Virus record (IMG/VR): IMGVR_UViG_3300048592_000967
Coordinates: 1,065 to 65,064 of that record
Source of the DNA: a virus
Taxonomy: Duplodnaviria; Caudoviricetes
Reading direction: 5' to 3' (one strand)
Length of the DNA stretch: 64,000 nucleotides
In this document: in pieces, positions 1 to 64,000 of the stretch
Layout: every line of letters starts with the position of its first letter
How positions within the stretch are numbered: the first letter of the stretch is position 1
Made by a program: the position numbers and the translations under genes
Notes under the pieces: model-generated
Database searches by the model: none
Seen by the model: the letters and a program-made list of their open reading frames with translations, nothing else
Told to the model about the DNA's origin: nothing

Positions 1-125
1 CGTGGACTCGCGCCCGCAGCGCAGGCTCTGTGTCTGGCACTGCAGCAACCGCACCCAGCGGCACCAGTGGCACAGCAGGCGGCGCGGGCGAGTCCGTGCT
101 GCTGAGTATCTGAGGAGACGCGCTA

Positions 126-581
126 ATGGATTACACTGCTGAGGTATTTCGCGACGGCCAACTCGTGGCAACACTGTCCCGCGCCGACCGCCCGTATGGC
201 GCAGCAGACGCGGGTGATTGGCCGGGCTGTGTGCTGGTCGCCGATGGGGTGGAGTATCCGGCTCCCGAGCCACCGACCCCCGACCCAGTGCAGCAATTGC
301 AGGAGCAACTCGACCAGCTCGAGCTGCTCCGCGCGGCATCCATTCGGCAACTGCGGGCCCACGTAGCGGCGGCGCTGCTGGCCAACGGCTGGAGCCAGCC
401 CGACACGATGGCGGCGGGCCGCGACTTTTTCGCATCTCACGCCGCCGACATCTACGGCTACGTGAGCGGCGCGGCCCCTGCGTTTGCGGCGGCTGTGAGC
501 GTGGATGGCCGCGAGTGGCTCGACTTGCCAGCGGGTGGCGGGCTCACGATTCGCGAGCTGTTCGCGGGGGCCCTGGGCTGA
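126..581 (+). CDS. Hypothetical tail-region protein
   Basis: GAGGAG RBS; sits just upstream of the holin. Confidence 0.7.
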   Translation: MDYTAEVFRDGQLVATLSRADRPYGAADAGDWPGCVLVADGVEYPAPEPPTPDPVQQLQEQLDQLELLRAASIRQLRAHVAAALLANGWSQPDTMAAGRDFFASHAADIYGYVSGAAPAFAAAVSVDGREWLDLPAGGGLTIRELFAGALG

Positions 582-679
582 TGGGTCACCGGCCCTGGTG
601 GCGCGAGCTGCCGTGTCTGCTGGCCGCCCTCCTCTGGGAGCCGGTATATCTCTGGCGTAAGTGGAGGCTGCGACTATGA
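581..679 (+). CDS. Small hydrophobic peptide (32 aa)
   Basis: ATG overlaps previous stop and its stop overlaps the holin ATG; MGHRPWWRELPCLLAALLWEPVYLWRKWRLRL. Confidence 0.45.
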   Translation: MGHRPWWRELPCLLAALLWEPVYLWRKWRLRL

Positions 680-1173
680 GCCGAGTGCAATACCTGAGAG
701 GGCTGGCGAGCGATGCCTGGCACTGGCTAGCCGGCCACCTCCACAGCGCATCGAGCTGGATGGCCAGCGCCCTCTGGGCTTACCTGCCGAGTCCTGTCAC
801 CGCGACCGCCCTCCTCGTGCTGTGGGTGCTAGATATGTTTTCCGGCTCGGCCCTGGCCATCAAAGAGCGAAAATTCACGCTTCGGCGCTGGCCGTTGTCA
901 TTGGTGAAGCTCTTCCTGTGGCTGGGGCTGGCCATCATGTGTAGCACCGTCCGGGCCCAGGCGCACACCCTGGGCTGGGTGGCTGGCAGCACCGTGGCCC
1001 TGTGTTGCGGGGTGCTGGAGTTCGCCCTGGTGAGCTTCGAGGGCGCGTCTGTGCTTCGCAACGTGGCGCAGTTCAGCAACATCCGCTGGATGATGCAGAT
1101 CAGCCGCTTCTGGGATCGCTCGCTGCAGCGGGCTCTGGACCGGCTGGCGCCCGAGGAGGATGCCAAATCGTGA
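676..1173 (+). CDS. Phage holin
   Basis: Several TM segments, 'LDMFSG' and 'EGASVLRN' motifs typical of phage holin family 4; upstream of the lysin. Confidence 0.75.
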   Translation: MSRVQYLRGLASDAWHWLAGHLHSASSWMASALWAYLPSPVTATALLVLWVLDMFSGSALAIKERKFTLRRWPLSLVKLFLWLGLAIMCSTVRAQAHTLGWVAGSTVALCCGVLEFALVSFEGASVLRNVAQFSNIRWMMQISRFWDRSLQRALDRLAPEEDAKS

Positions 1174-1294
1174 CACAGGCCAGCGTCCACTTCGCCTGCT
1201 CCTGCGTGGTGTGCGGTGAGGCGGCCAGCGTGTCGCTGCCGACGATGGCCCCGGAGGGGCTGGCTCGGGTTGGCTGGGCGCCGTTGCCCTTGCA

Positions 1295-1705
1295 GTGAGT
1301 GGCGTGGGCACAGCGGCGTTTGGCTGGCTGGGCGCACGGATTGGCGAGCGACGCGACCTGCTCCAAAAAAGCATCGACCGCATCACCGCGCTCGAAGCCA
1401 AGCTCGAGGCTCAGGAGGCCGAGGTCAGAGACCTCGATCGAAAACTGACCGAGTCCGAGGCGACCCGCAAGGTCCTACAGGAAAACCTCGAGGACCTCAC
1501 CGCGCAGTTGGCTGAGCTACAGGAAAGCAACGCCGAACTGCTGGCCGGCCGTGACGAGCTGCAGTCCGAGGTGGCCACCGCGCTCGAGCACGTCGCAGCG
1601 CTCAGCCAGCAGGTGACAGCACTCGGGGCACAACCAGCCCCGCGACCGGAGCGGCCCCGTGACAGCGGGGGTCGATTCGCAAAAACGAAAGGACGGCGAA
1701 AATGA
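1295..1705 (+). CDS. Coiled-coil protein in the lysis module
   Basis: N-terminal hydrophobic stretch followed by heptad repeats. Confidence 0.65.
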   Translation: MSGVGTAAFGWLGARIGERRDLLQKSIDRITALEAKLEAQEAEVRDLDRKLTESEATRKVLQENLEDLTAQLAELQESNAELLAGRDELQSEVATALEHVAALSQQVTALGAQPAPRPERPRDSGGRFAKTKGRRK

Positions 1706-2067
1706 GAGCGATCCAACTATTAGGGACGGTGGCCGGCGCCGCCAACAACGTGCTGCAGGTGGTGGGCAATCGGGGCCTGCCGGCGGAGGTCGAGCTGGCA
1801 GCTGATGCGGCCCAGACCGTGCTGGCAGTTGCGGCTGCCGACCAACCCGCAGCCGACCGAGTGGCCGCCGTGGTGCGCCACCTCGAGGGGCGGGGCTCAC
1901 TGCGGGAGGCCCTGGCGGCGCACTGCCCACACCTGCCGAGCCAGGGCCTCGCGCTCGCCCTGGCTGTGGCCGATTGGGCAACCGAGGCGGTGGGCAAGGA
2001 TGGCCGGATTGATGCGGCCGACCTTCCCGGGCTCCTCCCGCGGCTGATGAGCGAGATGCAAGCGTGA
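1702..2067 (+). CDS. Hypothetical protein
   Basis: ATGA overlap with the upstream gene. Confidence 0.6.
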   Translation: MRAIQLLGTVAGAANNVLQVVGNRGLPAEVELAADAAQTVLAVAAADQPAADRVAAVVRHLEGRGSLREALAAHCPHLPSQGLALALAVADWATEAVGKDGRIDAADLPGLLPRLMSEMQA

Positions 2068-2098
2068 GCGACGTCTCGCTAGCGCTGGCGGAGCTGCG

Positions 2099-2302
2099 GT
2101 GGCGACCGTGAGCGACTGGATCGCCTACCGCGCCAGCTGTCTCAATTGCGGCGCCGAGCCCACCGCTATGATTGGCCAGGGTCCTGGCCACCTGGCCGCC
2201 CGCATCGGCCTGCCGTGCACCCAGTGCGAGGCCCGCCTGGTCATCGCCTGGGAACAGAGACTCGAGTCGGAGGTGCCAAGTGCCCAAGTTCCCCCCCGGT
2301 AA
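2099..2302 (+). CDS. Small CxxC..CxxC protein
   Basis: CLNC and CTQC motifs; fills the gap before the lysin. Confidence 0.45.
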   Translation: MATVSDWIAYRASCLNCGAEPTAMIGQGPGHLAARIGLPCTQCEARLVIAWEQRLESEVPSAQVPPR

Positions 2303-3005
2303 GCTGCCGGACTTTTTCGCCCACTTTGATCGGGCGAACCCACACCATCGGAAAGCGGTGGCTATGCTGGAGCAGCAGCTGCCTGCCGCTCTGCTGCAGG
2401 ATGAGGCGCCGTGGGTGGTCGAGTATCGTCTGGGGCGGCCTCAACCGCAACCGCGCGAGATCCGCCTGCCCGTGCCCTACTACCGCCAAGGCGACTCGGC
2501 GGTCCCTGGCCAGGGTCCCAGGATGTGCCAATCCTCAACCCTGGCCATGGTGGTGAGCTATCTCCGGCCCAACGCTCTCGCCGGTGCTGGCCAGCCCGAC
2601 GACCAGTATTTGCGACGGGTGCAGCAGTACGGCGACACGACCGACGCCCAGGCCCAGCTTCGGGCCCTGAAAGCCTTGGGAGTCGACGCGCGCTTTCGCA
2701 GCGACTTGGACTGGGACGACGTGGACGCCCAGCTCGAGCAGCAACTGCCCGTGCCGGTCGGCATCCTGCATCACGGTCCCGTCTCGGCTCTATCCGGCGG
2801 CGGCCATTGGGTTCTGATTATCGGGCGGTCAGCCGACGGTCAGCGCTACCTCGTGCACGACCCAGCTGGAGAGCTCGACCTGGTCAACGGTAACTACGGC
2901 CTCGGCCGTCCGGGCCAGGCCGTCTGGTATTCAAAACTCAACCTCGGCCGGCGCTGGCTCATCGAGGGCCCGAACTCGGGCTGGGGCTATCTGGTGAGGC
3001 GATAA
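2280..3005 (+). CDS. C39-like cysteine peptidase, putative endolysin
   Basis: Q..C (RMCQSS), GGHWVLIIG and VHDP catalytic motifs; GGAGG RBS before GTG 2280. Confidence 0.8.
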   Translation: MPKFPPGKLPDFFAHFDRANPHHRKAVAMLEQQLPAALLQDEAPWVVEYRLGRPQPQPREIRLPVPYYRQGDSAVPGQGPRMCQSSTLAMVVSYLRPNALAGAGQPDDQYLRRVQQYGDTTDAQAQLRALKALGVDARFRSDLDWDDVDAQLEQQLPVPVGILHHGPVSALSGGGHWVLIIGRSADGQRYLVHDPAGELDLVNGNYGLGRPGQAVWYSKLNLGRRWLIEGPNSGWGYLVRR

Positions 3006-3071
3006 TCGGCTGGCCCGAGCAAGATAGTTGACTTGGCCAGAAGGTGAACGGCAACTCGGCAGAAACCTGGG

Positions 3072-4652
3072 TTAGGCTGCTGAAAAGGGTATCCAAAGCC
3101 GGGCTGACGGGCGGGTTGACGGGCGAGCTATTGTCCGTGCACTCCGACCATATCTTAGAACGTCCTCCCCCTCCAGTCGGAAGGAGAGAGGCGGCGCCTG
3201 AAGGGGCAGCTGGATAGCCAGTTGCCCCTTCTTCGTTTTCAGATCAATCTCAACTTCGACCACATGGGCGAGAAGTTGCTGGATGTCCTCGGGCTCCGAA
3301 GAATCGATGGTGGCCAGAACCTTGGACAGCCACTCTTCCACCACGCCGACGTTGCTGGCCAGCATCTGCTCGACTTCAATCTGGCAGGTGGCCACTTCAC
3401 CAACCAGCTCGGCCTCCAGGGCCTTCAGCTCGGTCAGGCGCCGCTGGATGTCCGGGAAGATAATCCCCTGCTCGATCGCACCAATGAGGTTGGAAACCTT
3501 CTGGCGGGTTTCCGCAATTTGGCGCCACAGGGCCTTCTCCCGCTGAGCCGCCTGGGCCCGCATCGGCTCCAGGGTCTCACTGTAGGCTTCCAGGAGGCGG
3601 CGGGCGTCGATTCGCTTCAAGTAGTGCCGCAAGTGGTTGAGCACGACCTCTTCGAGCAGTGGGGCTGAAACGGCCGAATGGGAACAGCCGCCGCCCCGCC
3701 GGTTGCTGCAGGAATACTTCGGCCGCCCGCCCCCCTGGCGATTGCCCACCACGGGCCCGCCGCACAGAGCACACCGGCACAGACCGCTGAAGGCATACGT
3801 CTCAATCCGGCTCGCCCCAGGCCGGCGCCGCCCCCGCTCCGCCAGCCGGGCGTTCGCCCTGCGCCAGAGCTCCTCGTCGACCAGGCCGGGAATGGTCCCT
3901 TCGGTCACCTCGTCCCCAGCTCGCCGCGGGCGCCCCTGGGGCAGGCTGGTGACCCCATAGCGCAGCTGGCCATAGTAGAGGGGGTTCCGGATTCGGGTGT
4001 AGAGGGTCGCCATGGTCCAGGGCGCCCCGGTAAGTTTCTCAATCCGGGCGATGATCCGGGTTGTCGCCTCACCCTCGGCATACCACTGGAAGACCTGGCT
4101 CATCACCGGGCCCGTAGTCGGACACGGAATCAGCCGGGTGCGCTGCTGGGAGCCCTCCCACGTAGACTCGGCCCTATACCCGAAGGGCACCTTGCCCCCG
4201 GTCCAATACCCCTTGCGTGTAAGGGCCCGGTGGCCTTTGCGCGTCTCCTGGCCGAGGTTGCCCCCATACCACTCGGCCATGACCTCGAGCATACCCTCCA
4301 TGGCCCGGTCCATGATGGAGTCGCCCAAGTTTTCACAGACCGAGCGCACCTGCACGCCCAACCGGCGCAACATGGCCTTGTGGATGACGCTGGTGTCTCG
4401 GTTGCGGCCGAATCGGTCCAACTTGTGGACCAGCAACACCTGGAAACGCCGCGCTCGAGCGTCGGCCATCATGGCCTGGAACTCGGGCGACTTCTCAATC
4501 TCGCAGCTCCTGGTCTCCGGTAGGGCGTAGCGGTGGGTTATCTCCCACCCCTTCTGCCTGGCCACAAATGCTTCCATCTCCTGGATCTGGGCCTCGAGGC
4601 TCAGCTCATCCTGGAGCTTGGAGCTGTATCGGGCGAACAGGGCTACTCGCAT
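3072..4652 (-). CDS. Large serine recombinase (phage integrase)
   Basis: ARYSS catalytic Ser, KLDRFGRN, recombinase domain, C4 zinc ribbon and coiled coil. Confidence 0.95.
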   Translation of the reverse strand: MRVALFARYSSKLQDELSLEAQIQEMEAFVARQKGWEITHRYALPETRSCEIEKSPEFQAMMADARARRFQVLLVHKLDRFGRNRDTSVIHKAMLRRLGVQVRSVCENLGDSIMDRAMEGMLEVMAEWYGGNLGQETRKGHRALTRKGYWTGGKVPFGYRAESTWEGSQQRTRLIPCPTTGPVMSQVFQWYAEGEATTRIIARIEKLTGAPWTMATLYTRIRNPLYYGQLRYGVTSLPQGRPRRAGDEVTEGTIPGLVDEELWRRANARLAERGRRRPGASRIETYAFSGLCRCALCGGPVVGNRQGGGRPKYSCSNRRGGGCSHSAVSAPLLEEVVLNHLRHYLKRIDARRLLEAYSETLEPMRAQAAQREKALWRQIAETRQKVSNLIGAIEQGIIFPDIQRRLTELKALEAELVGEVATCQIEVEQMLASNVGVVEEWLSKVLATIDSSEPEDIQQLLAHVVEVEIDLKTKKGQLAIQLPLQAPPLSFRLEGEDVLRYGRSARTIARPSTRPSARLWIPFSAA

Positions 4653-4972
4653 GGGGCCTCCAAGGTTTTGGCTGGCCGAAGCGGAAGACACTGCTACCAG
4701 GAGGGTCTGGGCTTCGGCTCGGGCCTTTTTCGTTTCAACCGGCTCGACCCCTCGGCCGAGCCGGTCCTCAGTTCAGGTGGATGACGACGACGTGGGGCTC
4801 GGGCCTTTCGGGCTCGAGACTCCAAAGGGTGACTTCGCAGATCAGCAGCACAGGCGCCTCCTCGGTTTTGGTGCTCCGACGTTACCGCCTGGCGTACTGC
4901 CAGATGACTGCGAACCGCCCGGGAAGTTGCCAAAGCATGGCCACTTCCTGTTTTTGCGGAAGAAATGAGGGG

Positions 4973-5563
4973 CTACGCCACCACTTTGAGTTCGCCGGTC
5001 GCTGGGTCTTGCCAGACAACGCCCAGCGCCGACAACTGGCAAAGCATGGCCGTGCGGCTTACCCCGAAGTGCAGGGCCAAGCGGGTGATCTGCTCGCTGC
5101 GGCCTCCCTGGGTTGGACTGGACAGAAGCCGGGTGAACGCCGGCAGCTGGACCAACTGCTCCTGGGGCACGAGGAAGACGCCGGCGTATTCATCCGCCTC
5201 CTGCTCCTCCTGCTCGCCGAACTGGGTGCGGCCCGTGTGAAGGCGGAGGTGGCCCAGTTCGTGGGCCAGCGTGAAGGCCTCGACCGCTGGCGCCGCAGCC
5301 CGGTAGTGGAGTTTCGTGGGCAAGTGCTTACAGAGCCAGATGGTTCTCGCCTGGAAGTCGGTGAGCGCCCACTGGCAATCGGGCAAGACCTTGCGCTCGA
5401 GCCGGAAGCCCAGCATGTGAATCAGGTCTGGGATAGCCTCCAGGGGCCGTGAGTAGCGTTTTCGGGTGATCTCGCTGGCCGCGGCCAGGAGACGTTTGCG
5501 GTCGTTTGCATAGTCGGCCCGTTTTCGGGCTCGGTCTGCGAGCCGCGCTGCGTGTTTCTGCAT
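4973..5563 (-). CDS. ImmA/IrrE-family metallopeptidase
   Basis: FTLAHELGH...EQEADEYA, C-terminal HTH (LALHFGVS). Confidence 0.9.
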   Translation of the reverse strand: MQKHAARLADRARKRADYANDRKRLLAAASEITRKRYSRPLEAIPDLIHMLGFRLERKVLPDCQWALTDFQARTIWLCKHLPTKLHYRAAAPAVEAFTLAHELGHLRLHTGRTQFGEQEEQEADEYAGVFLVPQEQLVQLPAFTRLLSSPTQGGRSEQITRLALHFGVSRTAMLCQLSALGVVWQDPATGELKVVA

Positions 5564-5851
5564 CGTCTTGCTCCTCAGGTGGGATTTGGTTCCTGAGGCC
5601 CATTCTAGTGAACAAGAGACAACTTGTCAGCCACGACATCTTGTGGTGTGAATCGGGCTCAACACAAGAGTGTTCGACGGACCGAAAGATAAGCCAGTCT
5701 CAACCTGATTCATCTGTTCGCTTCCAACTGGTTCGGATTGTTCAAAGAATTCAGCGAAGGAGAAAAACTCTGCGCAGCCAGTCTTTATCTGTCGCACAAG
5801 CTTGGTTAGTATTAACCAAGGAAAACCTTAGGCTGCATCAAACCGCCCTGG

Positions 5852-6451
5852 GTGTTTTCCGTGAATCTCAAATCAGCAGCTCTCATAGTCACTTTATTCT
5901 TCAGTCTCGCCGGTTGCTCGGGGGGATTGAAAAAGCAGCTCGATGAGGCCCAATCAAAACTGGGCGAGACAGAGTCACGACTTACTCAGCAAAAGATTGA
6001 ACTGGAAAAAGCCAAGACAGATCTTGCCTCACTCGCCGCCGAACTGGAATCGCAGAAGAAAAGCGTATCCGAGAAGAGCAAGTTGCTAGAAGCAAAAACC
6101 AAAGAACTGGAAAGACTCAAGAAGCAGCTAATCGATGCTCAGAAGTTGCTGGGAGCCGTAAAGAAGGAAAACCAGCGGCTTTTGAGCCAGAGGGCGGTCA
6201 AGCCGCGCTCAAAACCAAAACCGCCCCCGATTGACCAGGGCCCAGATCCTACTCTTGGAGAAGCCGACGCGCCTGGCCAGAAGAAGGCAAGCGACAGCCT
6301 CTACATGCAAGGATGGCGGGCTGGATGGGACGATGGCATGGAACACGACCTTGTTCCTCCAAGCATGTATTCAGACTACGCCGATGGCGATGAATATGCT
6401 AGGGGCTATCTGGACGGCCACAAGGACGGACTGAAAGCGTCGCTGGAGTAA
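5852..6451 (+). CDS. Coiled-coil lipoprotein
   Basis: Lipobox LAGC, long coiled coil, C-terminal GW..GW/GY..GH motifs. Confidence 0.75.
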   Translation: MFSVNLKSAALIVTLFFSLAGCSGGLKKQLDEAQSKLGETESRLTQQKIELEKAKTDLASLAAELESQKKSVSEKSKLLEAKTKELERLKKQLIDAQKLLGAVKKENQRLLSQRAVKPRSKPKPPPIDQGPDPTLGEADAPGQKKASDSLYMQGWRAGWDDGMEHDLVPPSMYSDYADGDEYARGYLDGHKDGLKASLE

Positions 6452-6523
6452 ATCACACGTTGACGACGTCGCAGTAGCCTGGCTCCCCTCATAGCTTCAC
6501 CTTACTGCCGAGTTCTCTCCCAT

Positions 6524-6817
6524 CTAGTCTCCTGGCAGTTGTGGCTTACGTTTTCTTCCAGACTGGGTTGCCCCAGTGCCAGGAGCGGCACTCTGGCGAG
6601 AAAAGAGTTCGGCTAAACGCCGGTCAACCGCTTGCTCGGCAATACCTCTAGCCACATCCAGATTACCCTCTAGGCGACCGGTCACTGCCGCGACCGACTC
6701 GCCCTGACGCTTCATCTCAGCCTTCAGTTCGCGGATGTCAGTTTTCACGTCTTCCAAGGTTCGATTGATGGCAGCCAGGTTGCCGATTACGTCTATCAGA
6801 CCCTTGATCTGTGTCAA
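6524..6817 (-). CDS. Hypothetical coiled-coil protein
   Basis: Overlap-coupled operon downstream of the repressor. Confidence 0.65.
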   Translation of the reverse strand: MTQIKGLIDVIGNLAAINRTLEDVKTDIRELKAEMKRQGESVAAVTGRLEGNLDVARGIAEQAVDRRLAELFSRQSAAPGTGATQSGRKRKPQLPGD

Positions 6818-7158
6818 CTGCGTAGCTCCCTGGCGATGTCTTCAACATGCCCCTTCATCTCGTCGGTGAGTCGCTTGACCTCCGCAGCGAAGAACTCGAG
6901 TTCTGCCCTATTCTGATCCTCGGAATCCTTTTTCTCGGTACTGACTGGGTAGCCTACACCCTGGTGTAAGTTCTCAACTCTTTGGATATAGTTGTTTACA
7001 ATCACTGAATTATCCCCAGTTCTGCCTTGTCTAAGGAAGAATTCGCCCACGTGCCCTTGGTCCTTGCTTTCAGGGTCATTGAAGGCAAACGCCACACCCA
7101 TACGAGAAACGGTGATGTCTTCAGGTATCCTGATCGGGAGATTGCTTTCCATCGTCAT
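6814..7158 (-). CDS. Hypothetical protein
   Basis: Operon continuity, GAGGAGG RBS. Confidence 0.65.
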   Translation of the reverse strand: MTMESNLPIRIPEDITVSRMGVAFAFNDPESKDQGHVGEFFLRQGRTGDNSVIVNNYIQRVENLHQGVGYPVSTEKKDSEDQNRAELEFFAAEVKRLTDEMKGHVEDIARELRS

Positions 7159-7648
7159 CCTCCTCTGAAATCGGCTTCAGGTAGACTTGAATGCTTGCAA
7201 CAATGCTGTCGTTACCCATCGCATGAAAGATGCCAGTGGCCGTTACCTGGACAACGTCGCAGTTGAAGATTCCAGATTTATCCACGCGATGATTGTAGGA
7301 CCAACTTTGAAAGCGGTACCCCCCAAGGTTGGGAACAGCGTCCAAGAGCCAGTCAGCTCCTCCTCTTTCAAGGTTGGACTGTATAGTCGGCGTGGCTCGA
7401 CTACCTTCCCATGGATTCTCAATTTTGATTGTCTCCGGAATGATGAGCCTCAAGAACGGGCACCCCCCTTCAGCGAAGGTCAGCACATCCGGAATTTGCA
7501 ACAAGAACTCACCACCCATGAACCGTAATCCGTATTCTTGACTTACGATCCAGTCTCCGATCGAGTTTTTCAAAAGAACATCCGCAAGTTTTCTTGCGGG
7601 GTCGCTTTCAGGCAAGATACTGCCCGGCTTTGCGTCATTGGTTGACAA
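7121..7648 (-). CDS. Hypothetical protein
   Basis: Operon continuity. Confidence 0.65.
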   Translation of the reverse strand: MSTNDAKPGSILPESDPARKLADVLLKNSIGDWIVSQEYGLRFMGGEFLLQIPDVLTFAEGGCPFLRLIIPETIKIENPWEGSRATPTIQSNLERGGADWLLDAVPNLGGYRFQSWSYNHRVDKSGIFNCDVVQVTATGIFHAMGNDSIVASIQVYLKPISEEDDDGKQSPDQDT

Positions 7649-8348
7649 CGAAGACTCCCTGACTCTGCCACTGGCTGAACGGTTTGGACGACTCGGTATC
7701 GTCTGGCACGCTTACCACCCAGTGCATCTCGCCCTTCTCGACCCGGGACTCTTTGACCATCCCGACGTAGCCACCGTCCGCCTGGTAAATCTTCTGCCCC
7801 ACCTTGAGTTCGGTAAGTTCGGAAGCGGGGATGAGCTGACCAGCCTCGAGCTGCTTCCAACGCTCCTCGCCTTTCGTCACGAACTCGAGCGCGCGGCTCT
7901 TGTTGAAAGCATCATCCCGTTGGGCTTTGCTGGAATCACCCGTCGTAAATTCCGTGACGTAGAGGACCCTCTCCGCCTTCGAGGTCAAACAACGAGTGCC
8001 ACAGTCCTTGACGAACTCCTTCGCGGCGGCATTCTTGACCGGGTCCTTGAGGTTTACTTGCAACGCATCGAACTGACGCTGCAGTTCCTCGAACTCCGTG
8101 ATGCCTGCACCCTCTTCAACCGCTTTCTTGAATCGCACCCAAACCGGATAAAAGCTTTTTCGAAACTGCGAGAACTCTGCACTCGCGGCTATCAGGTTCG
8201 GGTCGGGCTTCGGGGTGTAGGCAACCTTTGGTGTAGAAGACGGTGTGGTTGGGGGCGCCGGGTTGCTCGGCTTTGAGCATCCCCAGAGCGTGAGCGCTGC
8301 GGCCAGGCTCAAACCAACAGCCCCTACTCCTACTCGCCTCTGCCTCAT
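7635..8348 (-). CDS. Lipoprotein co-transcribed with the repressor (possible superinfection exclusion)
   Basis: Lipobox LWGC, Pro/Thr linker; start overlaps the repressor stop. Confidence 0.7.
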   Translation of the reverse strand: MRQRRVGVGAVGLSLAAALTLWGCSKPSNPAPPTTPSSTPKVAYTPKPDPNLIAASAEFSQFRKSFYPVWVRFKKAVEEGAGITEFEELQRQFDALQVNLKDPVKNAAAKEFVKDCGTRCLTSKAERVLYVTEFTTGDSSKAQRDDAFNKSRALEFVTKGEERWKQLEAGQLIPASELTELKVGQKIYQADGGYVGMVKESRVEKGEMHWVVSVPDDTESSKPFSQWQSQGVFVVNQ

Positions 8349-8989
8349 TGTTTCTGACCCCTCTTTCGCAATGGCTTTGCAGACCGAGCTGCCAGTGGCC
8401 CTGGTCCCGCCTGAACCTGTTCCAGAGCCTGAGCTGGGAACTCGACGACCTTGTTCTGTTCGACAAGGCGGGCAATGGCGGCCAGAAGTTCGCGGTGGCG
8501 CTCCTCGGCGCGCGCTTCCGCGGCCTGCAAGAAAGCAAGAGTTGGGCTTACCTCTGGTGATGTAACGTGTTCCAGCGAATCCTTCTCTGGGGGCACTTCA
8601 AGATTCGTTTCGCCGGGCTCACCGATACTCGCACCTGTTGCTGCTTCCCAAGCGTGAATTTCGTCCGCTGAGGGAGTTAGCTTTCCAGTCTCCCAACCTT
8701 CAATAGTCCCGAGATCAACGCCGCAGTAATCTGCCATATCTTGGGTGCTGACTCGACTTTGCTTCCTTACCGTAGCCAAACGCTCTGCAACAACGTTGTC
8801 GTCCACAAACCAACTGACTGGTTTCTCCAGAATTTGCGCCACCTCTACCACCCGATCAAGCGGCGGGGTGCGCCTTCCTGCTTCCCAATCCTTCACCGTC
8901 TGGGTAGAGCCATCAAGGAATGAAGCCAGTTGCGATTGAGTCAAACCAGCCATTTTCCTGGCTATTTTCAACTTTTCACCAAAGGTCAT
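8345..8989 (-). CDS. CI-like repressor with two XRE HTH domains
   Basis: LKIARKMAGLTQSQLA...WEAGRRTP and RKQSRVSTQDMA...WETGKLTP; no S24 peptidase domain; divergent from cro. Confidence 0.88.
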   Translation of the reverse strand: MTFGEKLKIARKMAGLTQSQLASFLDGSTQTVKDWEAGRRTPPLDRVVEVAQILEKPVSWFVDDNVVAERLATVRKQSRVSTQDMADYCGVDLGTIEGWETGKLTPSADEIHAWEAATGASIGEPGETNLEVPPEKDSLEHVTSPEVSPTLAFLQAAEARAEERHRELLAAIARLVEQNKVVEFPAQALEQVQAGPGPLAARSAKPLRKRGQKQ

Positions 8990-9011
8990 GACGCCTCCGA
9001 GGATATCAAAC

Positions 9012-9061
9012 TGCAAACCCTCTTGACAGGGTAGAGATTTGCAACCTAATATGGGTTTGCA
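9012..9061 (+). promoter_or_regulatory. Lytic promoter/operator of the phage switch
   Basis: TTGACA 9023-9028, TAATAT 9047-9052; inverted repeat TGCAAACCC 9012-9020 / GGGTTTGCA 9053-9061 directly before ATG 9062. Confidence 0.7.
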
Positions 9062-9313
9062 ATGAGCAACCCAAGATTATGGTTAAAGTCGGCTCGTGAA
9101 GCCGCAGGATTCAAGACTCAACGCGAGTTCGCCGAGCGAATAGGCGCATCGGAACCCGTTGTCTCCCAATGGGAAAACGGTCACCGTACGCCAAGCTATG
9201 TGAAGATCCTTGCGATCGTCGAATTGCTTGGCCCCGAGATTCATCAGCAATTCGCCGCAGAAGTTAGGCACACGCGATCACTGGCCACAGACCTTCCGGA
9301 AGAGGTGGCGTGA
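9062..9313 (+). CDS. Cro-like XRE HTH protein
   Basis: TQREFAERIGASEPVVSQWENGHRTP. Confidence 0.88.
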   Translation: MSNPRLWLKSAREAAGFKTQREFAERIGASEPVVSQWENGHRTPSYVKILAIVELLGPEIHQQFAAEVRHTRSLATDLPEEVA

Positions 9314-9888
9314 TGCTGATTTGCACTTCCTTGTATGACTTGAGCCAAGTAGTCCCAGTCACCCAAGAGTTCGACAACACTGGCAGCCTCTCAGTTGCCG
9401 ACGCAGTCGAATCACTTGGCAGTCCTAAACCTAGGACTTGGCTCAAAGAGCTTCGTGTCAACCGTGGCCTGAGCCAAAAGCAACTGAGCCAGATGGTCGG
9501 ACTCTCGAGCGATGTAGCTGTGCTGTATTGGGAGTCTGGGCAAAGCCGGCCACCCTACGACAAGATGCTCAAACTCTCGGACATTTTTGGCTCTGAGGTC
9601 CTAGAACATTTTGCCAATGAGGTTCGCGCCAAAAATTCGCGGGCCACAGACTTGAGCCAAGTCCCAGTTGAGACTCGCTCCGTGATGGAATTTGTCGGAG
9701 CCAGGATTCGTCAGGCCCGACGGGAGAGCCATTGGACTTTGGAGACCCTATCCAACCATCTGGGGGTCACAAAGTCATCCATCGCACTGTGGGAGACCGG
9801 CAAGAATCGGATAGAGATTGACAGGCTCCCCAAGTTGGCCTCTGCACTCAATAAGCCCCTTGGTTGGTTCTTCCAGGAGGGCGCATGA
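9310..9888 (+). CDS. Double XRE-HTH regulator
   Basis: Two HTH domains; the first is paralogous to the upstream Cro. Confidence 0.8.
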   Translation: MMLICTSLYDLSQVVPVTQEFDNTGSLSVADAVESLGSPKPRTWLKELRVNRGLSQKQLSQMVGLSSDVAVLYWESGQSRPPYDKMLKLSDIFGSEVLEHFANEVRAKNSRATDLSQVPVETRSVMEFVGARIRQARRESHWTLETLSNHLGVTKSSIALWETGKNRIEIDRLPKLASALNKPLGWFFQEGA

Positions 9889-10244
9889 GGCTCACCGGCG
9901 GTCAAGCCCGGCGAGCGATGGCAGCGGAAGAGTGGCAGTTTGAGGTCAAGCTCATCACGCCCACGCCCGAGAAGGAAAGACATATCATTCAGGCCCTGGT
10001 CAAGTTCATGGCCCCCGGCATCGCTGCCATCGCCAGAGAGCGGGGCCTGACCAATGCCCTTCCCCCCGAGGAGTTCGCTCGACGTCACAAGCTGATGGTC
10101 GACTACTACATGGCCAACCCACAGGCCACCTCCGTTCCTCCAGAGTTGCTGGCTGCACAAGCCCAACCGGACACCACTGACGCTAACACGACGCTGGTGA
10201 CCGCAGATCAACCCAAAACAGAAAGTCGAGGAAATGCCGGATGA
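9885..10244 (+). CDS. Early protein of unknown function, shared with the satellite
   Basis: 9924-10155 near-identical to 44746-44977. Confidence 0.8.
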   Translation: MRLTGGQARRAMAAEEWQFEVKLITPTPEKERHIIQALVKFMAPGIAAIARERGLTNALPPEEFARRHKLMVDYYMANPQATSVPPELLAAQAQPDTTDANTTLVTADQPKTESRGNAG

Positions 10245-10474
10245 AAATCAAGAAACTCCCCCAACTGCAGAGCCACGGAGGCGGTCGACCCCACGCTGCC
10301 GCGCCCGTGTTCGAGGTCAGTGAAACCGTCATGGACGCCCAGAGCTGCCTGATGGATTTGCGGGCCGCCTTCAACTCCCTGATGGACCAGGCGCAACAAA
10401 AATTGCGTGAGGCGCAACAGGCGATGATGGAAATCTCACGCGTGGCCAACGGCCCGAAGGTGCGGGTGGCGTGA
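10241..10474 (+). CDS. Hypothetical protein
   Basis: ATGA-coupled early operon. Confidence 0.65.
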   Translation: MKIKKLPQLQSHGGGRPHAAAPVFEVSETVMDAQSCLMDLRAAFNSLMDQAQQKLREAQQAMMEISRVANGPKVRVA

Positions 10475-10855
10475 TGTCGGCACTCGTTGTTTGCGAGCTG
10501 AGCCCCGGTGGGCGGCGGGCTATCCCCCCGCACCGGGTTCAACTCCCGGAAAGCTCATTTATTCGCGACTTCATCGCCGGCTGGATTGCGGGCTCGCTTT
10601 GCTGGGGCCCTGTGGTTCTGGTGGAGCTGGCCCGCGCCTGGTGGCCGGGAGGTGGACTGTGAACGCCTACTACGACTGCGCTTCGGTCGGCCCGGTTGCT
10701 TACGAACTGTCCAGAGTCGACGACAAGATCAAGGTCATCTTCCAGCAGAAGGATGGCCCCATGGGCTTCCGCTTGTTGCTCACCGAACAGGAAGCGGTAC
10801 ACCTCGGACGTCACCTGCTCTTGTTGTCCACCTTGCTCCCCGGGGACATTGAGTA

Positions 10856-11218
10856 ATGGGCCGGCCACGCGACCCCATGTATCCCGTGATGATGGACAAC
10901 CTGGAGCGACTGGTGCGCTCCTGGGAAAGTCGCTACAACCTGATCCCACGGCCTCGCGACGTCCTCAAGGAGTGGCGGGCCCAGGGGAAAGACCACACCA
11001 AAATGCAGGCCCACTACTGGCTGCGTCAACTGCACGAGAGCGGCCGCATCGATGACGTGCTGGCCCGCTGCCCGATGGCTCCCAGGAGCCGGCGCAAGCT
11101 CGAAAGCGTGACCAACCCCCAACCAGTCGCCAAGCGGGTGCGAGACAACAGCCACACCGGCCGGTGCACCCCGGAGATGGCGCGCAAGATTATGGACCTG
11201 TTGCTGGAGATCGCATGA
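10856..11218 (+). CDS. Hypothetical basic protein
   Basis: Early operon continuity. Confidence 0.65.
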   Translation: MGRPRDPMYPVMMDNLERLVRSWESRYNLIPRPRDVLKEWRAQGKDHTKMQAHYWLRQLHESGRIDDVLARCPMAPRSRRKLESVTNPQPVAKRVRDNSHTGRCTPEMARKIMDLLLEIA

Positions 11219-11402
11219 GCGACGTGCTGGCAACCTACCGCGGACAACTGAAAGCTCTGGCTGAAGAGGCCTTCGCCAGGTGCAACGGCATCGATCCTGA
11301 GCTGGGACCCTCGACCGGTCCCGAGATTATGCGCACCGCCAGGGCCCACGCTCTCTATGAGGCGTTGGCTCTGCTCGACGAAGTTCGCGTCAAAGCCCAC
11401 TG

Positions 11403-11720
11403 ATGCACTGGGAAGCGCTCATAGAGACCCTCTGTGCGACCATCATTCGGCTCGACCAGATGGTGAAGCAGGTCCAGCAACTGCGCAGCGACGAGGGCCA
11501 GACCGTGCTGGTATCGCTTCGAGTGGTCGCCTACCTCAACGACCAGGATTGCTATCCGACCGCCATGGTCGACCACTGCCCTCCCGATGTGGCCGCTCAG
11601 GTTCAGGCCCTGGCTGCCAAGTGTCCTTGCCTGATCGAGTGCTGGCCCCGCTACCGTATCACCCAGCTGGGCCGGCAGATGCTACGAGACAGGAGCGCTA
11701 TCCACCATGAATTGGATTGA
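11403..11720 (+). CDS. Hypothetical protein
   Basis: Early operon continuity. Confidence 0.6.
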   Translation: MHWEALIETLCATIIRLDQMVKQVQQLRSDEGQTVLVSLRVVAYLNDQDCYPTAMVDHCPPDVAAQVQALAAKCPCLIECWPRYRITQLGRQMLRDRSAIHHELD

Positions 11721-12003
11721 CCCTATCGAGGAAGCCAATGGCGTCCTCCGAGACATGGCCGTGCGAGAGTTGGAGTTCATCAACTTCTTGCTGTCCAAGC
11801 AGATGGTCAGCGGCCCCTGGTCGGCCGGGACTCTGGCGCTGATGAACCTCATCCGCGCCTGCATTCACTTCGCGCCCGTCGACCTGATGCTCGAGGCTCT
11901 CCTGGAGGCCCGTGAGTGCTACAAGCTGGCCTCGTCGGGCCAGCAGTTCGAACTGGACGTATTGGCGGACATCGCTCGCACCGCTCTGGAGGTGCGCAAG
12001 TGA
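11707..12003 (+). CDS. Hypothetical protein
   Basis: AGGAG RBS, operon continuity. Confidence 0.6.
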   Translation: MNWIDPIEEANGVLRDMAVRELEFINFLLSKQMVSGPWSAGTLALMNLIRACIHFAPVDLMLEALLEARECYKLASSGQQFELDVLADIARTALEVRK

Positions 12004-12419
12004 GCAACGAGCTGCGCCAAACGCTACTCCGCCAGATTGAGCAACTGCGCACCGACCTCCGCTACTACGAAGGCGCTGTCACGCGCACCCAGGCCCGCAT
12101 TCGTGCACTGGAGGCCGAGCTCGAGCAGCAAGCCCCGGAGGTCGCTGCTCCGTGAAGCGCTACGTGATCGACATACCAGCCACGCCAAAGCAACTCGAGC
12201 AGCTTCGCGCCCGCAAACGCTACTGCCAGGCTTTCCGGCTACGCCGGCGCGACCGCATTCGTGAGGCTATGGCGGCAATGATGCAACCCCCTGAAAACGG
12301 TTCAGACCCGGGCAGTGGCCTCTAGCGGGGATCGCCCCCAATCACCAGCCTGCACGCCTGATCGGGCCCGATCTCCGCTTGAGGCCACACCCACCACCCC
12401 ACCATACCACGGAGCAAAC

Positions 12420-13220
12420 ATGAAGAAGCCCAGCAACCAAGAGACACCTGAAGTCAAGCCGATCCCAGAGACTGCTACCCCTGACGTTCGCACTATCGGC
12501 GAGCGCTTCAATGCCATCAAGGGGCGGTTGCAAACCGGGTGCATCACGAAGAACGGCTCAAAAATCATCTTCGGCAACAAGATTGACTTCGTGATGTCAG
12601 ACGACCTGATGGAGTTGGTGCGCGGGTTGCTGGCCGACGAGGGCCTGGACGTCGACTGCTCCATGCATCCTCGCTTTCCACCCAAAGAGATCCAGGTCAA
12701 AACGGCCAAAGGCATGCGGCTAGAGTGGCAATGTTGGTTCGTCATCACGACCACCTGCCCGGGCCCCGGTGGCCAGGAGTATCGCCAGCGCCGCTGGTGG
12801 TGCGCCCAGGACGCGGATACAACCATTGCCGGCACACTGGCTTTCAAGGCATACCTTTTGAAGAGGCTGCAGCTTTCCGGCGGCAATGGCGACGGAATCG
12901 ACCTTGGGGCAGTCGAGGCGCTGCCTCAAGCCGAAAAGCCCTGGAACAAGAACCTCAGCGTCACCCCTGAAAACGGCGCCAAGCAACCCAAGGCGACCGG
13001 AGCTAAGGGGCCAAGCAAGCCCGATGAAAAAGAGCCCAAGCCTAACGACCCGGCACCGGAAGACGAGGTAAAAGCGCTCTGGAAGATTTGGTGCGAGACC
13101 TTTGGCAACGAGGCGAAGGTAGCCTGGCAAAAGGCCTTCCCGAAAATCACCACCCTGAACGGCATGAGTAACGCTGCCGTGCAAGCGGTCTGGACCCACC
13201 TGGCGGAACGCGACAAATGA
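12420..13220 (+). CDS. Probable ssDNA-annealing protein (ERF-like)
   Basis: 'CITKNG..IDFV..DDLMELVRGLLADEGL' and 'TLAFKAYLLKRLQL' resemble the ERF core; precedes exonuclease and SSB. Confidence 0.6.
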   Translation: MKKPSNQETPEVKPIPETATPDVRTIGERFNAIKGRLQTGCITKNGSKIIFGNKIDFVMSDDLMELVRGLLADEGLDVDCSMHPRFPPKEIQVKTAKGMRLEWQCWFVITTTCPGPGGQEYRQRRWWCAQDADTTIAGTLAFKAYLLKRLQLSGGNGDGIDLGAVEALPQAEKPWNKNLSVTPENGAKQPKATGAKGPSKPDEKEPKPNDPAPEDEVKALWKIWCETFGNEAKVAWQKAFPKITTLNGMSNAAVQAVWTHLAERDK

Positions 13221-14695
13221 CCGCCGAGCCTTATGACCCTCTGAACATCGCCGCCGAACTGGATGCCCTCGAACTCGAGGCCAGGACCAACTTTGCAGCC
13301 CCCAGCGTGCTCGACAAACCCGAGCTGAGGATCCTCTCAAACTACAAGCGCTGGGCGCCTGAGATTACACCCCAACCCGAGTTCGGCGCTGACCTGCAGA
13401 AGTGGATCGACGAGCACTTCGCCGGCGACGTTAGGGCCCTGGCCGCTGAGATTGAGACTTCGGTCGACACCGTCCGGAAGTGGATTGCCGGCCAGGTGCC
13501 CAACCGACCGAAGCAAGAGGCGCTGCGCCGTGCAGGCTATCGCGGAGACTTTTGGCCGCGCAAGTGGTCCCAGAGCCAGTTCGTTCGGTCTGAGCTGGTA
13601 AAGGTCCGCAACAAGAACTGGAAGCCTGGCGATTGGGAAGGCCGAGAATACAAGGAGAAGTATTGCGTCGTTGCGCGCATCGAGCGCAACGAGTTCACCG
13701 GCCGCGGTAAAAGCCGGGTCAGTCGGCGGGTGGTCGAAGAGGTGGAGCTGCTCTTCCCGACCCGGGTCAGCGACGTGGCCAAAGTCATCTCCAATGATGA
13801 GGCCCTATGCGACTGGACCGGGGGCCAGACCCTTACCCACGCCCTGGGCGAGCCCGTCCTCCGAGGTAAAGCCTACTCCAAGGAGGGCGTCCTCGAGCCG
13901 GTCGAAATCCGGGGGACCTGGCGCAAGATCGAGGCCTGGACGCGCAAATGCCTGACGCACGAAATCACCATCGACCACGAGAAGTCGATCCTCAAGCCAA
14001 TGGAGCCCTACTCGAGCCGAGAACTGCTCGATGCCCACAAGCAAGCTTACCTGGACCGCTACAAGACGCGGGACCGCGCAGGTGAGCTGGGCACCCGGGC
14101 TCACAAGCTGGGACACGCATGGCTGAAGTTTCACGAGTATCAGCATAGGGACGAGTCTGGCCGTGTGCTCGTAGAGCGCATCCTCGCGCCTCACTGGTTC
14201 TGGTATCCCGAGAGCGACTCATCGGAGCTCTATGAATGGGAACTGGAATGGGAGCCCCCCGAGGTAATTCAGGCACTGCTGAACCTCGAGGAGTTCATCG
14301 CGCAGAACGAGCTCGAGATCGTGGCCACCGAGTTGCTGCTGGCCGACATGGTCCACGGAGTCGCCGGAGCCTGTGACTGCATCGCCCGGGACAAGTTTGG
14401 CAACCTTGTCTTCCTGGACTGGAAGACCTCGGGGGGTGTCTACCCCACGATGTTCCTGCAAATCACCTGGTATGCCCGACTCTACTGGCTTTGCTACCGA
14501 GTGATGCCCGCACGCGCCTACATCATTCGACTGGACAAGCTCACTGCGCGAGTCGACCGCATTCCGGTCTTTGAGGACGGGCTTGAACGCCAGGAGCATC
14601 TCGAGGCGGCAATCCACGCCGTGCACCTATATCGCTGGAACAAGGGCGTCGAGGCCAAACTCGATGCCATCAGGTTGGAGGTTGAAAATGGCTGA
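13217..14695 (+). CDS. PD-(D/E)XK exonuclease with N-terminal HTH
   Basis: GTRAHK, VAGACDCI, FLDWKTS, LQITWYA motifs. Confidence 0.8.
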   Translation: MTAEPYDPLNIAAELDALELEARTNFAAPSVLDKPELRILSNYKRWAPEITPQPEFGADLQKWIDEHFAGDVRALAAEIETSVDTVRKWIAGQVPNRPKQEALRRAGYRGDFWPRKWSQSQFVRSELVKVRNKNWKPGDWEGREYKEKYCVVARIERNEFTGRGKSRVSRRVVEEVELLFPTRVSDVAKVISNDEALCDWTGGQTLTHALGEPVLRGKAYSKEGVLEPVEIRGTWRKIEAWTRKCLTHEITIDHEKSILKPMEPYSSRELLDAHKQAYLDRYKTRDRAGELGTRAHKLGHAWLKFHEYQHRDESGRVLVERILAPHWFWYPESDSSELYEWELEWEPPEVIQALLNLEEFIAQNELEIVATELLLADMVHGVAGACDCIARDKFGNLVFLDWKTSGGVYPTMFLQITWYARLYWLCYRVMPARAYIIRLDKLTARVDRIPVFEDGLERQEHLEAAIHAVHLYRWNKGVEAKLDAIRLEVENG

Positions 14696-15128
14696 TCAGA
14701 ACAACTTCGTTTGCACCGGGCGCCTCGGCAACGACCCCGAGCTGAAATACACCCAGGCCGGAAAGGCAATGTGCACACTCTCCGTTGCCATTGGGGGCTA
14801 CAACAACGACACGCTGTGGATGCGTGCCAAGTGCTGGGAAAAGACGGCAGAAATCGCCAACCAGTATCTTAAGAAGGGCTCCCGAGTCGCACTGTCTGGC
14901 CGACTGTCCGAAAACGAATGGCAAGGTCAGGACGGCACCACACACCGCCGTACAGAGCTGAACGTGCGCGATCTCACGCTGCTCGACCCCAAAGCTGAGG
15001 GCCAGGGCCAGAACAACCAGCCGCGGCGAGCCAGCCAACAACCGCAGAAGAACCGTAGTCAGCAAAACTTGGGCTGGGGCTCAGCCGACAACTTGGATGA
15101 CGTGGACGTCGATGAAATCCCGTTCTGA
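14688..15128 (+). CDS. ssb: Single-stranded DNA-binding protein
   Basis: GRLGNDPELKYT, YLKKGSRV, acidic DEIPF C-terminus. Confidence 0.95.
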   Translation: MADQNNFVCTGRLGNDPELKYTQAGKAMCTLSVAIGGYNNDTLWMRAKCWEKTAEIANQYLKKGSRVALSGRLSENEWQGQDGTTHRRTELNVRDLTLLDPKAEGQGQNNQPRRASQQPQKNRSQQNLGWGSADNLDDVDVDEIPF

Positions 15129-15275
15129 GCGCAGCTTGAACTGCTCGATTTGCGGCGCCGCCTTCCTGCTGCGTGCCCAGGCTTTCCTGTGTCCTGACTG
15201 CGCAGCTCGGGAGTGGCCAGCAGTGCCTCGGGCAGCAGCCAGTGAGCCGAGGCCCGGCGCATACGGTGCAAAGCG

Positions 15276-16865
15276 ATGAACCTGGTGCTGCGAGAAGACG
15301 AGCTGATCGTCGATAACTTCGCTGGTGGCGGGGGAGCGTCGCTCGGTATCGAGTGGGCCCTGGGCCGGTCGCCGGACGTCGCGATCAACCACGACCCGAT
15401 AGCGATCGCCATGCATCGAGCTAACCACCCGAGGACCCGGCATTTCGTCCAGAACATCTGTGCCGTAGACCCCGTGGAGGTTGTCCAGGGCCGGCCCGTC
15501 GGTGTGGCCTGGTTTTCCCCGGACTGCACCCATCACTCGAAAGCCTCGGGAGGTCGGCCGCGTAGCAAAAGAGTGCGAGACCTGGCATGGGTTGTTGCTC
15601 ATTGGGCCTACAGGGTCAGGCCGCGGCTCATCTTCTTCGAGAACGTGGAAGAGATCCAGAGCTGGGGACCGCTATGCTCGCTGGTGCGCGACCACGCGCG
15701 GTGCCCCGAGTGTAGTGGTGAACACGCACCGGCCCTGGTTGACCGTCCGTGCCCTACGTGCAGAGGCATCTACTGGGCGCAGTTGTTGCGTCGACTGAGG
15801 TCGTTGGGCTACCGACTGGAATGCCGTGAGCTGCGGGCCTGCGACTTCGGCGCCCCGACGATTCGCAAGCGGCTCTACATGATCGCCCGCTGCGACGGGG
15901 CGCCTATCGTGTGGCCAGAGCCGACCCACGGGCCCGGGCGGCTGCCATACCGGACAGCTGCCGAGTGTATCGACTGGAGCCTGCCCTGCCCTTCGATTTT
16001 CGGGCGCAAGCGGCCCCTGGCGCCCGCCACTATGCGCCGGATTGCCCGGGGGTTGCGCAAATACGTCCTGGAGTCTGCGAGTCCGTTCCTGGTGCCATTG
16101 ACGCACCAGGGAGGAGACAGGACCTACCCGCTGAGCGAGCCATTCCGAACGGTAACCTGTGCCAATCGCGGCGAGACGGCCCTGGTAGCGCCCTATCTGA
16201 CGAAATTCAACCAGAACAGCCTTGGCCAGGAACTGCAGAGCCCGTTGGACACCGTGATGGCGGGCGCCCCACGGTTCGCCATGGTGGCCCCCTACCTGGT
16301 GCCTCGGCATGGAGAAAGGCCCGGACAAGAGCCGCGTTGCTCATCCGCCGAGGCTCCAATGCCAGTGATTACCCCAGGCAACGAACAGGGCTCACTGGTG
16401 GCCGCCTGGATGGCTCAGCACAACACGGGCTCGATCGGGCGCAGCGTTGAAGAGCCGGTGCCCACCCTGACGGCCAGCGGGACGCACGTCGCCGAGGTCC
16501 GGGCATTCCTGCAGGCGTACTACGGCACCGATCAGGACGCCCGTCTGGATGCTCCACTGCCGACAATCACCACCCGCGACCGTTTCGGAATCGTGGTCTG
16601 CTACCAACTGGTGGACATCGGGATGCGTATGTTGAGCCCGCGCGAGCTGTTCCGGGCCCAGGGCTTCCCCGCTGGCTACATCATAGACCCGATTTACGAG
16701 GGCGCGCCGCTAATAAAGACGGCGCAAATCCGCTGCTGCGGCAACTCCGTTTGCCCGGATGTGGCAAGGGCCCTGGTGGCCGCCAACTACACCGATCACT
16801 CTGTCACACCGAGGCCCCTCCGCCGGCGGATTCGGGAGCCGCGCGGCCAGGGTGCACTTCTATGA
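15276..16865 (+). CDS. DNA (cytosine-5) methyltransferase
   Basis: FAGGGG, SPDC, ENVEE, RKRLY, GNSVCP motifs. Confidence 0.93.
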   Translation: MNLVLREDELIVDNFAGGGGASLGIEWALGRSPDVAINHDPIAIAMHRANHPRTRHFVQNICAVDPVEVVQGRPVGVAWFSPDCTHHSKASGGRPRSKRVRDLAWVVAHWAYRVRPRLIFFENVEEIQSWGPLCSLVRDHARCPECSGEHAPALVDRPCPTCRGIYWAQLLRRLRSLGYRLECRELRACDFGAPTIRKRLYMIARCDGAPIVWPEPTHGPGRLPYRTAAECIDWSLPCPSIFGRKRPLAPATMRRIARGLRKYVLESASPFLVPLTHQGGDRTYPLSEPFRTVTCANRGETALVAPYLTKFNQNSLGQELQSPLDTVMAGAPRFAMVAPYLVPRHGERPGQEPRCSSAEAPMPVITPGNEQGSLVAAWMAQHNTGSIGRSVEEPVPTLTASGTHVAEVRAFLQAYYGTDQDARLDAPLPTITTRDRFGIVVCYQLVDIGMRMLSPRELFRAQGFPAGYIIDPIYEGAPLIKTAQIRCCGNSVCPDVARALVAANYTDHSVTPRPLRRRIREPRGQGALL

Positions 16866-16881
16866 AAGACGAGGCTTGAGA

Positions 16882-17385
16882 ATGACCATTAAGCAGTTGC
16901 AAATTAAGCTGAACAAGGAAAGTTCAAATTTCGGCGAGGAAATGGTCGTCATCCATCAGGACCTCGTCAAGCTCAGGACGGGTGACGACACCGGGCCGGC
17001 CATCGCTTGGCGCAACAGACACTTCCTTGCCCAGATTTACTCGGACGGAACCCATTTGAGACTGAGCATCAACCGCACTGTCCTGAATGACGAGGGCCAC
17101 TGGGTCGACGGAATTACCTGGGACGAACTGCAATGGGTAAAGGCCCAGTGCGGGTTCTCCCATTATTGGGCGGTCGAAATCTATCCGGCAGACGAGCACG
17201 TCATCTGCGACGCCAACATCCGGCACCTGTTGCTGCTCGGAGAGCAGCAACCATCATTCGCCTGGACCTCAGAGACGAGGGCCGGGCGAAGTCCTCTCAA
17301 TGAAATACTCGCCAACCAACCGGTGAGTCGCGCGGTCCGACGTCGGCTAAAGAATTCAATCATGGAGGTGGCCAGTGGGCGATAA
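16882..17385 (+). CDS. Conserved phage protein
   Basis: RLSI..ITWDELQWVK..AVEIYP..NIRHL pattern common in phages. Confidence 0.7.
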   Translation: MTIKQLQIKLNKESSNFGEEMVVIHQDLVKLRTGDDTGPAIAWRNRHFLAQIYSDGTHLRLSINRTVLNDEGHWVDGITWDELQWVKAQCGFSHYWAVEIYPADEHVICDANIRHLLLLGEQQPSFAWTSETRAGRSPLNEILANQPVSRAVRRRLKNSIMEVASGR

Positions 17386-17674
17386 AACCGGCTTGGAATA
17401 TAGGACCGTCGAGACATGGCAGGCCATCGAGGCAGGCGAACCGTTCCATCACCACTCCGAGGTAACAGGCGTAACAGCGGCGGAAGCCGCCCAGGTCTTT
17501 GCCGATCTGCTGCTGAGCCAGCGACTTGGGAACCGAAGTATCATCGAGAAGGAAATCCGCGTCCGTGCCCTAGGGGAAAGAAAGTGGCAGAAGTTCACGG
17601 TGCGCCTGGTGGCCCTCGTCGAGCCAAAACGTAACCCGGGGTGCTGTCACCCGGAGGTGTCCGATGGGCGATAA
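17375..17674 (+). CDS. Hypothetical protein
   Basis: GGAGG RBS; N-terminus duplicates that of the next gene. Confidence 0.6.
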
Positions 17675-18380
17675 AACGGGCATCGAATGGACCGACGCCA
17701 CCTGGAACCCAGTCACCGGCTGCAACAAGATTTCGCCGGGGTGCAAACACTGCTACGCCGAGACAATGGCGGACAGACTGCAGGCGATGGGCCAGCGCAA
17801 CTACGCCAACGGTTTCGTGCTCACGCTCCAGCCCCACATGCTGGATCGGCCGCTGCTATGGAAGCGACCGAGGACCATCTTCGTCAACTCGATGAGCGAC
17901 CTTTTCCACGCGGACGTTCCCTGCGATTACATCCAGCGCGTTTTTGAGGTGATGCGGCAGGCCTATTGGCATCGCTTTCAGGTGCTCACCAAGCGCGCCA
18001 ACCGCCTGGCCAAGATGGCTCCCGATTTGCTCTTTCCGTCAAACGTATGGGTCGGGGTGAGCGTTGAAACGCAAAAATACGCCTTCCGTATCGACTGCCT
18101 GCGCCAAGTTCCGGCCGCAGTTCGTTTCCTATCCCTCGAGCCACTGCTTGGACCGCTGCCAGAGCTGGACCTGCGGGGCATTCACTGGGTGATTGTCGGA
18201 GGTGAATCAGGACCAGGAGCTCGCCCGATGTCCAAAGAGTGGGTCACGGACCTTCGCGACCAGTGCCTACGAGCGCAGGTCCCCTTCTTCTTCAAGCAGT
18301 GGGGTGGCGTCAACAAAAAGGCCGCCGGCCGCGAGCTCGACGGCCGCACCTGGGATGAGTTCCCGAAGGTGGCACAGTGA
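17664..18380 (+). CDS. Phage Gp37/Gp68 (DUF5131) radical-SAM-like protein
   Basis: [49 protein letters not shown]. Confidence 0.93.
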
Positions 18381-18580
18381 ACGTCTACTCCATTGAAGTC
18401 CCGCTGCTAAAGCTGACCGTCATGGCGGCCAGCAAGGAAATCGCCTCCGAGGCCGCTTATTCGGTTCTTGGCGCAATGATTCGGCAATGCGGCGCCGAGG
18501 GCATCGAGGTCGACTGGGACGATATAGTTATCGACCAGGCCGAACCGCCTGAGGCTCTTGACCTGGAGCCGCAGCCGTGA
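18377..18580 (+). CDS. Hypothetical protein
   Basis: GTGA overlap. Confidence 0.55.
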
Positions 18581-18752
18581 AGCCTTGTCCGTTCTGCGGC
18601 AAGTCTGACCGCGTTGCTACCTGTGGAACACAAACGGAATGCTGCCGATGCGAGGTAATCGTCTCGAGCGAAGTCTGGCAGCGGCGACCTATCGAGGACC
18701 AACTGGCCAAAACTCTGAACGAAGCTGCTGAGCACGGCGGAGTGTGGCCCGT

Positions 18753-19058
18753 ATGAGCTACATCGAGACATGCTGGCAAGAAATTGAGCCAGACCGAATT
18801 CGATTTGGTCCGCTGGGACGAATGCCGATCTGGAGACTACACCACGAAGTGACCGGACAGCAGCGCCTTTACTCTGACCCCATCCGGAGCGTTGCCGTTC
18901 GGCACGAGGCCTGGCGTGGATTCAGACTGGCGATGCTTTTGCAACCGTGGAGCTATCCTTGCCGGTGCGTGACAGTTGGCCAGGGACCAGCGTGGCCCGG
19001 GATCCTGCGTACTCGAGTAGAGCTTGAGCGCCTACTCCACGGATGGAGGCACCTGTGA
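18753..19058 (+). CDS. Hypothetical protein
   Basis: Operon continuity. Confidence 0.55.
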   Translation: MSYIETCWQEIEPDRIRFGPLGRMPIWRLHHEVTGQQRLYSDPIRSVAVRHEAWRGFRLAMLLQPWSYPCRCVTVGQGPAWPGILRTRVELERLLHGWRHL

Positions 19059-19372
19059 GCAAGGGCTACCTCGCTTTCCAACAGGTCCTCCGCCCGCTGG
19101 GCTGGGACGATGCCGGCAGAGGATGTTGGGGTCGCAAATACCTCGTGGCCCCCGGGCCCGATCAGGAGTACTCTCGCAGGGCCGACGCCTCTGCCGCGAC
19201 CGTAGTGGCCCGATGGGTCGACACCGACACCACCCGGGCCCAGTTCCGCCAGCTCCTCGACGAGACAGAGCAGCTGGCCAGAGCCTGCCGCGCCGCCCTT
19301 CAGGCCCTCGAGGCCACCCCCAAGCAAACCGAGCTTTTCCAACCAACCCTGACCTTGGAAGGTAAACGATGA
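19055..19372 (+). CDS. Hypothetical protein
   Basis: GGAGG RBS, GTGA overlap. Confidence 0.55.
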   Translation: MSKGYLAFQQVLRPLGWDDAGRGCWGRKYLVAPGPDQEYSRRADASAATVVARWVDTDTTRAQFRQLLDETEQLARACRAALQALEATPKQTELFQPTLTLEGKR

Positions 19373-19713
19373 AAAACGTCCTGCTCAATATCGAGCTGAT
19401 CAACAGTGCTGCTTTTCGATTCTTGCAAGACAGCCACCAGGGCAATGCCTGGCGATATATCCGAATGGTTACCATCGCCGCCAAGGCCAACCGCCGGGGG
19501 GGCCGTGGGCGGGTCCAAAAATACGACAAGACGCCCTATGGCGCCACGGAACTGGCTCGCACGCACGAGCGCTCGAGCGGATACTATTACGTCGAAATCT
19601 GGGAAGCCTTTCTCGCCGAATGCCTGGAACACGGCCTGCTTGTCGTCGACCCGGCCGACGGTTGCTACGTCATCAACAACTGGCACTTATGGGTGCCTGG
19701 AGGTGGGCGATGA
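19369..19713 (+). CDS. Replisome-organizer-like winged-helix protein
   Basis: FLAECLEHGLLVVD..YVINNW resembles phage replication initiator N-domains. Confidence 0.55.
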   Translation: MKNVLLNIELINSAAFRFLQDSHQGNAWRYIRMVTIAAKANRRGGRGRVQKYDKTPYGATELARTHERSSGYYYVEIWEAFLAECLEHGLLVVDPADGCYVINNWHLWVPGGGR

Positions 19714-20774
19714 CCGAAGCCGCCTGCGCACCTCGCGAGATGTATGTGATGTTCCGCCCGACGCTCTTCCGAGACGGGCTCTTCGTGCGCGCCATGATTC
19801 GCTGGGAAAGAACGGTCGAGTGGTGGTTCGCGATGGTCTGCATGGCCCGCGAAATCAACCGGAAGGGCACCATTGGGAAGCGCGACGACGTTTCGCTCCT
19901 GCATCGCCACGAGATGCCCAGCGAGTTCTTCGACTACTTCCTGTCGGCAGGATGGCTGGTGGAAGAGGATGGCATGCTCCGGCTTTCGGACCCCGATCAG
20001 TGGTACCGATCGCGCAGTCGTGATCCACTTGTGCAGAACGAGCAAAAACAGAAGTCGCGCACGCGTGCAAAAACGCAGTCGCAAGGCGCAAAAAAGACTA
20101 CCCAAAACCGCACCGAGCGACAGCCGGAAAACGGCGCAGAATCTCGGAAAGCCGAGACACTGCAGACAGGTGAAACATGTCCGCAAGATGTCCGCAACGT
20201 GTCCGCAGTCGGTCTGCAAAAAAAGTACCATAATCTAAGTCAATCTAATCTAAGTCAATCTAATCCAAGTCAAGAGAATCTAAGACAAGATAATCCATCG
20301 ATCCCCCCCTACCCCCCCGAGGGGGTTTCCGACGGACGGACGGATTCTGTTCGCTATCGCTCTCAGGGGGGAGACGATGCGGGGGGTGCACCCCCCGCGC
20401 CCCCGCTACGGGCTTCGCCCACCGACTTCGGCTCTGTTGACGAGGCCTTCTCGGCTTACTGCCGGGAGGTTGCGGCAAAACCGCTCCAGGGCCCTGACGT
20501 GCAAAGGCTCGAGGAGCTCAAGGCCGCAGCCCGGACTCGTGACGCCACAGACGCCGAAATGCTCGTAGCCCTCCGCTACGGCGCCGAGGCGACGAAGTGG
20601 GCGCTACGCTCGAGCCCGAAGCCGGTGAAGCAGCCCAGGGCTTACCTCCTGGCCTGCACCCTCGAGATCCTCCCCCGAGTGCTTGAGCGCAGCCAGGACC
20701 AGCGCATCGCCCGAGAGCAAGGCTGGACGGAGCCTGGGCAAATCGTCTGGCGAGACCCGGACGGTAGCCCGTGA
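19710..20774 (+). CDS. Phage replication initiator (replisome organizer)
   Basis: N-terminal wHTH-like domain, basic linker with internal AT-rich repeats, C-terminal 'KQPRAYL' domain. Confidence 0.75.
   Translation: MTEAACAPREMYVMFRPTLFRDGLFVRAMIRWERTVEWWFAMVCMAREINRKGTIGKRDDVSLLHRHEMPSEFFDYFLSAGWLVEEDGMLRLSDPDQWYRSRSRDPLVQNEQKQKSRTRAKTQSQGAKKTTQNRTERQPENGAESRKAETLQTGETCPQDVRNVSAVGLQKKYHNLSQSNLSQSNPSQENLRQDNPSIPPYPPEGVSDGRTDSVRYRSQGGDDAGGAPPAPPLRASPTDFGSVDEAFSAYCREVAAKPLQGPDVQRLEELKAAARTRDATDAEMLVALRYGAEATKWALRSSPKPVKQPRAYLLACTLEILPRVLERSQDQRIAREQGWTEPGQIVWRDPDGSP
20232..20296 (+). repeat. 15-bp AT-rich tandem repeats (AATCTAAGTCAATCT x~4.3), probable phage origin
   Basis: Direct repeats inside the initiator gene, as in lambdoid origins. 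Confidence 0.7.
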
Positions 20775-21274
20775 GCCGCGTCACGCTGGCCGACCTTCTC
20801 GAAGCCGAGGCGGCCGGCGCACCTGGTGGCACAGCGCACCTGTGCAACGCGGTGGGATGCTACGAAACCGTGATTCCCACCGCCGACTGGAAATGCCCGG
20901 CCTGCCGCCGCTCGATGCGCTACGGTCACAAGTACGATTCCTGCCCCAAGTGCGGCGAACACGCTTTTTTTGTCCGCATCGGGGACGAATACCGGTGCCA
21001 GTGCCGGTGCACCTGGACCGAGGAGGATCGCAAATCCTGGGATCGGACCGAGCAGGAGCGAGCCCGGCGCGAGAGGCGGGACTTCGAGGAGCGCAAGCGA
21101 CAGTCGGAGCGCTCGCGCCAGCAAAGCAACGAACGAGACAGCAAGTCGCAGGCCCGCAACTGCTGGCAAAACCTCAAAAAGAAGGTCTGTTCCGTTAACC
21201 GCAGCGAGATCGGCACCACCGCCCCTTACGATTTCTGCAAACACTGCCCCAAATTCAAGGAGAACAATGGCTGA
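20771..21274 (+). CDS. Cys-rich zinc-binding protein
   Basis: Multiple CxxC motifs plus a charged helix. Confidence 0.7.
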   Translation: MSRVTLADLLEAEAAGAPGGTAHLCNAVGCYETVIPTADWKCPACRRSMRYGHKYDSCPKCGEHAFFVRIGDEYRCQCRCTWTEEDRKSWDRTEQERARRERRDFEERKRQSERSRQQSNERDSKSQARNCWQNLKKKVCSVNRSEIGTTAPYDFCKHCPKFKENNG

Positions 21275-21809
21275 AAAAGACTTCCAGTCCGGCCTGGCGG
21301 CCGGTATCCACCGGGTCCCAGGGGCCCACTACTACAAAATTCCAGACATGCCGGTGCACGCCATCCGGCAAGCCGGCCTGAAAATCGGCACAGGAACAAA
21401 GCCTTACGACTGCTTCATCTTGCATCAGGCGATCTACTTCGCTTGTGAGCTCAAGCAAAGCAGGGGAATGAGCCTGGGTAAAGACGAGATTCGCGACCAC
21501 CAGGAAGCCGCGCTGATCGAGGTGACGGCCGCCGGCGGTGTCGGACTGGTGCTGGTTAACTTCCAGGTCCGACTGAGCGCCAAGGCCGCTCGAGAGAGGG
21601 GAGTCGAAACTCTCGACGTGGCCTACGGCGCCCCCATGGTCGACCTGGTGGCCGCCAGAGCCGCCCTTTGCCGAGACAGCATTCCCCTGGAGTGGTGGGA
21701 GGCCAACGCCTGGCCGCTCGAGCGCTTCACTTCAGGAAAACAGATCAAATGGGACCCGACCCCACTGCTAGCTGGGGCCAGAGCTTGGAGGATGAGAACG
21801 CCGCTATGA
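21267..21809 (+). CDS. Holliday junction resolvase (RecU-like)
   Basis: YYKIPD, KPYDCF, ACELKQS, IRDHQ. Confidence 0.8.
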   Translation: MAEKDFQSGLAAGIHRVPGAHYYKIPDMPVHAIRQAGLKIGTGTKPYDCFILHQAIYFACELKQSRGMSLGKDEIRDHQEAALIEVTAAGGVGLVLVNFQVRLSAKAARERGVETLDVAYGAPMVDLVAARAALCRDSIPLEWWEANAWPLERFTSGKQIKWDPTPLLAGARAWRMRTPL

Positions 21810-22198
21810 CATCGCTCAGAGAATGGCTGACCATTCGGAAACCTAAACGCCAGTGCAGCAATCTCGCACTGCTCGACCGAGGCACCCGCCGGCGCGCGGC
21901 GATACTCGAGTTCGTGCTCGAATACCAGGAGCAGCACGGTTACGGGCCCTGCATCCGCGAGATCGGGGAGGCCGTTGGACTGAAATCGTCATCCTCGGTA
22001 TGGTTCCATCTCCTCAAACTGCAACAGGAGGGCCGCGTTTCCCGGGAGGCTCATAAGCCCAGATGCGTGGCGTCGACCCTGGCGCCGGCAAGCCGCGACT
22101 TCGCTTCGACGATAAACGCGATCCTGGAACTGCTGGCGGCCAGGGCGCCGCACGAGCAGATCGAGCATTTTATCCGTGAGGCGGTGGGATCCCGATGA
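21806..22198 (+). CDS. LexA DNA-binding-domain protein (no peptidase domain)
   Basis: ILEFVLEYQEQHGYGPCIREIGEAVGLKSSSSV..HL..L..EG. Confidence 0.85.
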   Translation: MTSLREWLTIRKPKRQCSNLALLDRGTRRRAAILEFVLEYQEQHGYGPCIREIGEAVGLKSSSSVWFHLLKLQQEGRVSREAHKPRCVASTLAPASRDFASTINAILELLAARAPHEQIEHFIREAVGSR

Positions 22199-22638
22199 GA
22201 AGCTGCGCAAACCGACCCCCGACACCCAAGCAACTGAAGTTGCTCCTATGGCTCAGGCAGTGGTGGGCAGACTACGACTCGAGCCCGACCCTGCGCGAGG
22301 CCAGCAGCGCCAACGGCATCAGCATGAGCGCCATAGATGGACAGTTCAGGAGAATGCAACTGCGAGGCCTGATGATCCCGGTGCTCAATCCCACCACGGG
22401 CCGGTGTCGCGGGTGGCGCCTGAGCATGGCCGGCGAAATCCTGTGCCGCCAGCATTCCGGCGACGTGCAACCTGTGCGACCCCAACCGATCGCCGACAAA
22501 AAAACGCTGATCAACCGACTGCTTTTCGAGCGCGAGCGCGCCCTGCGCCGGCGGTATCATCAACTAAAAACGGATCGAGATGCTCGAGCCTTCCTTGCCT
22601 GGCTGGAAGAGCATGTCAACCGGGAACTGCCGAAATGA
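22195..22638 (+). CDS. Second LexA-like wHTH protein
   Basis: TPKQLKLL..SPTLREAS. Confidence 0.65.
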   Translation: MRSCANRPPTPKQLKLLLWLRQWWADYDSSPTLREASSANGISMSAIDGQFRRMQLRGLMIPVLNPTTGRCRGWRLSMAGEILCRQHSGDVQPVRPQPIADKKTLINRLLFERERALRRRYHQLKTDRDARAFLAWLEEHVNRELPK

Positions 22639-23864
22639 GCTCGGTCATCGACCCCGTTTCCGGGTGGCCGTTGTTCGAGCTCCAGCTCGGGGATGTGCTC
22701 GAGCGCCTGCAGCAGTTGCCGCCCAACTGCGTCCACACCATCGTTTGCTCGCCACCCTACTGGCGAGCCAGAGACTACGGGGTCGAGGGCCAGTTTGGCA
22801 GCGAGCCCACCCTGGCCGAACACCTCGACAACATGCGCAAGGTGTTTTCCGAGTGCCGGAGAGCTTTGCACCCTTCGGGAACCCTCTGGACGAACTATGG
22901 GGACTTGCTGGCTCAGAACGGGCGCCACCTGACCGACGAGGAGCAGGAGCAAAACCACCGCAGGGCCCAGGAAAGGGCCTACCCGACTACGGTCTTTGAA
23001 CGCAAGTGGCAACGGTCAGCGGGCACCGCCAAGGGGAGCGGCCTGGCCGAAAAGCAGCTGATGCTACTCCCGGAGCGGCTGGCCATGACCCTCCAGAGCG
23101 ACGGCTGGGAGGGCCGGCAAACCGGATGGTGGCTCAGGAGCCAGATCATCTGGCACAAGCCAAACGCGAACTCCGAATCGGTCCGGGACCGGCCCACGCG
23201 AGATCACGAGATGATCTACCTCTTCAGCAAGCGGGCGCAATACTTCTACGACGAATGGGCCGTACGGCGCAACCAGAGGGTCGACCCCGACGGCTGGATT
23301 TACGGCAGCAAACTCAGGACGGTCTGGAGCATCGCCACCAAGTCTTCGCGCTCTGGACACCCCGCCGTGTTCCCGCCTGAGCTGCCCCGCAGATGCATCC
23401 TCCTGGGCACTTCGCGTCTGGGCTGCTGCCCTGAGTGTCTGGCACCTGTGCAATCGCTCTACGAAATCGGAGAGCCCGACCTGGAGGCCCAGCGACGATG
23501 TGGCGGAGACCGCAACGGGCAGTATCACGGCAAGGCCAGGCGCGACTACGCCCAGACCCGCTCACAAGACCCCAGCGCCACGAAGGCCCGCATCCTGGCC
23601 GGCATGCGACCCCGCAGACTCGCCGGGGGACGTCCGACCTGCAGCTGCCTGGCCCGGCTCGAAGATGCCATCCCGTGCACGGTCCTGGACCCATTCGCCG
23701 GCGAAGGCACAACGCTCAGGGCTGCGCTCGAGCTTGGACGTTTCGCTGTCGGAATCGAACTCAACCCGAAAGACGTCGCCTGGCAATGCCAGGACGTGCT
23801 GCCGGTGGCCCGGGCCCTGGCCAGGGCCCGGATGCGCTTTACAGGGGCCCAAGCCCTGAGGTAA
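22635..23864 (+). CDS. DNA N4-C/N6-A methyltransferase (beta class)
   Basis: CSPPYW, HPAVFP, VLDPFAGEGTT, GIELN. Confidence 0.92.
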   Translation: MSSVIDPVSGWPLFELQLGDVLERLQQLPPNCVHTIVCSPPYWRARDYGVEGQFGSEPTLAEHLDNMRKVFSECRRALHPSGTLWTNYGDLLAQNGRHLTDEEQEQNHRRAQERAYPTTVFERKWQRSAGTAKGSGLAEKQLMLLPERLAMTLQSDGWEGRQTGWWLRSQIIWHKPNANSESVRDRPTRDHEMIYLFSKRAQYFYDEWAVRRNQRVDPDGWIYGSKLRTVWSIATKSSRSGHPAVFPPELPRRCILLGTSRLGCCPECLAPVQSLYEIGEPDLEAQRRCGGDRNGQYHGKARRDYAQTRSQDPSATKARILAGMRPRRLAGGRPTCSCLARLEDAIPCTVLDPFAGEGTTLRAALELGRFAVGIELNPKDVAWQCQDVLPVARALARARMRFTGAQALR

Positions 23865-23907
23865 CATCGAGGGGCTCGATCAGGCGTGCAGGCGGAAAGA
23901 GCAACAA

Positions 23908-24777
23908 GTGACAGAACCCGACATGGTGAAAATCCGGAATGGAGCCCGGGCCCTGGGATTGATCCTGGCCAAAGACTCCAGCGCCACCGATGGAACCGTT
24001 AACCTCGAGCCCACCGATCGCAATTACCTCGACAGATGCCGCAACGGCCTGATCGAATTGTTGGCGACCGGCAAAGAGAAGGCCGAAAAGAAACTTAACC
24101 TCTCAAAGAGCGAGTACGACCGGGCCCTCGAAACGTCGTTTGACGTGCAGCTCGAGATGTTCGGCGAGGACGGCAAGCCGACGACGGCCGTCGATGCGAA
24201 CGGCAAAGCGATCACTCGGCAGAAGGACTGGCGAAACGACGAGGCCCCCGAGGGCATCGACCCGGAGGACGGTGAGCAGTTGCCCCTCGAGGAAACCAGC
24301 GAGGTGGTCGCCAGCGAGCCCACGCCTGAGCCCAACCCAAGCCTGTGGACCGTCGCTCCTGGTGTCCCCCAACAGGTGGAAAGCGGGCTGATACTGGCCG
24401 TCGAAAAAGGCTTGACCTACGCCAAAGCAGTTTCTGGGGTGTCCAAGGCTACTACTCTCGCAAAGTTCGAGGTTGAAGGTCACCTGGACACCCTGATCAA
24501 GCAGGGCAAAATCCTGCGCGATGGACAGAAGCTCTCTTTACCCCCTGAGCCGGTGGAGACCGTGCCGCCCGACTCCCGCATCGCTGAGGTCCTCCTGAGC
24601 AAAATGCACCTGGCCGACAAATCGGCCATCATCGAGGCCACCGCAATGGAGCTGCTGCTGTCTGCGGACGAGGTCCAGCGGGACTGGGAACAGTTGCTCT
24701 TCGCTGGCCGCATCCGACGGACGCCCAACGGATGGCAAGCCGTGACCGAGGAGCCCGAGCAGGCCGAGTCTGCCTGA
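23908..24777 (+). CDS. Hypothetical acidic protein, possible wHTH repeats
   Basis: Long ORF in operon orientation. Confidence 0.7.
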   Translation: MTEPDMVKIRNGARALGLILAKDSSATDGTVNLEPTDRNYLDRCRNGLIELLATGKEKAEKKLNLSKSEYDRALETSFDVQLEMFGEDGKPTTAVDANGKAITRQKDWRNDEAPEGIDPEDGEQLPLEETSEVVASEPTPEPNPSLWTVAPGVPQQVESGLILAVEKGLTYAKAVSGVSKATTLAKFEVEGHLDTLIKQGKILRDGQKLSLPPEPVETVPPDSRIAEVLLSKMHLADKSAIIEATAMELLLSADEVQRDWEQLLFAGRIRRTPNGWQAVTEEPEQAESA

Positions 24778-24828
24778 CTCAGGACGCCACCGAAGAGGTG
24801 GCGTCCCTCCTGGTCGGCACTGACCGAA

Positions 24829-25023
24829 GTGCCCCTGATGGTGCCAGTGCCCCTGATGCTCCTCCACCACCTCGGCCTACACGGCCGACAACTGGAGAGC
24901 ACAGTGGGCCTGGCCCACGCGGCACCGACCAGCGAGGGCAGGATACGCTACTGCCGGCACTGCACGCTGTGCACCCCGACCAATGCCATCGGCATACCAA
25001 GACGAGCGAGGACGAAATCTTGA
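24829..25023 (+). CDS. Small putative zinc-binding protein
   Basis: YCRHCTLC; stop overlaps the TTG of the DHH gene. Confidence 0.4.
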   Translation: MPLMVPVPLMLLHHLGLHGRQLESTVGLAHAAPTSEGRIRYCRHCTLCTPTNAIGIPRRARTKS

Positions 25024-25898
25024 GACACTTCACACCAATCGATTTAGACAGATGGCAGGCGGGGTGGGACGTGGTGGCCTACCACGCCCATTGCTCGGAC
25101 GGTCTGGCCGCAGCAGCTGCCGTGAGTCACTACCTGGGGCCCCGGGCCTCTACAGTCTTCGTGCCGGTAAGCTACGGCAAGGAACTTCCGCCGGAGCTGC
25201 TCTCCGGCGGACAGAGCTGCTTGTTCGTCGACTTCTGCCCCGAGCTGGCTCAGCTCGAGCAGCTGCAGACCCTCTGGAGGGACTGGTTCGTCATAGACCA
25301 CCACGTAAGTCGGGACTGGATTGTGCGCCAATTTCCCCGGCACTGTGCCTTCGACCTCGAGCGCTCTGGGGCCGCGTTGGTGCACGAGTGGCTTTGGCCC
25401 ATGAGCCAGTTACCCATCCTCCTCTGCTACGTCCAAGACCGCGACCTTTGGCGCTGGAAGTTGCCGAACAGTCGAGAGGTATCCGCTGCCCTTCGGGACT
25501 TGGAGCCGGACGTGGACACGTGGCGCCGCACGCTGTTCGACCATCCGGTGCCTCCGGCCGACCTCGTTGCCGTGGGCAAGGTGATCCTTCGCCAGGTCGA
25601 GCGGTATGCTCGAGCAAGGGCGAAAAAGGCCTGGCAGACTTCGCAGCCCGGCGAGCCCGTGATGCGGGTAGTCAACGCCACCCAGCACATGTCTGAAGTG
25701 GCAGAGACAATCCTCGAACTTTGGCCAGACACAGCGGTTGCCGCCATCTTCTGGTGTGAAGGGCCAGAAGAAATAAGTTGGTCTTTCCGTTCAAGGCCTG
25801 GTGCTGGCCTCAGCGCGCTTTCAGTAGCCCAGAGGTTGGGGGGCGGCGGCCATGAGCACGCCGCAGGTGCGAAAGTCAGAGGAGGGCTTGTGCTGTGA
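25020..25898 (+). CDS. DHH/DHHA1 phosphoesterase (NrnB-like)
   Basis: YHAHCSDG, FVDF, IDHH, QDRDLW, GGGHEHAAG. Confidence 0.9.
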   Translation: MRHFTPIDLDRWQAGWDVVAYHAHCSDGLAAAAAVSHYLGPRASTVFVPVSYGKELPPELLSGGQSCLFVDFCPELAQLEQLQTLWRDWFVIDHHVSRDWIVRQFPRHCAFDLERSGAALVHEWLWPMSQLPILLCYVQDRDLWRWKLPNSREVSAALRDLEPDVDTWRRTLFDHPVPPADLVAVGKVILRQVERYARARAKKAWQTSQPGEPVMRVVNATQHMSEVAETILELWPDTAVAAIFWCEGPEEISWSFRSRPGAGLSALSVAQRLGGGGHEHAAGAKVRGGLVL

Positions 25899-26866
25899 TC
25901 TGCGCCACCATGATTGCCCGCAACGAAGCCCACGTCATCCAGCGGTGTTTCGAGTCCCTGGCCGGGGTTGTCGATTGCATCTACCTTGCCGACACTGGCA
26001 GCGAAGATGAAACGATTCGAGTCGCCCTGCAAGTCGCGGACCAACTGGGAATCCTGATCATTTTTGAACGCCACGAGTGGGTCAACTTTGGACACAACCG
26101 CACCCAGGCAATGCGGTGGGCCGAGGAAACCTTCCTTAAACTCGAGTGGCACCTTATCGTCGATGCCGACGACGTGGTGGCCGGGTCATTGCCGCCGCGG
26201 GAGGCCCTGATCGGATGTGACGGGTGGAGATTGAGGGTCAACCATGCCGGATACAGCTACGAGCGCCCTCACCTGCTACGAGCTGATGGCAAGTGGCGCT
26301 ACCGGGGACCCATTCACGAGTTTGCCGAGCGTGCTGGGGCATGCAAGATGGGCTCACTCGACTCTTTGACCTACGAAGTGGTGGGTGGTGGCGCCCGATC
26401 CCGGGACCACGACAAGTTCAAGCGAGACGCCGAGGACATCCTTCGTTTCCTTGTGAGCCTACGGCCAGAGGATGAGGACTTGCGGCCGAGGTTGCAATAC
26501 TACCTGGGGCAAAGTTACAAGGACGCCGGCATGAAGACTGAGGCCATCGAAGCGTTTCGGCAAAGAATGATACTCGAAGGCTACGCCCAAGAGCGCTACA
26601 TGGCCGCGGTTCATTGCGCCTGGATGACGCATCGTTACCAGAGGGCTGCCTGGGCACAGTACGCATTCGAAGAGGATCAAGACCGCCCAGAGGCTCCTTA
26701 CCTGATAGCCTCGGGCTTTGCAGAGGCTGAACAATATCTCAACGCTTTCCCGTGGGCCCACTATGCCGCCACGAGGTCGGAAACGATGCCCCACGCGCTG
26801 TTTTACGACCCACGCACCATCGAATGGGCGCGGAATCTGGAAATCGAAATAAGGGGGAAGCTATGA
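25895..26866 (+). CDS. Glycosyltransferase family 2 with C-terminal TPR-like region
   Basis: MIARNEA, DTGSED, NFGHNRT, DADD, GPIHE, YYLGQSY. Confidence 0.9.
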   Translation: MICATMIARNEAHVIQRCFESLAGVVDCIYLADTGSEDETIRVALQVADQLGILIIFERHEWVNFGHNRTQAMRWAEETFLKLEWHLIVDADDVVAGSLPPREALIGCDGWRLRVNHAGYSYERPHLLRADGKWRYRGPIHEFAERAGACKMGSLDSLTYEVVGGGARSRDHDKFKRDAEDILRFLVSLRPEDEDLRPRLQYYLGQSYKDAGMKTEAIEAFRQRMILEGYAQERYMAAVHCAWMTHRYQRAAWAQYAFEEDQDRPEAPYLIASGFAEAEQYLNAFPWAHYAATRSETMPHALFYDPRTIEWARNLEIEIRGKL

Positions 26867-27402
26867 CCGTTGGAAGCCATTACCGCCAGGGTGTCACGAG
26901 GTGGGCCCATTTTGTCGAATACCTGTTCACCGACCAGGGCCATGAATTGCGGATGTTTCTGCCCCAGCCTACTCAGGCCATGATCAGTGCAGTCAACGAT
27001 GGTGACTGGATGTTCAGTTTCTACCAGCAGGGCCCGGCGCTGTTCTTCCTCTACATGTCGGCGTTCATGGACTGGTCTGATGCGCCATTCTCCGTCCACC
27101 TCGTGCCTGAGAGGCACAGGGTTCTGCCCTCTTTGCTGGCTATCGGAGCGATCATTGACCTGCACCTGGTGGACGCCGAGACCGGCATCCTGGTGGCGGC
27201 CAGCCGCCGGACCCTGAACAGTCACTTTGTCCGCCTCTGGCATGGCGCGATCAATAGGCAGGCAGAGTTGGCTTTCGACCGCCGACTCTACGACCTGGAG
27301 ATCGTGAAGGCGCATTCAAAACTGTCACCCCGGCAAATGCAACGCGCCGCTATGGCCACCACGCGGGGGCAACGTCTGATACTTCCGGCAACGGCTCTCT
27401 AG
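26863..27402 (+). CDS. Hypothetical protein
   Basis: ATGA overlap; converges on terL. Confidence 0.7.
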   Translation: MTVGSHYRQGVTRWAHFVEYLFTDQGHELRMFLPQPTQAMISAVNDGDWMFSFYQQGPALFFLYMSAFMDWSDAPFSVHLVPERHRVLPSLLAIGAIIDLHLVDAETGILVAASRRTLNSHFVRLWHGAINRQAELAFDRRLYDLEIVKAHSKLSPRQMQRAAMATTRGQRLILPATAL

Positions 27403-28928
27403 CGAAGCAACTGGGAGATTGAGTTCTTGCGAGCGCGGAGCTTAGAGCCCTTGACGCTGCCAGCGAGGCGCTCCTCAAAGTGGAAAAATGCCTGGGTGGT
27501 CATGTCGACCTGGTCATCCTCGGATCCCAGCGGGAAGCCCTGCAACTCAGTCTTGAAGAGCGGTACCCAACTCGTGGGCAACTGCGGGACCGAATAGTGC
27601 CGGCCTACCGGAGGGAGTAGGAAATCGCCGGCTCGCACGATGTAGCGGGTCGCCTCGGCTCGCTCGACTTTCGTCGACCCCTGAGGATCAAACCCGAGCA
27701 GGCCCGGCACGACGCCCTTCAGGCGATTGATGACCCGGGGGCCATTGGCCTTCAGTTCAACCCTCGTTGGTCCGATCATCGGGTAGCGCGCCCGGAACGC
27801 CAAGATGGCGTCGCATGTGTCCTCCAGGCCCAGGCGTTTGTGCAGCACCTCGAAAAGTAGAATCTGGGCGCCACGTATTGCAAAAACCCCGATGGCTACC
27901 TTGTCGGAGCGGTCAGTGTCCTTGTAGGAGCAGTCGACCGACAGGAATACCTCGTCGTAACGAAGCTGCTTCGAGAAGTAGTAAAACGCCTCGCGTTGGG
28001 GGTCCCAGCGCAAAAAGAACTCTCCAGGCCCAAAGTGCCGCCAATACTTCGGATCATAGATTCCGCCCTTTCCAGGCCTGGGAATGCCCTGGTAAAGGCT
28101 CCAAAAGTTCGGGCCGTTGTTGTCGAGGGTGCGCTGTTCCTCGAGTTGCTCAATCGGGTGTAACTCAGGGCACAACGGCTCTCCTGGTTGGCGCCCGAGC
28201 GGGTCTGGCAAGTAGCGCTCTCGCTCCTCCTCTGGGAGGTCCTCGGGGGCCAGCGCAATCGCCGGCAAGTGCACCACCGCAATCTTGTCTTCAAACGATG
28301 TCTCTACCCAGCCCGCCAGGTCGTCCTCGTGCCATCGGGTCTGGACCACGATCCAGCGGGCCTTCTTGCTAAGTCGACTCAGGAACTCATCTCGAAACCA
28401 GACCTTCTGGGCCTCCCGGTGGTCCGCTCGGTTCGCTTGTTTGCGACCTTTGATCGGGTCGTCAACAATGCCAAGATCGACCCGGTGACTGGTGAGCTGG
28501 CCCCCAACGCCCACGGCCCTGACGACCCCGCGCCGTCCCCGGACGTGCCATTCCTTTTTTGACCGGGCCTTAGGGTCAACGGATAGACCAAAGAGCCTGG
28601 GCCCCCACTTGGCGAAATGGTCACGGCACCACGCGCCAAATTTTTCGGCGACTGCCGCCGCGTAGCAGACGATGGCGATCTGGTCATCCGGACGCCAGCC
28701 CAGCCACCAGCAAAGGAAATACTGGGCCACCAACTGGCTCTTCCCGTGCTGGGGCGGCATGGTCACGACCAGGCGGGTGATCTTTCCGGTGTAGAGCAAA
28801 AGCAGGTAGTAGTTGAGCAGCAGCAGGTGTCTGTAGGGGACCCACTGGCCCTCTGAACTGGAGATCGCGAAATCTGCCGGGGTGCGGATTTGCTGGCGCG
28901 TGGCCGGGGATGGCGCTTTAGTCGCCAC
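27399..28928 (-). CDS. terL: Terminase large subunit
   Basis: MPPQHGKS Walker A, IVDDPIK Walker B, QTRWHEDDLAG, SVDCS and DDQVD nuclease motifs. Confidence 0.95.
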   Translation of the reverse strand: MATKAPSPATRQQIRTPADFAISSSEGQWVPYRHLLLLNYYLLLLYTGKITRLVVTMPPQHGKSQLVAQYFLCWWLGWRPDDQIAIVCYAAAVAEKFGAWCRDHFAKWGPRLFGLSVDPKARSKKEWHVRGRRGVVRAVGVGGQLTSHRVDLGIVDDPIKGRKQANRADHREAQKVWFRDEFLSRLSKKARWIVVQTRWHEDDLAGWVETSFEDKIAVVHLPAIALAPEDLPEEERERYLPDPLGRQPGEPLCPELHPIEQLEEQRTLDNNGPNFWSLYQGIPRPGKGGIYDPKYWRHFGPGEFFLRWDPQREAFYYFSKQLRYDEVFLSVDCSYKDTDRSDKVAIGVFAIRGAQILLFEVLHKRLGLEDTCDAILAFRARYPMIGPTRVELKANGPRVINRLKGVVPGLLGFDPQGSTKVERAEATRYIVRAGDFLLPPVGRHYSVPQLPTSWVPLFKTELQGFPLGSEDDQVDMTTQAFFHFEERLAGSVKGSKLRARKNSISQLLR

Positions 28929-29413
28929 TATTCGTCGATCTGGCGGACGAGTCGGCTGTGATACTCCACCAGCAACTGCGAGGCCTCAAGGGCGACGGGG
29001 TCAGCCAGCAGGGCCTCATGGAGGTGTTGTTCATCAGCCGGTATCGGTTCCGTGTCTCCGATGCTGCCGGTGGCTGCTATCACGTCGCTGAGGGTATCGC
29101 TACCGAATTTGAGCAAGGCGATAATCTCGCGGACGTTGGTGATCCGCACCGCGCGGAGAGCTTCACGGGCCAGAGCAATAATCTCGAGACTGATGGAACC
29201 CCTTAGCTTTAGCCAGCCCATCACGCTCAGATTGTCCGTGTCGATCTTGATGCGCTCAGCGAGCTGGGCGAGGTCAACTTTGGTGGCCGAAAGGCCTGGA
29301 CGAGTGACTTCTTCCGACTGTCCAGCCGCTCTCGCGACCCGCTCTCGCGCTCGCTTCTCACGTTTCTGTTCGCGCTGCTTGCGCCGGCGCTCTTCTGGGT
29401 CCTTTATGGGCAC
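28928..29413 (-). CDS. Probable terminase small subunit
   Basis: Directly upstream of and coupled to terL; basic N-terminus; GGAGG RBS before GTG 29413. Confidence 0.65.
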   Translation of the reverse strand: MPIKDPEERRRKQREQKREKRARERVARAAGQSEEVTRPGLSATKVDLAQLAERIKIDTDNLSVMGWLKLRGSISLEIIALAREALRAVRITNVREIIALLKFGSDTLSDVIAATGSIGDTEPIPADEQHLHEALLADPVALEASQLLVEYHSRLVRQIDE

Positions 29414-29495
29414 GGTGCCCTCCCGTTCGCGTCTGGGCGAATTGTAGCAGAGCCTGACCGTTTTTGACACCGTAGCGACTGTCTCCCCGCGCCAA

Positions 29496-29564
29496 GTCTC
29501 CCCCGGCAAAATAAAACGAGGGTGCATCCTCGCACGAAAACGCCCCGTCAGGATTTCCTAAGTT
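29496..29564 (-). promoter_or_regulatory. Putative packaging (cos/pac) site of the phage
   Basis: Intergenic upstream of terS; exact 69-bp inverted copy at 54394-54462; adjacent GGGGAGAC repeats. Confidence 0.65.
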
Positions 29565-29572
29565 GACAAAAA

Positions 29573-29602
29573 TTGACTGCCAGGCCCCCGGTGACCTACA
29601 CT
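29573..29602 (+). promoter_or_regulatory. Putative late promoter
   Basis: TTGACT-18 nt-TACACT upstream of the head operon. Confidence 0.45.
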
Positions 29603-29625
29603 GTTCCCGGTCAATCCCGATCAGA

Positions 29626-29671
29626 GGGTCGCCGAAGCGCTCAAGGTAGCGTCGGCGACCCCTTTTCTTTT
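29626..29671 (+). terminator. Intrinsic terminator in the late-operon leader
   Basis: GGGTCGCCGA..TCGGCGACCC stem followed by TTTTCTTTT. Confidence 0.7.
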
Positions 29672-29687
29672 GAGAGGCGGAACACGG

Positions 29688-30038
29688 ATGGCACGGAACG
29701 GGGAAGCAGTCCTGGCCAGGAAGGCCACGAGCAAGGAAGCAGACGCAGACAATCCACTCGACTTCACGGACAGCCCACCATCCGATAGCCGAACGATTCC
29801 CACCGTCGAGGCTGCTGCTGCAGTGCACTGGCTCGAATGGTGCACTCACCGCAATGCTCAGGTGCGCTGGTTCACTCGCCAGCGCAATGGCGAGCGCCGT
29901 GTGCGAGTAACACTGGCCAATGGTGTCACCTACGAGGGGGCCACCCTGGCCGAAGCTGCCGGGGCGTGTGAGGAGCGCCTCAACCGCATGGTGCGCCAGA
30001 CTGGTGAGCGGGTGCTTCGCAGGGTCGGCGGCCTGTGA
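29688..30038 (+). CDS. Hypothetical protein, first gene of the head operon
   Basis: GAGG RBS; stop overlaps the portal start. Confidence 0.65.
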   Translation: MARNGEAVLARKATSKEADADNPLDFTDSPPSDSRTIPTVEAAAAVHWLEWCTHRNAQVRWFTRQRNGERRVRVTLANGVTYEGATLAEAAGACEERLNRMVRQTGERVLRRVGGL

Positions 30039-31561
30039 ATCTGATCGAACTCGGCCGTGGCTTTGTGCGCTCGATGCTCCCGCGCTTCTCGCGTGATGAG
30101 CGTCGCGTTGTGCAGGGCACTCTGGTCGGTGCTACAGAGCTGAAGGCCCCGCCAGGGTCGAGCCTGGAGGTTGAGGACATCCCGGACAGGCCCCGGCCGG
30201 GTCGTAGGTCCCGGCCCTTCGGCAACTATTGGGACCATCTCGGCTACACACTGGGGTCCCGACTTATCAACCCAGACAACCTCTCCGTGGAAAACTACCG
30301 GATGATGGTCGATGAGGATGAGACGGTGTCCTCGGCTATCGAGTTTACCACCCTGAATGTGGTGGAAGCCTTCGGCGTCTATCACAACACCAACCGCCGC
30401 GCGCGCAACTACGAGGAGCAGCTCTGGGCTCAGTGCCAGGACAGTCTGGCCGGCTACCTGCGGGAGGCTCTGACCGCACTCTGGGCGGGATACAGCGTTG
30501 CCGAGCGAGTCTATCACTACGACGGCTCGAAGCTCTGGCTCGATCAGCTCCCGGTGATTGACCCGGCGGGGGTCGACTTCGTAATGGAGACAGACAGGAC
30601 CAGTCGTCGCTATGGCCGGGTAGCTGGGGTAGCCCATCGACTGATGGCGCTCGATGAGCCAATTGGGATTGAGTCACTGGCCATCTACTCGCACAATAGC
30701 CTGTTCGGCAACCCCTGGGGTCGCAGTCGCTGCAAATCGATGTTCCCGAACTGGGTCAGCAAGAAAGCGCTTTTCTTGCAGTGGGGGCGGACGCTGGAGC
30801 GCTACGGGACGCCGACCAGTATCGGGAAAAGCCAAAACCTCCAGCAGCTGGAGGAGCATTGGGAGAAACCGGACCAGCAGGCGACCCGTGGCGAGAATCT
30901 GCTGGACATGCTCGAGCGGCTACACGAGACCGGCCAGGCTGCGCTGCCGACCGACATCGAGCTTGTCCTGATCGAGGCTAAGGCGGCCCTGGGCGAGGAC
31001 TTTGAGCGGGCCCAGAACCATTTCAATAAGTGCATCCTGAGGGGCCTGTTGATCCCCGCTCTGCTGTTCGAACCGACGGACATCGGGAGTTTTGCCTTGG
31101 GCCAGAAGCACTTTGAGATTTTCATGAGCTCGGTGCACATGATCGCAGACGAACTGCGCCGGATTGTGCTCCGCTACATCATAGGGCCCTTGTTGCGCTG
31201 GAACTTCGGAACGCGAATCCCGATCGGTGAATACCGGGCCCCGAAGCTGCTGGTGGCAGACCAAAAGCTATGGGCCGAAATCTTCTTCTCGATGGCCAAC
31301 GCCGGCTTCATCCGTAAAGACTTACAGGAGGATGCGAACGTCGTGCGCGATCGCCTGGGCTTCCCGCTCTGGGAGGAGATGCCAGCGCCGGCGCCCGTGG
31401 AGCCCGTTCCGAGTGGTGCGCCCGGAGAGGGCCTTCCGGGTGACAAGGCCCCCGATGGCCGTGGCGGCCTCGACCCAGGTTTCCCCAGCCCGACGCCCCA
31501 GGCTCCGAGCAAGCCTCAAGGTCGACGTGGCGCCAAAGCCAAGCGGAGGAATGGACGATGA
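30035..31561 (+). CDS. Portal protein (DUF935/Mu gp29-like)
   Basis: ALWAGYSVAE, NPWGRS, LERYGTP, GSFALGQKH motifs. Confidence 0.9.
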   Translation: MNLIELGRGFVRSMLPRFSRDERRVVQGTLVGATELKAPPGSSLEVEDIPDRPRPGRRSRPFGNYWDHLGYTLGSRLINPDNLSVENYRMMVDEDETVSSAIEFTTLNVVEAFGVYHNTNRRARNYEEQLWAQCQDSLAGYLREALTALWAGYSVAERVYHYDGSKLWLDQLPVIDPAGVDFVMETDRTSRRYGRVAGVAHRLMALDEPIGIESLAIYSHNSLFGNPWGRSRCKSMFPNWVSKKALFLQWGRTLERYGTPTSIGKSQNLQQLEEHWEKPDQQATRGENLLDMLERLHETGQAALPTDIELVLIEAKAALGEDFERAQNHFNKCILRGLLIPALLFEPTDIGSFALGQKHFEIFMSSVHMIADELRRIVLRYIIGPLLRWNFGTRIPIGEYRAPKLLVADQKLWAEIFFSMANAGFIRKDLQEDANVVRDRLGFPLWEEMPAPAPVEPVPSGAPGEGLPGDKAPDGRGGLDPGFPSPTPQAPSKPQGRRGAKAKRRNGR

Positions 31562-32850
31562 AGAAGCCAGCTGCTTATGTGGAGTGTTGCCAGGAGCTTG
31601 AGTCTGCCGGGATGGACTCAGACAAGGCCTGCCGGGCATGCGAGATCGCCTTCTGGCAGGCGCACGGGATGACCGTTGAGGCCGCTGAGCGATACGGCTT
31701 GGACCCGGGTGGGAGCCTGGTTGACGCGGCGTGGATGTCGACCGTGGAACTGTCCAGCAAGGCGCTGGCGCAGCCCGATCGGCACGTTGGCCTGACGTGG
31801 GAGCTGACCGCGCAGGGCCCGGACAAGGTCGACCTCTCGGCCTTCGGGTTTGAGCCTGAACCGACCAAACGCCGGCGGCTGTTTCGGGAAGTGTTGATGC
31901 TTGCCCCCGGCCGGTTCAACAGCTTCGATTTCACCGACGCACACCTGCGCAACTGCGCCAACAACTTTTCCAAAATGGACAATCCGCCGATTCTGATCGA
32001 CCACGAGGTGAGCGCCAAAAACCTCCTCGGATGGATCCGAGGCCTGCGCTATGAGCCTGGCTGGGACGAGGATTCCAGTCGCCTCTTGGGGCTCTGGGAG
32101 TTCCTCGGCGAGGAGGCCTGCAGCAAGGTCGAGGACGGCGTTTATAAGCGAATTTCAGGCAGCTTCCTTCTTCCGAAGGAGCCGTCTGAGCAACGGGTGC
32201 TCGAGGGGTCCATAGTGGTGCGCGGCGCGTACGACCGGGGGCCGTTCGACAGAGCTCAAATCCTAGGAGGAGAAACGACGATGTCTGTTCCCAAAGCCGC
32301 TGCGGCGGCACAGTCGGTTTCGCTGTCGACCGCGGCGCCCGCCACCAAAGACGGCAACAATCCAAACCCGGCGCCTGAGGCTCAGCCTGAGCCCGCACCG
32401 GCCGCTCCGGCGGCTTCGCCGGAGCCTGCACCGGTGGCGCTGAGTGCCGACTCCGCTCAGGTCCTGCAACTGCTCCAGCAAGTGGTCAGCAACCAGCAGG
32501 CTCTGAGCCAGGAGGTGAAGGACCTGAAGGAAGAGCGCTCCCAGCGGGTGGCGCTCGAGCGAAAGGCCCTCGACGACCAGGCCTACCAGGACCTGGTTCG
32601 GCTCGGCAAGAGCGCCCCGGCCCTAAAGGACAAGGAACTCAAAATCCTGTCCGAGCTCCCCCCGGGTGCCCGCGAGAGCTACCTGGAGTTGCGTCGCGAG
32701 CTGCCCAACGTCTGGCCGGCGCAGCCTCGCCAATCAGGAGTGGTCAATCTGACGGCGCCGGGACAAGAACCGGACGAGAGTCAGGAAATGCTGAAGCTGG
32801 CTAAAAAAATGGGCCTGCCCGTGCAAACCGCTGAAGGAGGTGGCCAGTAA
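31558..32850 (+). CDS. Prohead protease-scaffold fusion (Mu gpI-like)
   Basis: PILIDH..LGWI..YKRISGSF protease core, Pro/Ala linker, coiled coil, C-terminal LAKKMGL. Confidence 0.85.
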   Translation: MKKPAAYVECCQELESAGMDSDKACRACEIAFWQAHGMTVEAAERYGLDPGGSLVDAAWMSTVELSSKALAQPDRHVGLTWELTAQGPDKVDLSAFGFEPEPTKRRRLFREVLMLAPGRFNSFDFTDAHLRNCANNFSKMDNPPILIDHEVSAKNLLGWIRGLRYEPGWDEDSSRLLGLWEFLGEEACSKVEDGVYKRISGSFLLPKEPSEQRVLEGSIVVRGAYDRGPFDRAQILGGETTMSVPKAAAAAQSVSLSTAAPATKDGNNPNPAPEAQPEPAPAAPAASPEPAPVALSADSAQVLQLLQQVVSNQQALSQEVKDLKEERSQRVALERKALDDQAYQDLVRLGKSAPALKDKELKILSELPPGARESYLELRRELPNVWPAQPRQSGVVNLTAPGQEPDESQEMLKLAKKMGLPVQTAEGGGQ

Positions 32851-33299
32851 TGCAGCCTGTCTACAAAAGCGAAGGCAGTTATGCCGATGTCCATATCCGC
32901 GCCTACGCGGACCCGAGCCTCTACGACGGCTATCCCATCCCGCTGAAAGCGGGCCAGGGAGTCATCGCCGGCGGCACAGTGATGGCCAAGCAAACCTCAT
33001 CCAGCGAGTATGTGCCTTACGACGATGACGGCACCGACGATGGCCGGCGCACCGCCACCTGCATCCTGGAGTCTACCGTAGACACCAACAACGGCGCAGA
33101 CCCGGTGATGGGCTACGGCTACGACAAAGGTCCCTTTATCGAGGCCAACCTGATTGGATTGGACGCCGCGGCAAAAACCGACCTGCGGGCTGTGTCTCGG
33201 CCGGGCGGCATCCTGTCCGTTGGATTGGGCGCCGTAGGCCCTACTGGCCCCACGGGTCCTACCGGCCCGACTGGCCCCACCGGCCCCACCGGAGCGTAA
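32850..33299 (+). CDS. Head decoration protein (gpD-like) with C-terminal (GPT)6 collagen-like tail
   Basis: LKAGQGVI.GGTVM..YVPY..DG..ATCIL; GPT repeats at 33237-33290. Confidence 0.85.
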   Translation: MQPVYKSEGSYADVHIRAYADPSLYDGYPIPLKAGQGVIAGGTVMAKQTSSSEYVPYDDDGTDDGRRTATCILESTVDTNNGADPVMGYGYDKGPFIEANLIGLDAAAKTDLRAVSRPGGILSVGLGAVGPTGPTGPTGPTGPTGPTGA

Positions 33300-33324
33300 C
33301 TTTCGACCAACGCAGGCCAGCCTG

Positions 33325-33349
33325 CTCTGTGAACGGGGAATTTGCAGAG
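33325..33349 (+). promoter_or_regulatory. Conserved hairpin (CGGGGAA loop) overlapping the capsid RBS
   Basis: CTCTGTGAA-CGGGGAA-TTTGCAGAG; near-identical at 35992-36016. Confidence 0.7.
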
Positions 33350-33362
33350 GAGTTTACCCAAA

Positions 33363-34475
33363 ATGCTTATGTGGCCCACTACTCGCGCGGCAATCACGCT
33401 GCTGCAATCGTTTGTGCCCGACCCTACCAAATTCCGCGGCATCACGCAGTATCTGCCCCTGGACGTCGTTACCCAGACGGACAGCGAGGCAGCTCACTGG
33501 GAGGTGCTGGGGCCGATGCTCGGACTGCTGCCGGCCTACGGTGGCGGACGTTCTCGGCTCATCCGTTCCCAGGTTCTGGAGCGAAAATCCATCTCTACCG
33601 CCTACTGGCGAGGTAACGCTGTCGTCGAGGAGCGCGAGATCAATCGCATCGCCTCGATCTCGGACCCCTCCCGTCAGCGCTTGGCAGCTAAAGAGCTGAT
33701 CGCTCGCAAACTGCTAAACCTGAGCATCGCCACGGACCGGCGGCTTGAGTGGCTGGTCTGGAAGGCCCTGGACAACATGCTGAACACCTTCGACGACAAC
33801 GGAGTGAAGTTCAGCCTCGACTACGACCTGCCGGAAGCGAAAGAGCCCGACAACTACTGGGACGACTTTGCAGCCGCGACCCCGATCGCGGACTTTCAGA
33901 ACGAAATCCGGGAGTTTCTCGGCACCGGCGTTTCCAGCGTCGACGTCGTTTACAACGGGAACGTTGAACTGCTGATCAGCCAGAACGAGAGCATCGCCGA
34001 CAAGGTTGGCGGCACCAACTGGGTCGGAAACACGGGCACCGCCGACGTGATGCAACTGCTCAAGCGCCTCATTCAGGGCGAGGGAGAGAGTGGCAGCACC
34101 GGACCGCGTATTCGCGAGATGGTCTGCTACGACGAGGGCTATCACGACGAGAGCGGCACGTTCCAGCTCTTCCTGCCGGATGACACCGTGTTCCTGATCG
34201 GCCAGGCTGGTCCGGAATATGCGGAGGAAGGCGGACCCTCTGACCGAGGCACTGTTGGAGCCACCTTGTCCACCCCAGTGATGCATCAGGACTTCGACTC
34301 GATGGCCCTGGCCGGTGACCCGCGCGCAGGTCTGCGACCGGGCAAGTTCGTGACCATCGACGACCAGACGAAAGTTTCGCCCAAGCAGGTTGTCTGCGAG
34401 GGCGGGATCAACGCCGTTCCGGCAATCAAGCGCCCCACCTGGATTCGGCGAATTCGGGTCAAGGAACGCGCTTAA
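33363..34475 (+). CDS. Major capsid protein (lambda gpE-like family)
   Basis: RRLEWLVWKAL, PIADF, YDEGY..FLPDD; follows the decoration gene; GAGGAG RBS before ATG 33363. Confidence 0.9.
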   Translation: MLMWPTTRAAITLLQSFVPDPTKFRGITQYLPLDVVTQTDSEAAHWEVLGPMLGLLPAYGGGRSRLIRSQVLERKSISTAYWRGNAVVEEREINRIASISDPSRQRLAAKELIARKLLNLSIATDRRLEWLVWKALDNMLNTFDDNGVKFSLDYDLPEAKEPDNYWDDFAAATPIADFQNEIREFLGTGVSSVDVVYNGNVELLISQNESIADKVGGTNWVGNTGTADVMQLLKRLIQGEGESGSTGPRIREMVCYDEGYHDESGTFQLFLPDDTVFLIGQAGPEYAEEGGPSDRGTVGATLSTPVMHQDFDSMALAGDPRAGLRPGKFVTIDDQTKVSPKQVVCEGGINAVPAIKRPTWIRRIRVKERA

Positions 34476-34565
34476 CAAGTTTGGCAGCTCGGGCGGGCGG
34501 GTGTTCCCCCGTGCCCGTCCGCCCGGTGCGGCCATTTACCACACTACCCCAGGAAGGAGCCCCGC

Positions 34566-35030
34566 ATGCCCTACGCAACCGAAGAGCAAATCAGAGCCCG
34601 CGCCACGCGCTACCTCGACCGAGCCACCTCTGAGCAGCTGGCAGCGGGACTCGAGTTCGGGGCAAGCAAGGTTAACTCTCGGCTCTCTACCTCTCGCTAT
34701 GCGTCACTCATTCCGTTTGCCGCGCCGGTACCCGGCATTGTCACGTCGATCGCCGCGGACCTGGCCGCCTATTTCGTGCTCGACGACCTCTTCCAGCAGG
34801 GCGAGTCTACGGCCCCCATCGAGTACGCCCGCGAACTCTACCAGCGAGCGATGGAAGAACTACAGGCCATTGTTGACGGTAATGCCGACATTCCCGAGTC
34901 AGAGATTTCATCCGAAACCCTCCCAAAGCCGTCCGTTGCCTTCCGGCGTGGGTCCTGTCCCACACCCCTGGCCAACTTCGACGGCCGCAACATGCCCAAG
35001 CATCCTCTTTACCGCAGGGGGTTGCTATGA
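34566..35030 (+). CDS. Head-tail adaptor (DUF1320/Mu gp36-like)
   Basis: MPYAT..., VNSRL..RY..PF, IAADLAAY, YQRAMEELQAI..G. Confidence 0.85.
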   Translation: MPYATEEQIRARATRYLDRATSEQLAAGLEFGASKVNSRLSTSRYASLIPFAAPVPGIVTSIAADLAAYFVLDDLFQQGESTAPIEYARELYQRAMEELQAIVDGNADIPESEISSETLPKPSVAFRRGSCPTPLANFDGRNMPKHPLYRRGLL

Positions 35031-35509
35031 TCGACGCCAGCCTGGACCTCAGGGAGATGGAGGCGGCGCTGCGCCAGCTCGAGCAGCGGACCAAGAACCT
35101 CCGTGCACCAGTGGAGAAAATCGGCGAACTGGCCCGCCGAGAGGCAGACAAGACTTTCTCGGCCCAGGGCCCCAACTGGCCCAAGTCGACCTACAGGGGC
35201 AAGCCTAAAGGCACTCCGACCGGTGTCAAAAGCGGCCGCCTGAAGGCCGACTTTACCCGCGAGGGTGCACCCGGCAACATTTCCAAGGTCACGGCCCAGG
35301 GGGGCGAGTTCGGGGCCCGTACGCCCTACGCAGACAAGTTTCAGCGCGGCGGCAACACCCGTTTCCCGAAGGGCCGCCAGGTCCCTGGCAAGCGGCGACG
35401 CTGGCGCACCGTCTACATGCCACCCCGGCCCGTCGTTACCGACCCCGTGGGCGCTTACCTCGCCCAAATCAATCAGATCCTTGCCGATCATTTCGAGGTG
35501 AAAAATTGA
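35027..35509 (+). CDS. Virion morphogenesis/tail completion protein (Mu gpG-like)
   Basis: SGRLK, PYA..QRGG, MPPRP. Confidence 0.8.
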   Translation: MIDASLDLREMEAALRQLEQRTKNLRAPVEKIGELARREADKTFSAQGPNWPKSTYRGKPKGTPTGVKSGRLKADFTREGAPGNISKVTAQGGEFGARTPYADKFQRGGNTRFPKGRQVPGKRRRWRTVYMPPRPVVTDPVGAYLAQINQILADHFEVKN

Positions 35510-35976
35510 GCCAGCTCGCCGTCCGCAACGCAATCGCCGATCACCTGGAGAGCCTGCTGCCTACGCTCCTGGAAGGCTGGCAAACGGTCGTCTCCGGCAA
35601 AGGCCAGCCCATCCTGGACGCTGACTACCCGCTGATCCGGGTCGCCTCCCTGGGTATCGGTGCGCCCGAACTGGACTTCGGTCTCGGGCAGGGCCTGCGT
35701 GGCGCCCAGCCGACGCTGCGCTTTGAGATCCAGGGTTACGTCTCAGCGCCGACCGTCGACGACGAGGCCGAGGAGCTGCTCGGTAATCTCGTCTGGTCAG
35801 AAAGTTCCGATCAGGGCCTGTATCCCGCCCTACTCCTGATGGCCCTGCTGGGCATCGAAGCAGGCGGGAGAACCTGGCTCTGGGAGGTTGGCGAGGCGGT
35901 CTACTTTGACCCATCCGATGGGGACCGGTGGACCCGAGGGGTGACCATTCCAATCAGCGCCTCAACCACGCTGTAA
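35506..35976 (+). CDS. Probable tail terminator
   Basis: Position before the tail tube; acidic, YP.I.V motif. Confidence 0.6.
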   Translation: MSQLAVRNAIADHLESLLPTLLEGWQTVVSGKGQPILDADYPLIRVASLGIGAPELDFGLGQGLRGAQPTLRFEIQGYVSAPTVDDEAEELLGNLVWSESSDQGLYPALLLMALLGIEAGGRTWLWEVGEAVYFDPSDGDRWTRGVTIPISASTTL

Positions 35977-35991
35977 CCGGCCCTCGGGCCG

Positions 35992-36016
35992 CTCTGTGAA
36001 CGGGGAATTTACAGAG
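35992..36016 (+). promoter_or_regulatory. Conserved hairpin overlapping the tail-tube RBS
   Basis: CTCTGTGAA-CGGGGAA-TTTACAGAG. Confidence 0.7.
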
Positions 36017-36029
36017 GAGTCAACTGAAT

Positions 36030-36812
36030 ATGGGAACGTTCCGTAACCAGAAGGTCGGCGGCGGAGTGGTGGAAGTCGACGACGTCGACATCGGTCACAC
36101 CCAGAACGACATCGCATTCGCACGAACCACGGAGACTCTGGATGGCGAGGACTATATCCCGCTCCAGACGACTGGACGTGTCATCATCAAGGAGAGCGTC
36201 TCGATCAAAATTGAGGCACTCGAAATCACGGCAGAGAACGTCAGCCGGGCGTCTCTGAACATCCCCGTGACCAACTACGCCGGCACTCCCGTCACCGTGG
36301 CCTTCTTCGTGTCCGGCGACGACCCCCCGAGCCAGGCCCGCACGTTCAAGACCTATCAGAACGGCAGCCTGAAGTACATCCAGCTCGACGGGCCAAACGT
36401 CGCCAGTCTCGTGATCAAAAGCGAGGACGAGGAAGATACCATCGCCTCTACCGAGTACTACGTGGACGCTATCAACGGCCGGGTGTTCGCGGTTCCTGGT
36501 GGCGACCTGGACGAAGAAGATCTCGTCGTGCACGTGGCCTACCAGTACACGCCGCCGGCAAAGAAGCGTTTGCGCCTCGGTGCAAACCTGCCCATCATCG
36601 ACCGGTCCATCAAGGTTACCCACGTCAGCACCCTGGACCGTATGACCATCGTCTACCACCTCTGGAAGTGCAACGGGCAGGGCACTCTGGAGATGGCGCT
36701 CAAAAAGAAAGAGTGGTGGAGCGTCGCTCTCGACATGGTGGCCACGCCCGACTACGACAACCACCCCGACGAGCCGTTCGGCTATATCGACTTCATCCCG
36801 TTCGCGGCATAA
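36030..36812 (+). CDS. Major tail (tube) protein
   Basis: Beta-rich, DIGHT and LEITAENV motifs; precedes the chaperone and TMP. Confidence 0.8.
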   Translation: MGTFRNQKVGGGVVEVDDVDIGHTQNDIAFARTTETLDGEDYIPLQTTGRVIIKESVSIKIEALEITAENVSRASLNIPVTNYAGTPVTVAFFVSGDDPPSQARTFKTYQNGSLKYIQLDGPNVASLVIKSEDEEDTIASTEYYVDAINGRVFAVPGGDLDEEDLVVHVAYQYTPPAKKRLRLGANLPIIDRSIKVTHVSTLDRMTIVYHLWKCNGQGTLEMALKKKEWWSVALDMVATPDYDNHPDEPFGYIDFIPFAA

Positions 36813-36874
36813 CCGCGAGTTGAGCTTCGCGCCCTCTGATCGGATTGACCACCATCACGAGAACGGGGCTCTCC

Positions 36875-37462
36875 ATGAAAACCGAAGAAAAAGTAGACCA
36901 CAGAGGACTGATGCAGCGCCTTCACCTGATTGGTGGGCGCAAGTTCTGGATCACGGAGTTGACCGCCGACGAGGCGGACGAGTTTATGCGCGTAACGCTG
37001 GCCACCCAAATGGCCACCGTGGACGACGCTCAAAACTTCCTCGACCAGGTCCAGAACAACCCCGAGGGGCGCCCGCGCAACCTCGGGTTCCTCCAGCAGC
37101 AGTTGGCCATCCTGCTCCGGTGCCCGGACGACGGCGGGGCAATCCCAACCGTCGAATGGATCCGGGCCAACGCATCCAACCGCCAAATCTCCGAAGCCGT
37201 CAGGATCCAGGAAGAGCTGAACGACCTTCCGGGCTGGTGCTCAAATTTTACGAAGAGCCTCGAGCTGCTCACCCAGTGGCTCAAAATGCTCGAGGCCGAA
37301 CTGGTCCAGACGCGTGGCTCCAATTTTGCCGACCCGTTGGGCGAGTCTATGGAAAGCTCCCGGGCGAAATTTATCGCAGCCTCAGTCGGCGCCAAATCCT
37401 CGAAGAGTGGCGGCTCGCCGTTGAAGTCGAGTGGCTCCCGAAAGCAGCCTGGGCCAAAATGA
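36875..37462 (+). CDS. Tail assembly chaperone (gpG-like)
   Basis: Between tube and TMP; in-frame slippery A AAT TTT at 37243-37249. Confidence 0.75.
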   Translation: MKTEEKVDHRGLMQRLHLIGGRKFWITELTADEADEFMRVTLATQMATVDDAQNFLDQVQNNPEGRPRNLGFLQQQLAILLRCPDDGGAIPTVEWIRANASNRQISEAVRIQEELNDLPGWCSNFTKSLELLTQWLKMLEAELVQTRGSNFADPLGESMESSRAKFIAASVGAKSSKSGGSPLKSSGSRKQPGPK

Positions 37463-37662
37463 TCGGCAAAACCCTTGAGGAGCCGAACTGGAATCGACTC
37501 TTCCCGGACCGACGCACGGCCGACTACCAGCCCAGCGTCGACGAGAAGGGTCGACCTGTTTCCCAGCGCGAGCTTTATGACCAACTGAAGGCTGGCGGTC
37601 AACTGAAGAACACCTATAAGGACCACCTCGAGCGCTTGCGCGCCCAAGAGGAGGCCGACTAA
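37243..37662 (+). CDS. -1 frameshift extension of the tail chaperone (gpGT-like)
   Basis: -1 frame open from the slippery site to a stop immediately before the TMP ATG. Confidence 0.7.
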   Translation, partial: KFYEEPRAAHPVAQNARGRTGPDAWLQFCRPVGRVYGKLPGEIYRSLSRRQILEEWRLAVEVEWLPKAAWAKMIGKTLEEPNWNRLFPDRRTADYQPSVDEKGRPVSQRELYDQLKAGGQLKNTYKDHLERLRAQEEAD

Positions 37663-40600
37663 ATGGCAGTCGTTCCCGTAATCCTGAAACTGCTCGCCCA
37701 GAAGGCGCCGGGACTCACCTCGGCGCTCTCTGAGGTGCGCAAGGATTTCGGAGACCTCGCCTCCCTGGTCGACACCGTCAAACTCAAGGCCGCGGGATTC
37801 ACCCTGGCCACCACGGTGGGCATCGCCTCACTGGGTGGCCAGGTCGTGAAGCAGGCCGGCGAATTCGAGCAACTTCAGGCCCGAATGCTCTCGGTGGCCA
37901 AAACCGCCGAGGGCGCTTCAGCAGCTTTCCAGAACGCGATAGAACTGGCATCAAACAGCCCATTCGACGTAAAGGGCGTGGTTGCAGCTACCGTCCAACT
38001 CGAGGCCTTCGGCCAGCGCTCCAAAGAGCTGCTGCCTTTGGTGGGGAACCTGGCCGCTGCGTTCGGAAAGCCGATCGAGGAGGGCGCGCAGGTCCTCGGC
38101 AAGGCCTTCAGCGGCAGCCTCGAGGGCTTCGAGTCCCTGCGGAACACCTACGGCATCTCTACGGCCCTGCTGGTGCGCTACGGTGCCACGATGGCCAAGA
38201 CCGGCGGAATTGCCGTCTCGACTGCGTCTGACCTCCAGAAGGCCCGACAAGCGCTTACTCAGATCATCCAGACCCGCTACGGCGACGCCATGGAGCGACA
38301 GAGCCGGACCCTATTCGGGGCGTTCAGCAACTTGGAGGACGCCGTCTCGCGTTTCGCAGCAGCGTTCGGGACCGCGCTGATCCCGCTCGCGACGACCATC
38401 ACCAGGGCTCTGACCGCGGTCGTCGAGAGTTTCGAGCAAATCCCGGCACCGTTCCGAACGCTGATTGCACTCGGTGGAGTCGCCACGGTGACGATCGGTG
38501 CTCTGGCTACAGCCGTGCTAGGTGTCGTCGGCCTGGTCGGAAATGCAATTCCCCCGCTCGTGTCCATGGGCAGGGCGATGGGCAGCCTGGGGGGCACCTC
38601 CGCGGCTACAGCTGGAGAGGTCACGGTGACAGTCCTTGCAACCGAGCGCATGGGCGTGGCTAACGCGGCGGCCTCCGAGACGGTGGTGAACTTGGCTCGA
38701 GTCGTCACCGGGGCCGGGATTGTCCAGCAGGCTTTCAATGCCGAGCTAACCTACACGTCGCGCGCCCTGACCGGCCTTACCGGACAACTGCCGGCTCTGA
38801 CCGCCGAGGTCGCACTCTACCGGCAGGTGACCTCCGGGGCCTCCATCGGCACGGCTCAACTGGCCCTGGGGGCGGGCAAGGCCGGCCCTCAGTTGGCACT
38901 GGCTACGGCCGGCGTCCAAAACCTGGCGGTGGCCACCCCGCAGGCCTCGACCGGCCTGGCCAACCTGGCCGCGAGAACCGATGCTGCTACACGAGCGGGC
39001 GGCGTGTTTGCTGGCCTGGGTCTGGGCCCAGTCTTGCTGGGGATCGGCGCCGTCGCCGGCGGAGCCACGTTGGCGCTGGCCAACATGCACAACCAGAACG
39101 AGCGACTTAACCAGTCCGTGGAGCAGTCAGCACGAATCTTCCAGGATGCGGTTCGGGGTTTGCGACAGATGCAGAGTTTCATCGAACAGCTCACCGGTAA
39201 GCAGGCCGGTTACGTTCGAGGCAATACGACTGCTGCAGAGGCCGTGGCGGCGTTTAAGGAGCAACTCAACGAGATCAGTCCAGCTGAGCTGCTGGATAGG
39301 CTCGAGAAGGCCGGGAAGTCAATCCAAGACTTGCGGGACGAACTCAAGCTTGGAACTGAGGTGGCCAATAAGCAGGCCGCTGAGATTGCGAGAATCGAAG
39401 AGGAACAATCGCGACTCAACAAGACGATTGAGCTTTACAAGGCGCTGATGAAGTCGGGATTCAGCGACCAGGTCAACACTCAGGAACTGGATGAAGCGGG
39501 CTCGCAGCTCGAGATAAACCAGGAGCGGCTTGATACCCTCAGGAGCAGCTTTCAAAGAACCAGCAAGGAGAACTCCTTGAAGGAAGAGCTGATCCCTCGT
39601 CTTGAGGCGACCTCGAAGGCCTTTGAAGCGGCAAGCGAGCATACCCAGCAGTTCAGCGCATACCTCAGTAGTGTCGGACGGACCGACTCAATCCCCCAGG
39701 TGAACCGAGCAATCGAGCTGACGAACCAAAGGCTGCAGCAAGTCCGAAAGGACCTCGAGGGCCAGGGCTTACCCTTGAACAACTTGGTGGCCCTCAGGGA
39801 ACGTCTGCTCAACGCAAACCCGAAGGAGCAGCAGGCGATCAACGACCTACTGAAACTCGAAGATGCCCGGGTTGACTTGGTCAAAAAGCGGGAAGACCTG
39901 GAGCAGGCCGGCGTTCGTGAGAAAATCCGACAGGCCGACCTGGCCATCGAGCGCGAGAACGTCCGCCTGGGCGAGAGCCTGACGCGCGAGCGGGAGCGAG
40001 TCGCAGCCCAACTGAACCTCGTCCGGAGCGGCAGCGAGGAAGAGCTCAGCATTCGCAAACGTCTGGCCAGCCTCGATGATCGCATTCGCACTGACAAAGT
40101 CACGAAAGCTCGAGACGCCTTTGAGACCGAGCAGGGCGCCTTGCGCGATGGGCTCGACGCTTTGCGGGGCTCGGGTGAGGCCAGCGCTGAGGAGATTGCC
40201 GGGGCCATCGAGCAGATCATCCTCAAAACGGAGGCTTGGCAGGCGGCTAACAAGGGCATCCTTGCTCAGTCGCCAGACCTGACCCAAAGCGTCTCAGGGG
40301 CCCTGCGAGGGCTGCGCAGGGACCTGGATTCAGCTACCCGGGCCATTCCGAAGGAAAGAGTCGATGAAGCGCTGGCGGCGGCCAAAGAACTCGGAACCGA
40401 GGCCATCAACGCCGAGCAGAAGCTGGCGGCGGCCACGAAGGGTATCGAGCAACTACGGGCCCTCCAGGCATCGGGAGAGATTACCACTACCCGAGAGCGA
40501 GCAAGGCTGCAGTCTGAAATCAACAAGCTGACCAACGAGGAGCTCAAGTTGCGGACCGAAGTCGCTAAAGAGGAGCGGGCTCAGGCGAGGGAAACGGACG

Positions 40601-41343
40601 CGCTTCGCCGCGGTGGGCTCGAGACCGAGCTGGAGCTGCTCAAGGTCCGCCAGGAGCAATCAGGGCAGGACCTGAGTTCCCAGATCCGCGACAAAGAGCA
40701 GCAGATCCTGGCTGAGAAGCTGCAGGCCATCCGGGAGCAAGAGCAAGCCGAGATCGACTCCGGCGTGAACGCTACTCGGGCCCGAGAACGGGCGGAGATC
40801 CGCATCACCCAACTGAAAAACGAAGAGACTCTGAAGCGCATGCAGGCAGAGTCCGACCTCACCGGCGCCGTCGAATCCGAAGCCAAAAAGCAAGAGGACA
40901 TCCGTAAGCGCTATCAAGACCAGCGCCTGGGTGGGCCGAACTCTCCTCTCAAGTCCCTCGCCGAGGTGAGCGAGGAGCTTCAGATGCTGGGGGCTTTCGA
41001 TCTGGGCTCCGGCTTTGGGCGCTCTCGCAGCAACGCGAGGCAGTCTCCACCCTCAGGACTGTTCGAAGTCCAGAGGCAGATCGAGTCTGACATCACCTCC
41101 GGGGACCGAGTGGCTGGCCGTGGCCAGCGCGGTCGGTATACCGATGCGATCAACGCAGCCGAAAGGACCCCCACTTTCGTGGCCCCGGACGGCCCGGGAA
41201 CGCCGGCCGCCGGCACAGTGAACAACTACTACGTGAGCTTGCAAAACCGAGCCCTTGACGTCAACGACCCCGCCAGCCAGCAAGCGGTTAAGCAACTGGT
41301 TGGGCAGTTCATCACCGAAGCTCAGCATCGGGGTGTGGCATGA
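37663..41343 (+). CDS. Tape measure protein (phage context)
   Basis: 1226 aa; N-terminal tape-measure domain (LASNSPFD, MERQSRTL.GAFSNL.D), long helical region. Confidence 0.92.
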   Translation: MAVVPVILKLLAQKAPGLTSALSEVRKDFGDLASLVDTVKLKAAGFTLATTVGIASLGGQVVKQAGEFEQLQARMLSVAKTAEGASAAFQNAIELASNSPFDVKGVVAATVQLEAFGQRSKELLPLVGNLAAAFGKPIEEGAQVLGKAFSGSLEGFESLRNTYGISTALLVRYGATMAKTGGIAVSTASDLQKARQALTQIIQTRYGDAMERQSRTLFGAFSNLEDAVSRFAAAFGTALIPLATTITRALTAVVESFEQIPAPFRTLIALGGVATVTIGALATAVLGVVGLVGNAIPPLVSMGRAMGSLGGTSAATAGEVTVTVLATERMGVANAAASETVVNLARVVTGAGIVQQAFNAELTYTSRALTGLTGQLPALTAEVALYRQVTSGASIGTAQLALGAGKAGPQLALATAGVQNLAVATPQASTGLANLAARTDAATRAGGVFAGLGLGPVLLGIGAVAGGATLALANMHNQNERLNQSVEQSARIFQDAVRGLRQMQSFIEQLTGKQAGYVRGNTTAAEAVAAFKEQLNEISPAELLDRLEKAGKSIQDLRDELKLGTEVANKQAAEIARIEEEQSRLNKTIELYKALMKSGFSDQVNTQELDEAGSQLEINQERLDTLRSSFQRTSKENSLKEELIPRLEATSKAFEAASEHTQQFSAYLSSVGRTDSIPQVNRAIELTNQRLQQVRKDLEGQGLPLNNLVALRERLLNANPKEQQAINDLLKLEDARVDLVKKREDLEQAGVREKIRQADLAIERENVRLGESLTRERERVAAQLNLVRSGSEEELSIRKRLASLDDRIRTDKVTKARDAFETEQGALRDGLDALRGSGEASAEEIAGAIEQIILKTEAWQAANKGILAQSPDLTQSVSGALRGLRRDLDSATRAIPKERVDEALAAAKELGTEAINAEQKLAAATKGIEQLRALQASGEITTTRERARLQSEINKLTNEELKLRTEVAKEERAQARETDALRRGGLETELELLKVRQEQSGQDLSSQIRDKEQQILAEKLQAIREQEQAEIDSGVNATRARERAEIRITQLKNEETLKRMQAESDLTGAVESEAKKQEDIRKRYQDQRLGGPNSPLKSLAEVSEELQMLGAFDLGSGFGRSRSNARQSPPSGLFEVQRQIESDITSGDRVAGRGQRGRYTDAINAAERTPTFVAPDGPGTPAAGTVNNYYVSLQNRALDVNDPASQQAVKQLVGQFITEAQHRGVA

Positions 41344-41768
41344 ACAACAGCAACAGCAAAGGAGCAACCATGAACTCTGATGACCCATCGCGGATTCTGG
41401 ACGAATACTACCGGGGCGGCCTGCTGGCATCGCCACCTTCAGAGCGACTCCGTGAAGCCTGTCGACGCTACGTCAGCCGATATGAGCTTCACGAGGAACT
41501 TGCTGCTTCCACGGAGGCCTGCAAGGGCGAGGCATTGATAGAGATGAGGATGGAAGGCGTACTGGCGCTTTGCGCCGACACACCGCGGCTGCTGGGGGCT
41601 CATTCGACCTACATGGCTCTCCTGTGTCAGGCGTTTGCCGAAGGCGCCGTGGTCAATACGCTCCGGCGACTTGGGATGGAGGTCCCCCCGCTTGGCCCCT
41701 CTGACTTTCATACTTTTCAGGACTTTCTAGACGGTGTACAGGGGTCGCCGCCGCCAGGTCAGGACTGA
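41340..41768 (+). CDS. Hypothetical satellite protein
   Basis: ATGA overlap with TMP; repeated at 58262-58690. Confidence 0.65.
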   Translation: MNNSNSKGATMNSDDPSRILDEYYRGGLLASPPSERLREACRRYVSRYELHEELAASTEACKGEALIEMRMEGVLALCADTPRLLGAHSTYMALLCQAFAEGAVVNTLRRLGMEVPPLGPSDFHTFQDFLDGVQGSPPPGQD

Positions 41769-41778
41769 AAGGCTGTGC

Positions 41779-42006
41779 TCAGAATGGTCGCCCGCATTTT
41801 TCGCAAACACTTGAAGCACTGATAGGCGCAGGGCCAGTGAACAGGCCTTTCTTGATCAGTCGGGGATGCGGGCCGCAGTAGAAACCCTCCTGAAGGAGAA
41901 TGTTGTGGCCTGAATGGCCTTCGTAGAGGAAGTTAAGCACTTCTCGTTTCTCTTGGGACGAGAGGGTCTCGAACCAAACTGTGAGGTTCTTTACGGCAGT
42001 TGACAT
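41779..42006 (-). CDS. Small protein with C-terminal CxxCG
   Basis: AAGGAG RBS; GFYCGPHP/GLFTGPAP repeats, CEKCGRPF. Confidence 0.7.
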   Translation of the reverse strand: MSTAVKNLTVWFETLSSQEKREVLNFLYEGHSGHNILLQEGFYCGPHPRLIKKGLFTGPAPISASSVCEKCGRPF

Positions 42007-42019
42007 TCGGATTAGCTCC

Positions 42020-42619
42020 TTACTGGTCTGGGTCTTTTGGTGCGATAACTGCGGGACTACCACCGCAGAGTTGACAAGGTCCGGGTGTGAAACTCCAAGG
42101 GCTAGCGTTACATTTTGGGCAGACGGCTTCTTCGCCGGTCGGGGATTCTTTAGTAGCCTGTCTGTAGGCCTCTTGTCTAAGAGTTTCTTTGACTACCGAC
42201 AGCGCCGCGCGGTCGGCTTCTTGAAGGTCGGCAGCCCTGCGCATGAAAGCGTCAAACTCAGGGTCACTTATGTCGGAACGCCTCAACAAAGCCTGGATTT
42301 CTGTTGCCAACTGGACATTCTTGCCCATTCCCAGGCGGTGGGCTTCAGCTGACTCTTGCCATTTAGTGTAAAACTTGACGACGGTTAGGACCAATACAAG
42401 CGCTGCTATAACCTCCCAGATCTTGTCTGCTACTGGTCTCCAAGATTCCGGGAACAGCTCCCGCACGGGCAAGGATAAAACAGCCAGGAGAAGCGCCAGG
42501 AAATCGAAGATCGCCAACCATCTGCGACATTTTGCACCCAGCTTTTCGTGCAAATGGCGAGCGCTTATGGCGTTGGTATGCTCTTGTAGAAGCAGACTCT
42601 GTTGAGTTTCTGAAGGCAC
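42020..42619 (-). CDS. Mobilome CxxCx(11)CxxC, SLATT-like two-TM membrane protein
   Basis: Two TM helices, W.E.AE.H, C-terminal CPKC-x11-CQLC. Confidence 0.8.
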   Translation of the reverse strand: MPSETQQSLLLQEHTNAISARHLHEKLGAKCRRWLAIFDFLALLLAVLSLPVRELFPESWRPVADKIWEVIAALVLVLTVVKFYTKWQESAEAHRLGMGKNVQLATEIQALLRRSDISDPEFDAFMRRAADLQEADRAALSVVKETLRQEAYRQATKESPTGEEAVCPKCNASPWSFTPGPCQLCGGSPAVIAPKDPDQ

Positions 42620-42627
42620 GAGTTGAA

Positions 42628-42978
42628 CTACTCCATCCTGTCCGCAAGGGAAGCTTCTAGCAGCGCTGCAGCTTCTCGCAGTCTTTTGGCTACGTCCGCC
42701 GCCCGAGCCTCTGCCTCCGAATTGGGCCCCTGGCCTTTGCGCCAATCGGGCGCCGGGCGGGGGTCGTCAGTTTCGCCCATCAGGTAGGAAACCGAGGTCC
42801 TCAGCACGCGACAGACCAGGAGCAGTGTCTCATCCTCGGGCTTGTTCCGCCCACTCTCCCAGTTGTATACCGTCGTTCGAGCTTGCCCCAGTTGCCTTGC
42901 GAATTCGGCCTGGCTGAGACCTCTGAGCGTTCTGAGTTCGACCATCCGGCGGGCTATCGTTTCTCTGACGGGTGTCAC
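42628..42978 (-). CDS. Satellite XRE repressor
   Basis: LRTLRGLSQAEFARQLG..TVYNWESGRNKP..SVSYLMG; divergent from the cro-like gene. Confidence 0.88.
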   Translation of the reverse strand: MTPVRETIARRMVELRTLRGLSQAEFARQLGQARTTVYNWESGRNKPEDETLLLVCRVLRTSVSYLMGETDDPRPAPDWRKGQGPNSEAEARAADVAKRLREAAALLEASLADRME

Positions 42979-43001
42979 CCGGCCATCATACTTGTTCCCA
43001 A

Positions 43002-43042
43002 TCTGTTGACAACTGCCCCATAATGAGTAGAATGTCCACAGA
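43002..43042 (+). promoter_or_regulatory. Satellite switch promoter/operator
   Basis: TTGACA 43006-43011, TAGAAT 43028-43033; inverted repeat TCTGTTGACA / TGTCCACAGA ending just before ATG 43043. Confidence 0.7.
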
Positions 43043-43255
43043 ATGAGAACACTCGCCAAGCAACTATCAGACATCCGCACCGCCAAGGGCCTGTCCCAGG
43101 CCGCCCTGGCTCGCTTGCTCGGGGTAAGCCGTTCGGCCGTCCATAACTGGGAAGCTGGCCACCGGACACCAACGCTCGAGCAGACTTGCGCCCTGGCCAC
43201 GGCCTTGGAATGCACCGTCGACCAGCTGGTTCGACCGATCGGGGCCGTGTCTTGA
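43043..43255 (+). CDS. Satellite Cro-like HTH protein
   Basis: IRTAKGLSQAALARLLGVSRSAVHNWEAGHRTP. Confidence 0.9.
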   Translation: MRTLAKQLSDIRTAKGLSQAALARLLGVSRSAVHNWEAGHRTPTLEQTCALATALECTVDQLVRPIGAVS

Positions 43256-43671
43256 GCCCGCTACCAAGCGCCGATGAGCTGCTGACCCGGGCCTTCCCAC
43301 CAGGTCGACCGCCCGCCTCAGAGCCCTACCGGCTTGGAATGCTGGCGGAGTTCCGGGTTCAGACCGGTGAGGCCGTCGGGGTTCTCTGTCCCTACGACAA
43401 GGGCACCGCGGAGGCTGAGGCTTTCGCTGCCGGGGCCCTGGAAGCCGCAGGACTGCGCGAGGGGCCAGGGCCCGACCGTGGCCCGACTGTCCGCCGGCTG
43501 CGCCAGGACCCGGCCGAGTGGGCCCGAGGCTACCGCGACGGATTCGAGGACCGACGAGCCCCCGAGGGCTTTGCATACGCCTCGGGCTGGATCGAAGGCG
43601 AGGCCGACCGCCTGGCCGGGGCCGCCAACCGATTCACCCCCGACCCATCCAGGCGCCACCCGGCCGAGTAG
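43252..43671 (+). CDS. Hypothetical protein
   Basis: TTGA overlap with cro; WARGYRDG..YASGWIEG. Confidence 0.6.
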   Translation: MSPLPSADELLTRAFPPGRPPASEPYRLGMLAEFRVQTGEAVGVLCPYDKGTAEAEAFAAGALEAAGLREGPGPDRGPTVRRLRQDPAEWARGYRDGFEDRRAPEGFAYASGWIEGEADRLAGAANRFTPDPSRRHPAE

Positions 43672-44074
43672 AACCACCAAACCCCTTCCCCACTGCTGGC
43701 CCTCGCTAGGGCTGGCTTTGCCATTCCCAAAACAAAGGAGGAAACGACGATGACTCCCGTTCCACAAACCCCGCTGGGGACGACAAGCGAACGCTGCATC
43801 CAGTTCGCTTGAGCAAGGGATGACTCGAACCGAGACCGTCGCCAAAGTGTCCCCCACGTCCAGACCGTGACTTACAGCCAGGTGGGCATGGAGCTGCGCT
43901 CGAGCGCTTCTTCTGGAGTGACCTGCTAGAACCCAAGATCCTGGAAACACCGCCAACGACCTGGCTTTGCCCATGCCTTTTGGAAGCTCAGGCTTCCTGT
44001 GAAACCAGCGAAAGTAGAGGAAACCGGATGAAGAACCAGCTACGTAAATACCTGAGCCCAGCGGAGGGCCGAGA

Positions 44075-44707
44075 ATGATGAACGCACAGCCGAGGGTTTC
44101 GAGACAGCGGCCAAAGAACTCGATGGAACCTCGAGTGTCCATCACTACGCAGGACTATCCGGAAGACTGCAGCCGTCTGCTCACCGCAATGCAGAGGCTC
44201 CACCGGAGAGAGTATCGCTCGCCTCTCGAGGCCATCCCAGACTTGATCAGCTTCTTTGGGTTCCGCCTCGGGCGTCGTATGTTGCCGCCGCACCAGTGGG
44301 CACTGACGGACTTCGGGAAGAAGGAAGTGTGGCTCTGTAGCGAGCTGGCTGCAAAGCTTGAGATCCCGTCAGTAGCCAGAGAGGTTGAGGCGTTCTCGTT
44401 GGCTCACGAGCTGGCTCACGTGCGCCTTCACCAACACCTCGACGAATTCAACGACCTGCATGAGAAGGAGGCCGACGCTTATGCAGCTTGCTTTCTGATG
44501 CCTATCCGCCTTCTGCGCTTGGCGCCGGCGTTCAGCCGATTTCTGAGGGCTGAGACCCAAGGAGCAATGAGTCAGGAGGTCTCGGCGTTGGCTCAGCGGT
44601 TCGGGGTCAGCCGCTCCGCCATGACCTACCGTCTGTGTTCGCTCGGGGTGCTCCGCGTTGTTTCCGGTAGATGGGTGAAGGTGAGTTCCAAGGAGGTTAT
44701 GCAATGA
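44075..44707 (+). CDS. Satellite ImmA/IrrE-family metallopeptidase
   Basis: FSLAHELAH..EKEADAYA; collinear homologue of 4973-5563. Confidence 0.9.
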   Translation: MMNAQPRVSRQRPKNSMEPRVSITTQDYPEDCSRLLTAMQRLHRREYRSPLEAIPDLISFFGFRLGRRMLPPHQWALTDFGKKEVWLCSELAAKLEIPSVAREVEAFSLAHELAHVRLHQHLDEFNDLHEKEADAYAACFLMPIRLLRLAPAFSRFLRAETQGAMSQEVSALAQRFGVSRSAMTYRLCSLGVLRVVSGRWVKVSSKEVMQ

Positions 44708-44997
44708 AGAAGATTACAAAACCGAACGCACGGCGCGCAAAGGCCGCGGAAGAGTGGCAGTTTGAGGTCAAGCTCATTACCCCCACGCCCGAGAAGGAAA
44801 AGCAAATCATTCAGGCCCTGGTCAAGTTCATGGCCCCCGGCATCGCTGCCATCGCCAGAGAGCGGGGCCTGACCAATGCCCTTCCCCCCGAGGAGTTCGC
44901 TCGACGTCACAAGCTGATGGTCGACTACTACATGGCCAACCCACAGGCCACCTCCGTTCCTCCAGAGTTGCTGGCTGTTCCAGTCCAACCGGACTGA
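44704..44997 (+). CDS. Satellite copy of phage early gene 9885-10244
   Basis: 232-bp near-identical core. Confidence 0.8.
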   Translation: MKKITKPNARRAKAAEEWQFEVKLITPTPEKEKQIIQALVKFMAPGIAAIARERGLTNALPPEEFARRHKLMVDYYMANPQATSVPPELLAVPVQPD

Positions 44998-45028
44998 GTG
45001 TTCGCTCAGCCTCGACACTCCGTGAAGC

Positions 45029-45126
45029 GTGACAACCCTGTGACAGCCGTGACAGGTTGCCCCCTCGGGCTGTCACTCTGAAAACGGCTTAAAATCGGGG
45101 TTTGTGACAGCGTGACAGCTGTGACA
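45029..45126. repeat. GTGACA iteron array (7 copies, both orientations), putative satellite origin
   Basis: Intergenic; the same hexamer array recurs at 50391-50558. Confidence 0.75.
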
Positions 45127-45396
45127 AGTTTTTGACCCCATCTTCTGGGTGTCGCGTTTCTCGTTTTTTCACCGGCTGGGTCACCGAGAGGGGCTCAAGC
45201 GAGAAAGCTGGAAACCGGGCTCACTCGGAAAAGAAAACAGCCCCCGCTGATGTTTGGCCACACACGGGAGCTGCCTATCGTTCCAGTCTTTGACAACTGA
45301 ATGCCCTGGGCCGGCTTTGGGAACCGTGCCCTGGGACCAGACTTCCCCGGCTTGGAGTTCTGACCTCCTGGCCGGGGTTGTCTGTTGTGTTTGGTT

Positions 45397-45674
45397 CTGT
45401 CGGTGATCACCAGGTGATCAGAGTCGATTTCTCGAGCCGTGCCTTAGAACCGTCGGTCACCTTCAAACGGCTTGAAACCGTCGATTGTGACTGGCAGGAG
45501 TGACAGGATTCGAACCCGCGACCTACGGTTTTGGAGAGTTACTTCCCCCCGTTTGGGTCTGTTCCGATGGGTCGGATTGGGTCGGAGAAATGGCTTCAAA
45601 TCGGGGTTCTGAGAAGGCTCGAGTCAGACCGTGTTCCGGGCAGTTTGGAACTGTCGGTGATCAGGAGGTGATCA
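45397..45674. other. Satellite attP: tRNA-Trp 3'-half core (45492-45537, minus strand) flanked by arm repeats
   Basis: Reverse complement TCTCCAAAACCGTAGGTCGCGGGTTCGAATCCTGTCACTCCTGCCA (CCA anticodon loop, T-loop, CCA end); CTGTCGGTGATCANNAGGTGATCA at 45397-45420 and 45651-45674; next to the integrase 3' end. Confidence 0.85.
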
Positions 45675-45694
45675 AGCCCTGGCAGAACCGTAGG

Positions 45695-46909
45695 TCACAG
45701 ACCCGGGCTCTCTGCTCTCCGGCGGAGGGGAACCACCGTGCCCCGTTCGGCCGGCTCTGCACCCAGCGCAGGGGCCGCCTCGAGCATGTCCGCCAACTTG
45801 GCTGCAGCGCCGGCCTGCATGGTGGGCAGGACGTGGGAATAGGTGTCGAGGGTGATGCTGATGCTCGAATGACCGAGTCGCTCACTGACCACCTTGGGAT
45901 GTTCGCCCGCCAGGAGCAGCAGCGTTGCGCAGGTATGGCGCAGGTCATAAAGCCGGAAGCTGCTGGACAGGCCGGCTCGCTCAAGGGCAGGCTTGAAGGC
46001 CCTCTTGGTTAGATTGCCTTCAAACACGGGCCCGCCGCTCTCGTTCGCAAAAACGAAATCCCACTGGCTCTGCCACTTGTCGCCGGCAAAGAGCCGCTCC
46101 GGGACCTGCTGGACCCGGTGGGCCCTGAGTTCCTCCACGTCTCGAGCGTGGAGAGCCACGGTTCGCCTCGAGCCAGACGTCTTTGGTTCCTCAAACTTCC
46201 ACCCGCCGCCCTTCGGTCGAACCAGGACCTGAGTTACCCGGACGAGTCCGCGCTCAAGGTCCACTTCAGGCCACTGCAGCCCGAGGTATTCCTCGGGCCG
46301 CATACCGGTTCTCAGAGCAAAGCTGAGCAATGGACCCCAGCGCTGGCCCTCGACAGCCTTCAGAAACGCCTTGGCCTGCTCCAGGGTCATCGCCCGAAGG
46401 ACCTTCTTCCCTCGGTTGGCGGGCAGATTCACGTCGGCCGCGGGGTTGTGTCCCAGCATCCGCCACTTTACGCCCTGCTTCAGGGCCTGGTTCAGCACAG
46501 TGTGAAGCCGGCGGATAGTGAGCGGGGAGAGCCCCCGGTCGAGCATCCTGGAATAGAGGCCTTGGATGTGGATCACGTTCAACTTGTCGAGGGGGAGCCG
46601 CCCGATCTTGTCCTCCTTCACATAGCGTTCCCAGACCCCGGTATAGTCCTCGTGGGTCCGCCCCCGAATGCTACCCCTGGCCGAAGCCAGCCACTGTTCG
46701 AGCAGCTGGTTGACGGAGCCCGAGGAGCGAGCAACCAGCTGGCCGCGTTCGTAGGTGCCGACCAGGGCCCGGAGCCGCACTTCCGCCTCCTTCTTGGTGC
46801 CATGGACGGTCTCGGTATGGTAGAGGCGCTTCCCGGTCACCGCGTCCTTACCCAGGGATAAGCGGAGAAGGTAGGTCTTGTCGCCGCGCTTGATGATGGA
46901 GCCGGTCAT
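45695..46909 (-). CDS. int: Tyrosine integrase
   Basis: TGMRPEE, YDLRHT, RLGHS, TLDTYSH; N-terminal arm-binding domain. Confidence 0.96.
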   Translation of the reverse strand: MTGSIIKRGDKTYLLRLSLGKDAVTGKRLYHTETVHGTKKEAEVRLRALVGTYERGQLVARSSGSVNQLLEQWLASARGSIRGRTHEDYTGVWERYVKEDKIGRLPLDKLNVIHIQGLYSRMLDRGLSPLTIRRLHTVLNQALKQGVKWRMLGHNPAADVNLPANRGKKVLRAMTLEQAKAFLKAVEGQRWGPLLSFALRTGMRPEEYLGLQWPEVDLERGLVRVTQVLVRPKGGGWKFEEPKTSGSRRTVALHARDVEELRAHRVQQVPERLFAGDKWQSQWDFVFANESGGPVFEGNLTKRAFKPALERAGLSSSFRLYDLRHTCATLLLLAGEHPKVVSERLGHSSISITLDTYSHVLPTMQAGAAAKLADMLEAAPALGAEPAERGTVVPLRRRAESPGL

Positions 46910-48138
46910 TCTTGCGCCGCTTTGCGAGCTGGTTGCTGCTGTCTGACACCAGTCAGAGAAACGATAGCCCGCCGGATGGTCGAACTCAGAACGCTCAGAG
47001 GTCTCAGCCAGGCCGAATTCGCAAGGCAACTGGGGCAAGCTCGAACGACGGTATACAACTGGGAGAGTGGGCGGAACAAGCCCGAGGATGAGACACTGCT
47101 CCTGGTCTGTCGCGTGCTGGGAACCAGGGCCAGGCCGCCATCAATAAAGTCCATGAGCACCTCGGAAGATTGCTCAGGTGTCGATGCTGGGGGGATCAGG
47201 AATTGCTCCGGAGAGAGTCGTTCGTACGGAGGGAAGTTCTCAGGATGAAGCTTTCGATCGAGTCTGAATTCCGCAAACTCTGCCTTGCCCATCAAAACGA
47301 ACCGGCCTGACCCTCCGATACGAAGCAAGTGGAGTTCTCCCGATTTGAGCGCCGCCTGTTCTTCTGGCGACAAACCTGCGAAGTAGGTGCGCCAATCCTT
47401 GCGCTGTTCCCAGAGCAAAGTGAAGATGTCCTTCCGCCTCAGTTCCCTGACCATTTGCGCGCGCCGGTCTCGCTCTTGCTCGTCTGGTTTCATTCGGGTG
47501 CGCCGAGCCATCCGCATCAGCGGTGAACTTTCATTGCACCCGCGTGTCCTGAGTAGGTCCACAGGATCTAGAGCGGGCAATTGGGATTCCCAGTCCTCCT
47601 CCCAGTCGTCGAGTTCGTCCTCATGGTCTCCAGGAACGTCCTTGGCGTCGTTCTCGCGGGCAATGGGCGGTTCCGACTCTCCGGGCGGATTGTCCGACTG
47701 CAGGCTCTCGGTTGCTACTATGGAAACTTTGCTTGCTACGGCTTCGACGTTTTCCTGGATGTGACCAGGGGCGGCTGGGGCTTTTTTCTTGGCCTCCGCC
47801 CCACTCGTCTTCCCATCGGGTGGTAAGCCCCGAGCAAGCCAGGTCCCAACGCTCATTGCGAGATTTTCCGGGCACCCGTGCGCTATAAGCACCTTCTTGG
47901 CCGCCCTGAATAGGTTGTCGAGCTTGGTAGGCTTAACTGCCCCCTTTTCCCAGTTCAGCAAAGTGTCTCGAGACGGTCCGCCGTTGGACTCTATGGCTGA
48001 CTTTGATGCCGAAAAAGTTTCGTAGAAAATCGGCAGTCTTTTGCCCAGAAGTGGTTCATCAGGAAGCCCGTCACATAGGGCTTTCCAGTCTTTTCGTTCG
48101 GCAGTGAATTCGGCATTTTCTGGGGTGCCGATCGGCAT
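46906..48138 (-). CDS. Putative regulator with N-terminal HTH-like segment, coupled to int
   Basis: PSRDTLLNWEKGAVKP; GGAGG RBS; divergent from xis; stop overlaps the int ATG. Confidence 0.6.
   Translation of the reverse strand: MPIGTPENAEFTAERKDWKALCDGLPDEPLLGKRLPIFYETFSASKSAIESNGGPSRDTLLNWEKGAVKPTKLDNLFRAAKKVLIAHGCPENLAMSVGTWLARGLPPDGKTSGAEAKKKAPAAPGHIQENVEAVASKVSIVATESLQSDNPPGESEPPIARENDAKDVPGDHEDELDDWEEDWESQLPALDPVDLLRTRGCNESSPLMRMARRTRMKPDEQERDRRAQMVRELRRKDIFTLLWEQRKDWRTYFAGLSPEEQAALKSGELHLLRIGGSGRFVLMGKAEFAEFRLDRKLHPENFPPYERLSPEQFLIPPASTPEQSSEVLMDFIDGGLALVPSTRQTRSSVSSSGLFRPLSQLYTVVRACPSCLANSAWLRPLSVLSSTIRRAIVSLTGVRQQQPARKAAQE
46944..47119 (+). repeat. 176-bp inverted copy of the satellite repressor HTH-coding region (42802-42977)
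   Basis: Reverse-complement match with one mismatch seen. Confidence 0.93.
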
Positions 48139-48213
48139 ACGCAGTCCTCCAACACTCGTTACAGTCTAGACAGGTCGGATTTCCGACACTTCGGACGACA
48201 GGAGTTCACTTCC

Positions 48214-48453
48214 TTGAACAACTCAGGACTGCTCAATGGCCTACCTCGCCTGATCAAGCCTTGGCCCGACTGGGGGCAAGCGAATGGTCTATCTCGTGGC
48301 GCAACCTACGCGGCAGTCGATCGGATGCCGCCCGGCGTCCGGATCAAGATCGGCGGTCGCCTCCGCCTGAACGCAGACAAGCTACGAGAGTATCTTGAAG
48401 CGGGCGGAGACCTGGCCCGTCAATGTTCGGACGGACCCGGTGACTCCCGCTGA
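48214..48453 (+). CDS. Excisionase/AlpA-like DNA-binding protein
   Basis: GLSRGATYAAV..IKIGGRLRL..LREYL; AGGAG RBS. Confidence 0.75.
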   Translation: MNNSGLLNGLPRLIKPWPDWGQANGLSRGATYAAVDRMPPGVRIKIGGRLRLNADKLREYLEAGGDLARQCSDGPGDSR

Positions 48454-48967
48454 GAGCGCCCGCAAGGCTCGAGCCCAGTATTGCCTGGAGACTCTCGGCG
48501 CCTGCGTCTGCAAGAACGCGTCAAGAGCGAGCGAGTTGCGGTGCCTGGGGTGCCGTGGACGAGCTCTGCTTTACCTACAGGATGCCGTTGGTCTGATTCA
48601 CTGTGCGGCCTGCGGCCGGCGTTGGACCCTGGCCGGGTTCGCGCGCGAATTCGGCTTACCGCCACCGCCAACTTTTGAGCCTGCGCCGGGCCTAAATGGC
48701 GACCCACTAACGAAAGGACACAACGCGATGCTCCCCCAAAAAACAACCCTTCCCGCGGGCCAGCGAGAAGGGCTCAACTCTAGCTCAAAAACGAACTCTG
48801 TTCCGAAACCCATTTTCCACCCGCAGGGCCAAAGCCCCTCCGAGCTGACCTTTGAGGAGGCCGTCATGCGGGCTTCTCGTCGACCGCATGTCCCTGCGCC
48901 GCTGTTCGTGCCTGAACTGAGTCAAGCGGTCCCGGACTGGCGCTTACCTGGCAGGAGGCTGGGCTGA
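48440..48967 (+). CDS. Zinc-ribbon protein
   Basis: CLGC..CAACG; start uncertain. Confidence 0.5.
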   Translation: MTPAESARKARAQYCLETLGACVCKNASRASELRCLGCRGRALLYLQDAVGLIHCAACGRRWTLAGFAREFGLPPPPTFEPAPGLNGDPLTKGHNAMLPQKTTLPAGQREGLNSSSKTNSVPKPIFHPQGQSPSELTFEEAVMRASRRPHVPAPLFVPELSQAVPDWRLPGRRLG

Positions 48968-49335
48968 TGCAGCGCCCCGCCTCCGAACCAGGTGGCGGGG
49001 CCGGTCGGGCCCCCAAGCCCCCGGCACCGCCCTTTGAACTGCTCGAACTGAATCCCATCGGCAAGGGGAGTCTTCTCGGCCGGGTGCGGCTCAAGATGCC
49101 CTCGGGACTCATCATCGCCTGCAACGTGCTGCGTTCCAAACAAGACGGCCAGGCCGTATTCGTTTTGCCAGTCGGGGAGCGCCGGCACGACGGTGGATTC
49201 GCTCCTATCGTCGACTTTGCGACTCCAGAACTCCGGGAAGCCTGGCAAGACTCGGCACTGGCGGCCGTTCGCCCGAGGCTCCATGAACTTCTCGACCCCA
49301 CCCCCAAGGAGCGTTCCCAATATGCAGACTTCTAG
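48967..49335 (+). CDS. Small beta-rich putative nucleic-acid-binding protein
   Basis: AGGAGG RBS; upstream of the primase; FVLP..PIVDF. Confidence 0.6.
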   Translation: MQRPASEPGGGAGRAPKPPAPPFELLELNPIGKGSLLGRVRLKMPSGLIIACNVLRSKQDGQAVFVLPVGERRHDGGFAPIVDFATPELREAWQDSALAAVRPRLHELLDPTPKERSQYADF

Positions 49336-52300
49336 CCGCCGAGGGTCGACAGTAACCCAAAAGAACCCCTGTCCGATTTGTGGCAAACCGGACTGGTGCC
49401 TCCGTTTTCAGGACGGCGGCGTGAATTGCTATCGGGTGCCTTCGCTGCGGGAGAAGACCGACCATGAAGGCACCCTGTACTGGGTTCATCAGACGGAAGC
49501 CGGTGAGCAGGGCCCGGCCCTGGAACCGCTCCCTACGCAACAGCACAGCAGGGCCTCGGCCGACAAGGTGGACCGAGTCTACCGGGAGTTGCAGCAGCAA
49601 CTGACTCTGAACCAGGAGCACCAGGCCCAGCTGGTCGACCGGGGTCTGCCCGAGGTGGCCATCCGAGAGCACGGCTTCAGGTCGATGCACAGCCCGGCAG
49701 TTCGGGCGACCATCGCCAGGAGCATCGCTGACCGCTTCTCCGACTGGCAAGGTGTCCCGGGCTTCTACTGCGACCCCAAAACAGGGAAGGCCCGGCTGGC
49801 TGGTTCCGAGGGTCTGCTCATCTTCGGTAAGGACTTGGCCGGTAACGTGGCCTCGGTAAAGATTCGTCGAGATACGATAAAGGCAGGACAGGACCGGTAC
49901 TATTGGCTGAGCAGCACCAAGCACGGCGGCCCGTCTTCGGGTTCCTCGCCCACCTGGTGGGAACCGGTATCCAGGTCCCGGCTTAATGGGGTGGTTCGCA
50001 TCACTGAAGGCGCGTTCAAGTCCGTGGTCAGCGCTGAGTTGACCGGGGTTCCTGGTATCGCCGCAGGGTCCGGGGTGGGCTCCATGGCCAGCCCCCAGGT
50101 GCTCGACTTCCTGGCCGAACTGAATCCAGAGAAGGTTCTCGTCTCCAGCGACGCTGACTGGTTCTACAAAGCTGAGGTAGTTGTGAAGGCGAGAGCCTGC
50201 CTGGCTCGTCTGGCTGATGTTGCCGAGCGCTCCGGTCTTGAAGTCCTGGTGGAAGTCTGGCAGAGGGACCTCCCCGCCAAGGAGCGCTTCAAAGGCATCG
50301 ATGACGCCTTAACCGGTGGCCAGTCTATCGAAACCCTGGATCTTGATCGCTTTTTGAAATTGCTGCCCCCAGAAGATAGGGGTAAAAAAGTGTCACAGCT
50401 GTCACACGGTCAAGGAATGGCTTCAAATAAGGTTTCAGAGGGTGACGGCCTTTTGTCACAGGCTGTCACGGGGGGCCATGGCTCTTTGTGCGAAAGCCTG
50501 ATTTTAAGCCATTCTGAGGGTGACAACCCTGTGACAACCCAGGCGGCCGAGCTGTCACCGGCTGCCTCCTCACACCTTCCGCAGACCCTCGAAGGGGCTC
50601 TTCTGGCCGCCGACCGGTTTAGAGAGCAGATGAAGCCCAAGGACCTCCAAGGCCTGGCTTCTTCGATTTCGGCTGCTACTCGAGGGGTGGCCGTTGCGCC
50701 GAAGTTCCGCCGGCGGGTCCTGAACGTGCTCCAGCGATACGAGGCGCTACTGGGTGGCCATGGTGTGAACATTCACGATGTGACGGCGAGTGAACAGGCG
50801 CTTCGCGATTCCGAGGAGAGCGACACCGACAAGAAGGACCCGAACCACCAGGCAGACGTTCTCTTGGAAATGGCGTCCGCCGCCCAACTCATCAAGCACG
50901 GGAACCACCACTACATGAGCATGCTTCGCACCAACCCGGACGGGAGTTTCGGCCGCGAGACGGTTCGCTTTGGCGATCGGGGCAACGGCGCCGCCGCCTG
51001 GCTGAACTATGGCTACTACAAGGCCAAGGGTCGCGCCCCCAGTTCGGAAGCCATCAAGGCCGCCATGGCGACCCTGGAAGCCCGGTGTGAGTTCGAGGGC
51101 CTACAAGAGCGAGTCTGGCTTCGTGTGGCAGAGTCGGCCGATGGTGGAGACGGCAGCGATCGACGCCTCTACCACGACCTGGGGGACGAGCACCGGCGAA
51201 TCGTCGTCATCAGTCCCCAGGGTTGGCAGGTGGCTCAGGATGTCCCGGTCTACTTCTGGCGACCCAAGAGCCTCCAGGCCCTACCCGAACCGGTAAGGGG
51301 TGGTTCGCTGCTGGAACTGCGGGAGTTCCTGAACCTCCCCGACGAGAGCAGCTGGATTCTGGCAATTGCCTTCCTGATTTACAGCTTCGTGCCGACCTGC
51401 CCCCATCCGCTGCTCATCCTTGAGGGCGAGGAAGGATCCTGCAAGACTTGGGCCAGCCGCATTCTCCGTTCCCTGGTCGACCCAAACGGCGCCCTGACCC
51501 GGCGCCCACCGCGCAACGAGGAAGACCTCAGCCTCTATGCCCTGAACTCTCATCTGCCTTGCATCGACAATGTTGGCCAGATCGAGGACTGGCTGTCTGA
51601 CGGCCTGTGCGCTATCACCACCGGCAACGGGTGGGGCCGGCGGGCCAAGTTCACCGATGAGGCCGAATCGGTCGTGAACGTGGTGAGGCCCGTCATGATG
51701 ACCGGGCTGAGTGGTCTGAACGGCAAGTCCGATCTGATGGACCGAACGATCAAGCTGGTTCTGCAGCGCGTCCCTCCCAGCAAGCGACAGGCAGAGTCCG
51801 ACCTTCAGAAGGCCTTCGAAGAGGCCCGCCCCCGTATTCTCGGGGCCATTTACGATGTTCTCGCCAAGGGCCTGGCCAACCGCGGACAGGTCCCCCTACC
51901 AGCGCTCCCCCGCATGGCCGACTTCGCGCGGTTCATTGTCGAGGCTGAGGAGGCGCTACCTTGGAAGCCCGGTCAGTTCATGGAGGCCTTCCGCGAACAT
52001 CGAATAGACCAGGTCCTGGGGGTGCTCGAGTCAGACGGCCTGGCATCCGCCGTGCGGGAGCTCATGCGCCAGACCACCCGCTGGGAAGGCTCGGTCAGTC
52101 AACTCCACGTTCGCCTCTCAGAGTTCCGGGAGTTCAAGAGCAAGTTGCCAGGGCCCATGAGCCTGAAGGCCGCGATCCTAAAACTCAGGCCCAGTCTGCG
52201 GCATCTTGGAGTCGAAGTTTCTGACCTGCGCACCCGCAACGCCCGCTTGATCGTCTTGGAGAAAATGAGCGAGCGGCCCTCTGGGCTGCCTCAGAGCGAA

Positions 52301-52360
52301 GCGAAGCCGAGCCAAGAAACTCTCGCTGCCGAAGTTGCGGCCGTCGGAGAGCTGTTTTGA
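49322..52360 (+). CDS. Primase-helicase (Zn finger + Toprim + P-loop ATPase)
   Basis: CPICGKPDWC, ITEGAFK, SDAD, KGIDD, GEEGSCKT, IDNV, DLMDR, RMADF. Confidence 0.9.
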   Translation: MQTSSRRGSTVTQKNPCPICGKPDWCLRFQDGGVNCYRVPSLREKTDHEGTLYWVHQTEAGEQGPALEPLPTQQHSRASADKVDRVYRELQQQLTLNQEHQAQLVDRGLPEVAIREHGFRSMHSPAVRATIARSIADRFSDWQGVPGFYCDPKTGKARLAGSEGLLIFGKDLAGNVASVKIRRDTIKAGQDRYYWLSSTKHGGPSSGSSPTWWEPVSRSRLNGVVRITEGAFKSVVSAELTGVPGIAAGSGVGSMASPQVLDFLAELNPEKVLVSSDADWFYKAEVVVKARACLARLADVAERSGLEVLVEVWQRDLPAKERFKGIDDALTGGQSIETLDLDRFLKLLPPEDRGKKVSQLSHGQGMASNKVSEGDGLLSQAVTGGHGSLCESLILSHSEGDNPVTTQAAELSPAASSHLPQTLEGALLAADRFREQMKPKDLQGLASSISAATRGVAVAPKFRRRVLNVLQRYEALLGGHGVNIHDVTASEQALRDSEESDTDKKDPNHQADVLLEMASAAQLIKHGNHHYMSMLRTNPDGSFGRETVRFGDRGNGAAAWLNYGYYKAKGRAPSSEAIKAAMATLEARCEFEGLQERVWLRVAESADGGDGSDRRLYHDLGDEHRRIVVISPQGWQVAQDVPVYFWRPKSLQALPEPVRGGSLLELREFLNLPDESSWILAIAFLIYSFVPTCPHPLLILEGEEGSCKTWASRILRSLVDPNGALTRRPPRNEEDLSLYALNSHLPCIDNVGQIEDWLSDGLCAITTGNGWGRRAKFTDEAESVVNVVRPVMMTGLSGLNGKSDLMDRTIKLVLQRVPPSKRQAESDLQKAFEEARPRILGAIYDVLAKGLANRGQVPLPALPRMADFARFIVEAEEALPWKPGQFMEAFREHRIDQVLGVLESDGLASAVRELMRQTTRWEGSVSQLHVRLSEFREFKSKLPGPMSLKAAILKLRPSLRHLGVEVSDLRTRNARLIVLEKMSERPSGLPQSEAKPSQETLAAEVAAVGELF
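50391..50558. repeat. Second TGTCAC/GTGACA iteron array inside the primase-helicase linker
   Basis: 7 perfect hexamers; GTGACAACCCTGTGACA shared with 45029-45045. Confidence 0.75.
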
Positions 52361-52638
52361 CGCCCGCCGAACACGTCCGGCGTTGGTCAAGTCTGCTGTC
52401 CTGTGCTCACAGTCCGGGGGTCTGCGTGATTCTCAGCCGATACCCAGGGATTCTTCGGGTTTGCCTTAGACCGAAGGCCCCCGGGCGCCAGAGGGAGCAC
52501 GAGTTGTTGTTCGACCCTGTAAACGACAAGCCCGAGCGGATAGGCCAGCAGATCGAGGCTATGCGAGGTGGCGGAAACTACCCGCGGCGCGTTTTCACCG
52601 AGGCCGCGATCAAGGTGCTGAAAGGATGTCTTCGATGA
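52357..52638 (+). CDS. Hypothetical protein
   Basis: TTGA overlap with the primase. Confidence 0.55.
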   Translation: MTPAEHVRRWSSLLSCAHSPGVCVILSRYPGILRVCLRPKAPGRQREHELLFDPVNDKPERIGQQIEAMRGGGNYPRRVFTEAAIKVLKGCLR

Positions 52639-52928
52639 CACAGACCAATCGCCGAGCCCTGATCGCCCTCAGGGCATTGCGGCAAGCTCAAGCCGACCTG
52701 GTGGCGTTCTCGGATCAGTTGCCTGCCGAGGGAGGCCCCCTGGCCGGGCCCGAGCGCGAGCTGGCTCTTCTGGCCACCGAGGCAAGGGAAGCCCTGCATC
52801 TCGCTGCTCAGAAGGTGGAGACTCTGGTAGATGCCCACCGCATCTTCCAGAGCCTCAGGCTTGAGTTCAATGGTCGCAGAGACGGCCAGGAACAACCAAT
52901 TCTTGGAAGGGAGAGCATCCAGCAATGA
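52626..52928 (+). CDS. Hypothetical helical protein
   Basis: Operon continuity. Confidence 0.6.
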   Translation: MSSMTQTNRRALIALRALRQAQADLVAFSDQLPAEGGPLAGPERELALLATEAREALHLAAQKVETLVDAHRIFQSLRLEFNGRRDGQEQPILGRESIQQ

Positions 52929-53143
52929 GAGCTCAGACAACCTGCTCGAGCTGTGGCGGGACGCTGTTGGTCGAGGAGGTGAGTCTCACCCGAGACAACG
53001 GCAAGACGTGGATCCGGCAAAGGATTTATCGGTGCCTTTCCCAGCGACACAAGGGCGGCTGCCCGGCACAGACGGAGGATGTCGCGGAGATTCCGGCTCC
53101 CAGGACCGATTGGGCGCCAAAGGGGGAGGTTCACTACGGCTGA
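52925..53143 (+). CDS. Zinc-ribbon protein, possibly an Ogr/Delta-like late activator
   Basis: CSSCGG-x~20-RIYRC-x8-C, 72 aa. Confidence 0.55.
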   Translation: MRAQTTCSSCGGTLLVEEVSLTRDNGKTWIRQRIYRCLSQRHKGGCPAQTEDVAEIPAPRTDWAPKGEVHYG

Positions 53144-53207
53144 GGTTTCGGGGGAACGGGGGCAACGGGGGCAACGGGGCCATTCAAACGAAACGAGGTG
53201 TAGTCAA

Positions 53208-53717
53208 TTGAAAAAGCCAACTTCTTACGTCGAGTGCTGCCGAGAACTGGAGTCTTCGGGAGTAGACTCCGACACCGCCTGCCGTGCCTGCGAAATCGCT
53301 TTCTGGCAGACCCACGGCATGCTTATCGAGACCGCAGAGCGAAACGGTGCTGACCCCGCCGGCAGCCTTATCGACTCGGCCAGGGCGTCGACGATCGAAC
53401 TCTCAAGGCAGGACGATGGGGGCAAGAACCGCCAAATCGGTCAGGCAGGCTTGAGCAGGAACCTGACCAGAGGGGCCTCTCTGGCATCACCGCCGGATGA
53501 AGATCCTGACGACATGGTGAAACTGGCCCGAAGAATGGGCCTGCCTGTCCGCCCAGAGTCGAAGGTCGACCCCAACGACCTGGTCAGCGTCGCCAGAAAT
53601 CTGGGGCTTCCAGTTCGTCCCGAGCGCCCCGCCTGTGCCATCGAAGAAAGCGACCCCGATCACATGGTCAAGCTGGCCAAAGGGTTGGGGCTACCTGTCG
53701 GACCGGTAACCAGTTGA
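53208..53717 (+). CDS. Mini-scaffold: phage scaffold N-domain + 3x C-terminal motif, no protease domain
   Basis: GAGGT RBS before TTG 53208; KKPTSYVECCRELES matches 31558; MVKLARRMGLPV-type motif x3. Confidence 0.85.
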   Translation: MKKPTSYVECCRELESSGVDSDTACRACEIAFWQTHGMLIETAERNGADPAGSLIDSARASTIELSRQDDGGKNRQIGQAGLSRNLTRGASLASPPDEDPDDMVKLARRMGLPVRPESKVDPNDLVSVARNLGLPVRPERPACAIEESDPDHMVKLAKGLGLPVGPVTS

Positions 53718-53778
53718 ACTCGACTTGAATTCATCGACACGACAACGGGGAGTTTGTCATAGCGAAGGAGACATAACC

Positions 53779-54351
53779 ATGTTCGGATTCTTGAAACGAA
53801 ACAGGAAACCGCTACCCGCCCGGCCGGTCGAGGAAATCGACGCAGAGCTTGGCCCATTGGTCGAGGCGCAGCAAATTGAAGCGGCACGTCGACAGAAGAT
53901 CGACCAGCTCCAGGAAGAACGCAGTCGGGCTGTACTGTTGGCAGAAGAGGAGCAGCGCGCGAAGCAGGCCGCTGACCTGCAGCCTGAATACGAGAGACAC
54001 GCCTCCGCCTGGCGAGAGAAGGTCGCCGCTATTGAGGACGCGCTTCAGGGGCTGATGCACGATTTCAAAGAGGCCGCCGACCATGGGTGGAAAGCCAGCA
54101 GGGTGCAGCTTCGGATCGAGCGTCTTGGCCACCGGGTGAGCAACCCGCTTCGGGGCTATCAAGCCTCCTTTCTGGGCTACTTCACTTACGAGCGCTTTCT
54201 CAAGTTGTGGAAGGAGGCCGAGCGGCCCGGGGCGCTGGCGCCGCATCAGGCAGCAGCTGTCACCCGTGGTGAGCAACGCAGTCTGCCCGCTCAGCGAACT
54301 CTGCCACCTGTCCCCGTGAAGCCCTCCGCCAAGGGTAAGCTCAAGGGATAG
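53779..54351 (+). CDS. 190-aa coiled-coil protein
   Basis: AAGGAG RBS, preceded by a CGGGGAG-loop hairpin at 53741-53758. Confidence 0.75.
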   Translation: MFGFLKRNRKPLPARPVEEIDAELGPLVEAQQIEAARRQKIDQLQEERSRAVLLAEEEQRAKQAADLQPEYERHASAWREKVAAIEDALQGLMHDFKEAADHGWKASRVQLRIERLGHRVSNPLRGYQASFLGYFTYERFLKLWKEAERPGALAPHQAAAVTRGEQRSLPAQRTLPPVPVKPSAKGKLKG

Positions 54352-54357
54352 CGACCT

Positions 54358-54388
54358 GGCCGGGGCCTGTCGAGGACGCGCCCCGGCC
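54358..54388 (+). terminator. GC-rich hairpin after the coiled-coil gene
   Basis: GGCCGGGGC..GCCCCGGCC; weak U-tract. Confidence 0.4.
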
Positions 54389-54393
54389 CTTGG

Positions 54394-54520
54394 AACTTAG
54401 GAAATCCTGACGGGGCGTTTTCGTGCGAGGATGCACCCTCGTTTTATTTTGCCGGGGGAGACATCGCGAGGGGAGACATCCCAGGCAGTGTCACGAGTCG
54501 GCAGGTTCTCGTGGGGAGAC
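54394..54520 (+). promoter_or_regulatory. Satellite copy of the putative packaging site plus GGGGAGAC repeats
   Basis: 54394-54462 is the reverse complement of 29496-29564; three GGGGAGAC motifs. Confidence 0.7.
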
Positions 54521-54584
54521 ATACCTGCCCGCTATGGTCCAGCTCTGTAACGGGGAGTTTGCGGAATTGGAACGGTAACAACCC

Positions 54585-57500
54585 ATGGCTGTTGTGCCAG
54601 TAATTTTGAAACTGCTCGCCCAGAAGGCGCCGGGACTAACCTCGGCGCTCTCTGAGGTGCGCAAGGATTTCGGGGACCTCGCCTCCCTGGTCGACACCGT
54701 CAAACTCAAGGCCGCGGGATTCACCCTGGCCACCACGGTGGGCATCGCCTCACTGGGTGGCCAGGTCGTGAAGCAGGCCGGCGAATTCGAGCAACTTCAG
54801 GCGCGAATGCTCTCGGTGGCCAAAACCGCCGAGGGCGCCTCAGCAGCTTTCCAAAACGCGCTGGAACTGGCATCAAACAGCCCGTTCGACGTAAAGGGCG
54901 TGGTTGCAGCTACCGTCCAACTCGAGGCATTCGGCCAGCGCTCCAAAGAGTTGCTGCCCTTGGTGGGCAACCTGGCCGCTGCGTTCGGAAAGCCGATCGA
55001 GGAGGGCGCTCAGGTCCTCGGCAAGGCATTCAGCGGCAGCCTCGAGGGCTTCGAGTCGCTACGGAACACCTACGGTATCTCTACGGCCCTGCTGGTGCGC
55101 TACGGTGCCACGATGGCCAAAACAGGGGGCATTGCCGTCTCGACGGCGACGGACCTCCAGAAGGCCCGACAAGCGCTTACCCAGATCATCCAGACCCGCT
55201 ACGGCGACGCCATGGAGCGACAGAGCCGGACTCTATTCGGGGCGTTTTCCAACTTGGAGGACGCCGTCTCGCGTTTCGCAGCAGCGTTCGGGACCGCGTT
55301 GATCCCGCTCGCGACGACCATCACCAGGGCTCTGACCGCGGTCGTTGAGAGTTTCGAGCAAATCCCGGCACCGTTCCGAACGCTGATTGCACTCGGTGGA
55401 GTCGCCACGGTGACGATCGGCGCTCTGGCTACGGCAGTGCTCGGTGTCGTCGGCCTGGTCGGAAACGCAATTCCCCCGCTCGTGTCCATGGGCAGGGCGA
55501 TGGGCATCCTGGGGGGCACCTCCGCGGCTACAGCTGGAGAGGTCACGGTGACAGTCCTTGCAACCGAGCGCATGGGCGTGGCTAACGCGGCGGCCTCCGA
55601 GACGGTGGTGAACTTGGCTCGAGTCGTCACCGGGGCCGGGATTGTCCAGCAGGCTTTCAATGCCGAGCTAACCTACACGTCGCGCGCCCTGACCGGCCTT
55701 ACCGGACAACTGCCGGCTCTGACCGCCGAGGTCGCACTCTACCGGCAGGTGACCTCCGGGGCCTCCATCGGCACGGCTCAACTGGCCCTGGGGGCGGGCA
55801 AGGCCGGCCCTCAGTTGGCACTGGCTACGGCCGGCGTCCAAAACCTGGCGGTGGCCACCCCGCAGGCCTCGACCGGCCTGGCCAACCTGGCCGCGAGAAC
55901 CGATGCTGCTACACGAGCGGGCGGCGTGTTTGCTGGCCTGGGTCTGGGCCCAGTCTTGCTGGGGATCGGCGCCGTCGCCGGCGGAGCCACGTTGGCGCTG
56001 GCCAACATGCACAACCAGAACGAGCGACTTAACCAGTCCGTGGAGCAGTCAGCACGAATCTTCCAGGATGCGGTTCGGGGTTTGCGACAGATGCAGAGTT
56101 TCATCGAACAGCTCACCGGTAAGCAGGCCGGTTACGTTCGAGGCAATACGACTGCTGCAGAGGCCGTGGCGGCGTTTAAGGAGCAACTCAACGAGATCAG
56201 TCCAGCTGAGCTGCTGGATAGGCTCGAGAAGGCCGGGAAGTCAATCCAAGACTTGCGGGACGAACTCAAGCTTGGAACTGAGGTGGCCAATAAGCAGGCC
56301 GCTGAGATTGCGAGAATCGAAGAGGAACAATCGCGACTCAACAAGACGATTGAGCTTTACAAGGCGCTGATGAAGTCGGGATTCAGCGACCAGGTCAACA
56401 CTCAGGAACTGGATGAAGCGGGCTCGCAGCTCGAGATAAACCAGGAGCGGCTTGATACCCTCAGGAGCAGCTTTCAAAGAACCAGCAAGGAGAACTCCTT
56501 GAAGGAAGAGCTGATCCCTCGTCTTGAGGCGACCTCGAAGGCCTTTGAAGCGGCAAGCGAGCATACCCAGCAGTTCAGCGCATACCTCAGTAGTGTCGGA
56601 CGGACCGACTCAATCCCCCAGGTGAACCGAGCAATCGAGCTGACGAACCAAAGGCTGCAGCAAGTCCGAAAGGACCTCGAGGGCCAGGGCTTACCCTTGA
56701 ACAACTTGGTGGCCCTCAGGGAACGTCTGCTCAACGCAAACCCGAAGGAGCAGCAGGCGATCAACGACCTACTGAAACTCGAAGATGCCCGGGTTGACTT
56801 GGTCAAAAAGCGGGAAGACCTGGAGCAGGCCGGCGTTCGTGAGAAAATCCGACAGGCCGACCTGGCCATCGAGCGCGAGAACGTCCGCCTGGGCGAGAGC
56901 CTGACGCGCGAGCGGGAGCGAGTCGCAGCCCAACTGAACCTCGTCCGGAGCGGCAGCGAGGAAGAGCTCAGCATTCGCAAACGTCTGGCCAGCCTCGATG
57001 ATCGCATTCGCACTGACAAAGTCACGAAAGCTCGAGACGCCTTTGAGACCGAGCAGGGCGCCTTGCGCGATGGGCTCGACGCTTTGCGGGGCTCGGGTGA
57101 GGCCAGCGCTGAGGAGATTGCCGGGGCCATCGAGCAGATCATCCTCAAAACGGAGGCTTGGCAGGCGGCTAACAAGGGCATCCTTGCTCAGTCGCCAGAC
57201 CTGACCCAAAGCGTCTCAGGGGCCCTGCGAGGGCTGCGCAGGGACCTGGATTCAGCTACCCGGGCCATTCCGAAGGAAAGAGTCGATGAAGCGCTGGCGG
57301 CGGCCAAAGAACTCGGAACCGAGGCCATCAACGCCGAGCAGAAGCTGGCGGCGGCCACGAAGGGTATCGAGCAACTACGGGCCCTCCAGGCATCGGGAGA
57401 GATTACCACTACCCGAGAGCGAGCAAGGCTGCAGTCTGAAATCAACAAGCTGACCAACGAGGAGCTCAAGTTGCGGACCGAAGTCGCTAAAGAGGAGCGG

Positions 57501-58265
57501 GCTCAGGCGAGGGAAACGGACGCGCTTCGCCGCGGTGGGCTCGAGACCGAGCTGGAGCTGCTCAAGGTCCGCCAGGAGCAATCAGGGCAGGACCTGAGTT
57601 CCCAGATCCGCGACAAAGAGCAGCAGATCCTGGCTGAGAAGCTGCAGGCCATCCGGGAGCAAGAGCAAGCCGAGATCGACTCCGGCGTGAACGCTACTCG
57701 GGCCCGAGAACGGGCGGAGATCCGCATCACCCAACTGAAAAACGAAGAGACTCTGAAGCGCATGCAGGCAGAGTCCGACCTCACCGGCGCCGTCGAATCC
57801 GAAGCCAAAAAGCAAGAGGACATCCGTAAGCGCTATCAAGACCAGCGCCTGGGTGGGCCGAACTCTCCTCTCAAGTCCCTCGCCGAGGTGAGCGAGGAGC
57901 TTCAGATGCTGGGGGCTTTCGATCTGGGCTCCGGCTTTGGGCGCTCTCGCAGCAACGCGAGGCAGTCTCCACCCTCAGGACTGTTCGAAGTCCAGAGGCA
58001 GATCGAGTCTGACATCACCTCCGGGGACCGAGTGGCTGGCCGTGGCCAGCGCGGTCGGTATACCGATGCGATCAACGCAGCCGAAAGGACCCCCACTTTC
58101 GTGGCCCCGGACGGCCCGGGAACGCCGGCCGCCGGCACAGTGAACAACTACTACGTGAGCTTGCAAAACCGAGCCCTTGACGTCAACGACCCCGCCAGCC
58201 AGCAAGCGGTTAAGCAACTGGTTGGGCAGTTCATCACCGAAGCTCAGCATCGGGGTGTGGCATGA
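54585..58265 (+). CDS. Tape measure protein (satellite context)
   Basis: 1226 aa, 3 aa differences from 37663-41343; different upstream leader. Confidence 0.92.
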   Translation: MAVVPVILKLLAQKAPGLTSALSEVRKDFGDLASLVDTVKLKAAGFTLATTVGIASLGGQVVKQAGEFEQLQARMLSVAKTAEGASAAFQNALELASNSPFDVKGVVAATVQLEAFGQRSKELLPLVGNLAAAFGKPIEEGAQVLGKAFSGSLEGFESLRNTYGISTALLVRYGATMAKTGGIAVSTATDLQKARQALTQIIQTRYGDAMERQSRTLFGAFSNLEDAVSRFAAAFGTALIPLATTITRALTAVVESFEQIPAPFRTLIALGGVATVTIGALATAVLGVVGLVGNAIPPLVSMGRAMGILGGTSAATAGEVTVTVLATERMGVANAAASETVVNLARVVTGAGIVQQAFNAELTYTSRALTGLTGQLPALTAEVALYRQVTSGASIGTAQLALGAGKAGPQLALATAGVQNLAVATPQASTGLANLAARTDAATRAGGVFAGLGLGPVLLGIGAVAGGATLALANMHNQNERLNQSVEQSARIFQDAVRGLRQMQSFIEQLTGKQAGYVRGNTTAAEAVAAFKEQLNEISPAELLDRLEKAGKSIQDLRDELKLGTEVANKQAAEIARIEEEQSRLNKTIELYKALMKSGFSDQVNTQELDEAGSQLEINQERLDTLRSSFQRTSKENSLKEELIPRLEATSKAFEAASEHTQQFSAYLSSVGRTDSIPQVNRAIELTNQRLQQVRKDLEGQGLPLNNLVALRERLLNANPKEQQAINDLLKLEDARVDLVKKREDLEQAGVREKIRQADLAIERENVRLGESLTRERERVAAQLNLVRSGSEEELSIRKRLASLDDRIRTDKVTKARDAFETEQGALRDGLDALRGSGEASAEEIAGAIEQIILKTEAWQAANKGILAQSPDLTQSVSGALRGLRRDLDSATRAIPKERVDEALAAAKELGTEAINAEQKLAAATKGIEQLRALQASGEITTTRERARLQSEINKLTNEELKLRTEVAKEERAQARETDALRRGGLETELELLKVRQEQSGQDLSSQIRDKEQQILAEKLQAIREQEQAEIDSGVNATRARERAEIRITQLKNEETLKRMQAESDLTGAVESEAKKQEDIRKRYQDQRLGGPNSPLKSLAEVSEELQMLGAFDLGSGFGRSRSNARQSPPSGLFEVQRQIESDITSGDRVAGRGQRGRYTDAINAAERTPTFVAPDGPGTPAAGTVNNYYVSLQNRALDVNDPASQQAVKQLVGQFITEAQHRGVA

Positions 58266-58690
58266 ACAACAGCAACAGCAAAGGAGCAACCATGAACTCT
58301 GATGACCCATCGCGGATTCTGGACGAATACTACCGGGGCGGCCTGCTGGCATCGCCACCTTCAGAGCGACTCCGTGAAGCCTGTCGACGCTACGTCAGCC
58401 GATATGAGCTTCACGAGGAACTTGCTGCTTCCACGGAGGCCTGCAAGGGCGAGGCATTGATAGAGATGAGGATGGAAGGCGTACTGGCGCTTTGCGCCGA
58501 CACACCGCGGCTGCTGGGGGCTCATTCGACCTACATGGCTCTCCTGTGTCAGGCGTTTGCCGAAGGCGCCGTGGTCAATACGCTCCGGCGACTTGGGATG
58601 GAGGTCCCCCCGCTTGGCCCCTCTGACTTTCATACTTTTCAGGACTTTCTAGACGGTGTACAGGGGTCGCCGCCGCCAGGTCAGGACTGA
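58262..58690 (+). CDS. Repeat copy of 41340-41768
   Basis: Identical translation. Confidence 0.65.
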   Translation: MNNSNSKGATMNSDDPSRILDEYYRGGLLASPPSERLREACRRYVSRYELHEELAASTEACKGEALIEMRMEGVLALCADTPRLLGAHSTYMALLCQAFAEGAVVNTLRRLGMEVPPLGPSDFHTFQDFLDGVQGSPPPGQD

Positions 58691-58700
58691 AAGGCTGTGC

Positions 58701-58928
58701 TCAGAATGGTCGCCCGCATTTTTCGCAAACACTTGAAGCACTGATAGGCGCAGGGCCAGTGAACAGGCCTTTCTTGATCAGTCGGGGATGCGGGCCGCAG
58801 TAGAAACCCTCCTGAAGGAGAATGTTGTGGCCTGAATGGCCTTCGTAGAGGAAGTTAAGCACTTCTCGTTTCTCTTGGGACGAGAGGGTCTCGAACCAAA
58901 CTGTGAGGTTCTTTACGGCAGTTGACAT
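58701..58928 (-). CDS. Repeat copy of the small CxxCG protein
   Basis: Identical translation. Confidence 0.7.
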   Translation of the reverse strand: MSTAVKNLTVWFETLSSQEKREVLNFLYEGHSGHNILLQEGFYCGPHPRLIKKGLFTGPAPISASSVCEKCGRPF

Positions 58929-58941
58929 TCGGATTAGCTCC

Positions 58942-59541
58942 TTACTGGTCTGGGTCTTTTGGTGCGATAACTGCGGGACTACCACCGCAGAGTTGACAAG
59001 GTCCGGGTGTGAAACTCCAAGGGCTAGCGTTACATTTTGGGCAGACGGCTTCTTCGCCGGTCGGGGATTCTTTAGTAGCCTGTCTGTAGGCCTCTTGTCT
59101 AAGAGTTTCTTTGACTACCGACAGCGCCGCGCGGTCGGCTTCTTGAAGGTCGGCAGCCCTGCGCATGAAAGCGTCAAACTCAGGGTCACTTATGTCGGAA
59201 CGCCTCAACAAAGCCTGGATTTCTGTTGCCAACTGGACATTCTTGCCCATTCCCAGGCGGTGGGCTTCAGCTGACTCTTGCCATTTAGTGTAAAACTTGA
59301 CGACGGTTAGGACCAATACAAGCGCTGCTATAACCTCCCAGATCTTGTCTGCTACTGGTCTCCAAGATTCCGGGAACAGCTCCCGCACGGGCAAGGATAA
59401 AACAGCCAGGAGAAGCGCCAGGAAATCGAAGATCGCCAACCATCTGCGACATTTTGCACCCAGCTTTTCGTGCAAATGGCGAGCGCTTATGGCGTTGGTA
59501 TGCTCTTGTAGAAGCAGACTCTGTTGAGTTTCTGAAGGCAC
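58942..59541 (-). CDS. Repeat copy of the CxxCx(11)CxxC membrane protein
   Basis: Identical translation. Confidence 0.8.
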   Translation of the reverse strand: MPSETQQSLLLQEHTNAISARHLHEKLGAKCRRWLAIFDFLALLLAVLSLPVRELFPESWRPVADKIWEVIAALVLVLTVVKFYTKWQESAEAHRLGMGKNVQLATEIQALLRRSDISDPEFDAFMRRAADLQEADRAALSVVKETLRQEAYRQATKESPTGEEAVCPKCNASPWSFTPGPCQLCGGSPAVIAPKDPDQ

Positions 59542-59549
59542 GAGTTGAA

Positions 59550-59900
59550 CTACTCCATCCTGTCCGCAAGGGAAGCTTCTAGCAGCGCTGCAGCTTCTCG
59601 CAGTCTTTTGGCTACGTCCGCCGCCCGAGCCTCTGCCTCCGAATTGGGCCCCTGGCCTTTGCGCCAATCGGGCGCCGGGCGGGGGTCGTCAGTTTCGCCC
59701 ATCAGGTAGGAAACCGAGGTCCTCAGCACGCGACAGACCAGGAGCAGTGTCTCATCCTCGGGCTTGTTCCGCCCACTCTCCCAGTTGTATACCGTCGTTC
59801 GAGCTTGCCCCAGTTGCCTTGCGAATTCGGCCTGGCTGAGACCTCTGAGCGTTCTGAGTTCGACCATCCGGCGGGCTATCGTTTCTCTGACGGGTGTCAC
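59550..59900 (-). CDS. Repeat copy of the satellite repressor
   Basis: Identical translation. Confidence 0.88.
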   Translation of the reverse strand: MTPVRETIARRMVELRTLRGLSQAEFARQLGQARTTVYNWESGRNKPEDETLLLVCRVLRTSVSYLMGETDDPRPAPDWRKGQGPNSEAEARAADVAKRLREAAALLEASLADRME

Positions 59901-59964
59901 CCGGCCATCATACTTGTTCCCAATCTGTTGACAACTGCCCCATAATGAGTAGAATGTCCACAGA

Positions 59965-60177
59965 ATGAGAACACTCGCCAAGCAACTATCAGACATCCGC
60001 ACCGCCAAGGGCCTGTCCCAGGCCGCCCTGGCTCGCTTGCTCGGGGTAAGCCGTTCGGCCGTCCATAACTGGGAAGCTGGCCACCGGACACCAACGCTCG
60101 AGCAGACTTGCGCCCTGGCCACGGCCTTGGAATGCACCGTCGACCAGCTGGTTCGACCGATCGGGGCCGTGTCTTGA
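59965..60177 (+). CDS. Repeat copy of the Cro-like protein
   Basis: Identical translation. Confidence 0.9.
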   Translation: MRTLAKQLSDIRTAKGLSQAALARLLGVSRSAVHNWEAGHRTPTLEQTCALATALECTVDQLVRPIGAVS

Positions 60178-60593
60178 GCCCGCTACCAAGCGCCGATGAG
60201 CTGCTGACCCGGGCCTTCCCACCAGGTCGACCGCCCGCCTCAGAGCCCTACCGGCTTGGAATGCTGGCGGAGTTCCGGGTTCAGACCGGTGAGGCCGTCG
60301 GGGTTCTCTGTCCCTACGACAAGGGCACCGCGGAGGCTGAGGCTTTCGCTGCCGGGGCCCTGGAAGCCGCAGGACTGCGCGAGGGGCCAGGGCCCGACCG
60401 TGGCCCGACTGTCCGCCGGCTGCGCCAGGACCCGGCCGAGTGGGCCCGAGGCTACCGCGACGGATTCGAGGACCGACGAGCCCCCGAGGGCTTTGCATAC
60501 GCCTCGGGCTGGATCGAAGGCGAGGCCGACCGCCTGGCCGGGGCCGCCAACCGATTCACCCCCGACCCATCCAGGCGCCACCCGGCCGAGTAG
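60174..60593 (+). CDS. Repeat copy of 43252-43671
   Basis: Identical translation. Confidence 0.6.
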   Translation: MSPLPSADELLTRAFPPGRPPASEPYRLGMLAEFRVQTGEAVGVLCPYDKGTAEAEAFAAGALEAAGLREGPGPDRGPTVRRLRQDPAEWARGYRDGFEDRRAPEGFAYASGWIEGEADRLAGAANRFTPDPSRRHPAE

Positions 60594-60996
60594 AACCACC
60601 AAACCCCTTCCCCACTGCTGGCCCTCGCTAGGGCTGGCTTTGCCATTCCCAAAACAAAGGAGGAAACGACGATGACTCCCGTTCCACAAACCCCGCTGGG
60701 GACGACAAGCGAACGCTGCATCCAGTTCGCTTGAGCAAGGGATGACTCGAACCGAGACCGTCGCCAAAGTGTCCCCCACGTCCAGACCGTGACTTACAGC
60801 CAGGTGGGCATGGAGCTGCGCTCGAGCGCTTCTTCTGGAGTGACCTGCTAGAACCCAAGATCCTGGAAACACCGCCAACGACCTGGCTTTGCCCATGCCT
60901 TTTGGAAGCTCAGGCTTCCTGTGAAACCAGCGAAAGTAGAGGAAACCGGATGAAGAACCAGCTACGTAAATACCTGAGCCCAGCGGAGGGCCGAGA

Positions 60997-61629
60997 ATGA
61001 TGAACGCACAGCCGAGGGTTTCGAGACAGCGGCCAAAGAACTCGATGGAACCTCGAGTGTCCATCACTACGCAGGACTATCCGGAAGACTGCAGCCGTCT
61101 GCTCACCGCAATGCAGAGGCTCCACCGGAGAGAGTATCGCTCGCCTCTCGAGGCCATCCCAGACTTGATCAGCTTCTTTGGGTTCCGCCTCGGGCGTCGT
61201 ATGTTGCCGCCGCACCAGTGGGCACTGACGGACTTCGGGAAGAAGGAAGTGTGGCTCTGTAGCGAGCTGGCTGCAAAGCTTGAGATCCCGTCAGTAGCCA
61301 GAGAGGTTGAGGCGTTCTCGTTGGCTCACGAGCTGGCTCACGTGCGCCTTCACCAACACCTCGACGAATTCAACGACCTGCATGAGAAGGAGGCCGACGC
61401 TTATGCAGCTTGCTTTCTGATGCCTATCCGCCTTCTGCGCTTGGCGCCGGCGTTCAGCCGATTTCTGAGGGCTGAGACCCAAGGAGCAATGAGTCAGGAG
61501 GTCTCGGCGTTGGCTCAGCGGTTCGGGGTCAGCCGCTCCGCCATGACCTACCGTCTGTGTTCGCTCGGGGTGCTCCGCGTTGTTTCCGGTAGATGGGTGA
61601 AGGTGAGTTCCAAGGAGGTTATGCAATGA
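60997..61629 (+). CDS. Repeat copy of the ImmA/IrrE peptidase
   Basis: Identical translation. Confidence 0.9.
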   Translation: MMNAQPRVSRQRPKNSMEPRVSITTQDYPEDCSRLLTAMQRLHRREYRSPLEAIPDLISFFGFRLGRRMLPPHQWALTDFGKKEVWLCSELAAKLEIPSVAREVEAFSLAHELAHVRLHQHLDEFNDLHEKEADAYAACFLMPIRLLRLAPAFSRFLRAETQGAMSQEVSALAQRFGVSRSAMTYRLCSLGVLRVVSGRWVKVSSKEVMQ

Positions 61630-61919
61630 AGAAGATTACAAAACCGAACGCACGGCGCGCAAAGGCCGCGGAAGAGTGGCAGTTTGAGGTCAAGCTCATT
61701 ACCCCCACGCCCGAGAAGGAAAAGCAAATCATTCAGGCCCTGGTCAAGTTCATGGCCCCCGGCATCGCTGCCATCGCCAGAGAGCGGGGCCTGACCAATG
61801 CCCTTCCCCCCGAGGAGTTCGCTCGACGTCACAAGCTGATGGTCGACTACTACATGGCCAACCCACAGGCCACCTCCGTTCCTCCAGAGTTGCTGGCTGT
61901 TCCAGTCCAACCGGACTGA
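61626..61919 (+). CDS. Repeat copy of the shared early gene
   Basis: Identical translation. Confidence 0.8.
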   Translation: MKKITKPNARRAKAAEEWQFEVKLITPTPEKEKQIIQALVKFMAPGIAAIARERGLTNALPPEEFARRHKLMVDYYMANPQATSVPPELLAVPVQPD

Positions 61920-62318
61920 GTGTTCGCTCAGCCTCGACACTCCGTGAAGCGTGACAACCCTGTGACAGCCGTGACAGGTTGCCCCCTCGGGCTGTCACTC
62001 TGAAAACGGCTTAAAATCGGGGTTTGTGACAGCGTGACAGCTGTGACAAGTTTTTGACCCCATCTTCTGGGTGTCGCGTTTCTCGTTTTTTCACCGGCTG
62101 GGTCACCGAGAGGGGCTCAAGCGAGAAAGCTGGAAACCGGGCTCACTCGGAAAAGAAAACAGCCCCCGCTGATGTTTGGCCACACACGGGAGCTGCCTAT
62201 CGTTCCAGTCTTTGACAACTGAATGCCCTGGGCCGGCTTTGGGAACCGTGCCCTGGGACCAGACTTCCCCGGCTTGGAGTTCTGACCTCCTGGCCGGGGT
62301 TGTCTGTTGTGTTTGGTT

Positions 62319-62596
62319 CTGTCGGTGATCACCAGGTGATCAGAGTCGATTTCTCGAGCCGTGCCTTAGAACCGTCGGTCACCTTCAAACGGCTTGAAAC
62401 CGTCGATTGTGACTGGCAGGAGTGACAGGATTCGAACCCGCGACCTACGGTTTTGGAGAGTTACTTCCCCCCGTTTGGGTCTGTTCCGATGGGTCGGATT
62501 GGGTCGGAGAAATGGCTTCAAATCGGGGTTCTGAGAAGGCTCGAGTCAGACCGTGTTCCGGGCAGTTTGGAACTGTCGGTGATCAGGAGGTGATCA
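62319..62596. other. Repeat copy of attP (core 62414-62459)
   Basis: Same sequence at +16922. Confidence 0.85.
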
Positions 62597-62616
62597 AGCC
62601 CTGGCAGAACCGTAGG

Positions 62617-63831
62617 TCACAGACCCGGGCTCTCTGCTCTCCGGCGGAGGGGAACCACCGTGCCCCGTTCGGCCGGCTCTGCACCCAGCGCAGGGGCCGC
62701 CTCGAGCATGTCCGCCAACTTGGCTGCAGCGCCGGCCTGCATGGTGGGCAGGACGTGGGAATAGGTGTCGAGGGTGATGCTGATGCTCGAATGACCGAGT
62801 CGCTCACTGACCACCTTGGGATGTTCGCCCGCCAGGAGCAGCAGCGTTGCGCAGGTATGGCGCAGGTCATAAAGCCGGAAGCTGCTGGACAGGCCGGCTC
62901 GCTCAAGGGCAGGCTTGAAGGCCCTCTTGGTTAGATTGCCTTCAAACACGGGCCCGCCGCTCTCGTTCGCAAAAACGAAATCCCACTGGCTCTGCCACTT
63001 GTCGCCGGCAAAGAGCCGCTCCGGGACCTGCTGGACCCGGTGGGCCCTGAGTTCCTCCACGTCTCGAGCGTGGAGAGCCACGGTTCGCCTCGAGCCAGAC
63101 GTCTTTGGTTCCTCAAACTTCCACCCGCCGCCCTTCGGTCGAACCAGGACCTGAGTTACCCGGACGAGTCCGCGCTCAAGGTCCACTTCAGGCCACTGCA
63201 GCCCGAGGTATTCCTCGGGCCGCATACCGGTTCTCAGAGCAAAGCTGAGCAATGGACCCCAGCGCTGGCCCTCGACAGCCTTCAGAAACGCCTTGGCCTG
63301 CTCCAGGGTCATCGCCCGAAGGACCTTCTTCCCTCGGTTGGCGGGCAGATTCACGTCGGCCGCGGGGTTGTGTCCCAGCATCCGCCACTTTACGCCCTGC
63401 TTCAGGGCCTGGTTCAGCACAGTGTGAAGCCGGCGGATAGTGAGCGGGGAGAGCCCCCGGTCGAGCATCCTGGAATAGAGGCCTTGGATGTGGATCACGT
63501 TCAACTTGTCGAGGGGGAGCCGCCCGATCTTGTCCTCCTTCACATAGCGTTCCCAGACCCCGGTATAGTCCTCGTGGGTCCGCCCCCGAATGCTACCCCT
63601 GGCCGAAGCCAGCCACTGTTCGAGCAGCTGGTTGACGGAGCCCGAGGAGCGAGCAACCAGCTGGCCGCGTTCGTAGGTGCCGACCAGGGCCCGGAGCCGC
63701 ACTTCCGCCTCCTTCTTGGTGCCATGGACGGTCTCGGTATGGTAGAGGCGCTTCCCGGTCACCGCGTCCTTACCCAGGGATAAGCGGAGAAGGTAGGTCT
63801 TGTCGCCGCGCTTGATGATGGAGCCGGTCAT
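62617..63831 (-). CDS. int: Repeat copy of the tyrosine integrase
   Basis: Identical translation. Confidence 0.96.
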   Translation of the reverse strand: MTGSIIKRGDKTYLLRLSLGKDAVTGKRLYHTETVHGTKKEAEVRLRALVGTYERGQLVARSSGSVNQLLEQWLASARGSIRGRTHEDYTGVWERYVKEDKIGRLPLDKLNVIHIQGLYSRMLDRGLSPLTIRRLHTVLNQALKQGVKWRMLGHNPAADVNLPANRGKKVLRAMTLEQAKAFLKAVEGQRWGPLLSFALRTGMRPEEYLGLQWPEVDLERGLVRVTQVLVRPKGGGWKFEEPKTSGSRRTVALHARDVEELRAHRVQQVPERLFAGDKWQSQWDFVFANESGGPVFEGNLTKRAFKPALERAGLSSSFRLYDLRHTCATLLLLAGEHPKVVSERLGHSSISITLDTYSHVLPTMQAGAAAKLADMLEAAPALGAEPAERGTVVPLRRRAESPGL

Positions 63832-64000
63832 TCTTGCGCCGCTTTGCGAGCTGGTTGCTGCTGTCTGACACCAGTCAGAGAAACGATAGCCCGCCGGATG
63901 GTCGAACTCAGAACGCTCAGAGGTCTCAGCCAGGCCGAATTCGCAAGGCAACTGGGGCAAGCTCGAACGACGGTATACAACTGGGAGAGTGGGCGGAACA

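What the first reader, a model, noticed from the sequence alone, without database searches (positions are those of the whole stretch)
41344..58265. 16.9-kb phage satellite that encodes its own tape measure protein, found together with its probable helper
Seen: a 16,922-bp unit with integrase, attP, Xis, primase-helicase and iterons but no capsid, portal, terminase, tube or lysis genes. It shares six separate pieces with the adjacent phage: TMP, a 69-bp terS-upstream site, scaffold ends, ImmA/IrrE, an early gene and leader hairpins. Established: P4 and PICIs have this int/regulator/primase core and hijack helper heads. Inference: this is a satellite specialised on this siphophage that manipulates induction, head assembly, packaging and tail assembly. 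A full TMP as the only tail gene, plus a helper-derived mini-scaffold, does not fit the P4, SaPI/PICI or cf-PICI layouts I know.
Basis: partly seen in the sequence, partly recalled or inferred. Interest (0 to 1): 0.93.

Follow-up and report, generated by a model that had tools for sequence, protein, structure and literature searches.

The report
Phage satellite carrying helper's tape measure
A 16.9-kb mobile element that looks like a parasite of the neighbouring phage carries its own copy of that phage's tail-length ruler gene; satellites of this kind were first described in 2025-2026, so this is a new variant rather than a new kind.

Summary
The window is nearly all of one 65,064-bp virus contig. 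The "16,922-bp unit" is the period of a 9,416-bp direct repeat (37663-47078 = 54585-64000) that runs to the contig end. Its last 8,493 bp are identical.

The left part is an incomplete temperate siphophage with no tail-tip genes after its TMP. The repeated part is a separate element. It has a tyrosine integrase, an attP made of a tRNA-Trp-like 3' half, a primase-helicase, a repressor/ImmA module and a full TMP. HMM scans found no capsid, portal, terminase, tube or lysis genes.

Independent support:
- A 15.4-kb contig from another metagenome has the same order.
- Variants about 98% identical lie on contigs up to 229 kb.
- A distant relative is an 18.2-kb island integrated at tRNA-Met.

All six pieces shared with the phage are real.

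Best reading: a phage satellite, assembled as a lasso or co-integrate with its helper.

Satellite-encoded TMPs are already published (PLEs, EPIPs). This scan also noted them on other DNA. I rate it a new variant, interest about 0.55.

The parts
27399..29527 (-). Helper phage terL (27399-28928) and putative terS (28928-29527)
   Evidence: terL matches phrog_38 at 1e-74. terS has no family hit and is named from its position only. Its true start may be a GTG further downstream (my reading).
29480..29564 (-). Helper site at the terS 5' end or upstream, copied in the element. It holds two GGGGAGACA repeats.
   Evidence: Self-BLAST gives 85 bp at 96.5% to 54394-54478, inverted.
30035..37662 (+). Helper head and tail genes: portal, protease-scaffold, decoration protein, major capsid protein, adaptors, major tail protein, tail chaperone
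   Evidence: PHROG hits. The chaperone 36820-37662 has no hit and is named from its position.
37663..41343 (+). TMP copy 1, in helper context (follows the chaperone). Its 5' 920 nt differ from copy 2 at 43 positions.
   Evidence: Pfam TMP_3 scores 1e-5, below the cutoff. PHROG TMP families score 2e-7.
41344..58265 (+).
41340..41768 (+). 142-aa ORF overlapping the TMP stop codon. Function unknown; it may not be a gene.
   Evidence: No family hit. Atlas and AlphaFold models have pLDDT 41-42.
42020..42745 (-). Cargo gene: mobilome CxxCx(11)CxxC / SLATT-like protein
   Evidence: TIGR04402 at 1.8e-22, 80.5 bits against a cutoff of 70. phrog_24948. In run X4, 41755-42724 is replaced by 1,275 other letters.
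42628..43215 (-). XRE-type repressor (HTH at residues 88-145 of the ORF)
   Evidence: Pfam HTH_3 at 3e-13; phrog_8 at 2e-19
43043..43255 (+). Divergent Cro-like HTH protein, 70 aa
   Evidence: Pfam HTH_3 at 2e-14
44075..44707 (+). ImmA/IrrE-type metalloprotease, 51% identical to the helper's (4973-5563, minus strand)
   Evidence: Pfam Peptidase_M78 at 3e-12. BLASTP 7e-58.
44671..44997 (+). Small early gene shared with the helper (9855-10241)
   Evidence: 267 nt at 94.8%; 88% aa identity
45491..45537 (-). attP core: 3' half of a tRNA-Trp-like gene
   Evidence: Sequence. One copy per unit. Loose ends of metagenome contigs cluster at 45492/45504 and 45537 and continue with tRNA-like sequence.
45695..47038 (-). 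Tyrosine integrase
46906..48138 (-). 410-aa ORF of unknown function upstream of int. It contains an inverted copy (46944-47122) of the repressor HTH region.
   Evidence: No family hit. The inverted repeat is 180 bp at 98.9%. 46925-47133 is absent from X2 and X4, which have 35 nt there instead.
48214..48453 (+). Not supported by profile searches.
   Evidence: No Pfam or NCBIfam hit
49322..52360 (+). Primase-helicase: a zinc finger, a Toprim-like part and a P-loop NTPase part
   Evidence: Domains of homologues. Atlas score 0.98 to Toprim / Zn-ribbon primase clusters. The motifs were read by eye.
53208..53717 (+). Mini-scaffold: the N-terminus of the helper protease-scaffold plus its C-terminal motif in three copies. 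The protease part is missing.
   Evidence: BLASTP 4e-34 with 60% identity over 87 aa. The C-terminal motif matches at 2e-5 and 0.005.
53725..54351 (+). 208-aa ORF of unknown function (my reading: helix-rich, charged). The helper-type leader motif (53744-53756) lies at the 5' end of the listed ORF, so the real start is probably the downstream ATG.
   Evidence: No Pfam or NCBIfam hit. Motif. The downstream ATG is visible.
54394..54525 (+). Copy of the helper terS-upstream site, with three GGGGAGACA repeats. Candidate packaging site or late-control site.
54549..54561 (+). Helper-type leader motif AACGGGGAGTTTG, 24 nt before the TMP start codon
54585..58265 (+). TMP copy 2, in element context, 1226 aa
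   Evidence: The contig in X4 runs from 53441 through this gene into 41344 and onward.
58266..64000 (+). Second pass through 41344-47078, identical, cut off by the contig end

Best explanation
The 16.9-kb unit is a temperate phage satellite.

What the sequence shows:
- It integrates through a tyrosine integrase whose attP is the 3' half of a tRNA-Trp-like gene.
- It has a repressor / Cro-like / ImmA switch.
- It has its own primase-helicase.
- It has no head, packaging-enzyme, tail-tube or lysis genes.
- It carries pieces copied from one siphophage:
  - a full TMP with an almost identical protein;
  - a protease-less mini-scaffold with the helper's N-terminus and three copies of its C-terminal motif;
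  - an 85-bp copy of the site at the helper's terS start, with GGGGAGACA repeats;
  - the helper's leader motif in front of its two late genes.

What I infer:
- After helper induction or infection the element is derepressed, excises and replicates.
- Its late genes are switched on together with the helper's structural genes.
- The mini-scaffold competes for the helper capsid protein, as SaPI CpmB does. This may give small heads that fit 16.9 kb, which is about a third or less of the helper genome.
- The helper terminase packages the element from the copied site.
- The element's TMP goes into tails otherwise built from helper parts, as shown for PLEs.

The contig is not a single natural genome. 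The assembler, or a homologous co-integrate, passed from the helper into the element inside the shared TMP and then went round the element about 1.5 times.
For: Separate element:
- The phage part has its own serine integrase, ImmA, repressor, lysis genes and the end of a tail-fibre gene at the contig start.
- The phage part lacks any Dit, Tal or hub gene after its TMP.
- The contig is 65,064 bp and ends inside the repeat.

Independent occurrence:
- 20 of 22 listed runs, from 8 studies, hold part of 47079-54584.
- Of the 4 runs laid, X4 has a 15,424-bp contig (depth 13.9). It runs about 46865 -> 47134 -> 54584 -> TMP -> 41344 -> 45312.
- None of the 4 runs covers 36500-37163.
- A TMP variant (1225 aa, 98.7% identical) and a primase-helicase variant (98.2%) are each on record with a longest contig of 229,356 bp.
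- The helper MCP cluster has a longest contig of 65,064 bp, and its next relative is 55% identical.

Family:
- L047 has an integrase, a primase-helicase (Zn_ribbon_DnaG, 28.2 bits) and a TMP (36% identity at the N-terminus).
- These lie between a 55-bp perfect direct repeat made by the 3' half of tRNA-Met, 18.2 kb apart.
- Of its 10 other ORFs scanned, none had a capsid or terminase hit.

Selection on the TMP:
- 43 nt differences give only 3 aa differences.
- 17 of the 28 listed differences in 40049-41305 fall on codon position 3. This is my own arithmetic, which displayed 40 rows of 589.
- The indel at 41200-41203 nets 3 nt, so the frame is kept.

Helper mimicry.

Precedent:
- PLE TMPs are incorporated into PLE virions (PMC12987554, passages).
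- CpmB copies the helper scaffold C-terminus (PMC5644958, passages).
Against: - No experiment and no raw reads were available. Every run laid was Logan contigs, so relative coverage and circle-closing reads could not be seen.
- Only 1.16 kb of helper DNA was on the laid stretch. Its lack of cover is weak evidence.
Integration at tRNA-Trp and co-location of the TMP and the primase on that one contig are therefore inferred from equal contig lengths.
- Only 1 of 121 loci fetched through primase-helicase homology has a related TMP. The family is thin.
- The element's TMP protein is almost the same as the helper's. The PLE rationale, a divergent TMP that escapes a satellite-made inhibitor, does not apply, and the benefit of the gene is unexplained.
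- The TMP 3' identity may be an assembly collapse.
- Xis is not supported, and the role of the 85-bp site (packaging or late promoter) is undecided.
Confidence: 0.7

Rival explanations
1. The contig is a true molecule. The satellite, as a concatemer, has recombined into the helper genome through the shared TMP. This gives a co-integrate that is replicated or packaged as part of the phage. The unit is still a satellite, but one physically embedded in its helper.
For: - TMP copy 1 has the helper-type 5' end and copy 2 has the element-type 5' end. They are identical after 38585, as expected after a crossover.
- attP is intact in both passes, so the joint was not made by the integrase.
- Earlier AI notes of this scan describe helper-embedded satellites elsewhere. 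I did not check them.
Against: - A co-integrate should end with TMP followed by tail-tip genes. Instead the contig ends inside the second pass of the element.
- An 8.5-kb exact repeat that runs to a contig end is what a walk round a cycle in an assembly graph gives.
- In X4 the element is contiguous across the TMP without helper DNA.
Confidence: 0.15
2. The unit is an integrative element, or a decayed prophage remnant, that picked up phage fragments by recombination. It is not mobilised by the phage, and the TMP and other pieces are passengers.
For: - No mobilisation data exist.
- The primase-helicase family is widespread in islands without any TMP: 120 of 121 loci.
- The function of a TMP identical to the helper's is unclear.
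Against: - The TMP is intact and under purifying selection in two copies and in divergent variants.
- A deep relative keeps a TMP in the same position.
- The copied pieces are exactly those a satellite needs: a scaffold-binding motif in three copies, the terS-site copy, and the late leader motif before two genes.
- The size is about a third or less of the helper's.
Confidence: 0.1
3. This is a pure assembly artefact or a fixed segment of the phage genome, and no independent 16.9-kb entity exists.
For: The repeat reaches the contig end, and its last 8,493 bp are identical.
Against: - The junction from 54584 into TMP copy 2 is unique sequence.
- The same order is found in a 15.4-kb contig of another study.
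- The element is present in runs from 8 studies.
- Near-identical TMP and primase variants lie on contigs up to 229 kb.
Confidence: 0.05

Closest known systems
PLEs of Vibrio cholerae (PLE11, PLE1, PLE4), satellites of phage ICP1 (PMC12987554)
   Same: A capsid-less integrative satellite that encodes its own full TMP. The published model is chimeric tails built from the satellite TMP plus helper tail parts.
   Different: - PLE TMPs are about 20% identical to ICP1's and come with a satellite chaperone and, in some PLEs, a baseplate hub. Here the TMP protein is 99.8% identical to the helper's and no chaperone or hub was found.
- The PLE helper is a lytic myophage. Here the helper is a temperate siphophage.
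- The integrase, replication module and host lineage differ.
- I did not test sequence homology to PLE genes.
Satellite P4 and P4-like elements
   Same: A tyrosine integrase at a tRNA gene, a large primase-helicase, a copy of the helper's packaging region, and a size of about a third of the helper. The P4 facts are recalled, not taken from a call.
   Different: - No Psu, Sid, Delta or Epsilon family was found in any ORF scanned.
- The primase-helicase has no direct Pfam hit.
- P4 has no TMP and no scaffold mimic.
SaPI1 and other PICIs (CpmB capsid-size redirection; PMC5644958)
   Same: A small satellite protein carries the helper scaffold's C-terminal capsid-binding motif. The int / repressor / primase core is also shared.
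   Different: - Here the mimic also keeps the helper's N-terminal 87 aa and has the motif three times.
- There is no terS, ppi or cpmA.
- A TMP is present.
EPIP satellites of Mycolicibacterium aichiense (PMC12822802, preprint)
   Same: A small satellite with a TMP. The authors propose tail hijacking.
   Different: - EPIPs are 11 kb, with a serine integrase, terS, adaptor and stopper proteins, a scaffold and a capsid gene. They show little homology to their helper.
- This element has none of those head genes, and its TMP is nearly identical to the helper's.

Membership tests
Phage satellite (general) | Lacks the genes for an autonomous virion (capsid, portal, terminase, tail tube, lysis) | tested here: met
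   No such family was found in any element ORF scanned against Pfam, PHROGs or NCBIfam, apart from the TMP. The unassigned coding space is too small for a head module.
Phage satellite (general) | Own integration and replication functions, and existence independent of the helper genome | tested here: met
   Integrase and attP. Primase-helicase. Independent contig in X4. Variants on contigs up to 229 kb.
Phage satellite (general) | Packaged and transferred by a helper phage | not testable with these tools
   Only mimicry is seen: the 85-bp copy of the terS site, the scaffold motif and the leader motif.
P4-like satellites | Psu, Sid, Delta and Epsilon capsid and helper-control genes | tested here: not met
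   No Pfam hit to such families in any ORF scanned. The list of P4 marker genes is recalled, not taken from a call.
P4-like satellites | Alpha-type primase-helicase plus integrase | tested here: inconclusive
   The function class is supported through homologues (DUF3854, D5_N and VirE in relatives). I made no direct comparison with P4 alpha.
cf-PICI (capsid-forming PICIs) | Own capsid, portal, protease, terS and head-tail connector genes | tested here: not met
   None found.
PLE | Homology to V. cholerae PLE genes and dependence on ICP1 | not tested
   No PLE sequence was fetched. The host and helper type differ. The likeness is only functional (a TMP-encoding satellite).
EPIP | An 11-kb genome with serine integrase, terS, adaptor, stopper, scaffold, MCP and TMP | tested here: not met
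   The integrase is a tyrosine recombinase, and no terS, adaptor or MCP was found. The EPIP gene list comes from the text of PMC12822802.
Tape measure protein | Long helical protein encoded after the tail chaperone, with TMP family similarity | tested here: met
   PHROG TMP families at 2e-7 to 4e-4. Pfam TMP_3 at 25.6 bits, below the cutoff of 41. Copy 1 directly follows the major tail protein and chaperone genes.

The most novel reading that the evidence does not exclude
This is a deep-branching family of tRNA-integrating satellites with an integrase and a primase-helicase, living in uncultured bacteria. The nearest named relative of the primase is from a Vulcanimicrobiota MAG at 59% identity. 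The family keeps a tape measure gene that is repeatedly homogenised with the current helper's gene. The TMP would then serve as a long homology arm that lets the satellite form co-integrates with the helper genome, of which this contig would be one, as well as a structural part. That would be a route of satellite-helper coupling unlike the divergent-TMP strategy of PLEs.
Probability: 0.15. Interest if true: 0.75.

Novelty: new variant of a known kind. Interest (0 to 1): 0.55.

Why it matters
Satellite-encoded tape measures were shown experimentally only in cholera-phage PLEs (2025-2026) and proposed for EPIPs and some cf-PICIs.

This element shows the trait in a different satellite architecture: a tyrosine integrase at a tRNA gene plus a primase-helicase, with no head genes. 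It lives in environmental, uncultured hosts.

The satellite and its probable helper lie side by side, so each pirated piece can be read directly against its source: the TMP, the scaffold ends, the terS-site copy and the late leader motif.

The near-identity of the two TMP proteins, kept by purifying selection, does not fit the published reason for a satellite TMP, which is escape from a satellite-made inhibitor of the helper TMP. It points to another benefit: supply, timing, or recombination with the helper. That benefit is testable.

Tried and rejected
Searches that gave nothing useful:
- Megablast of 41344-54584 and of 28000-41343 against 50,697 phage records found no match.
- The primase-helicase profile against PDB sequences gave nothing below E = 0.27.
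- The 142-aa ORF after the TMP had no family hit. Atlas scores were at most 0.82 and the AlphaFold2 model had pLDDT 42, so I ran no fold search on it.
- The search for more int-primase-TMP elements:
  - 65 GTDB loci, 6 IMG/VR loci and 50 JGI metagenome loci were fetched by primase-helicase homology.
  - tblastn and phmmer with the TMP found only L047 among these 121 loci. L077 also matched, but it was fetched with the TMP itself and is an ordinary phage.
  - Of 10 long ORFs I picked downstream of primases, 9 were scanned. None was a TMP.
- The genome G001 has no second copy of L047's TMP, so it shows no resident helper.

Readings that I did not use as evidence:
- No run covered 36500-37163 of the helper. 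This is only 1.16 kb, the runs are contigs and a filter leaves some records out. I count it as weak.
- The loose ends at 45492/45504 and 45537 with tRNA-like continuations may be attL/attR junctions of integrated copies. They may equally be plain tRNA-Trp genes of other bacteria that share the 34-nt core. I could not tell which.

Readings considered and dropped:
- A defective mini-genome of the same phage. The integrase type, the repressor and the replication genes all differ from the phage's.
- A tailocin-like remnant. The TMP is the only tail gene.

Papers:
- I saw PMC12822802 as part 1 of 2 of the full text. That part covers the abstract and main text.
- I saw PMC12987554, PMC11364771 and PMC5644958 as passages only.
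- Supplements are closed. Extended Data Fig. 10 of PMC12987554 and the EPIP supplement may list elements like this one, and I saw only the legend.
- Full-text searches for other reports found no description of a satellite with a tyrosine integrase, a primase-helicase and a TMP.

Full report
WHAT THE DNA IS

The window is bases 1065-65064 of a single 65,064-bp virus record. A self-comparison shows that 37663-47078 recurs at 54585-64000. The match is 9,416 bp at 99.54% with no gaps, and it runs to the very end of the contig. All 43 differences lie in 37668-38585, the first 920 nt of the tape measure (TMP) gene. From 38586 onward the two copies are identical for 8,493 bp. The contig has the shape: linear part, then loop, then half a loop again.

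THE LEFT PART IS AN INCOMPLETE TEMPERATE SIPHOPHAGE

- The contig starts inside a tail-fibre gene (L001 2-1177, PHROG tail-fibre families).
- Next come a holin and an endolysin, a serine integrase (3072-4691, minus strand), ImmA and an XRE repressor.
- Then early genes: an exonuclease, two DNA methyltransferases, a DHH phosphoesterase and a glycosyltransferase.
- terL and a putative terS lie on the minus strand.
- Then portal, protease-scaffold, decoration protein, lambda-E-type capsid protein, adaptors, major tail protein, chaperone and the TMP.
- No distal-tail, hub or tip gene follows the TMP.
- The phage is therefore cut between the TMP and the tail fibre. What follows the TMP in the contig belongs to something else.

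THE REPEATED PART IS A DIFFERENT ELEMENT

- It has a tyrosine integrase (45695-47038, minus strand).
- About 160 bp downstream of int lies the 3' half of a tRNA with a Trp-type anticodon loop through the CCA end (45491-45537, minus strand, my reading).
- This half-tRNA occurs once per period. There is no whole tRNA in the window.
- attP is therefore intact. In this contig the element is in its excised, circular or tandem form.
- It also has an XRE repressor, a divergent Cro-like HTH gene and an ImmA/IrrE protease.
- It has a 1,012-aa primase-helicase. That protein has no direct family hit. Its homologues carry DUF3854, DUF3987, DUF927, VirE and D5_N. The nearest Atlas clusters are Toprim / zinc-ribbon primases at 0.98.
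- It carries a cargo gene of the 'mobilome CxxCx11CxxC' / SLATT-like type.
- No capsid, portal, terminase, tube or lysis family appeared in any ORF scanned.
- 'Xis' got no profile support.
- Repeat families exist around the att core and inside the primase gene. Whether they are iterons or integrase arm sites is open.

THE SIX SHARED PIECES ARE REAL

1. TMP: 1223 of 1226 residues are identical. 43 nucleotide changes give 3 amino-acid changes.
2. An 85-bp match (96.5%, with a 69-bp exact run) joins 54394-54478 to the helper's terS start region. It has GGGGAGACA repeats, three in the element and two in the phage.
3. The 169-aa mini-scaffold (53208-53717) matches the first 84 residues of the helper protease-scaffold at 60% identity. 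It repeats the helper's C-terminal motif and lacks the protease part.
4. The ImmA proteins are 51% identical.
5. An early gene is 88% identical in protein.
6. The motif AACGGGGARTTTR occurs four times, all on the plus strand, where 0.00 are expected by chance. The sites lie just upstream of the helper capsid and tail-tube genes, at the 5' end of the element's 208-aa ORF, and 24 nt before the element's TMP.

IS THE UNIT AN INDEPENDENT ENTITY?

- The unique part 47079-54584 is held, in part, by 20 of 22 listed runs from 8 studies. These are bioreactor, sludge and aquatic metagenomes, and 6 runs hold at least half of the sampled words.
- I laid 4 runs from 4 studies on 36500-56400. All were Logan contigs, so depth and circle-closing reads are not available.
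- In X4 one 15,424-bp contig (depth 13.9) runs from the 5' part of int (about 46865) through 47134-54584, straight into the TMP, on through 41344, and ends at 45312.
- That is the order C region, TMP, B region in another study, with no helper DNA.
- The TMP stays in frame in X4: a net 3-nt deletion at 41200-41203.
- By my arithmetic, 17 of the 28 listed differences in 40049-41305 fall on third codon positions. Only 40 of 589 rows were displayed.
- Contig ends and loose ends pile up at the borders of the att core (45492/45504 and 45537) and continue with tRNA-like sequence. This fits integrated copies, but it could also be unrelated tRNA-Trp genes.
- The cluster look-up shows a 1225-aa TMP variant (98.7% identical) and a primase-helicase variant (98.2%). 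Each is recorded on contigs up to 229,356 bp.
- The helper capsid cluster goes no further than this 65-kb contig, and its next relative is 55% identical.
That both genes lie on it together is therefore inferred from the equal lengths.

A DISTANT RELATIVE HAS THE SAME DESIGN

- Among 65 GTDB loci with a related helicase, one, L047, also has an integrase and a TMP homologue (36% identity over 250 aa).
- I rebuilt its 44.6-kb contig. It shows a tRNA-Met and a perfect 55-bp copy of that tRNA's 3' half 18.2 kb away, beyond the integrase.
- Between the two repeats lie int, a primase-helicase with a DnaG-type zinc finger, and a 1,170-aa TMP.
- The 10 other ORFs scanned there have no capsid or terminase hit.
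- That genome has no second copy of this TMP.
- No further case was found in the 6 IMG/VR and 50 JGI loci.

HOW IT MOST LIKELY WORKS

Shown:
- the gene content;
- an intact attP;
- purifying selection on the TMP;
- helper-type signals before the late genes;
- the copied terS site;
- the scaffold mimic.

Inferred:
- The element lies integrated at tRNA-Trp and is held silent by its repressor.
- When the helper is induced or infects, the element is derepressed. Its ImmA homologue may act across the two repressors.
- It excises and replicates with its own primase-helicase.
- Its late genes are read together with the helper's structural genes through the shared leader motif.
- The mini-scaffold binds helper capsid protein through the triplicated C-terminal motif. 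This is the principle shown for SaPI1 CpmB, whose C-terminal helix-and-hook copies that of the 80-alpha scaffold (PMC5644958, passages).
- This may redirect assembly to small heads. 16.9 kb is at most 40% of the helper, which is more than 42.4 kb before its missing tail-tip genes are counted.
- The helper terminase starts packaging at the copied site.
- The element's TMP is built into tails made of helper tube, chaperone and tip proteins, as demonstrated for PLE TMPs (PMC12987554, passages).

Why a satellite keeps a TMP whose protein is the same as the helper's is not explained by the PLE model. Supply, timing, or use as a recombination arm are open options.

THE CONTIG ITSELF

- An 8.5-kb exact repeat that ends at the contig end is what a walk round a cycle in an assembly graph gives.
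- The contig end also lies inside a 180-bp inverted repeat (46944-47122 against 42798-42977).
- A real co-integrate formed by crossover in the TMP cannot be excluded. I give it about 0.15.
- In either case the helper's true TMP 3' part and tail-tip genes are not in the record.

COMPARISON AND NOVELTY

- PLEs encode TMPs, a chaperone and sometimes a hub, and they build chimeric tails. The same paper's Extended Data Fig. 10 legend reports putative tmp genes in PLE-like elements and cf-PICIs.
- EPIP satellites of Mycolicibacterium carry a TMP and have longer tails (PMC12822802).
- Earlier AI notes of this scan also report several TMP-bearing satellites on other DNA. I did not check them.
- What is different here:
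  - the core (tyrosine integrase at a tRNA, plus a primase-helicase, with no head genes);
  - the TMP as the only recognised tail gene;
  - its near-identity to the helper's TMP;
  - the scaffold mimic that keeps both ends of the helper protein;
  - the environmental host lineage. The best named relative of the primase is from a Vulcanimicrobiota MAG at 59% identity.
- It fails the marker tests for P4-like elements, cf-PICIs and EPIPs. It was not tested against PLE sequences.
- My full-text searches found no report of this layout. Supplements were closed.

VERDICT

It is a real satellite-like element with its own tape measure, recurrent in nature, and assembled together with a fragment of its probable helper. 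I rate it a new variant of a known kind, with interest 0.55.

Noticed in passing
window 46925-47133: The 180-bp inverted copy of the repressor HTH region lies inside the ORF upstream of int. It is specific to this variant. In runs X2 and X4 these 209 bp are replaced by the same 35 nt. It therefore looks like a recent inverted duplication or insertion, not a conserved feature.
   Followed up: partly
window 41755-42724 and 42020-42745(-): This is a variable cargo slot. The window has a 'mobilome CxxCx(11)CxxC' / SLATT-like gene here (TIGR04402, 80.5 bits). The X4 variant has 1,275 unrelated letters in its place. It may be defence cargo.
   Followed up: no
window 33332-33344, 35999-36011, 53744-53756, 54549-54561: The motif AACGGGGARTTTR sits inside a short hairpin in front of the capsid, tail-tube and element TMP genes, and at the 5' end of the element's 208-aa ORF. 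There are 4 hits where 0 are expected. It is a candidate late-gene control element shared by helper and satellite.
   Followed up: partly
window 28928-29527(-): The putative terS has no family hit in PHROGs or Pfam. Its listed start lies inside the 85-bp shared site. A GTG with a GGAGGG ribosome-binding site about 110 nt downstream may be the real start. terS and terL are transcribed away from the portal gene, which is an unusual arrangement.
   Followed up: no
G001 contig C10 in L047 orientation, 3188-3448: Besides the 55-bp att repeat there are further partial copies of the tRNA-Met 3' half: 26 bp at 3261-3286, and 15 bp at 3188-3202 and at 3324-3338. These suggest remnants of earlier integrations at the same site.
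   Followed up: no
L069 18673-19626(-): The L047-type element carries a NYN-domain (RNase-like) protein next to the tRNA-Met end (Pfam NYN, 1.8e-17). It may be cargo.
   Followed up: no
window 45040-45130 and 50368-50566: GTGACAGCTGTCAC-like palindromes and a 27-nt repeat family occur beside attP and again inside the primase-helicase gene, including a 46-bp inverted match at 87%. This may be a two-part origin, or integrase arm sites.
   Followed up: partly
window 15276-16865, 22176-23864, 25895-26866: The helper carries two DNA methyltransferases and a glycosyltransferase. Its decoration protein has a C-terminal stretch that hits tail-fibre (collagen-like) PHROGs.
   Followed up: no

What the first reader, a model, noticed from the sequence alone, without database searches (positions are those of the whole stretch)
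53208..53717. Protease-less mini-scaffold with a triplicated capsid-binding motif
Seen: the first ~66 aa align with the phage protease-scaffold N-terminus (KKPTSYVECCRELESSGVDSDTACRACEIAFWQTHGM vs KKPAAYVECCQELESAGMDSDKACRACEIAFWQAHGM). The protease and coiled-coil middle is absent. The phage's single C-terminal motif (EMLKLAKKMGLPV) appears three times (DMVKLARRMGLPV, DLVSVARNLGLPV, HMVKLAKGLGLPV). Established: scaffold C-termini bind coat protein, and SaPI CpmB redirects capsid size using a scaffold-like C-terminus. Inference: a multivalent internal scaffold mimic that outcompetes the helper scaffold to make small heads or block helper assembly.
Basis: partly seen in the sequence, partly recalled or inferred. 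Interest (0 to 1): 0.88.

Follow-up and report, generated by a model that had tools for sequence, protein, structure and literature searches.

The report
Satellite-borne protease-less scaffold mimic
A small mobile element that looks like a parasite of a neighbouring phage carries a cut-down copy of that phage's head-building protein, keeping its front domain and three copies of its tail motif; it may hijack or sabotage phage head assembly, but this is untested.

Summary
ORF 53208-53717 (169 aa, TTG start) shares its first ~70 residues with the protease-scaffold gene 31558-32850 (47 of 66 identical; tblastn E 5e-32). It lacks the protease and coiled-coil parts. It carries three diverged copies of that protein's C-terminal helix-plus-GLPV motif.

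The gene is not part of the phage. It sits in a separate ~16.9-kb element ("B") bounded by a 45-nt tRNA-Trp 3' core. B has a tyrosine integrase, repressor/ImmA, a primase-helicase-like gene and a tape-measure gene. I found no terminase, portal or capsid gene in it.

Contigs from other metagenomes bridge B's internal junctions. The join between phage and B inside the tape-measure gene is probably an assembly path.

B shares four patches with the phage: the scaffold pieces, the tape-measure 5' end, an 85-bp element at the terminase operon start, and a ~100-aa early protein.

A related island in a Burkholderiales MAG carries a different cut-down protease-scaffold (no N-domain, conserved His changed to Asn, similar tail). 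Next to it is a homologue of B's adjacent 190-aa gene.

dN/dS is about 0.09, so the gene is under purifying selection.

Best reading: a satellite-encoded scaffold mimic of the CpmB/Rcm kind in a new, multivalent form. Capsid binding and size redirection remain untested.

The parts
53208..53717 (+). Mini scaffold gene, 169 aa, TTG start. Residues 1-69 form the N-terminal four-helix domain, 70-99 a variable linker, and 100-169 three helix+GLPV motifs.
53208..53414 (+). N-terminal domain shared with full-length protease-scaffold proteins.
   Evidence: 47 of 66 aa identical to the phage protein; dN 0.17, dS 1.83. pLDDT about 88-93 with four helices. Family hits.
53502..53554 (+). Tail-motif copy 1 (PDDMVKLARRMGLPVRP).
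   Evidence: short helix 100-109 in the model
53568..53620 (+). Tail-motif copy 2 (PNDLVSVARNLGLPVRP).
   Evidence: helix 125-131
53652..53704 (+). Tail-motif copy 3 (PDHMVKLAKGLGLPVGP), at the C-terminus as in the phage protein.
   Evidence: helix 152-157
53779..54351 (+). Adjacent 190-aa coiled-coil-like gene, conserved as the neighbour of the scaffold derivative in the related island.
   Evidence: P0023 at 99% identity is the only database relative. Homologous to L013:9936-10355, E 9e-11.
54394..54478 (+). 85-bp element 96% identical (inverted) to 29480-29564 at the start of the phage's terminase operon. It holds a hairpin plus T-run and GGGGAGAC repeats.
54585..58265 (+). Element B's tape-measure gene (1226 aa).
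   Evidence: Weak TMP PHROG and Pfam matches on the other copy. A 15.4-kb contig of run X4 bridges it to the mini-gene region.
49193..52360 (+). Element B's primase-helicase-like gene. It has a CxxC zinc-ribbon motif and a GxxGxGKT-like P-loop by eye.
   Evidence: No Pfam, PHROG, NCBIfam or PDB hit. Atlas feature neighbours are Toprim/zinc-ribbon primase clusters at 0.94-0.98; this is a lead only.
45695..47038 (-). Element B's tyrosine integrase. The true start is probably below 46924.
   Evidence: Phage_integrase 1e-21. 91% identical to the integrase of the island in G001.
45492..45537 (-). att core, equal to the 3' 45 nt of tRNA-Trp(CCA). The second copy at 62414-62459 gives a 16,922-bp unit.
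   Evidence: many contigs with different flanks share this segment (table 7)
59550..60137 (-). Element B's HTH repressor (copy of 42628-43215). ImmA-like M78 peptidase lies at 60997-61629 (copy of 44075-44707).
31558..32850 (+). Phage A protease-scaffold protein (430 aa): N-domain, assemblin-like protease domain, Pro/Ala linker, long helix, C-terminal helix with the single tail motif at 32788-32823.
33342..34475 (+). Phage A major capsid protein, the presumed target.
29480..29564 (-). Phage A copy of the 85-bp element, at or just upstream of the putative small-terminase ORF start (29527).
37663..38585 (+). Phage-A-type 5' end of the tape-measure gene. It has 43 differences from B's copy. From 38586 on, the contig is identical to B.

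Best explanation
The ORF is a real, selected gene of a ~16.9-kb integrative, satellite-like element (B). B inserts at tRNA-Trp and has no head genes of its own. The gene derives from the protease-scaffold protein of a helper-type phage such as phage A in the same contig.

That phage protein is built like herpesvirus UL26: an N-domain, an assemblin-like protease, a coiled-coil scaffold, and a short C-terminal helix-and-hook. B's version keeps only two kinds of part. One is the N-terminal four-helix domain. The other is the C-terminal helix-and-hook, now present three times on flexible linkers.

Inferred mechanism: during helper growth the mini protein enters assembling procapsids through the contacts the helper scaffold uses. 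The tail motifs would bind the capsid protein. The N-domain would bind whatever it normally binds (portal, protease or other scaffold chains).

The mini protein brings no protease and no long coiled coil, and it can hold up to three capsid subunits close together. It would therefore compete with the helper scaffold and change shell curvature and/or core content. The expected result is satellite-sized heads and/or blocked helper maturation. The adjacent 190-aa gene is a likely partner.

Shown: homology, architecture, selection, genomic context. Inferred: capsid binding, multivalency, outcome.
For: (1) Homology and architecture.
- N-domain: E 5e-32, 47 of 66 residues identical.
- The tail motif occurs once in the phage protein and three times here.
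- AF2 gives a confident N-domain (pLDDT ~90) and three short helices at the motifs, separated by low-confidence linkers.
- The phage protein model ends in a similar isolated helix, 406-417.

(2) Selection.
- N-domain: dN 0.17, dS 1.83.
- Motif copies: pairwise dS 1.2-2.1 against dN 0.16-0.37, so the triplication is old and each copy has been kept. These stretches are short and the estimates noisy.
- The only close relative, P0001 (186 aa), differs mainly by in-frame linker insertions.

(3) Family.
- HMMER against 1.84 billion representatives gave 13 hits. Two are the window's own proteins. Nine are full-length proteins of 378-460 aa. Two are short forms, P0008 and P0011.
- The nine full-length proteins and phage A's own carry the N-domain; all but P0016, whose N-terminus is shorter, have it whole. 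All ten have an amphipathic C-terminal tail.
- 6 of 6 IMG/VR loci carry the full-length form with a capsid gene downstream.

(4) Satellite context.
- B has an integrase, repressor, ImmA, a primase-helicase-like gene and a TMP. None of the B ORFs I scanned matched a terminase, portal or capsid family.
- The unit length is 16,922 bp between two tRNA-Trp att cores.
- A 15.4-kb contig of run X4 runs from B's left part through the mini gene into the TMP and beyond. An X2 contig bridges 54323-55428. Another X2 contig joins the integrase to B's left part.

(5) Links to phage A.
- TMP 5' end: 37 synonymous and 3 non-synonymous codon differences.
- An 85-bp element is 96% identical.
- A ~100-aa early-region protein is 88% identical.

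(6) A second island.
- It has the same att and a 91% identical integrase, in a Burkholderiales MAG.
- It carries a 261-aa protease-scaffold derivative (phrog_976, E 1.7e-7) that lacks the N-domain.
- The family's otherwise conserved His149 is Asn in this protein; 10 of 11 aligned rows have His.
- It ends in ...AQLLANARSLGLL.
- The next gene is a homologue of B's 190-aa gene, E 9e-11.

(7) Precedent. CpmB shares a C-terminal helix-and-hook with the 80alpha scaffold and competes for the same site on the capsid protein (PMC5644958, abstract and passages read). Rcm is reported to work in a way akin to CpmB (PMC12409344, abstract read).
Against: - There is no direct evidence that the tail motif binds the capsid protein in this phage family. 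That step is analogy only.
- The function of the N-domain is unknown. Fold searches of the mini model gave nothing at E <= 0.001.
- The mini N-domain is only ~71% identical to phage A's, so A may not be the true helper.
- The link between A and B on one contig is probably an assembly path and so is not evidence of physical linkage.
- B carries a full tape-measure gene, which is unusual for satellites and could instead suggest a decaying prophage.
- Only one lineage of this exact architecture was found: the window's gene and P0001.
- The genomic context of the other short form with a repeated motif (P0011) could not be retrieved.
- No packaging signal or helper dependence has been shown.
Confidence: 0.55

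Rival explanations
1. Pure interference. The mini protein is a dominant-negative poison of helper head assembly. It might cap capsid-protein scaffold sites, or pair with the helper's protease-scaffold through the N-domain and keep the protease out. On this reading there is no productive small capsid, and the gene acts as an anti-phage defence carried by a mobile island.
For: The same sequence evidence applies as for the main reading. Loss of the protease here, and His149 to Asn in the related island's version, both remove catalysis while keeping the targeting parts. That pattern fits protease exclusion.
Against: B's size is about one third of the estimated helper genome. B also shares an 85-bp element with the terminase-operon start. 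Both features fit an element that gets packaged itself. Neither observation excludes interference as well.
Confidence: 0.2
2. A decaying remnant. B is a defective prophage that has lost most head and tail genes by deletion, and the ORF is a leftover fusion of the two ends of a protease-scaffold gene with no present function.
For: - B keeps a tape-measure gene and a 142-aa gene behind it.
- The mini gene's two homologous parts are the two ends of the phage gene.
Against: - dN/dS is about 0.09 in the N-domain.
- There are three motif copies with saturated synonymous divergence.
- The linker indels in P0001 are in frame.
- Stretches of 663-1209 nt with no differences, which end in or just upstream of the mini gene's 5' part, occur in contigs of three other studies: X1 51964-53172, X2 52008-53112, X8 52778-53440.
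- A single deletion cannot produce three tail copies.
- A related island keeps a different derivative and the same neighbouring gene.
Confidence: 0.12
3. The N-domain is the functional part. It would dock on the portal or on the helper protease, while the repeats are only flexible spacers or bind something other than the capsid protein. The protein would then be a portal or protease decoy, or an adaptor that loads satellite cargo.
For: - The N-domain is the best conserved part across the family (invariant A24, A27, C28, A31, F32, W33, G37).
- It is a separate domain on a flexible linker in the phage protein model.
- It directly follows the portal gene in phage A.
Against: - The related island's derivative lacks the N-domain but keeps the tail.
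- The three tail copies are individually conserved.
Confidence: 0.1
4. An artefact. The ORF or its context was created by mis-assembly of the contig.
For: The contig contains a 9.4-kb repeat that is 100% identical over its last 8.5 kb and runs to the contig end. Phage A's tail-tip genes are missing at the join.
Against: - The mini gene lies 870 bp away from the repeat.
- Independent contigs in other runs cover it and bridge it to both neighbours.
- An 86% identical protein exists on 4 other contigs.
Confidence: 0.02

Closest known systems
CpmB of SaPI1 (with the phage 80alpha scaffolding protein)
   Same: A satellite-encoded small internal protein whose C-terminal helix-and-hook copies that of the helper scaffold. 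It competes for the same site on the capsid protein and gives T=4 heads (PMC5644958, abstract and passages read).
   Different: CpmB has one tail per chain and works as a dimer through its own N-terminal domain. No sequence similarity to CpmB was seen here; no Pfam or PDB-sequence hit of any kind came up. The present protein has three tails in one chain plus an N-domain taken from the helper-type protease-scaffold. Its helper scaffold is fused to a protease.
Rcm of SaPIpT1028
   Same: A satellite protein reported to interact with the helper capsid protein and to match the helper scaffold's multi-helical topology, acting in a way akin to CpmB (PMC12409344, abstract read).
   Different: No tandem repetition of the helper tail motif is described in that abstract. 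The host and phage lineage are unrelated. Similarity was not tested here.
Herpesvirus UL26 / UL26.5 and phage Mu gpI / gpZ, lambda C / Nu3 (protease-scaffold genes with nested scaffold products)
   Same: The phage A protein has the same layout of protease, linker, scaffold and C-terminal tail. Its model's best PDB matches are herpesvirus proteases (E 1.2e-3 to 4.8e-3, prob 1.00, TM on target 0.36-0.42). The capsid-binding role of the herpes scaffold C-terminus and the nested Mu and lambda products are recalled, not tested.
   Different: Those shorter products are made from the same gene and keep the coiled-coil scaffold. Here the short form is a separate gene on another element. It lacks the coiled coil and has triplicated the tail.
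External size-determining scaffolds: P4 Sid and PLE TcaP
   Same: Satellite proteins that redirect helper capsids to a smaller size (PMC7552001 and PMC10945586, search listing only).
   Different: They act from outside the shell and are not derived from the helper's internal scaffold. That description is recalled.
EPIP satellites of Mycolicibacterium
   Same: Satellites that carry a tape-measure gene, which the authors call otherwise absent from satellites apart from one preprint proposing a TMP-like protein in PLE11 (PMC12822802, passages read).
   Different: Different host phylum, a serine integrase and a different gene set. No relation to element B was tested.

Membership tests
Phage satellite (broad sense: PICI / P4-like kind) | Integrase and att site of its own | tested here: met
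   Phage_integrase 1e-21. 45-nt tRNA-Trp core at both ends of a 16,922-bp unit. A related island is integrated at tRNA-Trp in G001.
Phage satellite (broad sense: PICI / P4-like kind) | Own replication module (primase / helicase) | tested here: inconclusive
   The 1055-aa ORF has no Pfam, PHROG, NCBIfam or PDB hit. Only Atlas feature neighbours with Toprim/zinc-ribbon families and motifs read by eye. The related island's 851-aa protein does match DUF3987 at 6e-65 and primase/helicase PHROGs.
Phage satellite (broad sense: PICI / P4-like kind) | Lacks terminase large subunit, portal and major capsid genes | tested here: met
   None of the B ORFs scanned matched such families. Many small ORFs have no match at all.
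Phage satellite (broad sense: PICI / P4-like kind) | Packaged by, and dependent on, a helper phage | not testable with these tools
   Indirect evidence only: four shared patches with phage A, including an 85-bp element at the terminase-operon start.
CpmB-like internal scaffold mimic | C-terminal motif shared with the helper's scaffold | tested here: met
CpmB-like internal scaffold mimic | Binds the helper capsid protein at the scaffold site | not testable with these tools
   No usable result. See Tried and rejected for the one prediction attempted.
CpmB-like internal scaffold mimic | Sequence or fold homology to CpmB | tested here: not met
   No Pfam hit above cut-off. Fold search of the model against PDB gave 0 matches at E <= 0.001. 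It may work like CpmB but is not a member of that family.
Head maturation protease-scaffold (phrog_976; assemblin-like) | Protease domain with the conserved His and Ser | tested here: not met
   The mini protein has no counterpart of residues ~100-235 of the phage protein. It shares only the N-domain and the tail.
Head maturation protease-scaffold (phrog_976; assemblin-like) | N-terminal domain of this sub-family | tested here: met
   HMMER hits to nine other full-length proteins and to phage A's own protein over the N-terminal ~70 residues of the query (best stretches start at residue 2-23), E 1.6e-17 to 8.3e-4. Invariant columns.

The most novel reading that the evidence does not exclude
A previously unrecognised family of Burkholderiales phage satellites that integrates at tRNA-Trp and repeatedly re-engineers the helper's UL26-like protease-scaffold gene into hijacking tools. 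In one lineage the protease and coiled coil are deleted and the capsid-binding tail is triplicated. That would give a single-chain trivalent 'staple' able to clamp three capsid subunits around a threefold axis and force a smaller T number. In another lineage the protease domain is kept but its conserved His is lost. Both work with a conserved coiled-coil partner gene, and the window's element has in addition captured the helper's tape-measure gene.
Probability: 0.25. Interest if true: 0.8.

Novelty: new variant of a known kind. Interest (0 to 1): 0.66.

Why it matters
Capsid-size redirection by satellites is known from a handful of systems: Sid, CpmA/B, Ccm, TcaP and Rcm. All come from well-studied pathogens or their relatives.

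This would be an example from uncultured wastewater and bioreactor Burkholderiales-type hosts, built on a different principle. It reuses two modules of a protease-scaffold fusion and multiplies the tail.

If the tails do bind the coat protein, the natural one-, two- and three-copy variants and the variable linkers would give a ready-made system to ask how scaffold valency and spacing set shell curvature.

The pair of derivatives (protease deleted versus conserved His lost) also suggests that excluding or disabling the maturation protease is part of the satellite strategy. I have not seen that described; this is from recall and the searches, not an exhaustive check.

Finally, the case is a warning for virome catalogues. 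The 65-kb 'virus record' is most likely a phage joined to 1.55 turns of its satellite.

Tried and rejected
**Complex prediction.** I ran the capsid protein (alignment A4, 12 rows) with mini residues 92-169. ipSAE was 0.05 and 0.02 against a mark of 0.32. The verdict was 'no answer', so it counts neither way.

**Coverage.**
- In the four runs laid, window 36000-38000 (phage A tail tube and chaperone) had little or no contig cover (table 2).
- No RNA holder was listed among the 22 runs, so nothing can be said about expression.

**Locus searches that found nothing.**
- Mini protein in genome contigs.
- P0001 in viral contigs and metagenome contigs.
- Phage protease-scaffold in viral contigs as a single sequence.
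- P0011 in metagenome contigs and viral contigs.
- Because of these, the contexts of P0001, P0008 and P0011 remain unseen.

**Family and fold searches.**
- Pfam on the mini protein gave only sub-threshold matches (wHTH-Hsp90_Na-associated 0.0011, Nif11 0.0074). PHROGs gave one at 0.009. NCBIfam gave none. I rejected these as noise.
- Fold searches of the mini model against PDB and BFVD gave no match at E <= 0.001.
- tblastn of the phage protein against cultured phages gave 13 records. All match only the protease domain at 26-32% identity.

**RNA and repeat searches.**
- Rfam found nothing at gathering score in the whole window. Around the att core it found only chance miRNA-like matches.
- ARAGORN found no complete tRNA in the window. 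The att core is a partial tRNA; I identified it through the full tRNA-Trp in L013.
- TRF found no tandem repeat in the mini gene.
- The promoter scan of 52300-54700 gave 0 sigma-70-like sites.
- GGGGAGAC is not over-represented in the window as a whole: 6 found, and 32 of 100 shuffles reach 6. Only its clustering in the two copies of the 85-bp element is notable.

**Ideas rejected.**
- That similarity extends upstream of the start codon into the portal gene's 3' end (a tblastx hint). The DNA alignment shows it begins at the start codon.
- That the 190-aa neighbour derives from the phage scaffold's coiled coil. The best BLASTP E-value was 0.15.
- That the G001 prophage on C57 is the helper of the G001 island. 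Its 337-aa protease-scaffold ends in a different tail.
- A simple Campbell-type cointegrate of B in phage A's TMP. The second repeat copy continues as B's lysogeny module and not as phage tail genes.

**Supplements.** I did not ask for supplementary files of any paper.
Full report
**1. The observation**

ORF 53208-53717 (+) starts at TTG, with GAGGTG 7 nt upstream, and encodes 169 aa. tblastn of its product against the window finds ORF 31558-32850 besides itself. Residues 1-78 match at 62.8% identity, E 5e-32. A weaker match (E 6.7e-4) runs into that ORF's C-terminus. The DNA alignment shows that similarity begins at the two start codons.

The 430-aa partner follows a Mu-type portal (PF06074, 1e-36). 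It matches phrog_976 'head maturation protease' at residues 109-212 (E 4e-17). A lambda-D-like decoration gene and a Phage_cap_E capsid gene lie downstream of it.

The motif [ML][VLI].[LV]A[RK]..GLPV occurs four times in the six-frame translation of the window. One copy is at the C-terminus of the phage protein and three are in the mini ORF. It occurred 0 times in 100 shuffles. The pattern was derived from these sequences, so this control is generous. At the DNA level the three copies are 53-nt units, 66-72% identical, spaced 66 and 84 nt apart.

**2. The window holds two elements**

A self-comparison shows that 37663-47078 equals 54585-64000, an offset of 16,922 bp. All 43 differences lie in the first 923 bp. 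The remaining 8.5 kb are identical up to the contig end. The repeat starts exactly at the ATG of a 1226-aa tape-measure gene.

Behind that gene come a 142-aa ORF, an HTH repressor, an ImmA-like peptidase and a tyrosine integrase. There are no tail-tip genes.

The whole record is 65,064 bp, and the window is its last 64,000. The record's first 6 kb read as follows:
- the 3' part of a tail-fibre gene;
- a holin;
- an endolysin (phrog_10051, 7e-68);
- a large serine recombinase.

So phage A is circularly permuted in the record, and its segment between the tape measure and the tail fibre is missing. The path leaves phage A inside the tape-measure gene and then runs 1.55 times round a 16.9-kb unit. 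I read this as an assembly path through sequence shared by two co-occurring elements (my estimate about 0.7). A real recombinant or concatemer is not excluded.

**3. Element B is real and independent**

The unit is bounded by a 45-nt core at 45492-45537 and again at 62414-62459. This core is the 3' end of tRNA-Trp(CCA).

In Logan contigs of four runs from four studies:
- a 15.4-kb contig (X4) runs 47134 to 53441 to 55181, continues as 38260 to 41754, and goes on to 45312. That is, it passes from B's left part through the mini gene straight into the tape measure;
- an X2 contig bridges 54323-55428;
- another X2 contig joins the integrase to B's left part and skips a 209-bp stretch;
- contigs in X1, X2 and X8 show no differences from the window over stretches of 663-1209 nt that end in or just upstream of the 5' part of the mini gene.

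The only close protein relative of the mini gene, P0001 (86% identical, 186 aa), lies on 4 contigs. The longest is 229 kb. The 190-aa neighbour has the same distribution.

B's content, in order:
- tyrosine integrase;
- small ORFs;
- a 1055-aa primase-helicase-like gene, supported only by Atlas neighbours and motifs read by eye;
- three small overlapping ORFs;
- the mini gene;
- the 190-aa gene;
- an 85-bp element;
- the tape measure and the 142-aa ORF;
- repressor, ImmA and a 108-aa ORF.

No scanned ORF matched a terminase, portal or capsid family.

**4. Links between B and phage A**

Four patches are shared:
- the scaffold N-domain and tail motif;
- the tape-measure 5' end, with 37 synonymous and 3 non-synonymous codon differences in 310 codons (dN 0.008, dS 0.17);
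- 85 bp at 96% identity. In A the element lies at the start of the putative small-terminase ORF. In B it lies just upstream of the tape measure. In each case it points the same way as the downstream gene. It contains a hairpin plus T-run and two (A) or three (B) GGGGAGAC words;
- a ~100-aa protein of the immunity region, 88% identical.

B is 16.9 kb. Phage A is at least 39.6 kb plus the missing tail segment, so my estimate is 45-50 kb. The ratio of about 0.35 equals that of P4/P2 and SaPI1/80alpha (recalled).

**5. The protein family**

HMMER against 1.84 billion representatives gave 13 hits. Two are the window's own proteins. Nine are full-length proteins of 378-460 aa. Two are short: P0008 (121 aa) and P0011 (171 aa).

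The full-length proteins share four parts:
- the N-domain (invariant A24, A27, C28, A31, F32, W33, G37);
- a protease domain;
- a Pro/Ala linker and helices;
- an amphipathic C-terminal tail of variable sequence.

All 6 IMG/VR loci found with the alignment carry the full-length form with a capsid gene downstream.

The AF2 model of the phage protein (mean pLDDT 68.5) shows these parts in order:
- the four-helix N-domain (5-66);
- a disordered linker;
- a beta-rich domain (107-235);
- a disordered linker;
- a long helix (297-348);
- an isolated C-terminal helix (406-417).

The model's best PDB matches are herpesvirus proteases (E 1.2e-3 to 4.8e-3, prob 1.00; none at E <= 0.001).

The AF2 model of the mini protein shows the same N-domain (pLDDT ~90). 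It then has low-confidence linkers with three short helices exactly at the motifs.

P0011 has the N-domain followed by two copies of a different motif (RLIxLSR-like). MAFFT places these under mini motifs 1 and 3. Its genomic context could not be retrieved.

**6. Selection**

- N-domain, mini against phage: dN 0.17, dS 1.83.
- The three motif units, pairwise: dN 0.16-0.37, dS 1.2-2.1. These are short and the estimates noisy.
- P0001 differs from the mini protein mainly by in-frame insertions in the linker.

This pattern fits a maintained gene with an old triplication. It does not fit a fresh deletion scar.

**7. A second island with a different derivative**

The exact 45-nt att core occurs twice, 15.6 kb apart, on one contig of an uncultured Burkholderiales MAG. 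That is the only hit among the species-representative genomes. Between the two copies lie:
- an integrase 91% identical to B's;
- a DUF3987 primase-helicase;
- HTH regulators;
- a 261-aa ORF matching phrog_976 (E 1.7e-7).

The 261-aa ORF aligns with the family's protease domain but has no N-domain. At the otherwise conserved His149 it has Asn (10 of 11 aligned rows have His; Ser218 is kept). It has a much shortened helical part and ends in ...AQLLANARSLGLL.

The next gene (139 aa) is homologous to B's 190-aa gene (E 9e-11). This island has no tape measure, no mini gene and no 85-bp element.

So two related islands each carry a disabled derivative of a helper-type protease-scaffold that keeps the tail, together with the same partner gene. 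That His149 and Ser218 are the catalytic pair is my inference. It rests on their conservation and on spacing like that of assemblin-type proteases (recalled).

**8. Mechanism**

What is established elsewhere:
- Scaffold C-termini bind coat proteins.
- In 80alpha the last 16 residues form a helix and hook beside the coat N-arm.
- CpmB copies this helix and hook, competes for the site, and as a dimer ties neighbouring capsomers to sharpen the angle between them (PMC5644958).
- Rcm is a further case (PMC12409344, abstract only).

By analogy, the mini protein's three helix-plus-GLPV units are coat-binding legs on linkers of about 9 and 14 residues. One chain could hold up to three coat subunits. 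It lacks the long coiled coil that normally fills the core, and it lacks the protease.

The N-domain may dock it to the portal, to the helper's protease-scaffold, or to itself. This is unknown.

The likely outcomes are satellite-sized shells and/or helper procapsids that cannot mature. None of these steps is shown.

**9. Comparison and novelty**

The protein is not a member of the CpmB family; no sequence or fold similarity was found. It is also not a protease. It is a new variant of the known strategy in which a satellite copies the helper scaffold's coat-binding tail. The new features are:
- tandem triplication of the tail;
- retention of the protease-scaffold N-domain;
- derivation from a UL26-like fusion;
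- a sister lineage in which the protease domain is kept but has lost the conserved His.

A tape-measure gene on a satellite is rare but has a recent precedent in EPIPs (PMC12822802). My literature searches turned up no description of a multivalent scaffold mimic or of this element. They were keyword searches of open-access text only.

**10. Verdict**

- Observation: confirmed.
- Interpretation: partly supported and sharpened.
- Best reading, a satellite scaffold mimic acting on helper head assembly: 0.55.
- Pure interference: 0.2.
- Remnant: 0.12.
- N-domain decoy: 0.1.
- Artefact: 0.02.
- Interest: 0.66.

Noticed in passing
window 37663-47078 and 54585-64000; L007 (G000:C1:1-6000): The 65-kb 'virus record' is phage A, circularly permuted. 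It starts in a tail-fibre gene followed by holin, endolysin and a serine recombinase, and it lacks the tail-tip segment. It is joined inside the tape-measure gene to 1.55 turns of the 16.9-kb element B. All 43 differences between the repeat copies lie in the first 923 bp. This is probably an assembly path through shared sequence.
   Followed up: yes
window 54394-54478 (+) and 29480-29564 (-): An 85-bp element, 96% identical, is shared by B (upstream of its tape measure) and phage A (start of the terminase operon). It holds a hairpin plus T-run and GGGGAGAC repeats. It could be a cos/pac site or a late promoter/antitermination cassette. In both elements it begins an ORF reading MHPRFILPGET...
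   Followed up: partly
window 9906-10172 and 44728-44994 (also 61650-61916): A 267-bp stretch is 94.8% identical between phage A's early region and B's immunity region. It encodes a ~100-aa protein (88% identical) with no family match.
   Followed up: partly
window 46944-47122 versus 42798-42977 (and 59720-59899): A 180-bp inverted repeat (98.9%) links the integrase 5' end to the repressor region. Related contigs in runs X2 and X4 lack 46925-47133 and have 35 other letters there, so it is a recent insertion or inverted duplication in this copy.
   Followed up: partly
L013 8868-9653 and 9936-10355 (G001:C4): A 15.6-kb island at tRNA-Trp in a Burkholderiales MAG has a 91% identical integrase. 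It carries a 261-aa protease-scaffold derivative without the N-domain, with His149 changed to Asn and a similar C-terminal tail. Next to it is a homologue of B's 190-aa gene. The island also holds a second integrase-family gene (12725-13702).
   Followed up: yes
P0011 (171 aa) and P0008 (121 aa), contexts unknown: Two further short proteins carry the N-domain. P0011 has two copies of a different tail-like motif (RLIxLSR). This may be an independent case of the same architecture.
   Followed up: partly
window 27399-29527 (-) versus 30035 onward (+): In phage A the terminase genes are transcribed divergently from the portal and head genes. The putative small terminase (199 aa) has no family match.
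   Followed up: no
window 53441 region: The linker between the N-domain and the first motif is a hot spot of in-frame length variation. Run X4 has 15-nt and about 36-nt insertions there, which match P0001's extra residues. Contigs of run X8 break exactly at 53440.
   Followed up: partly
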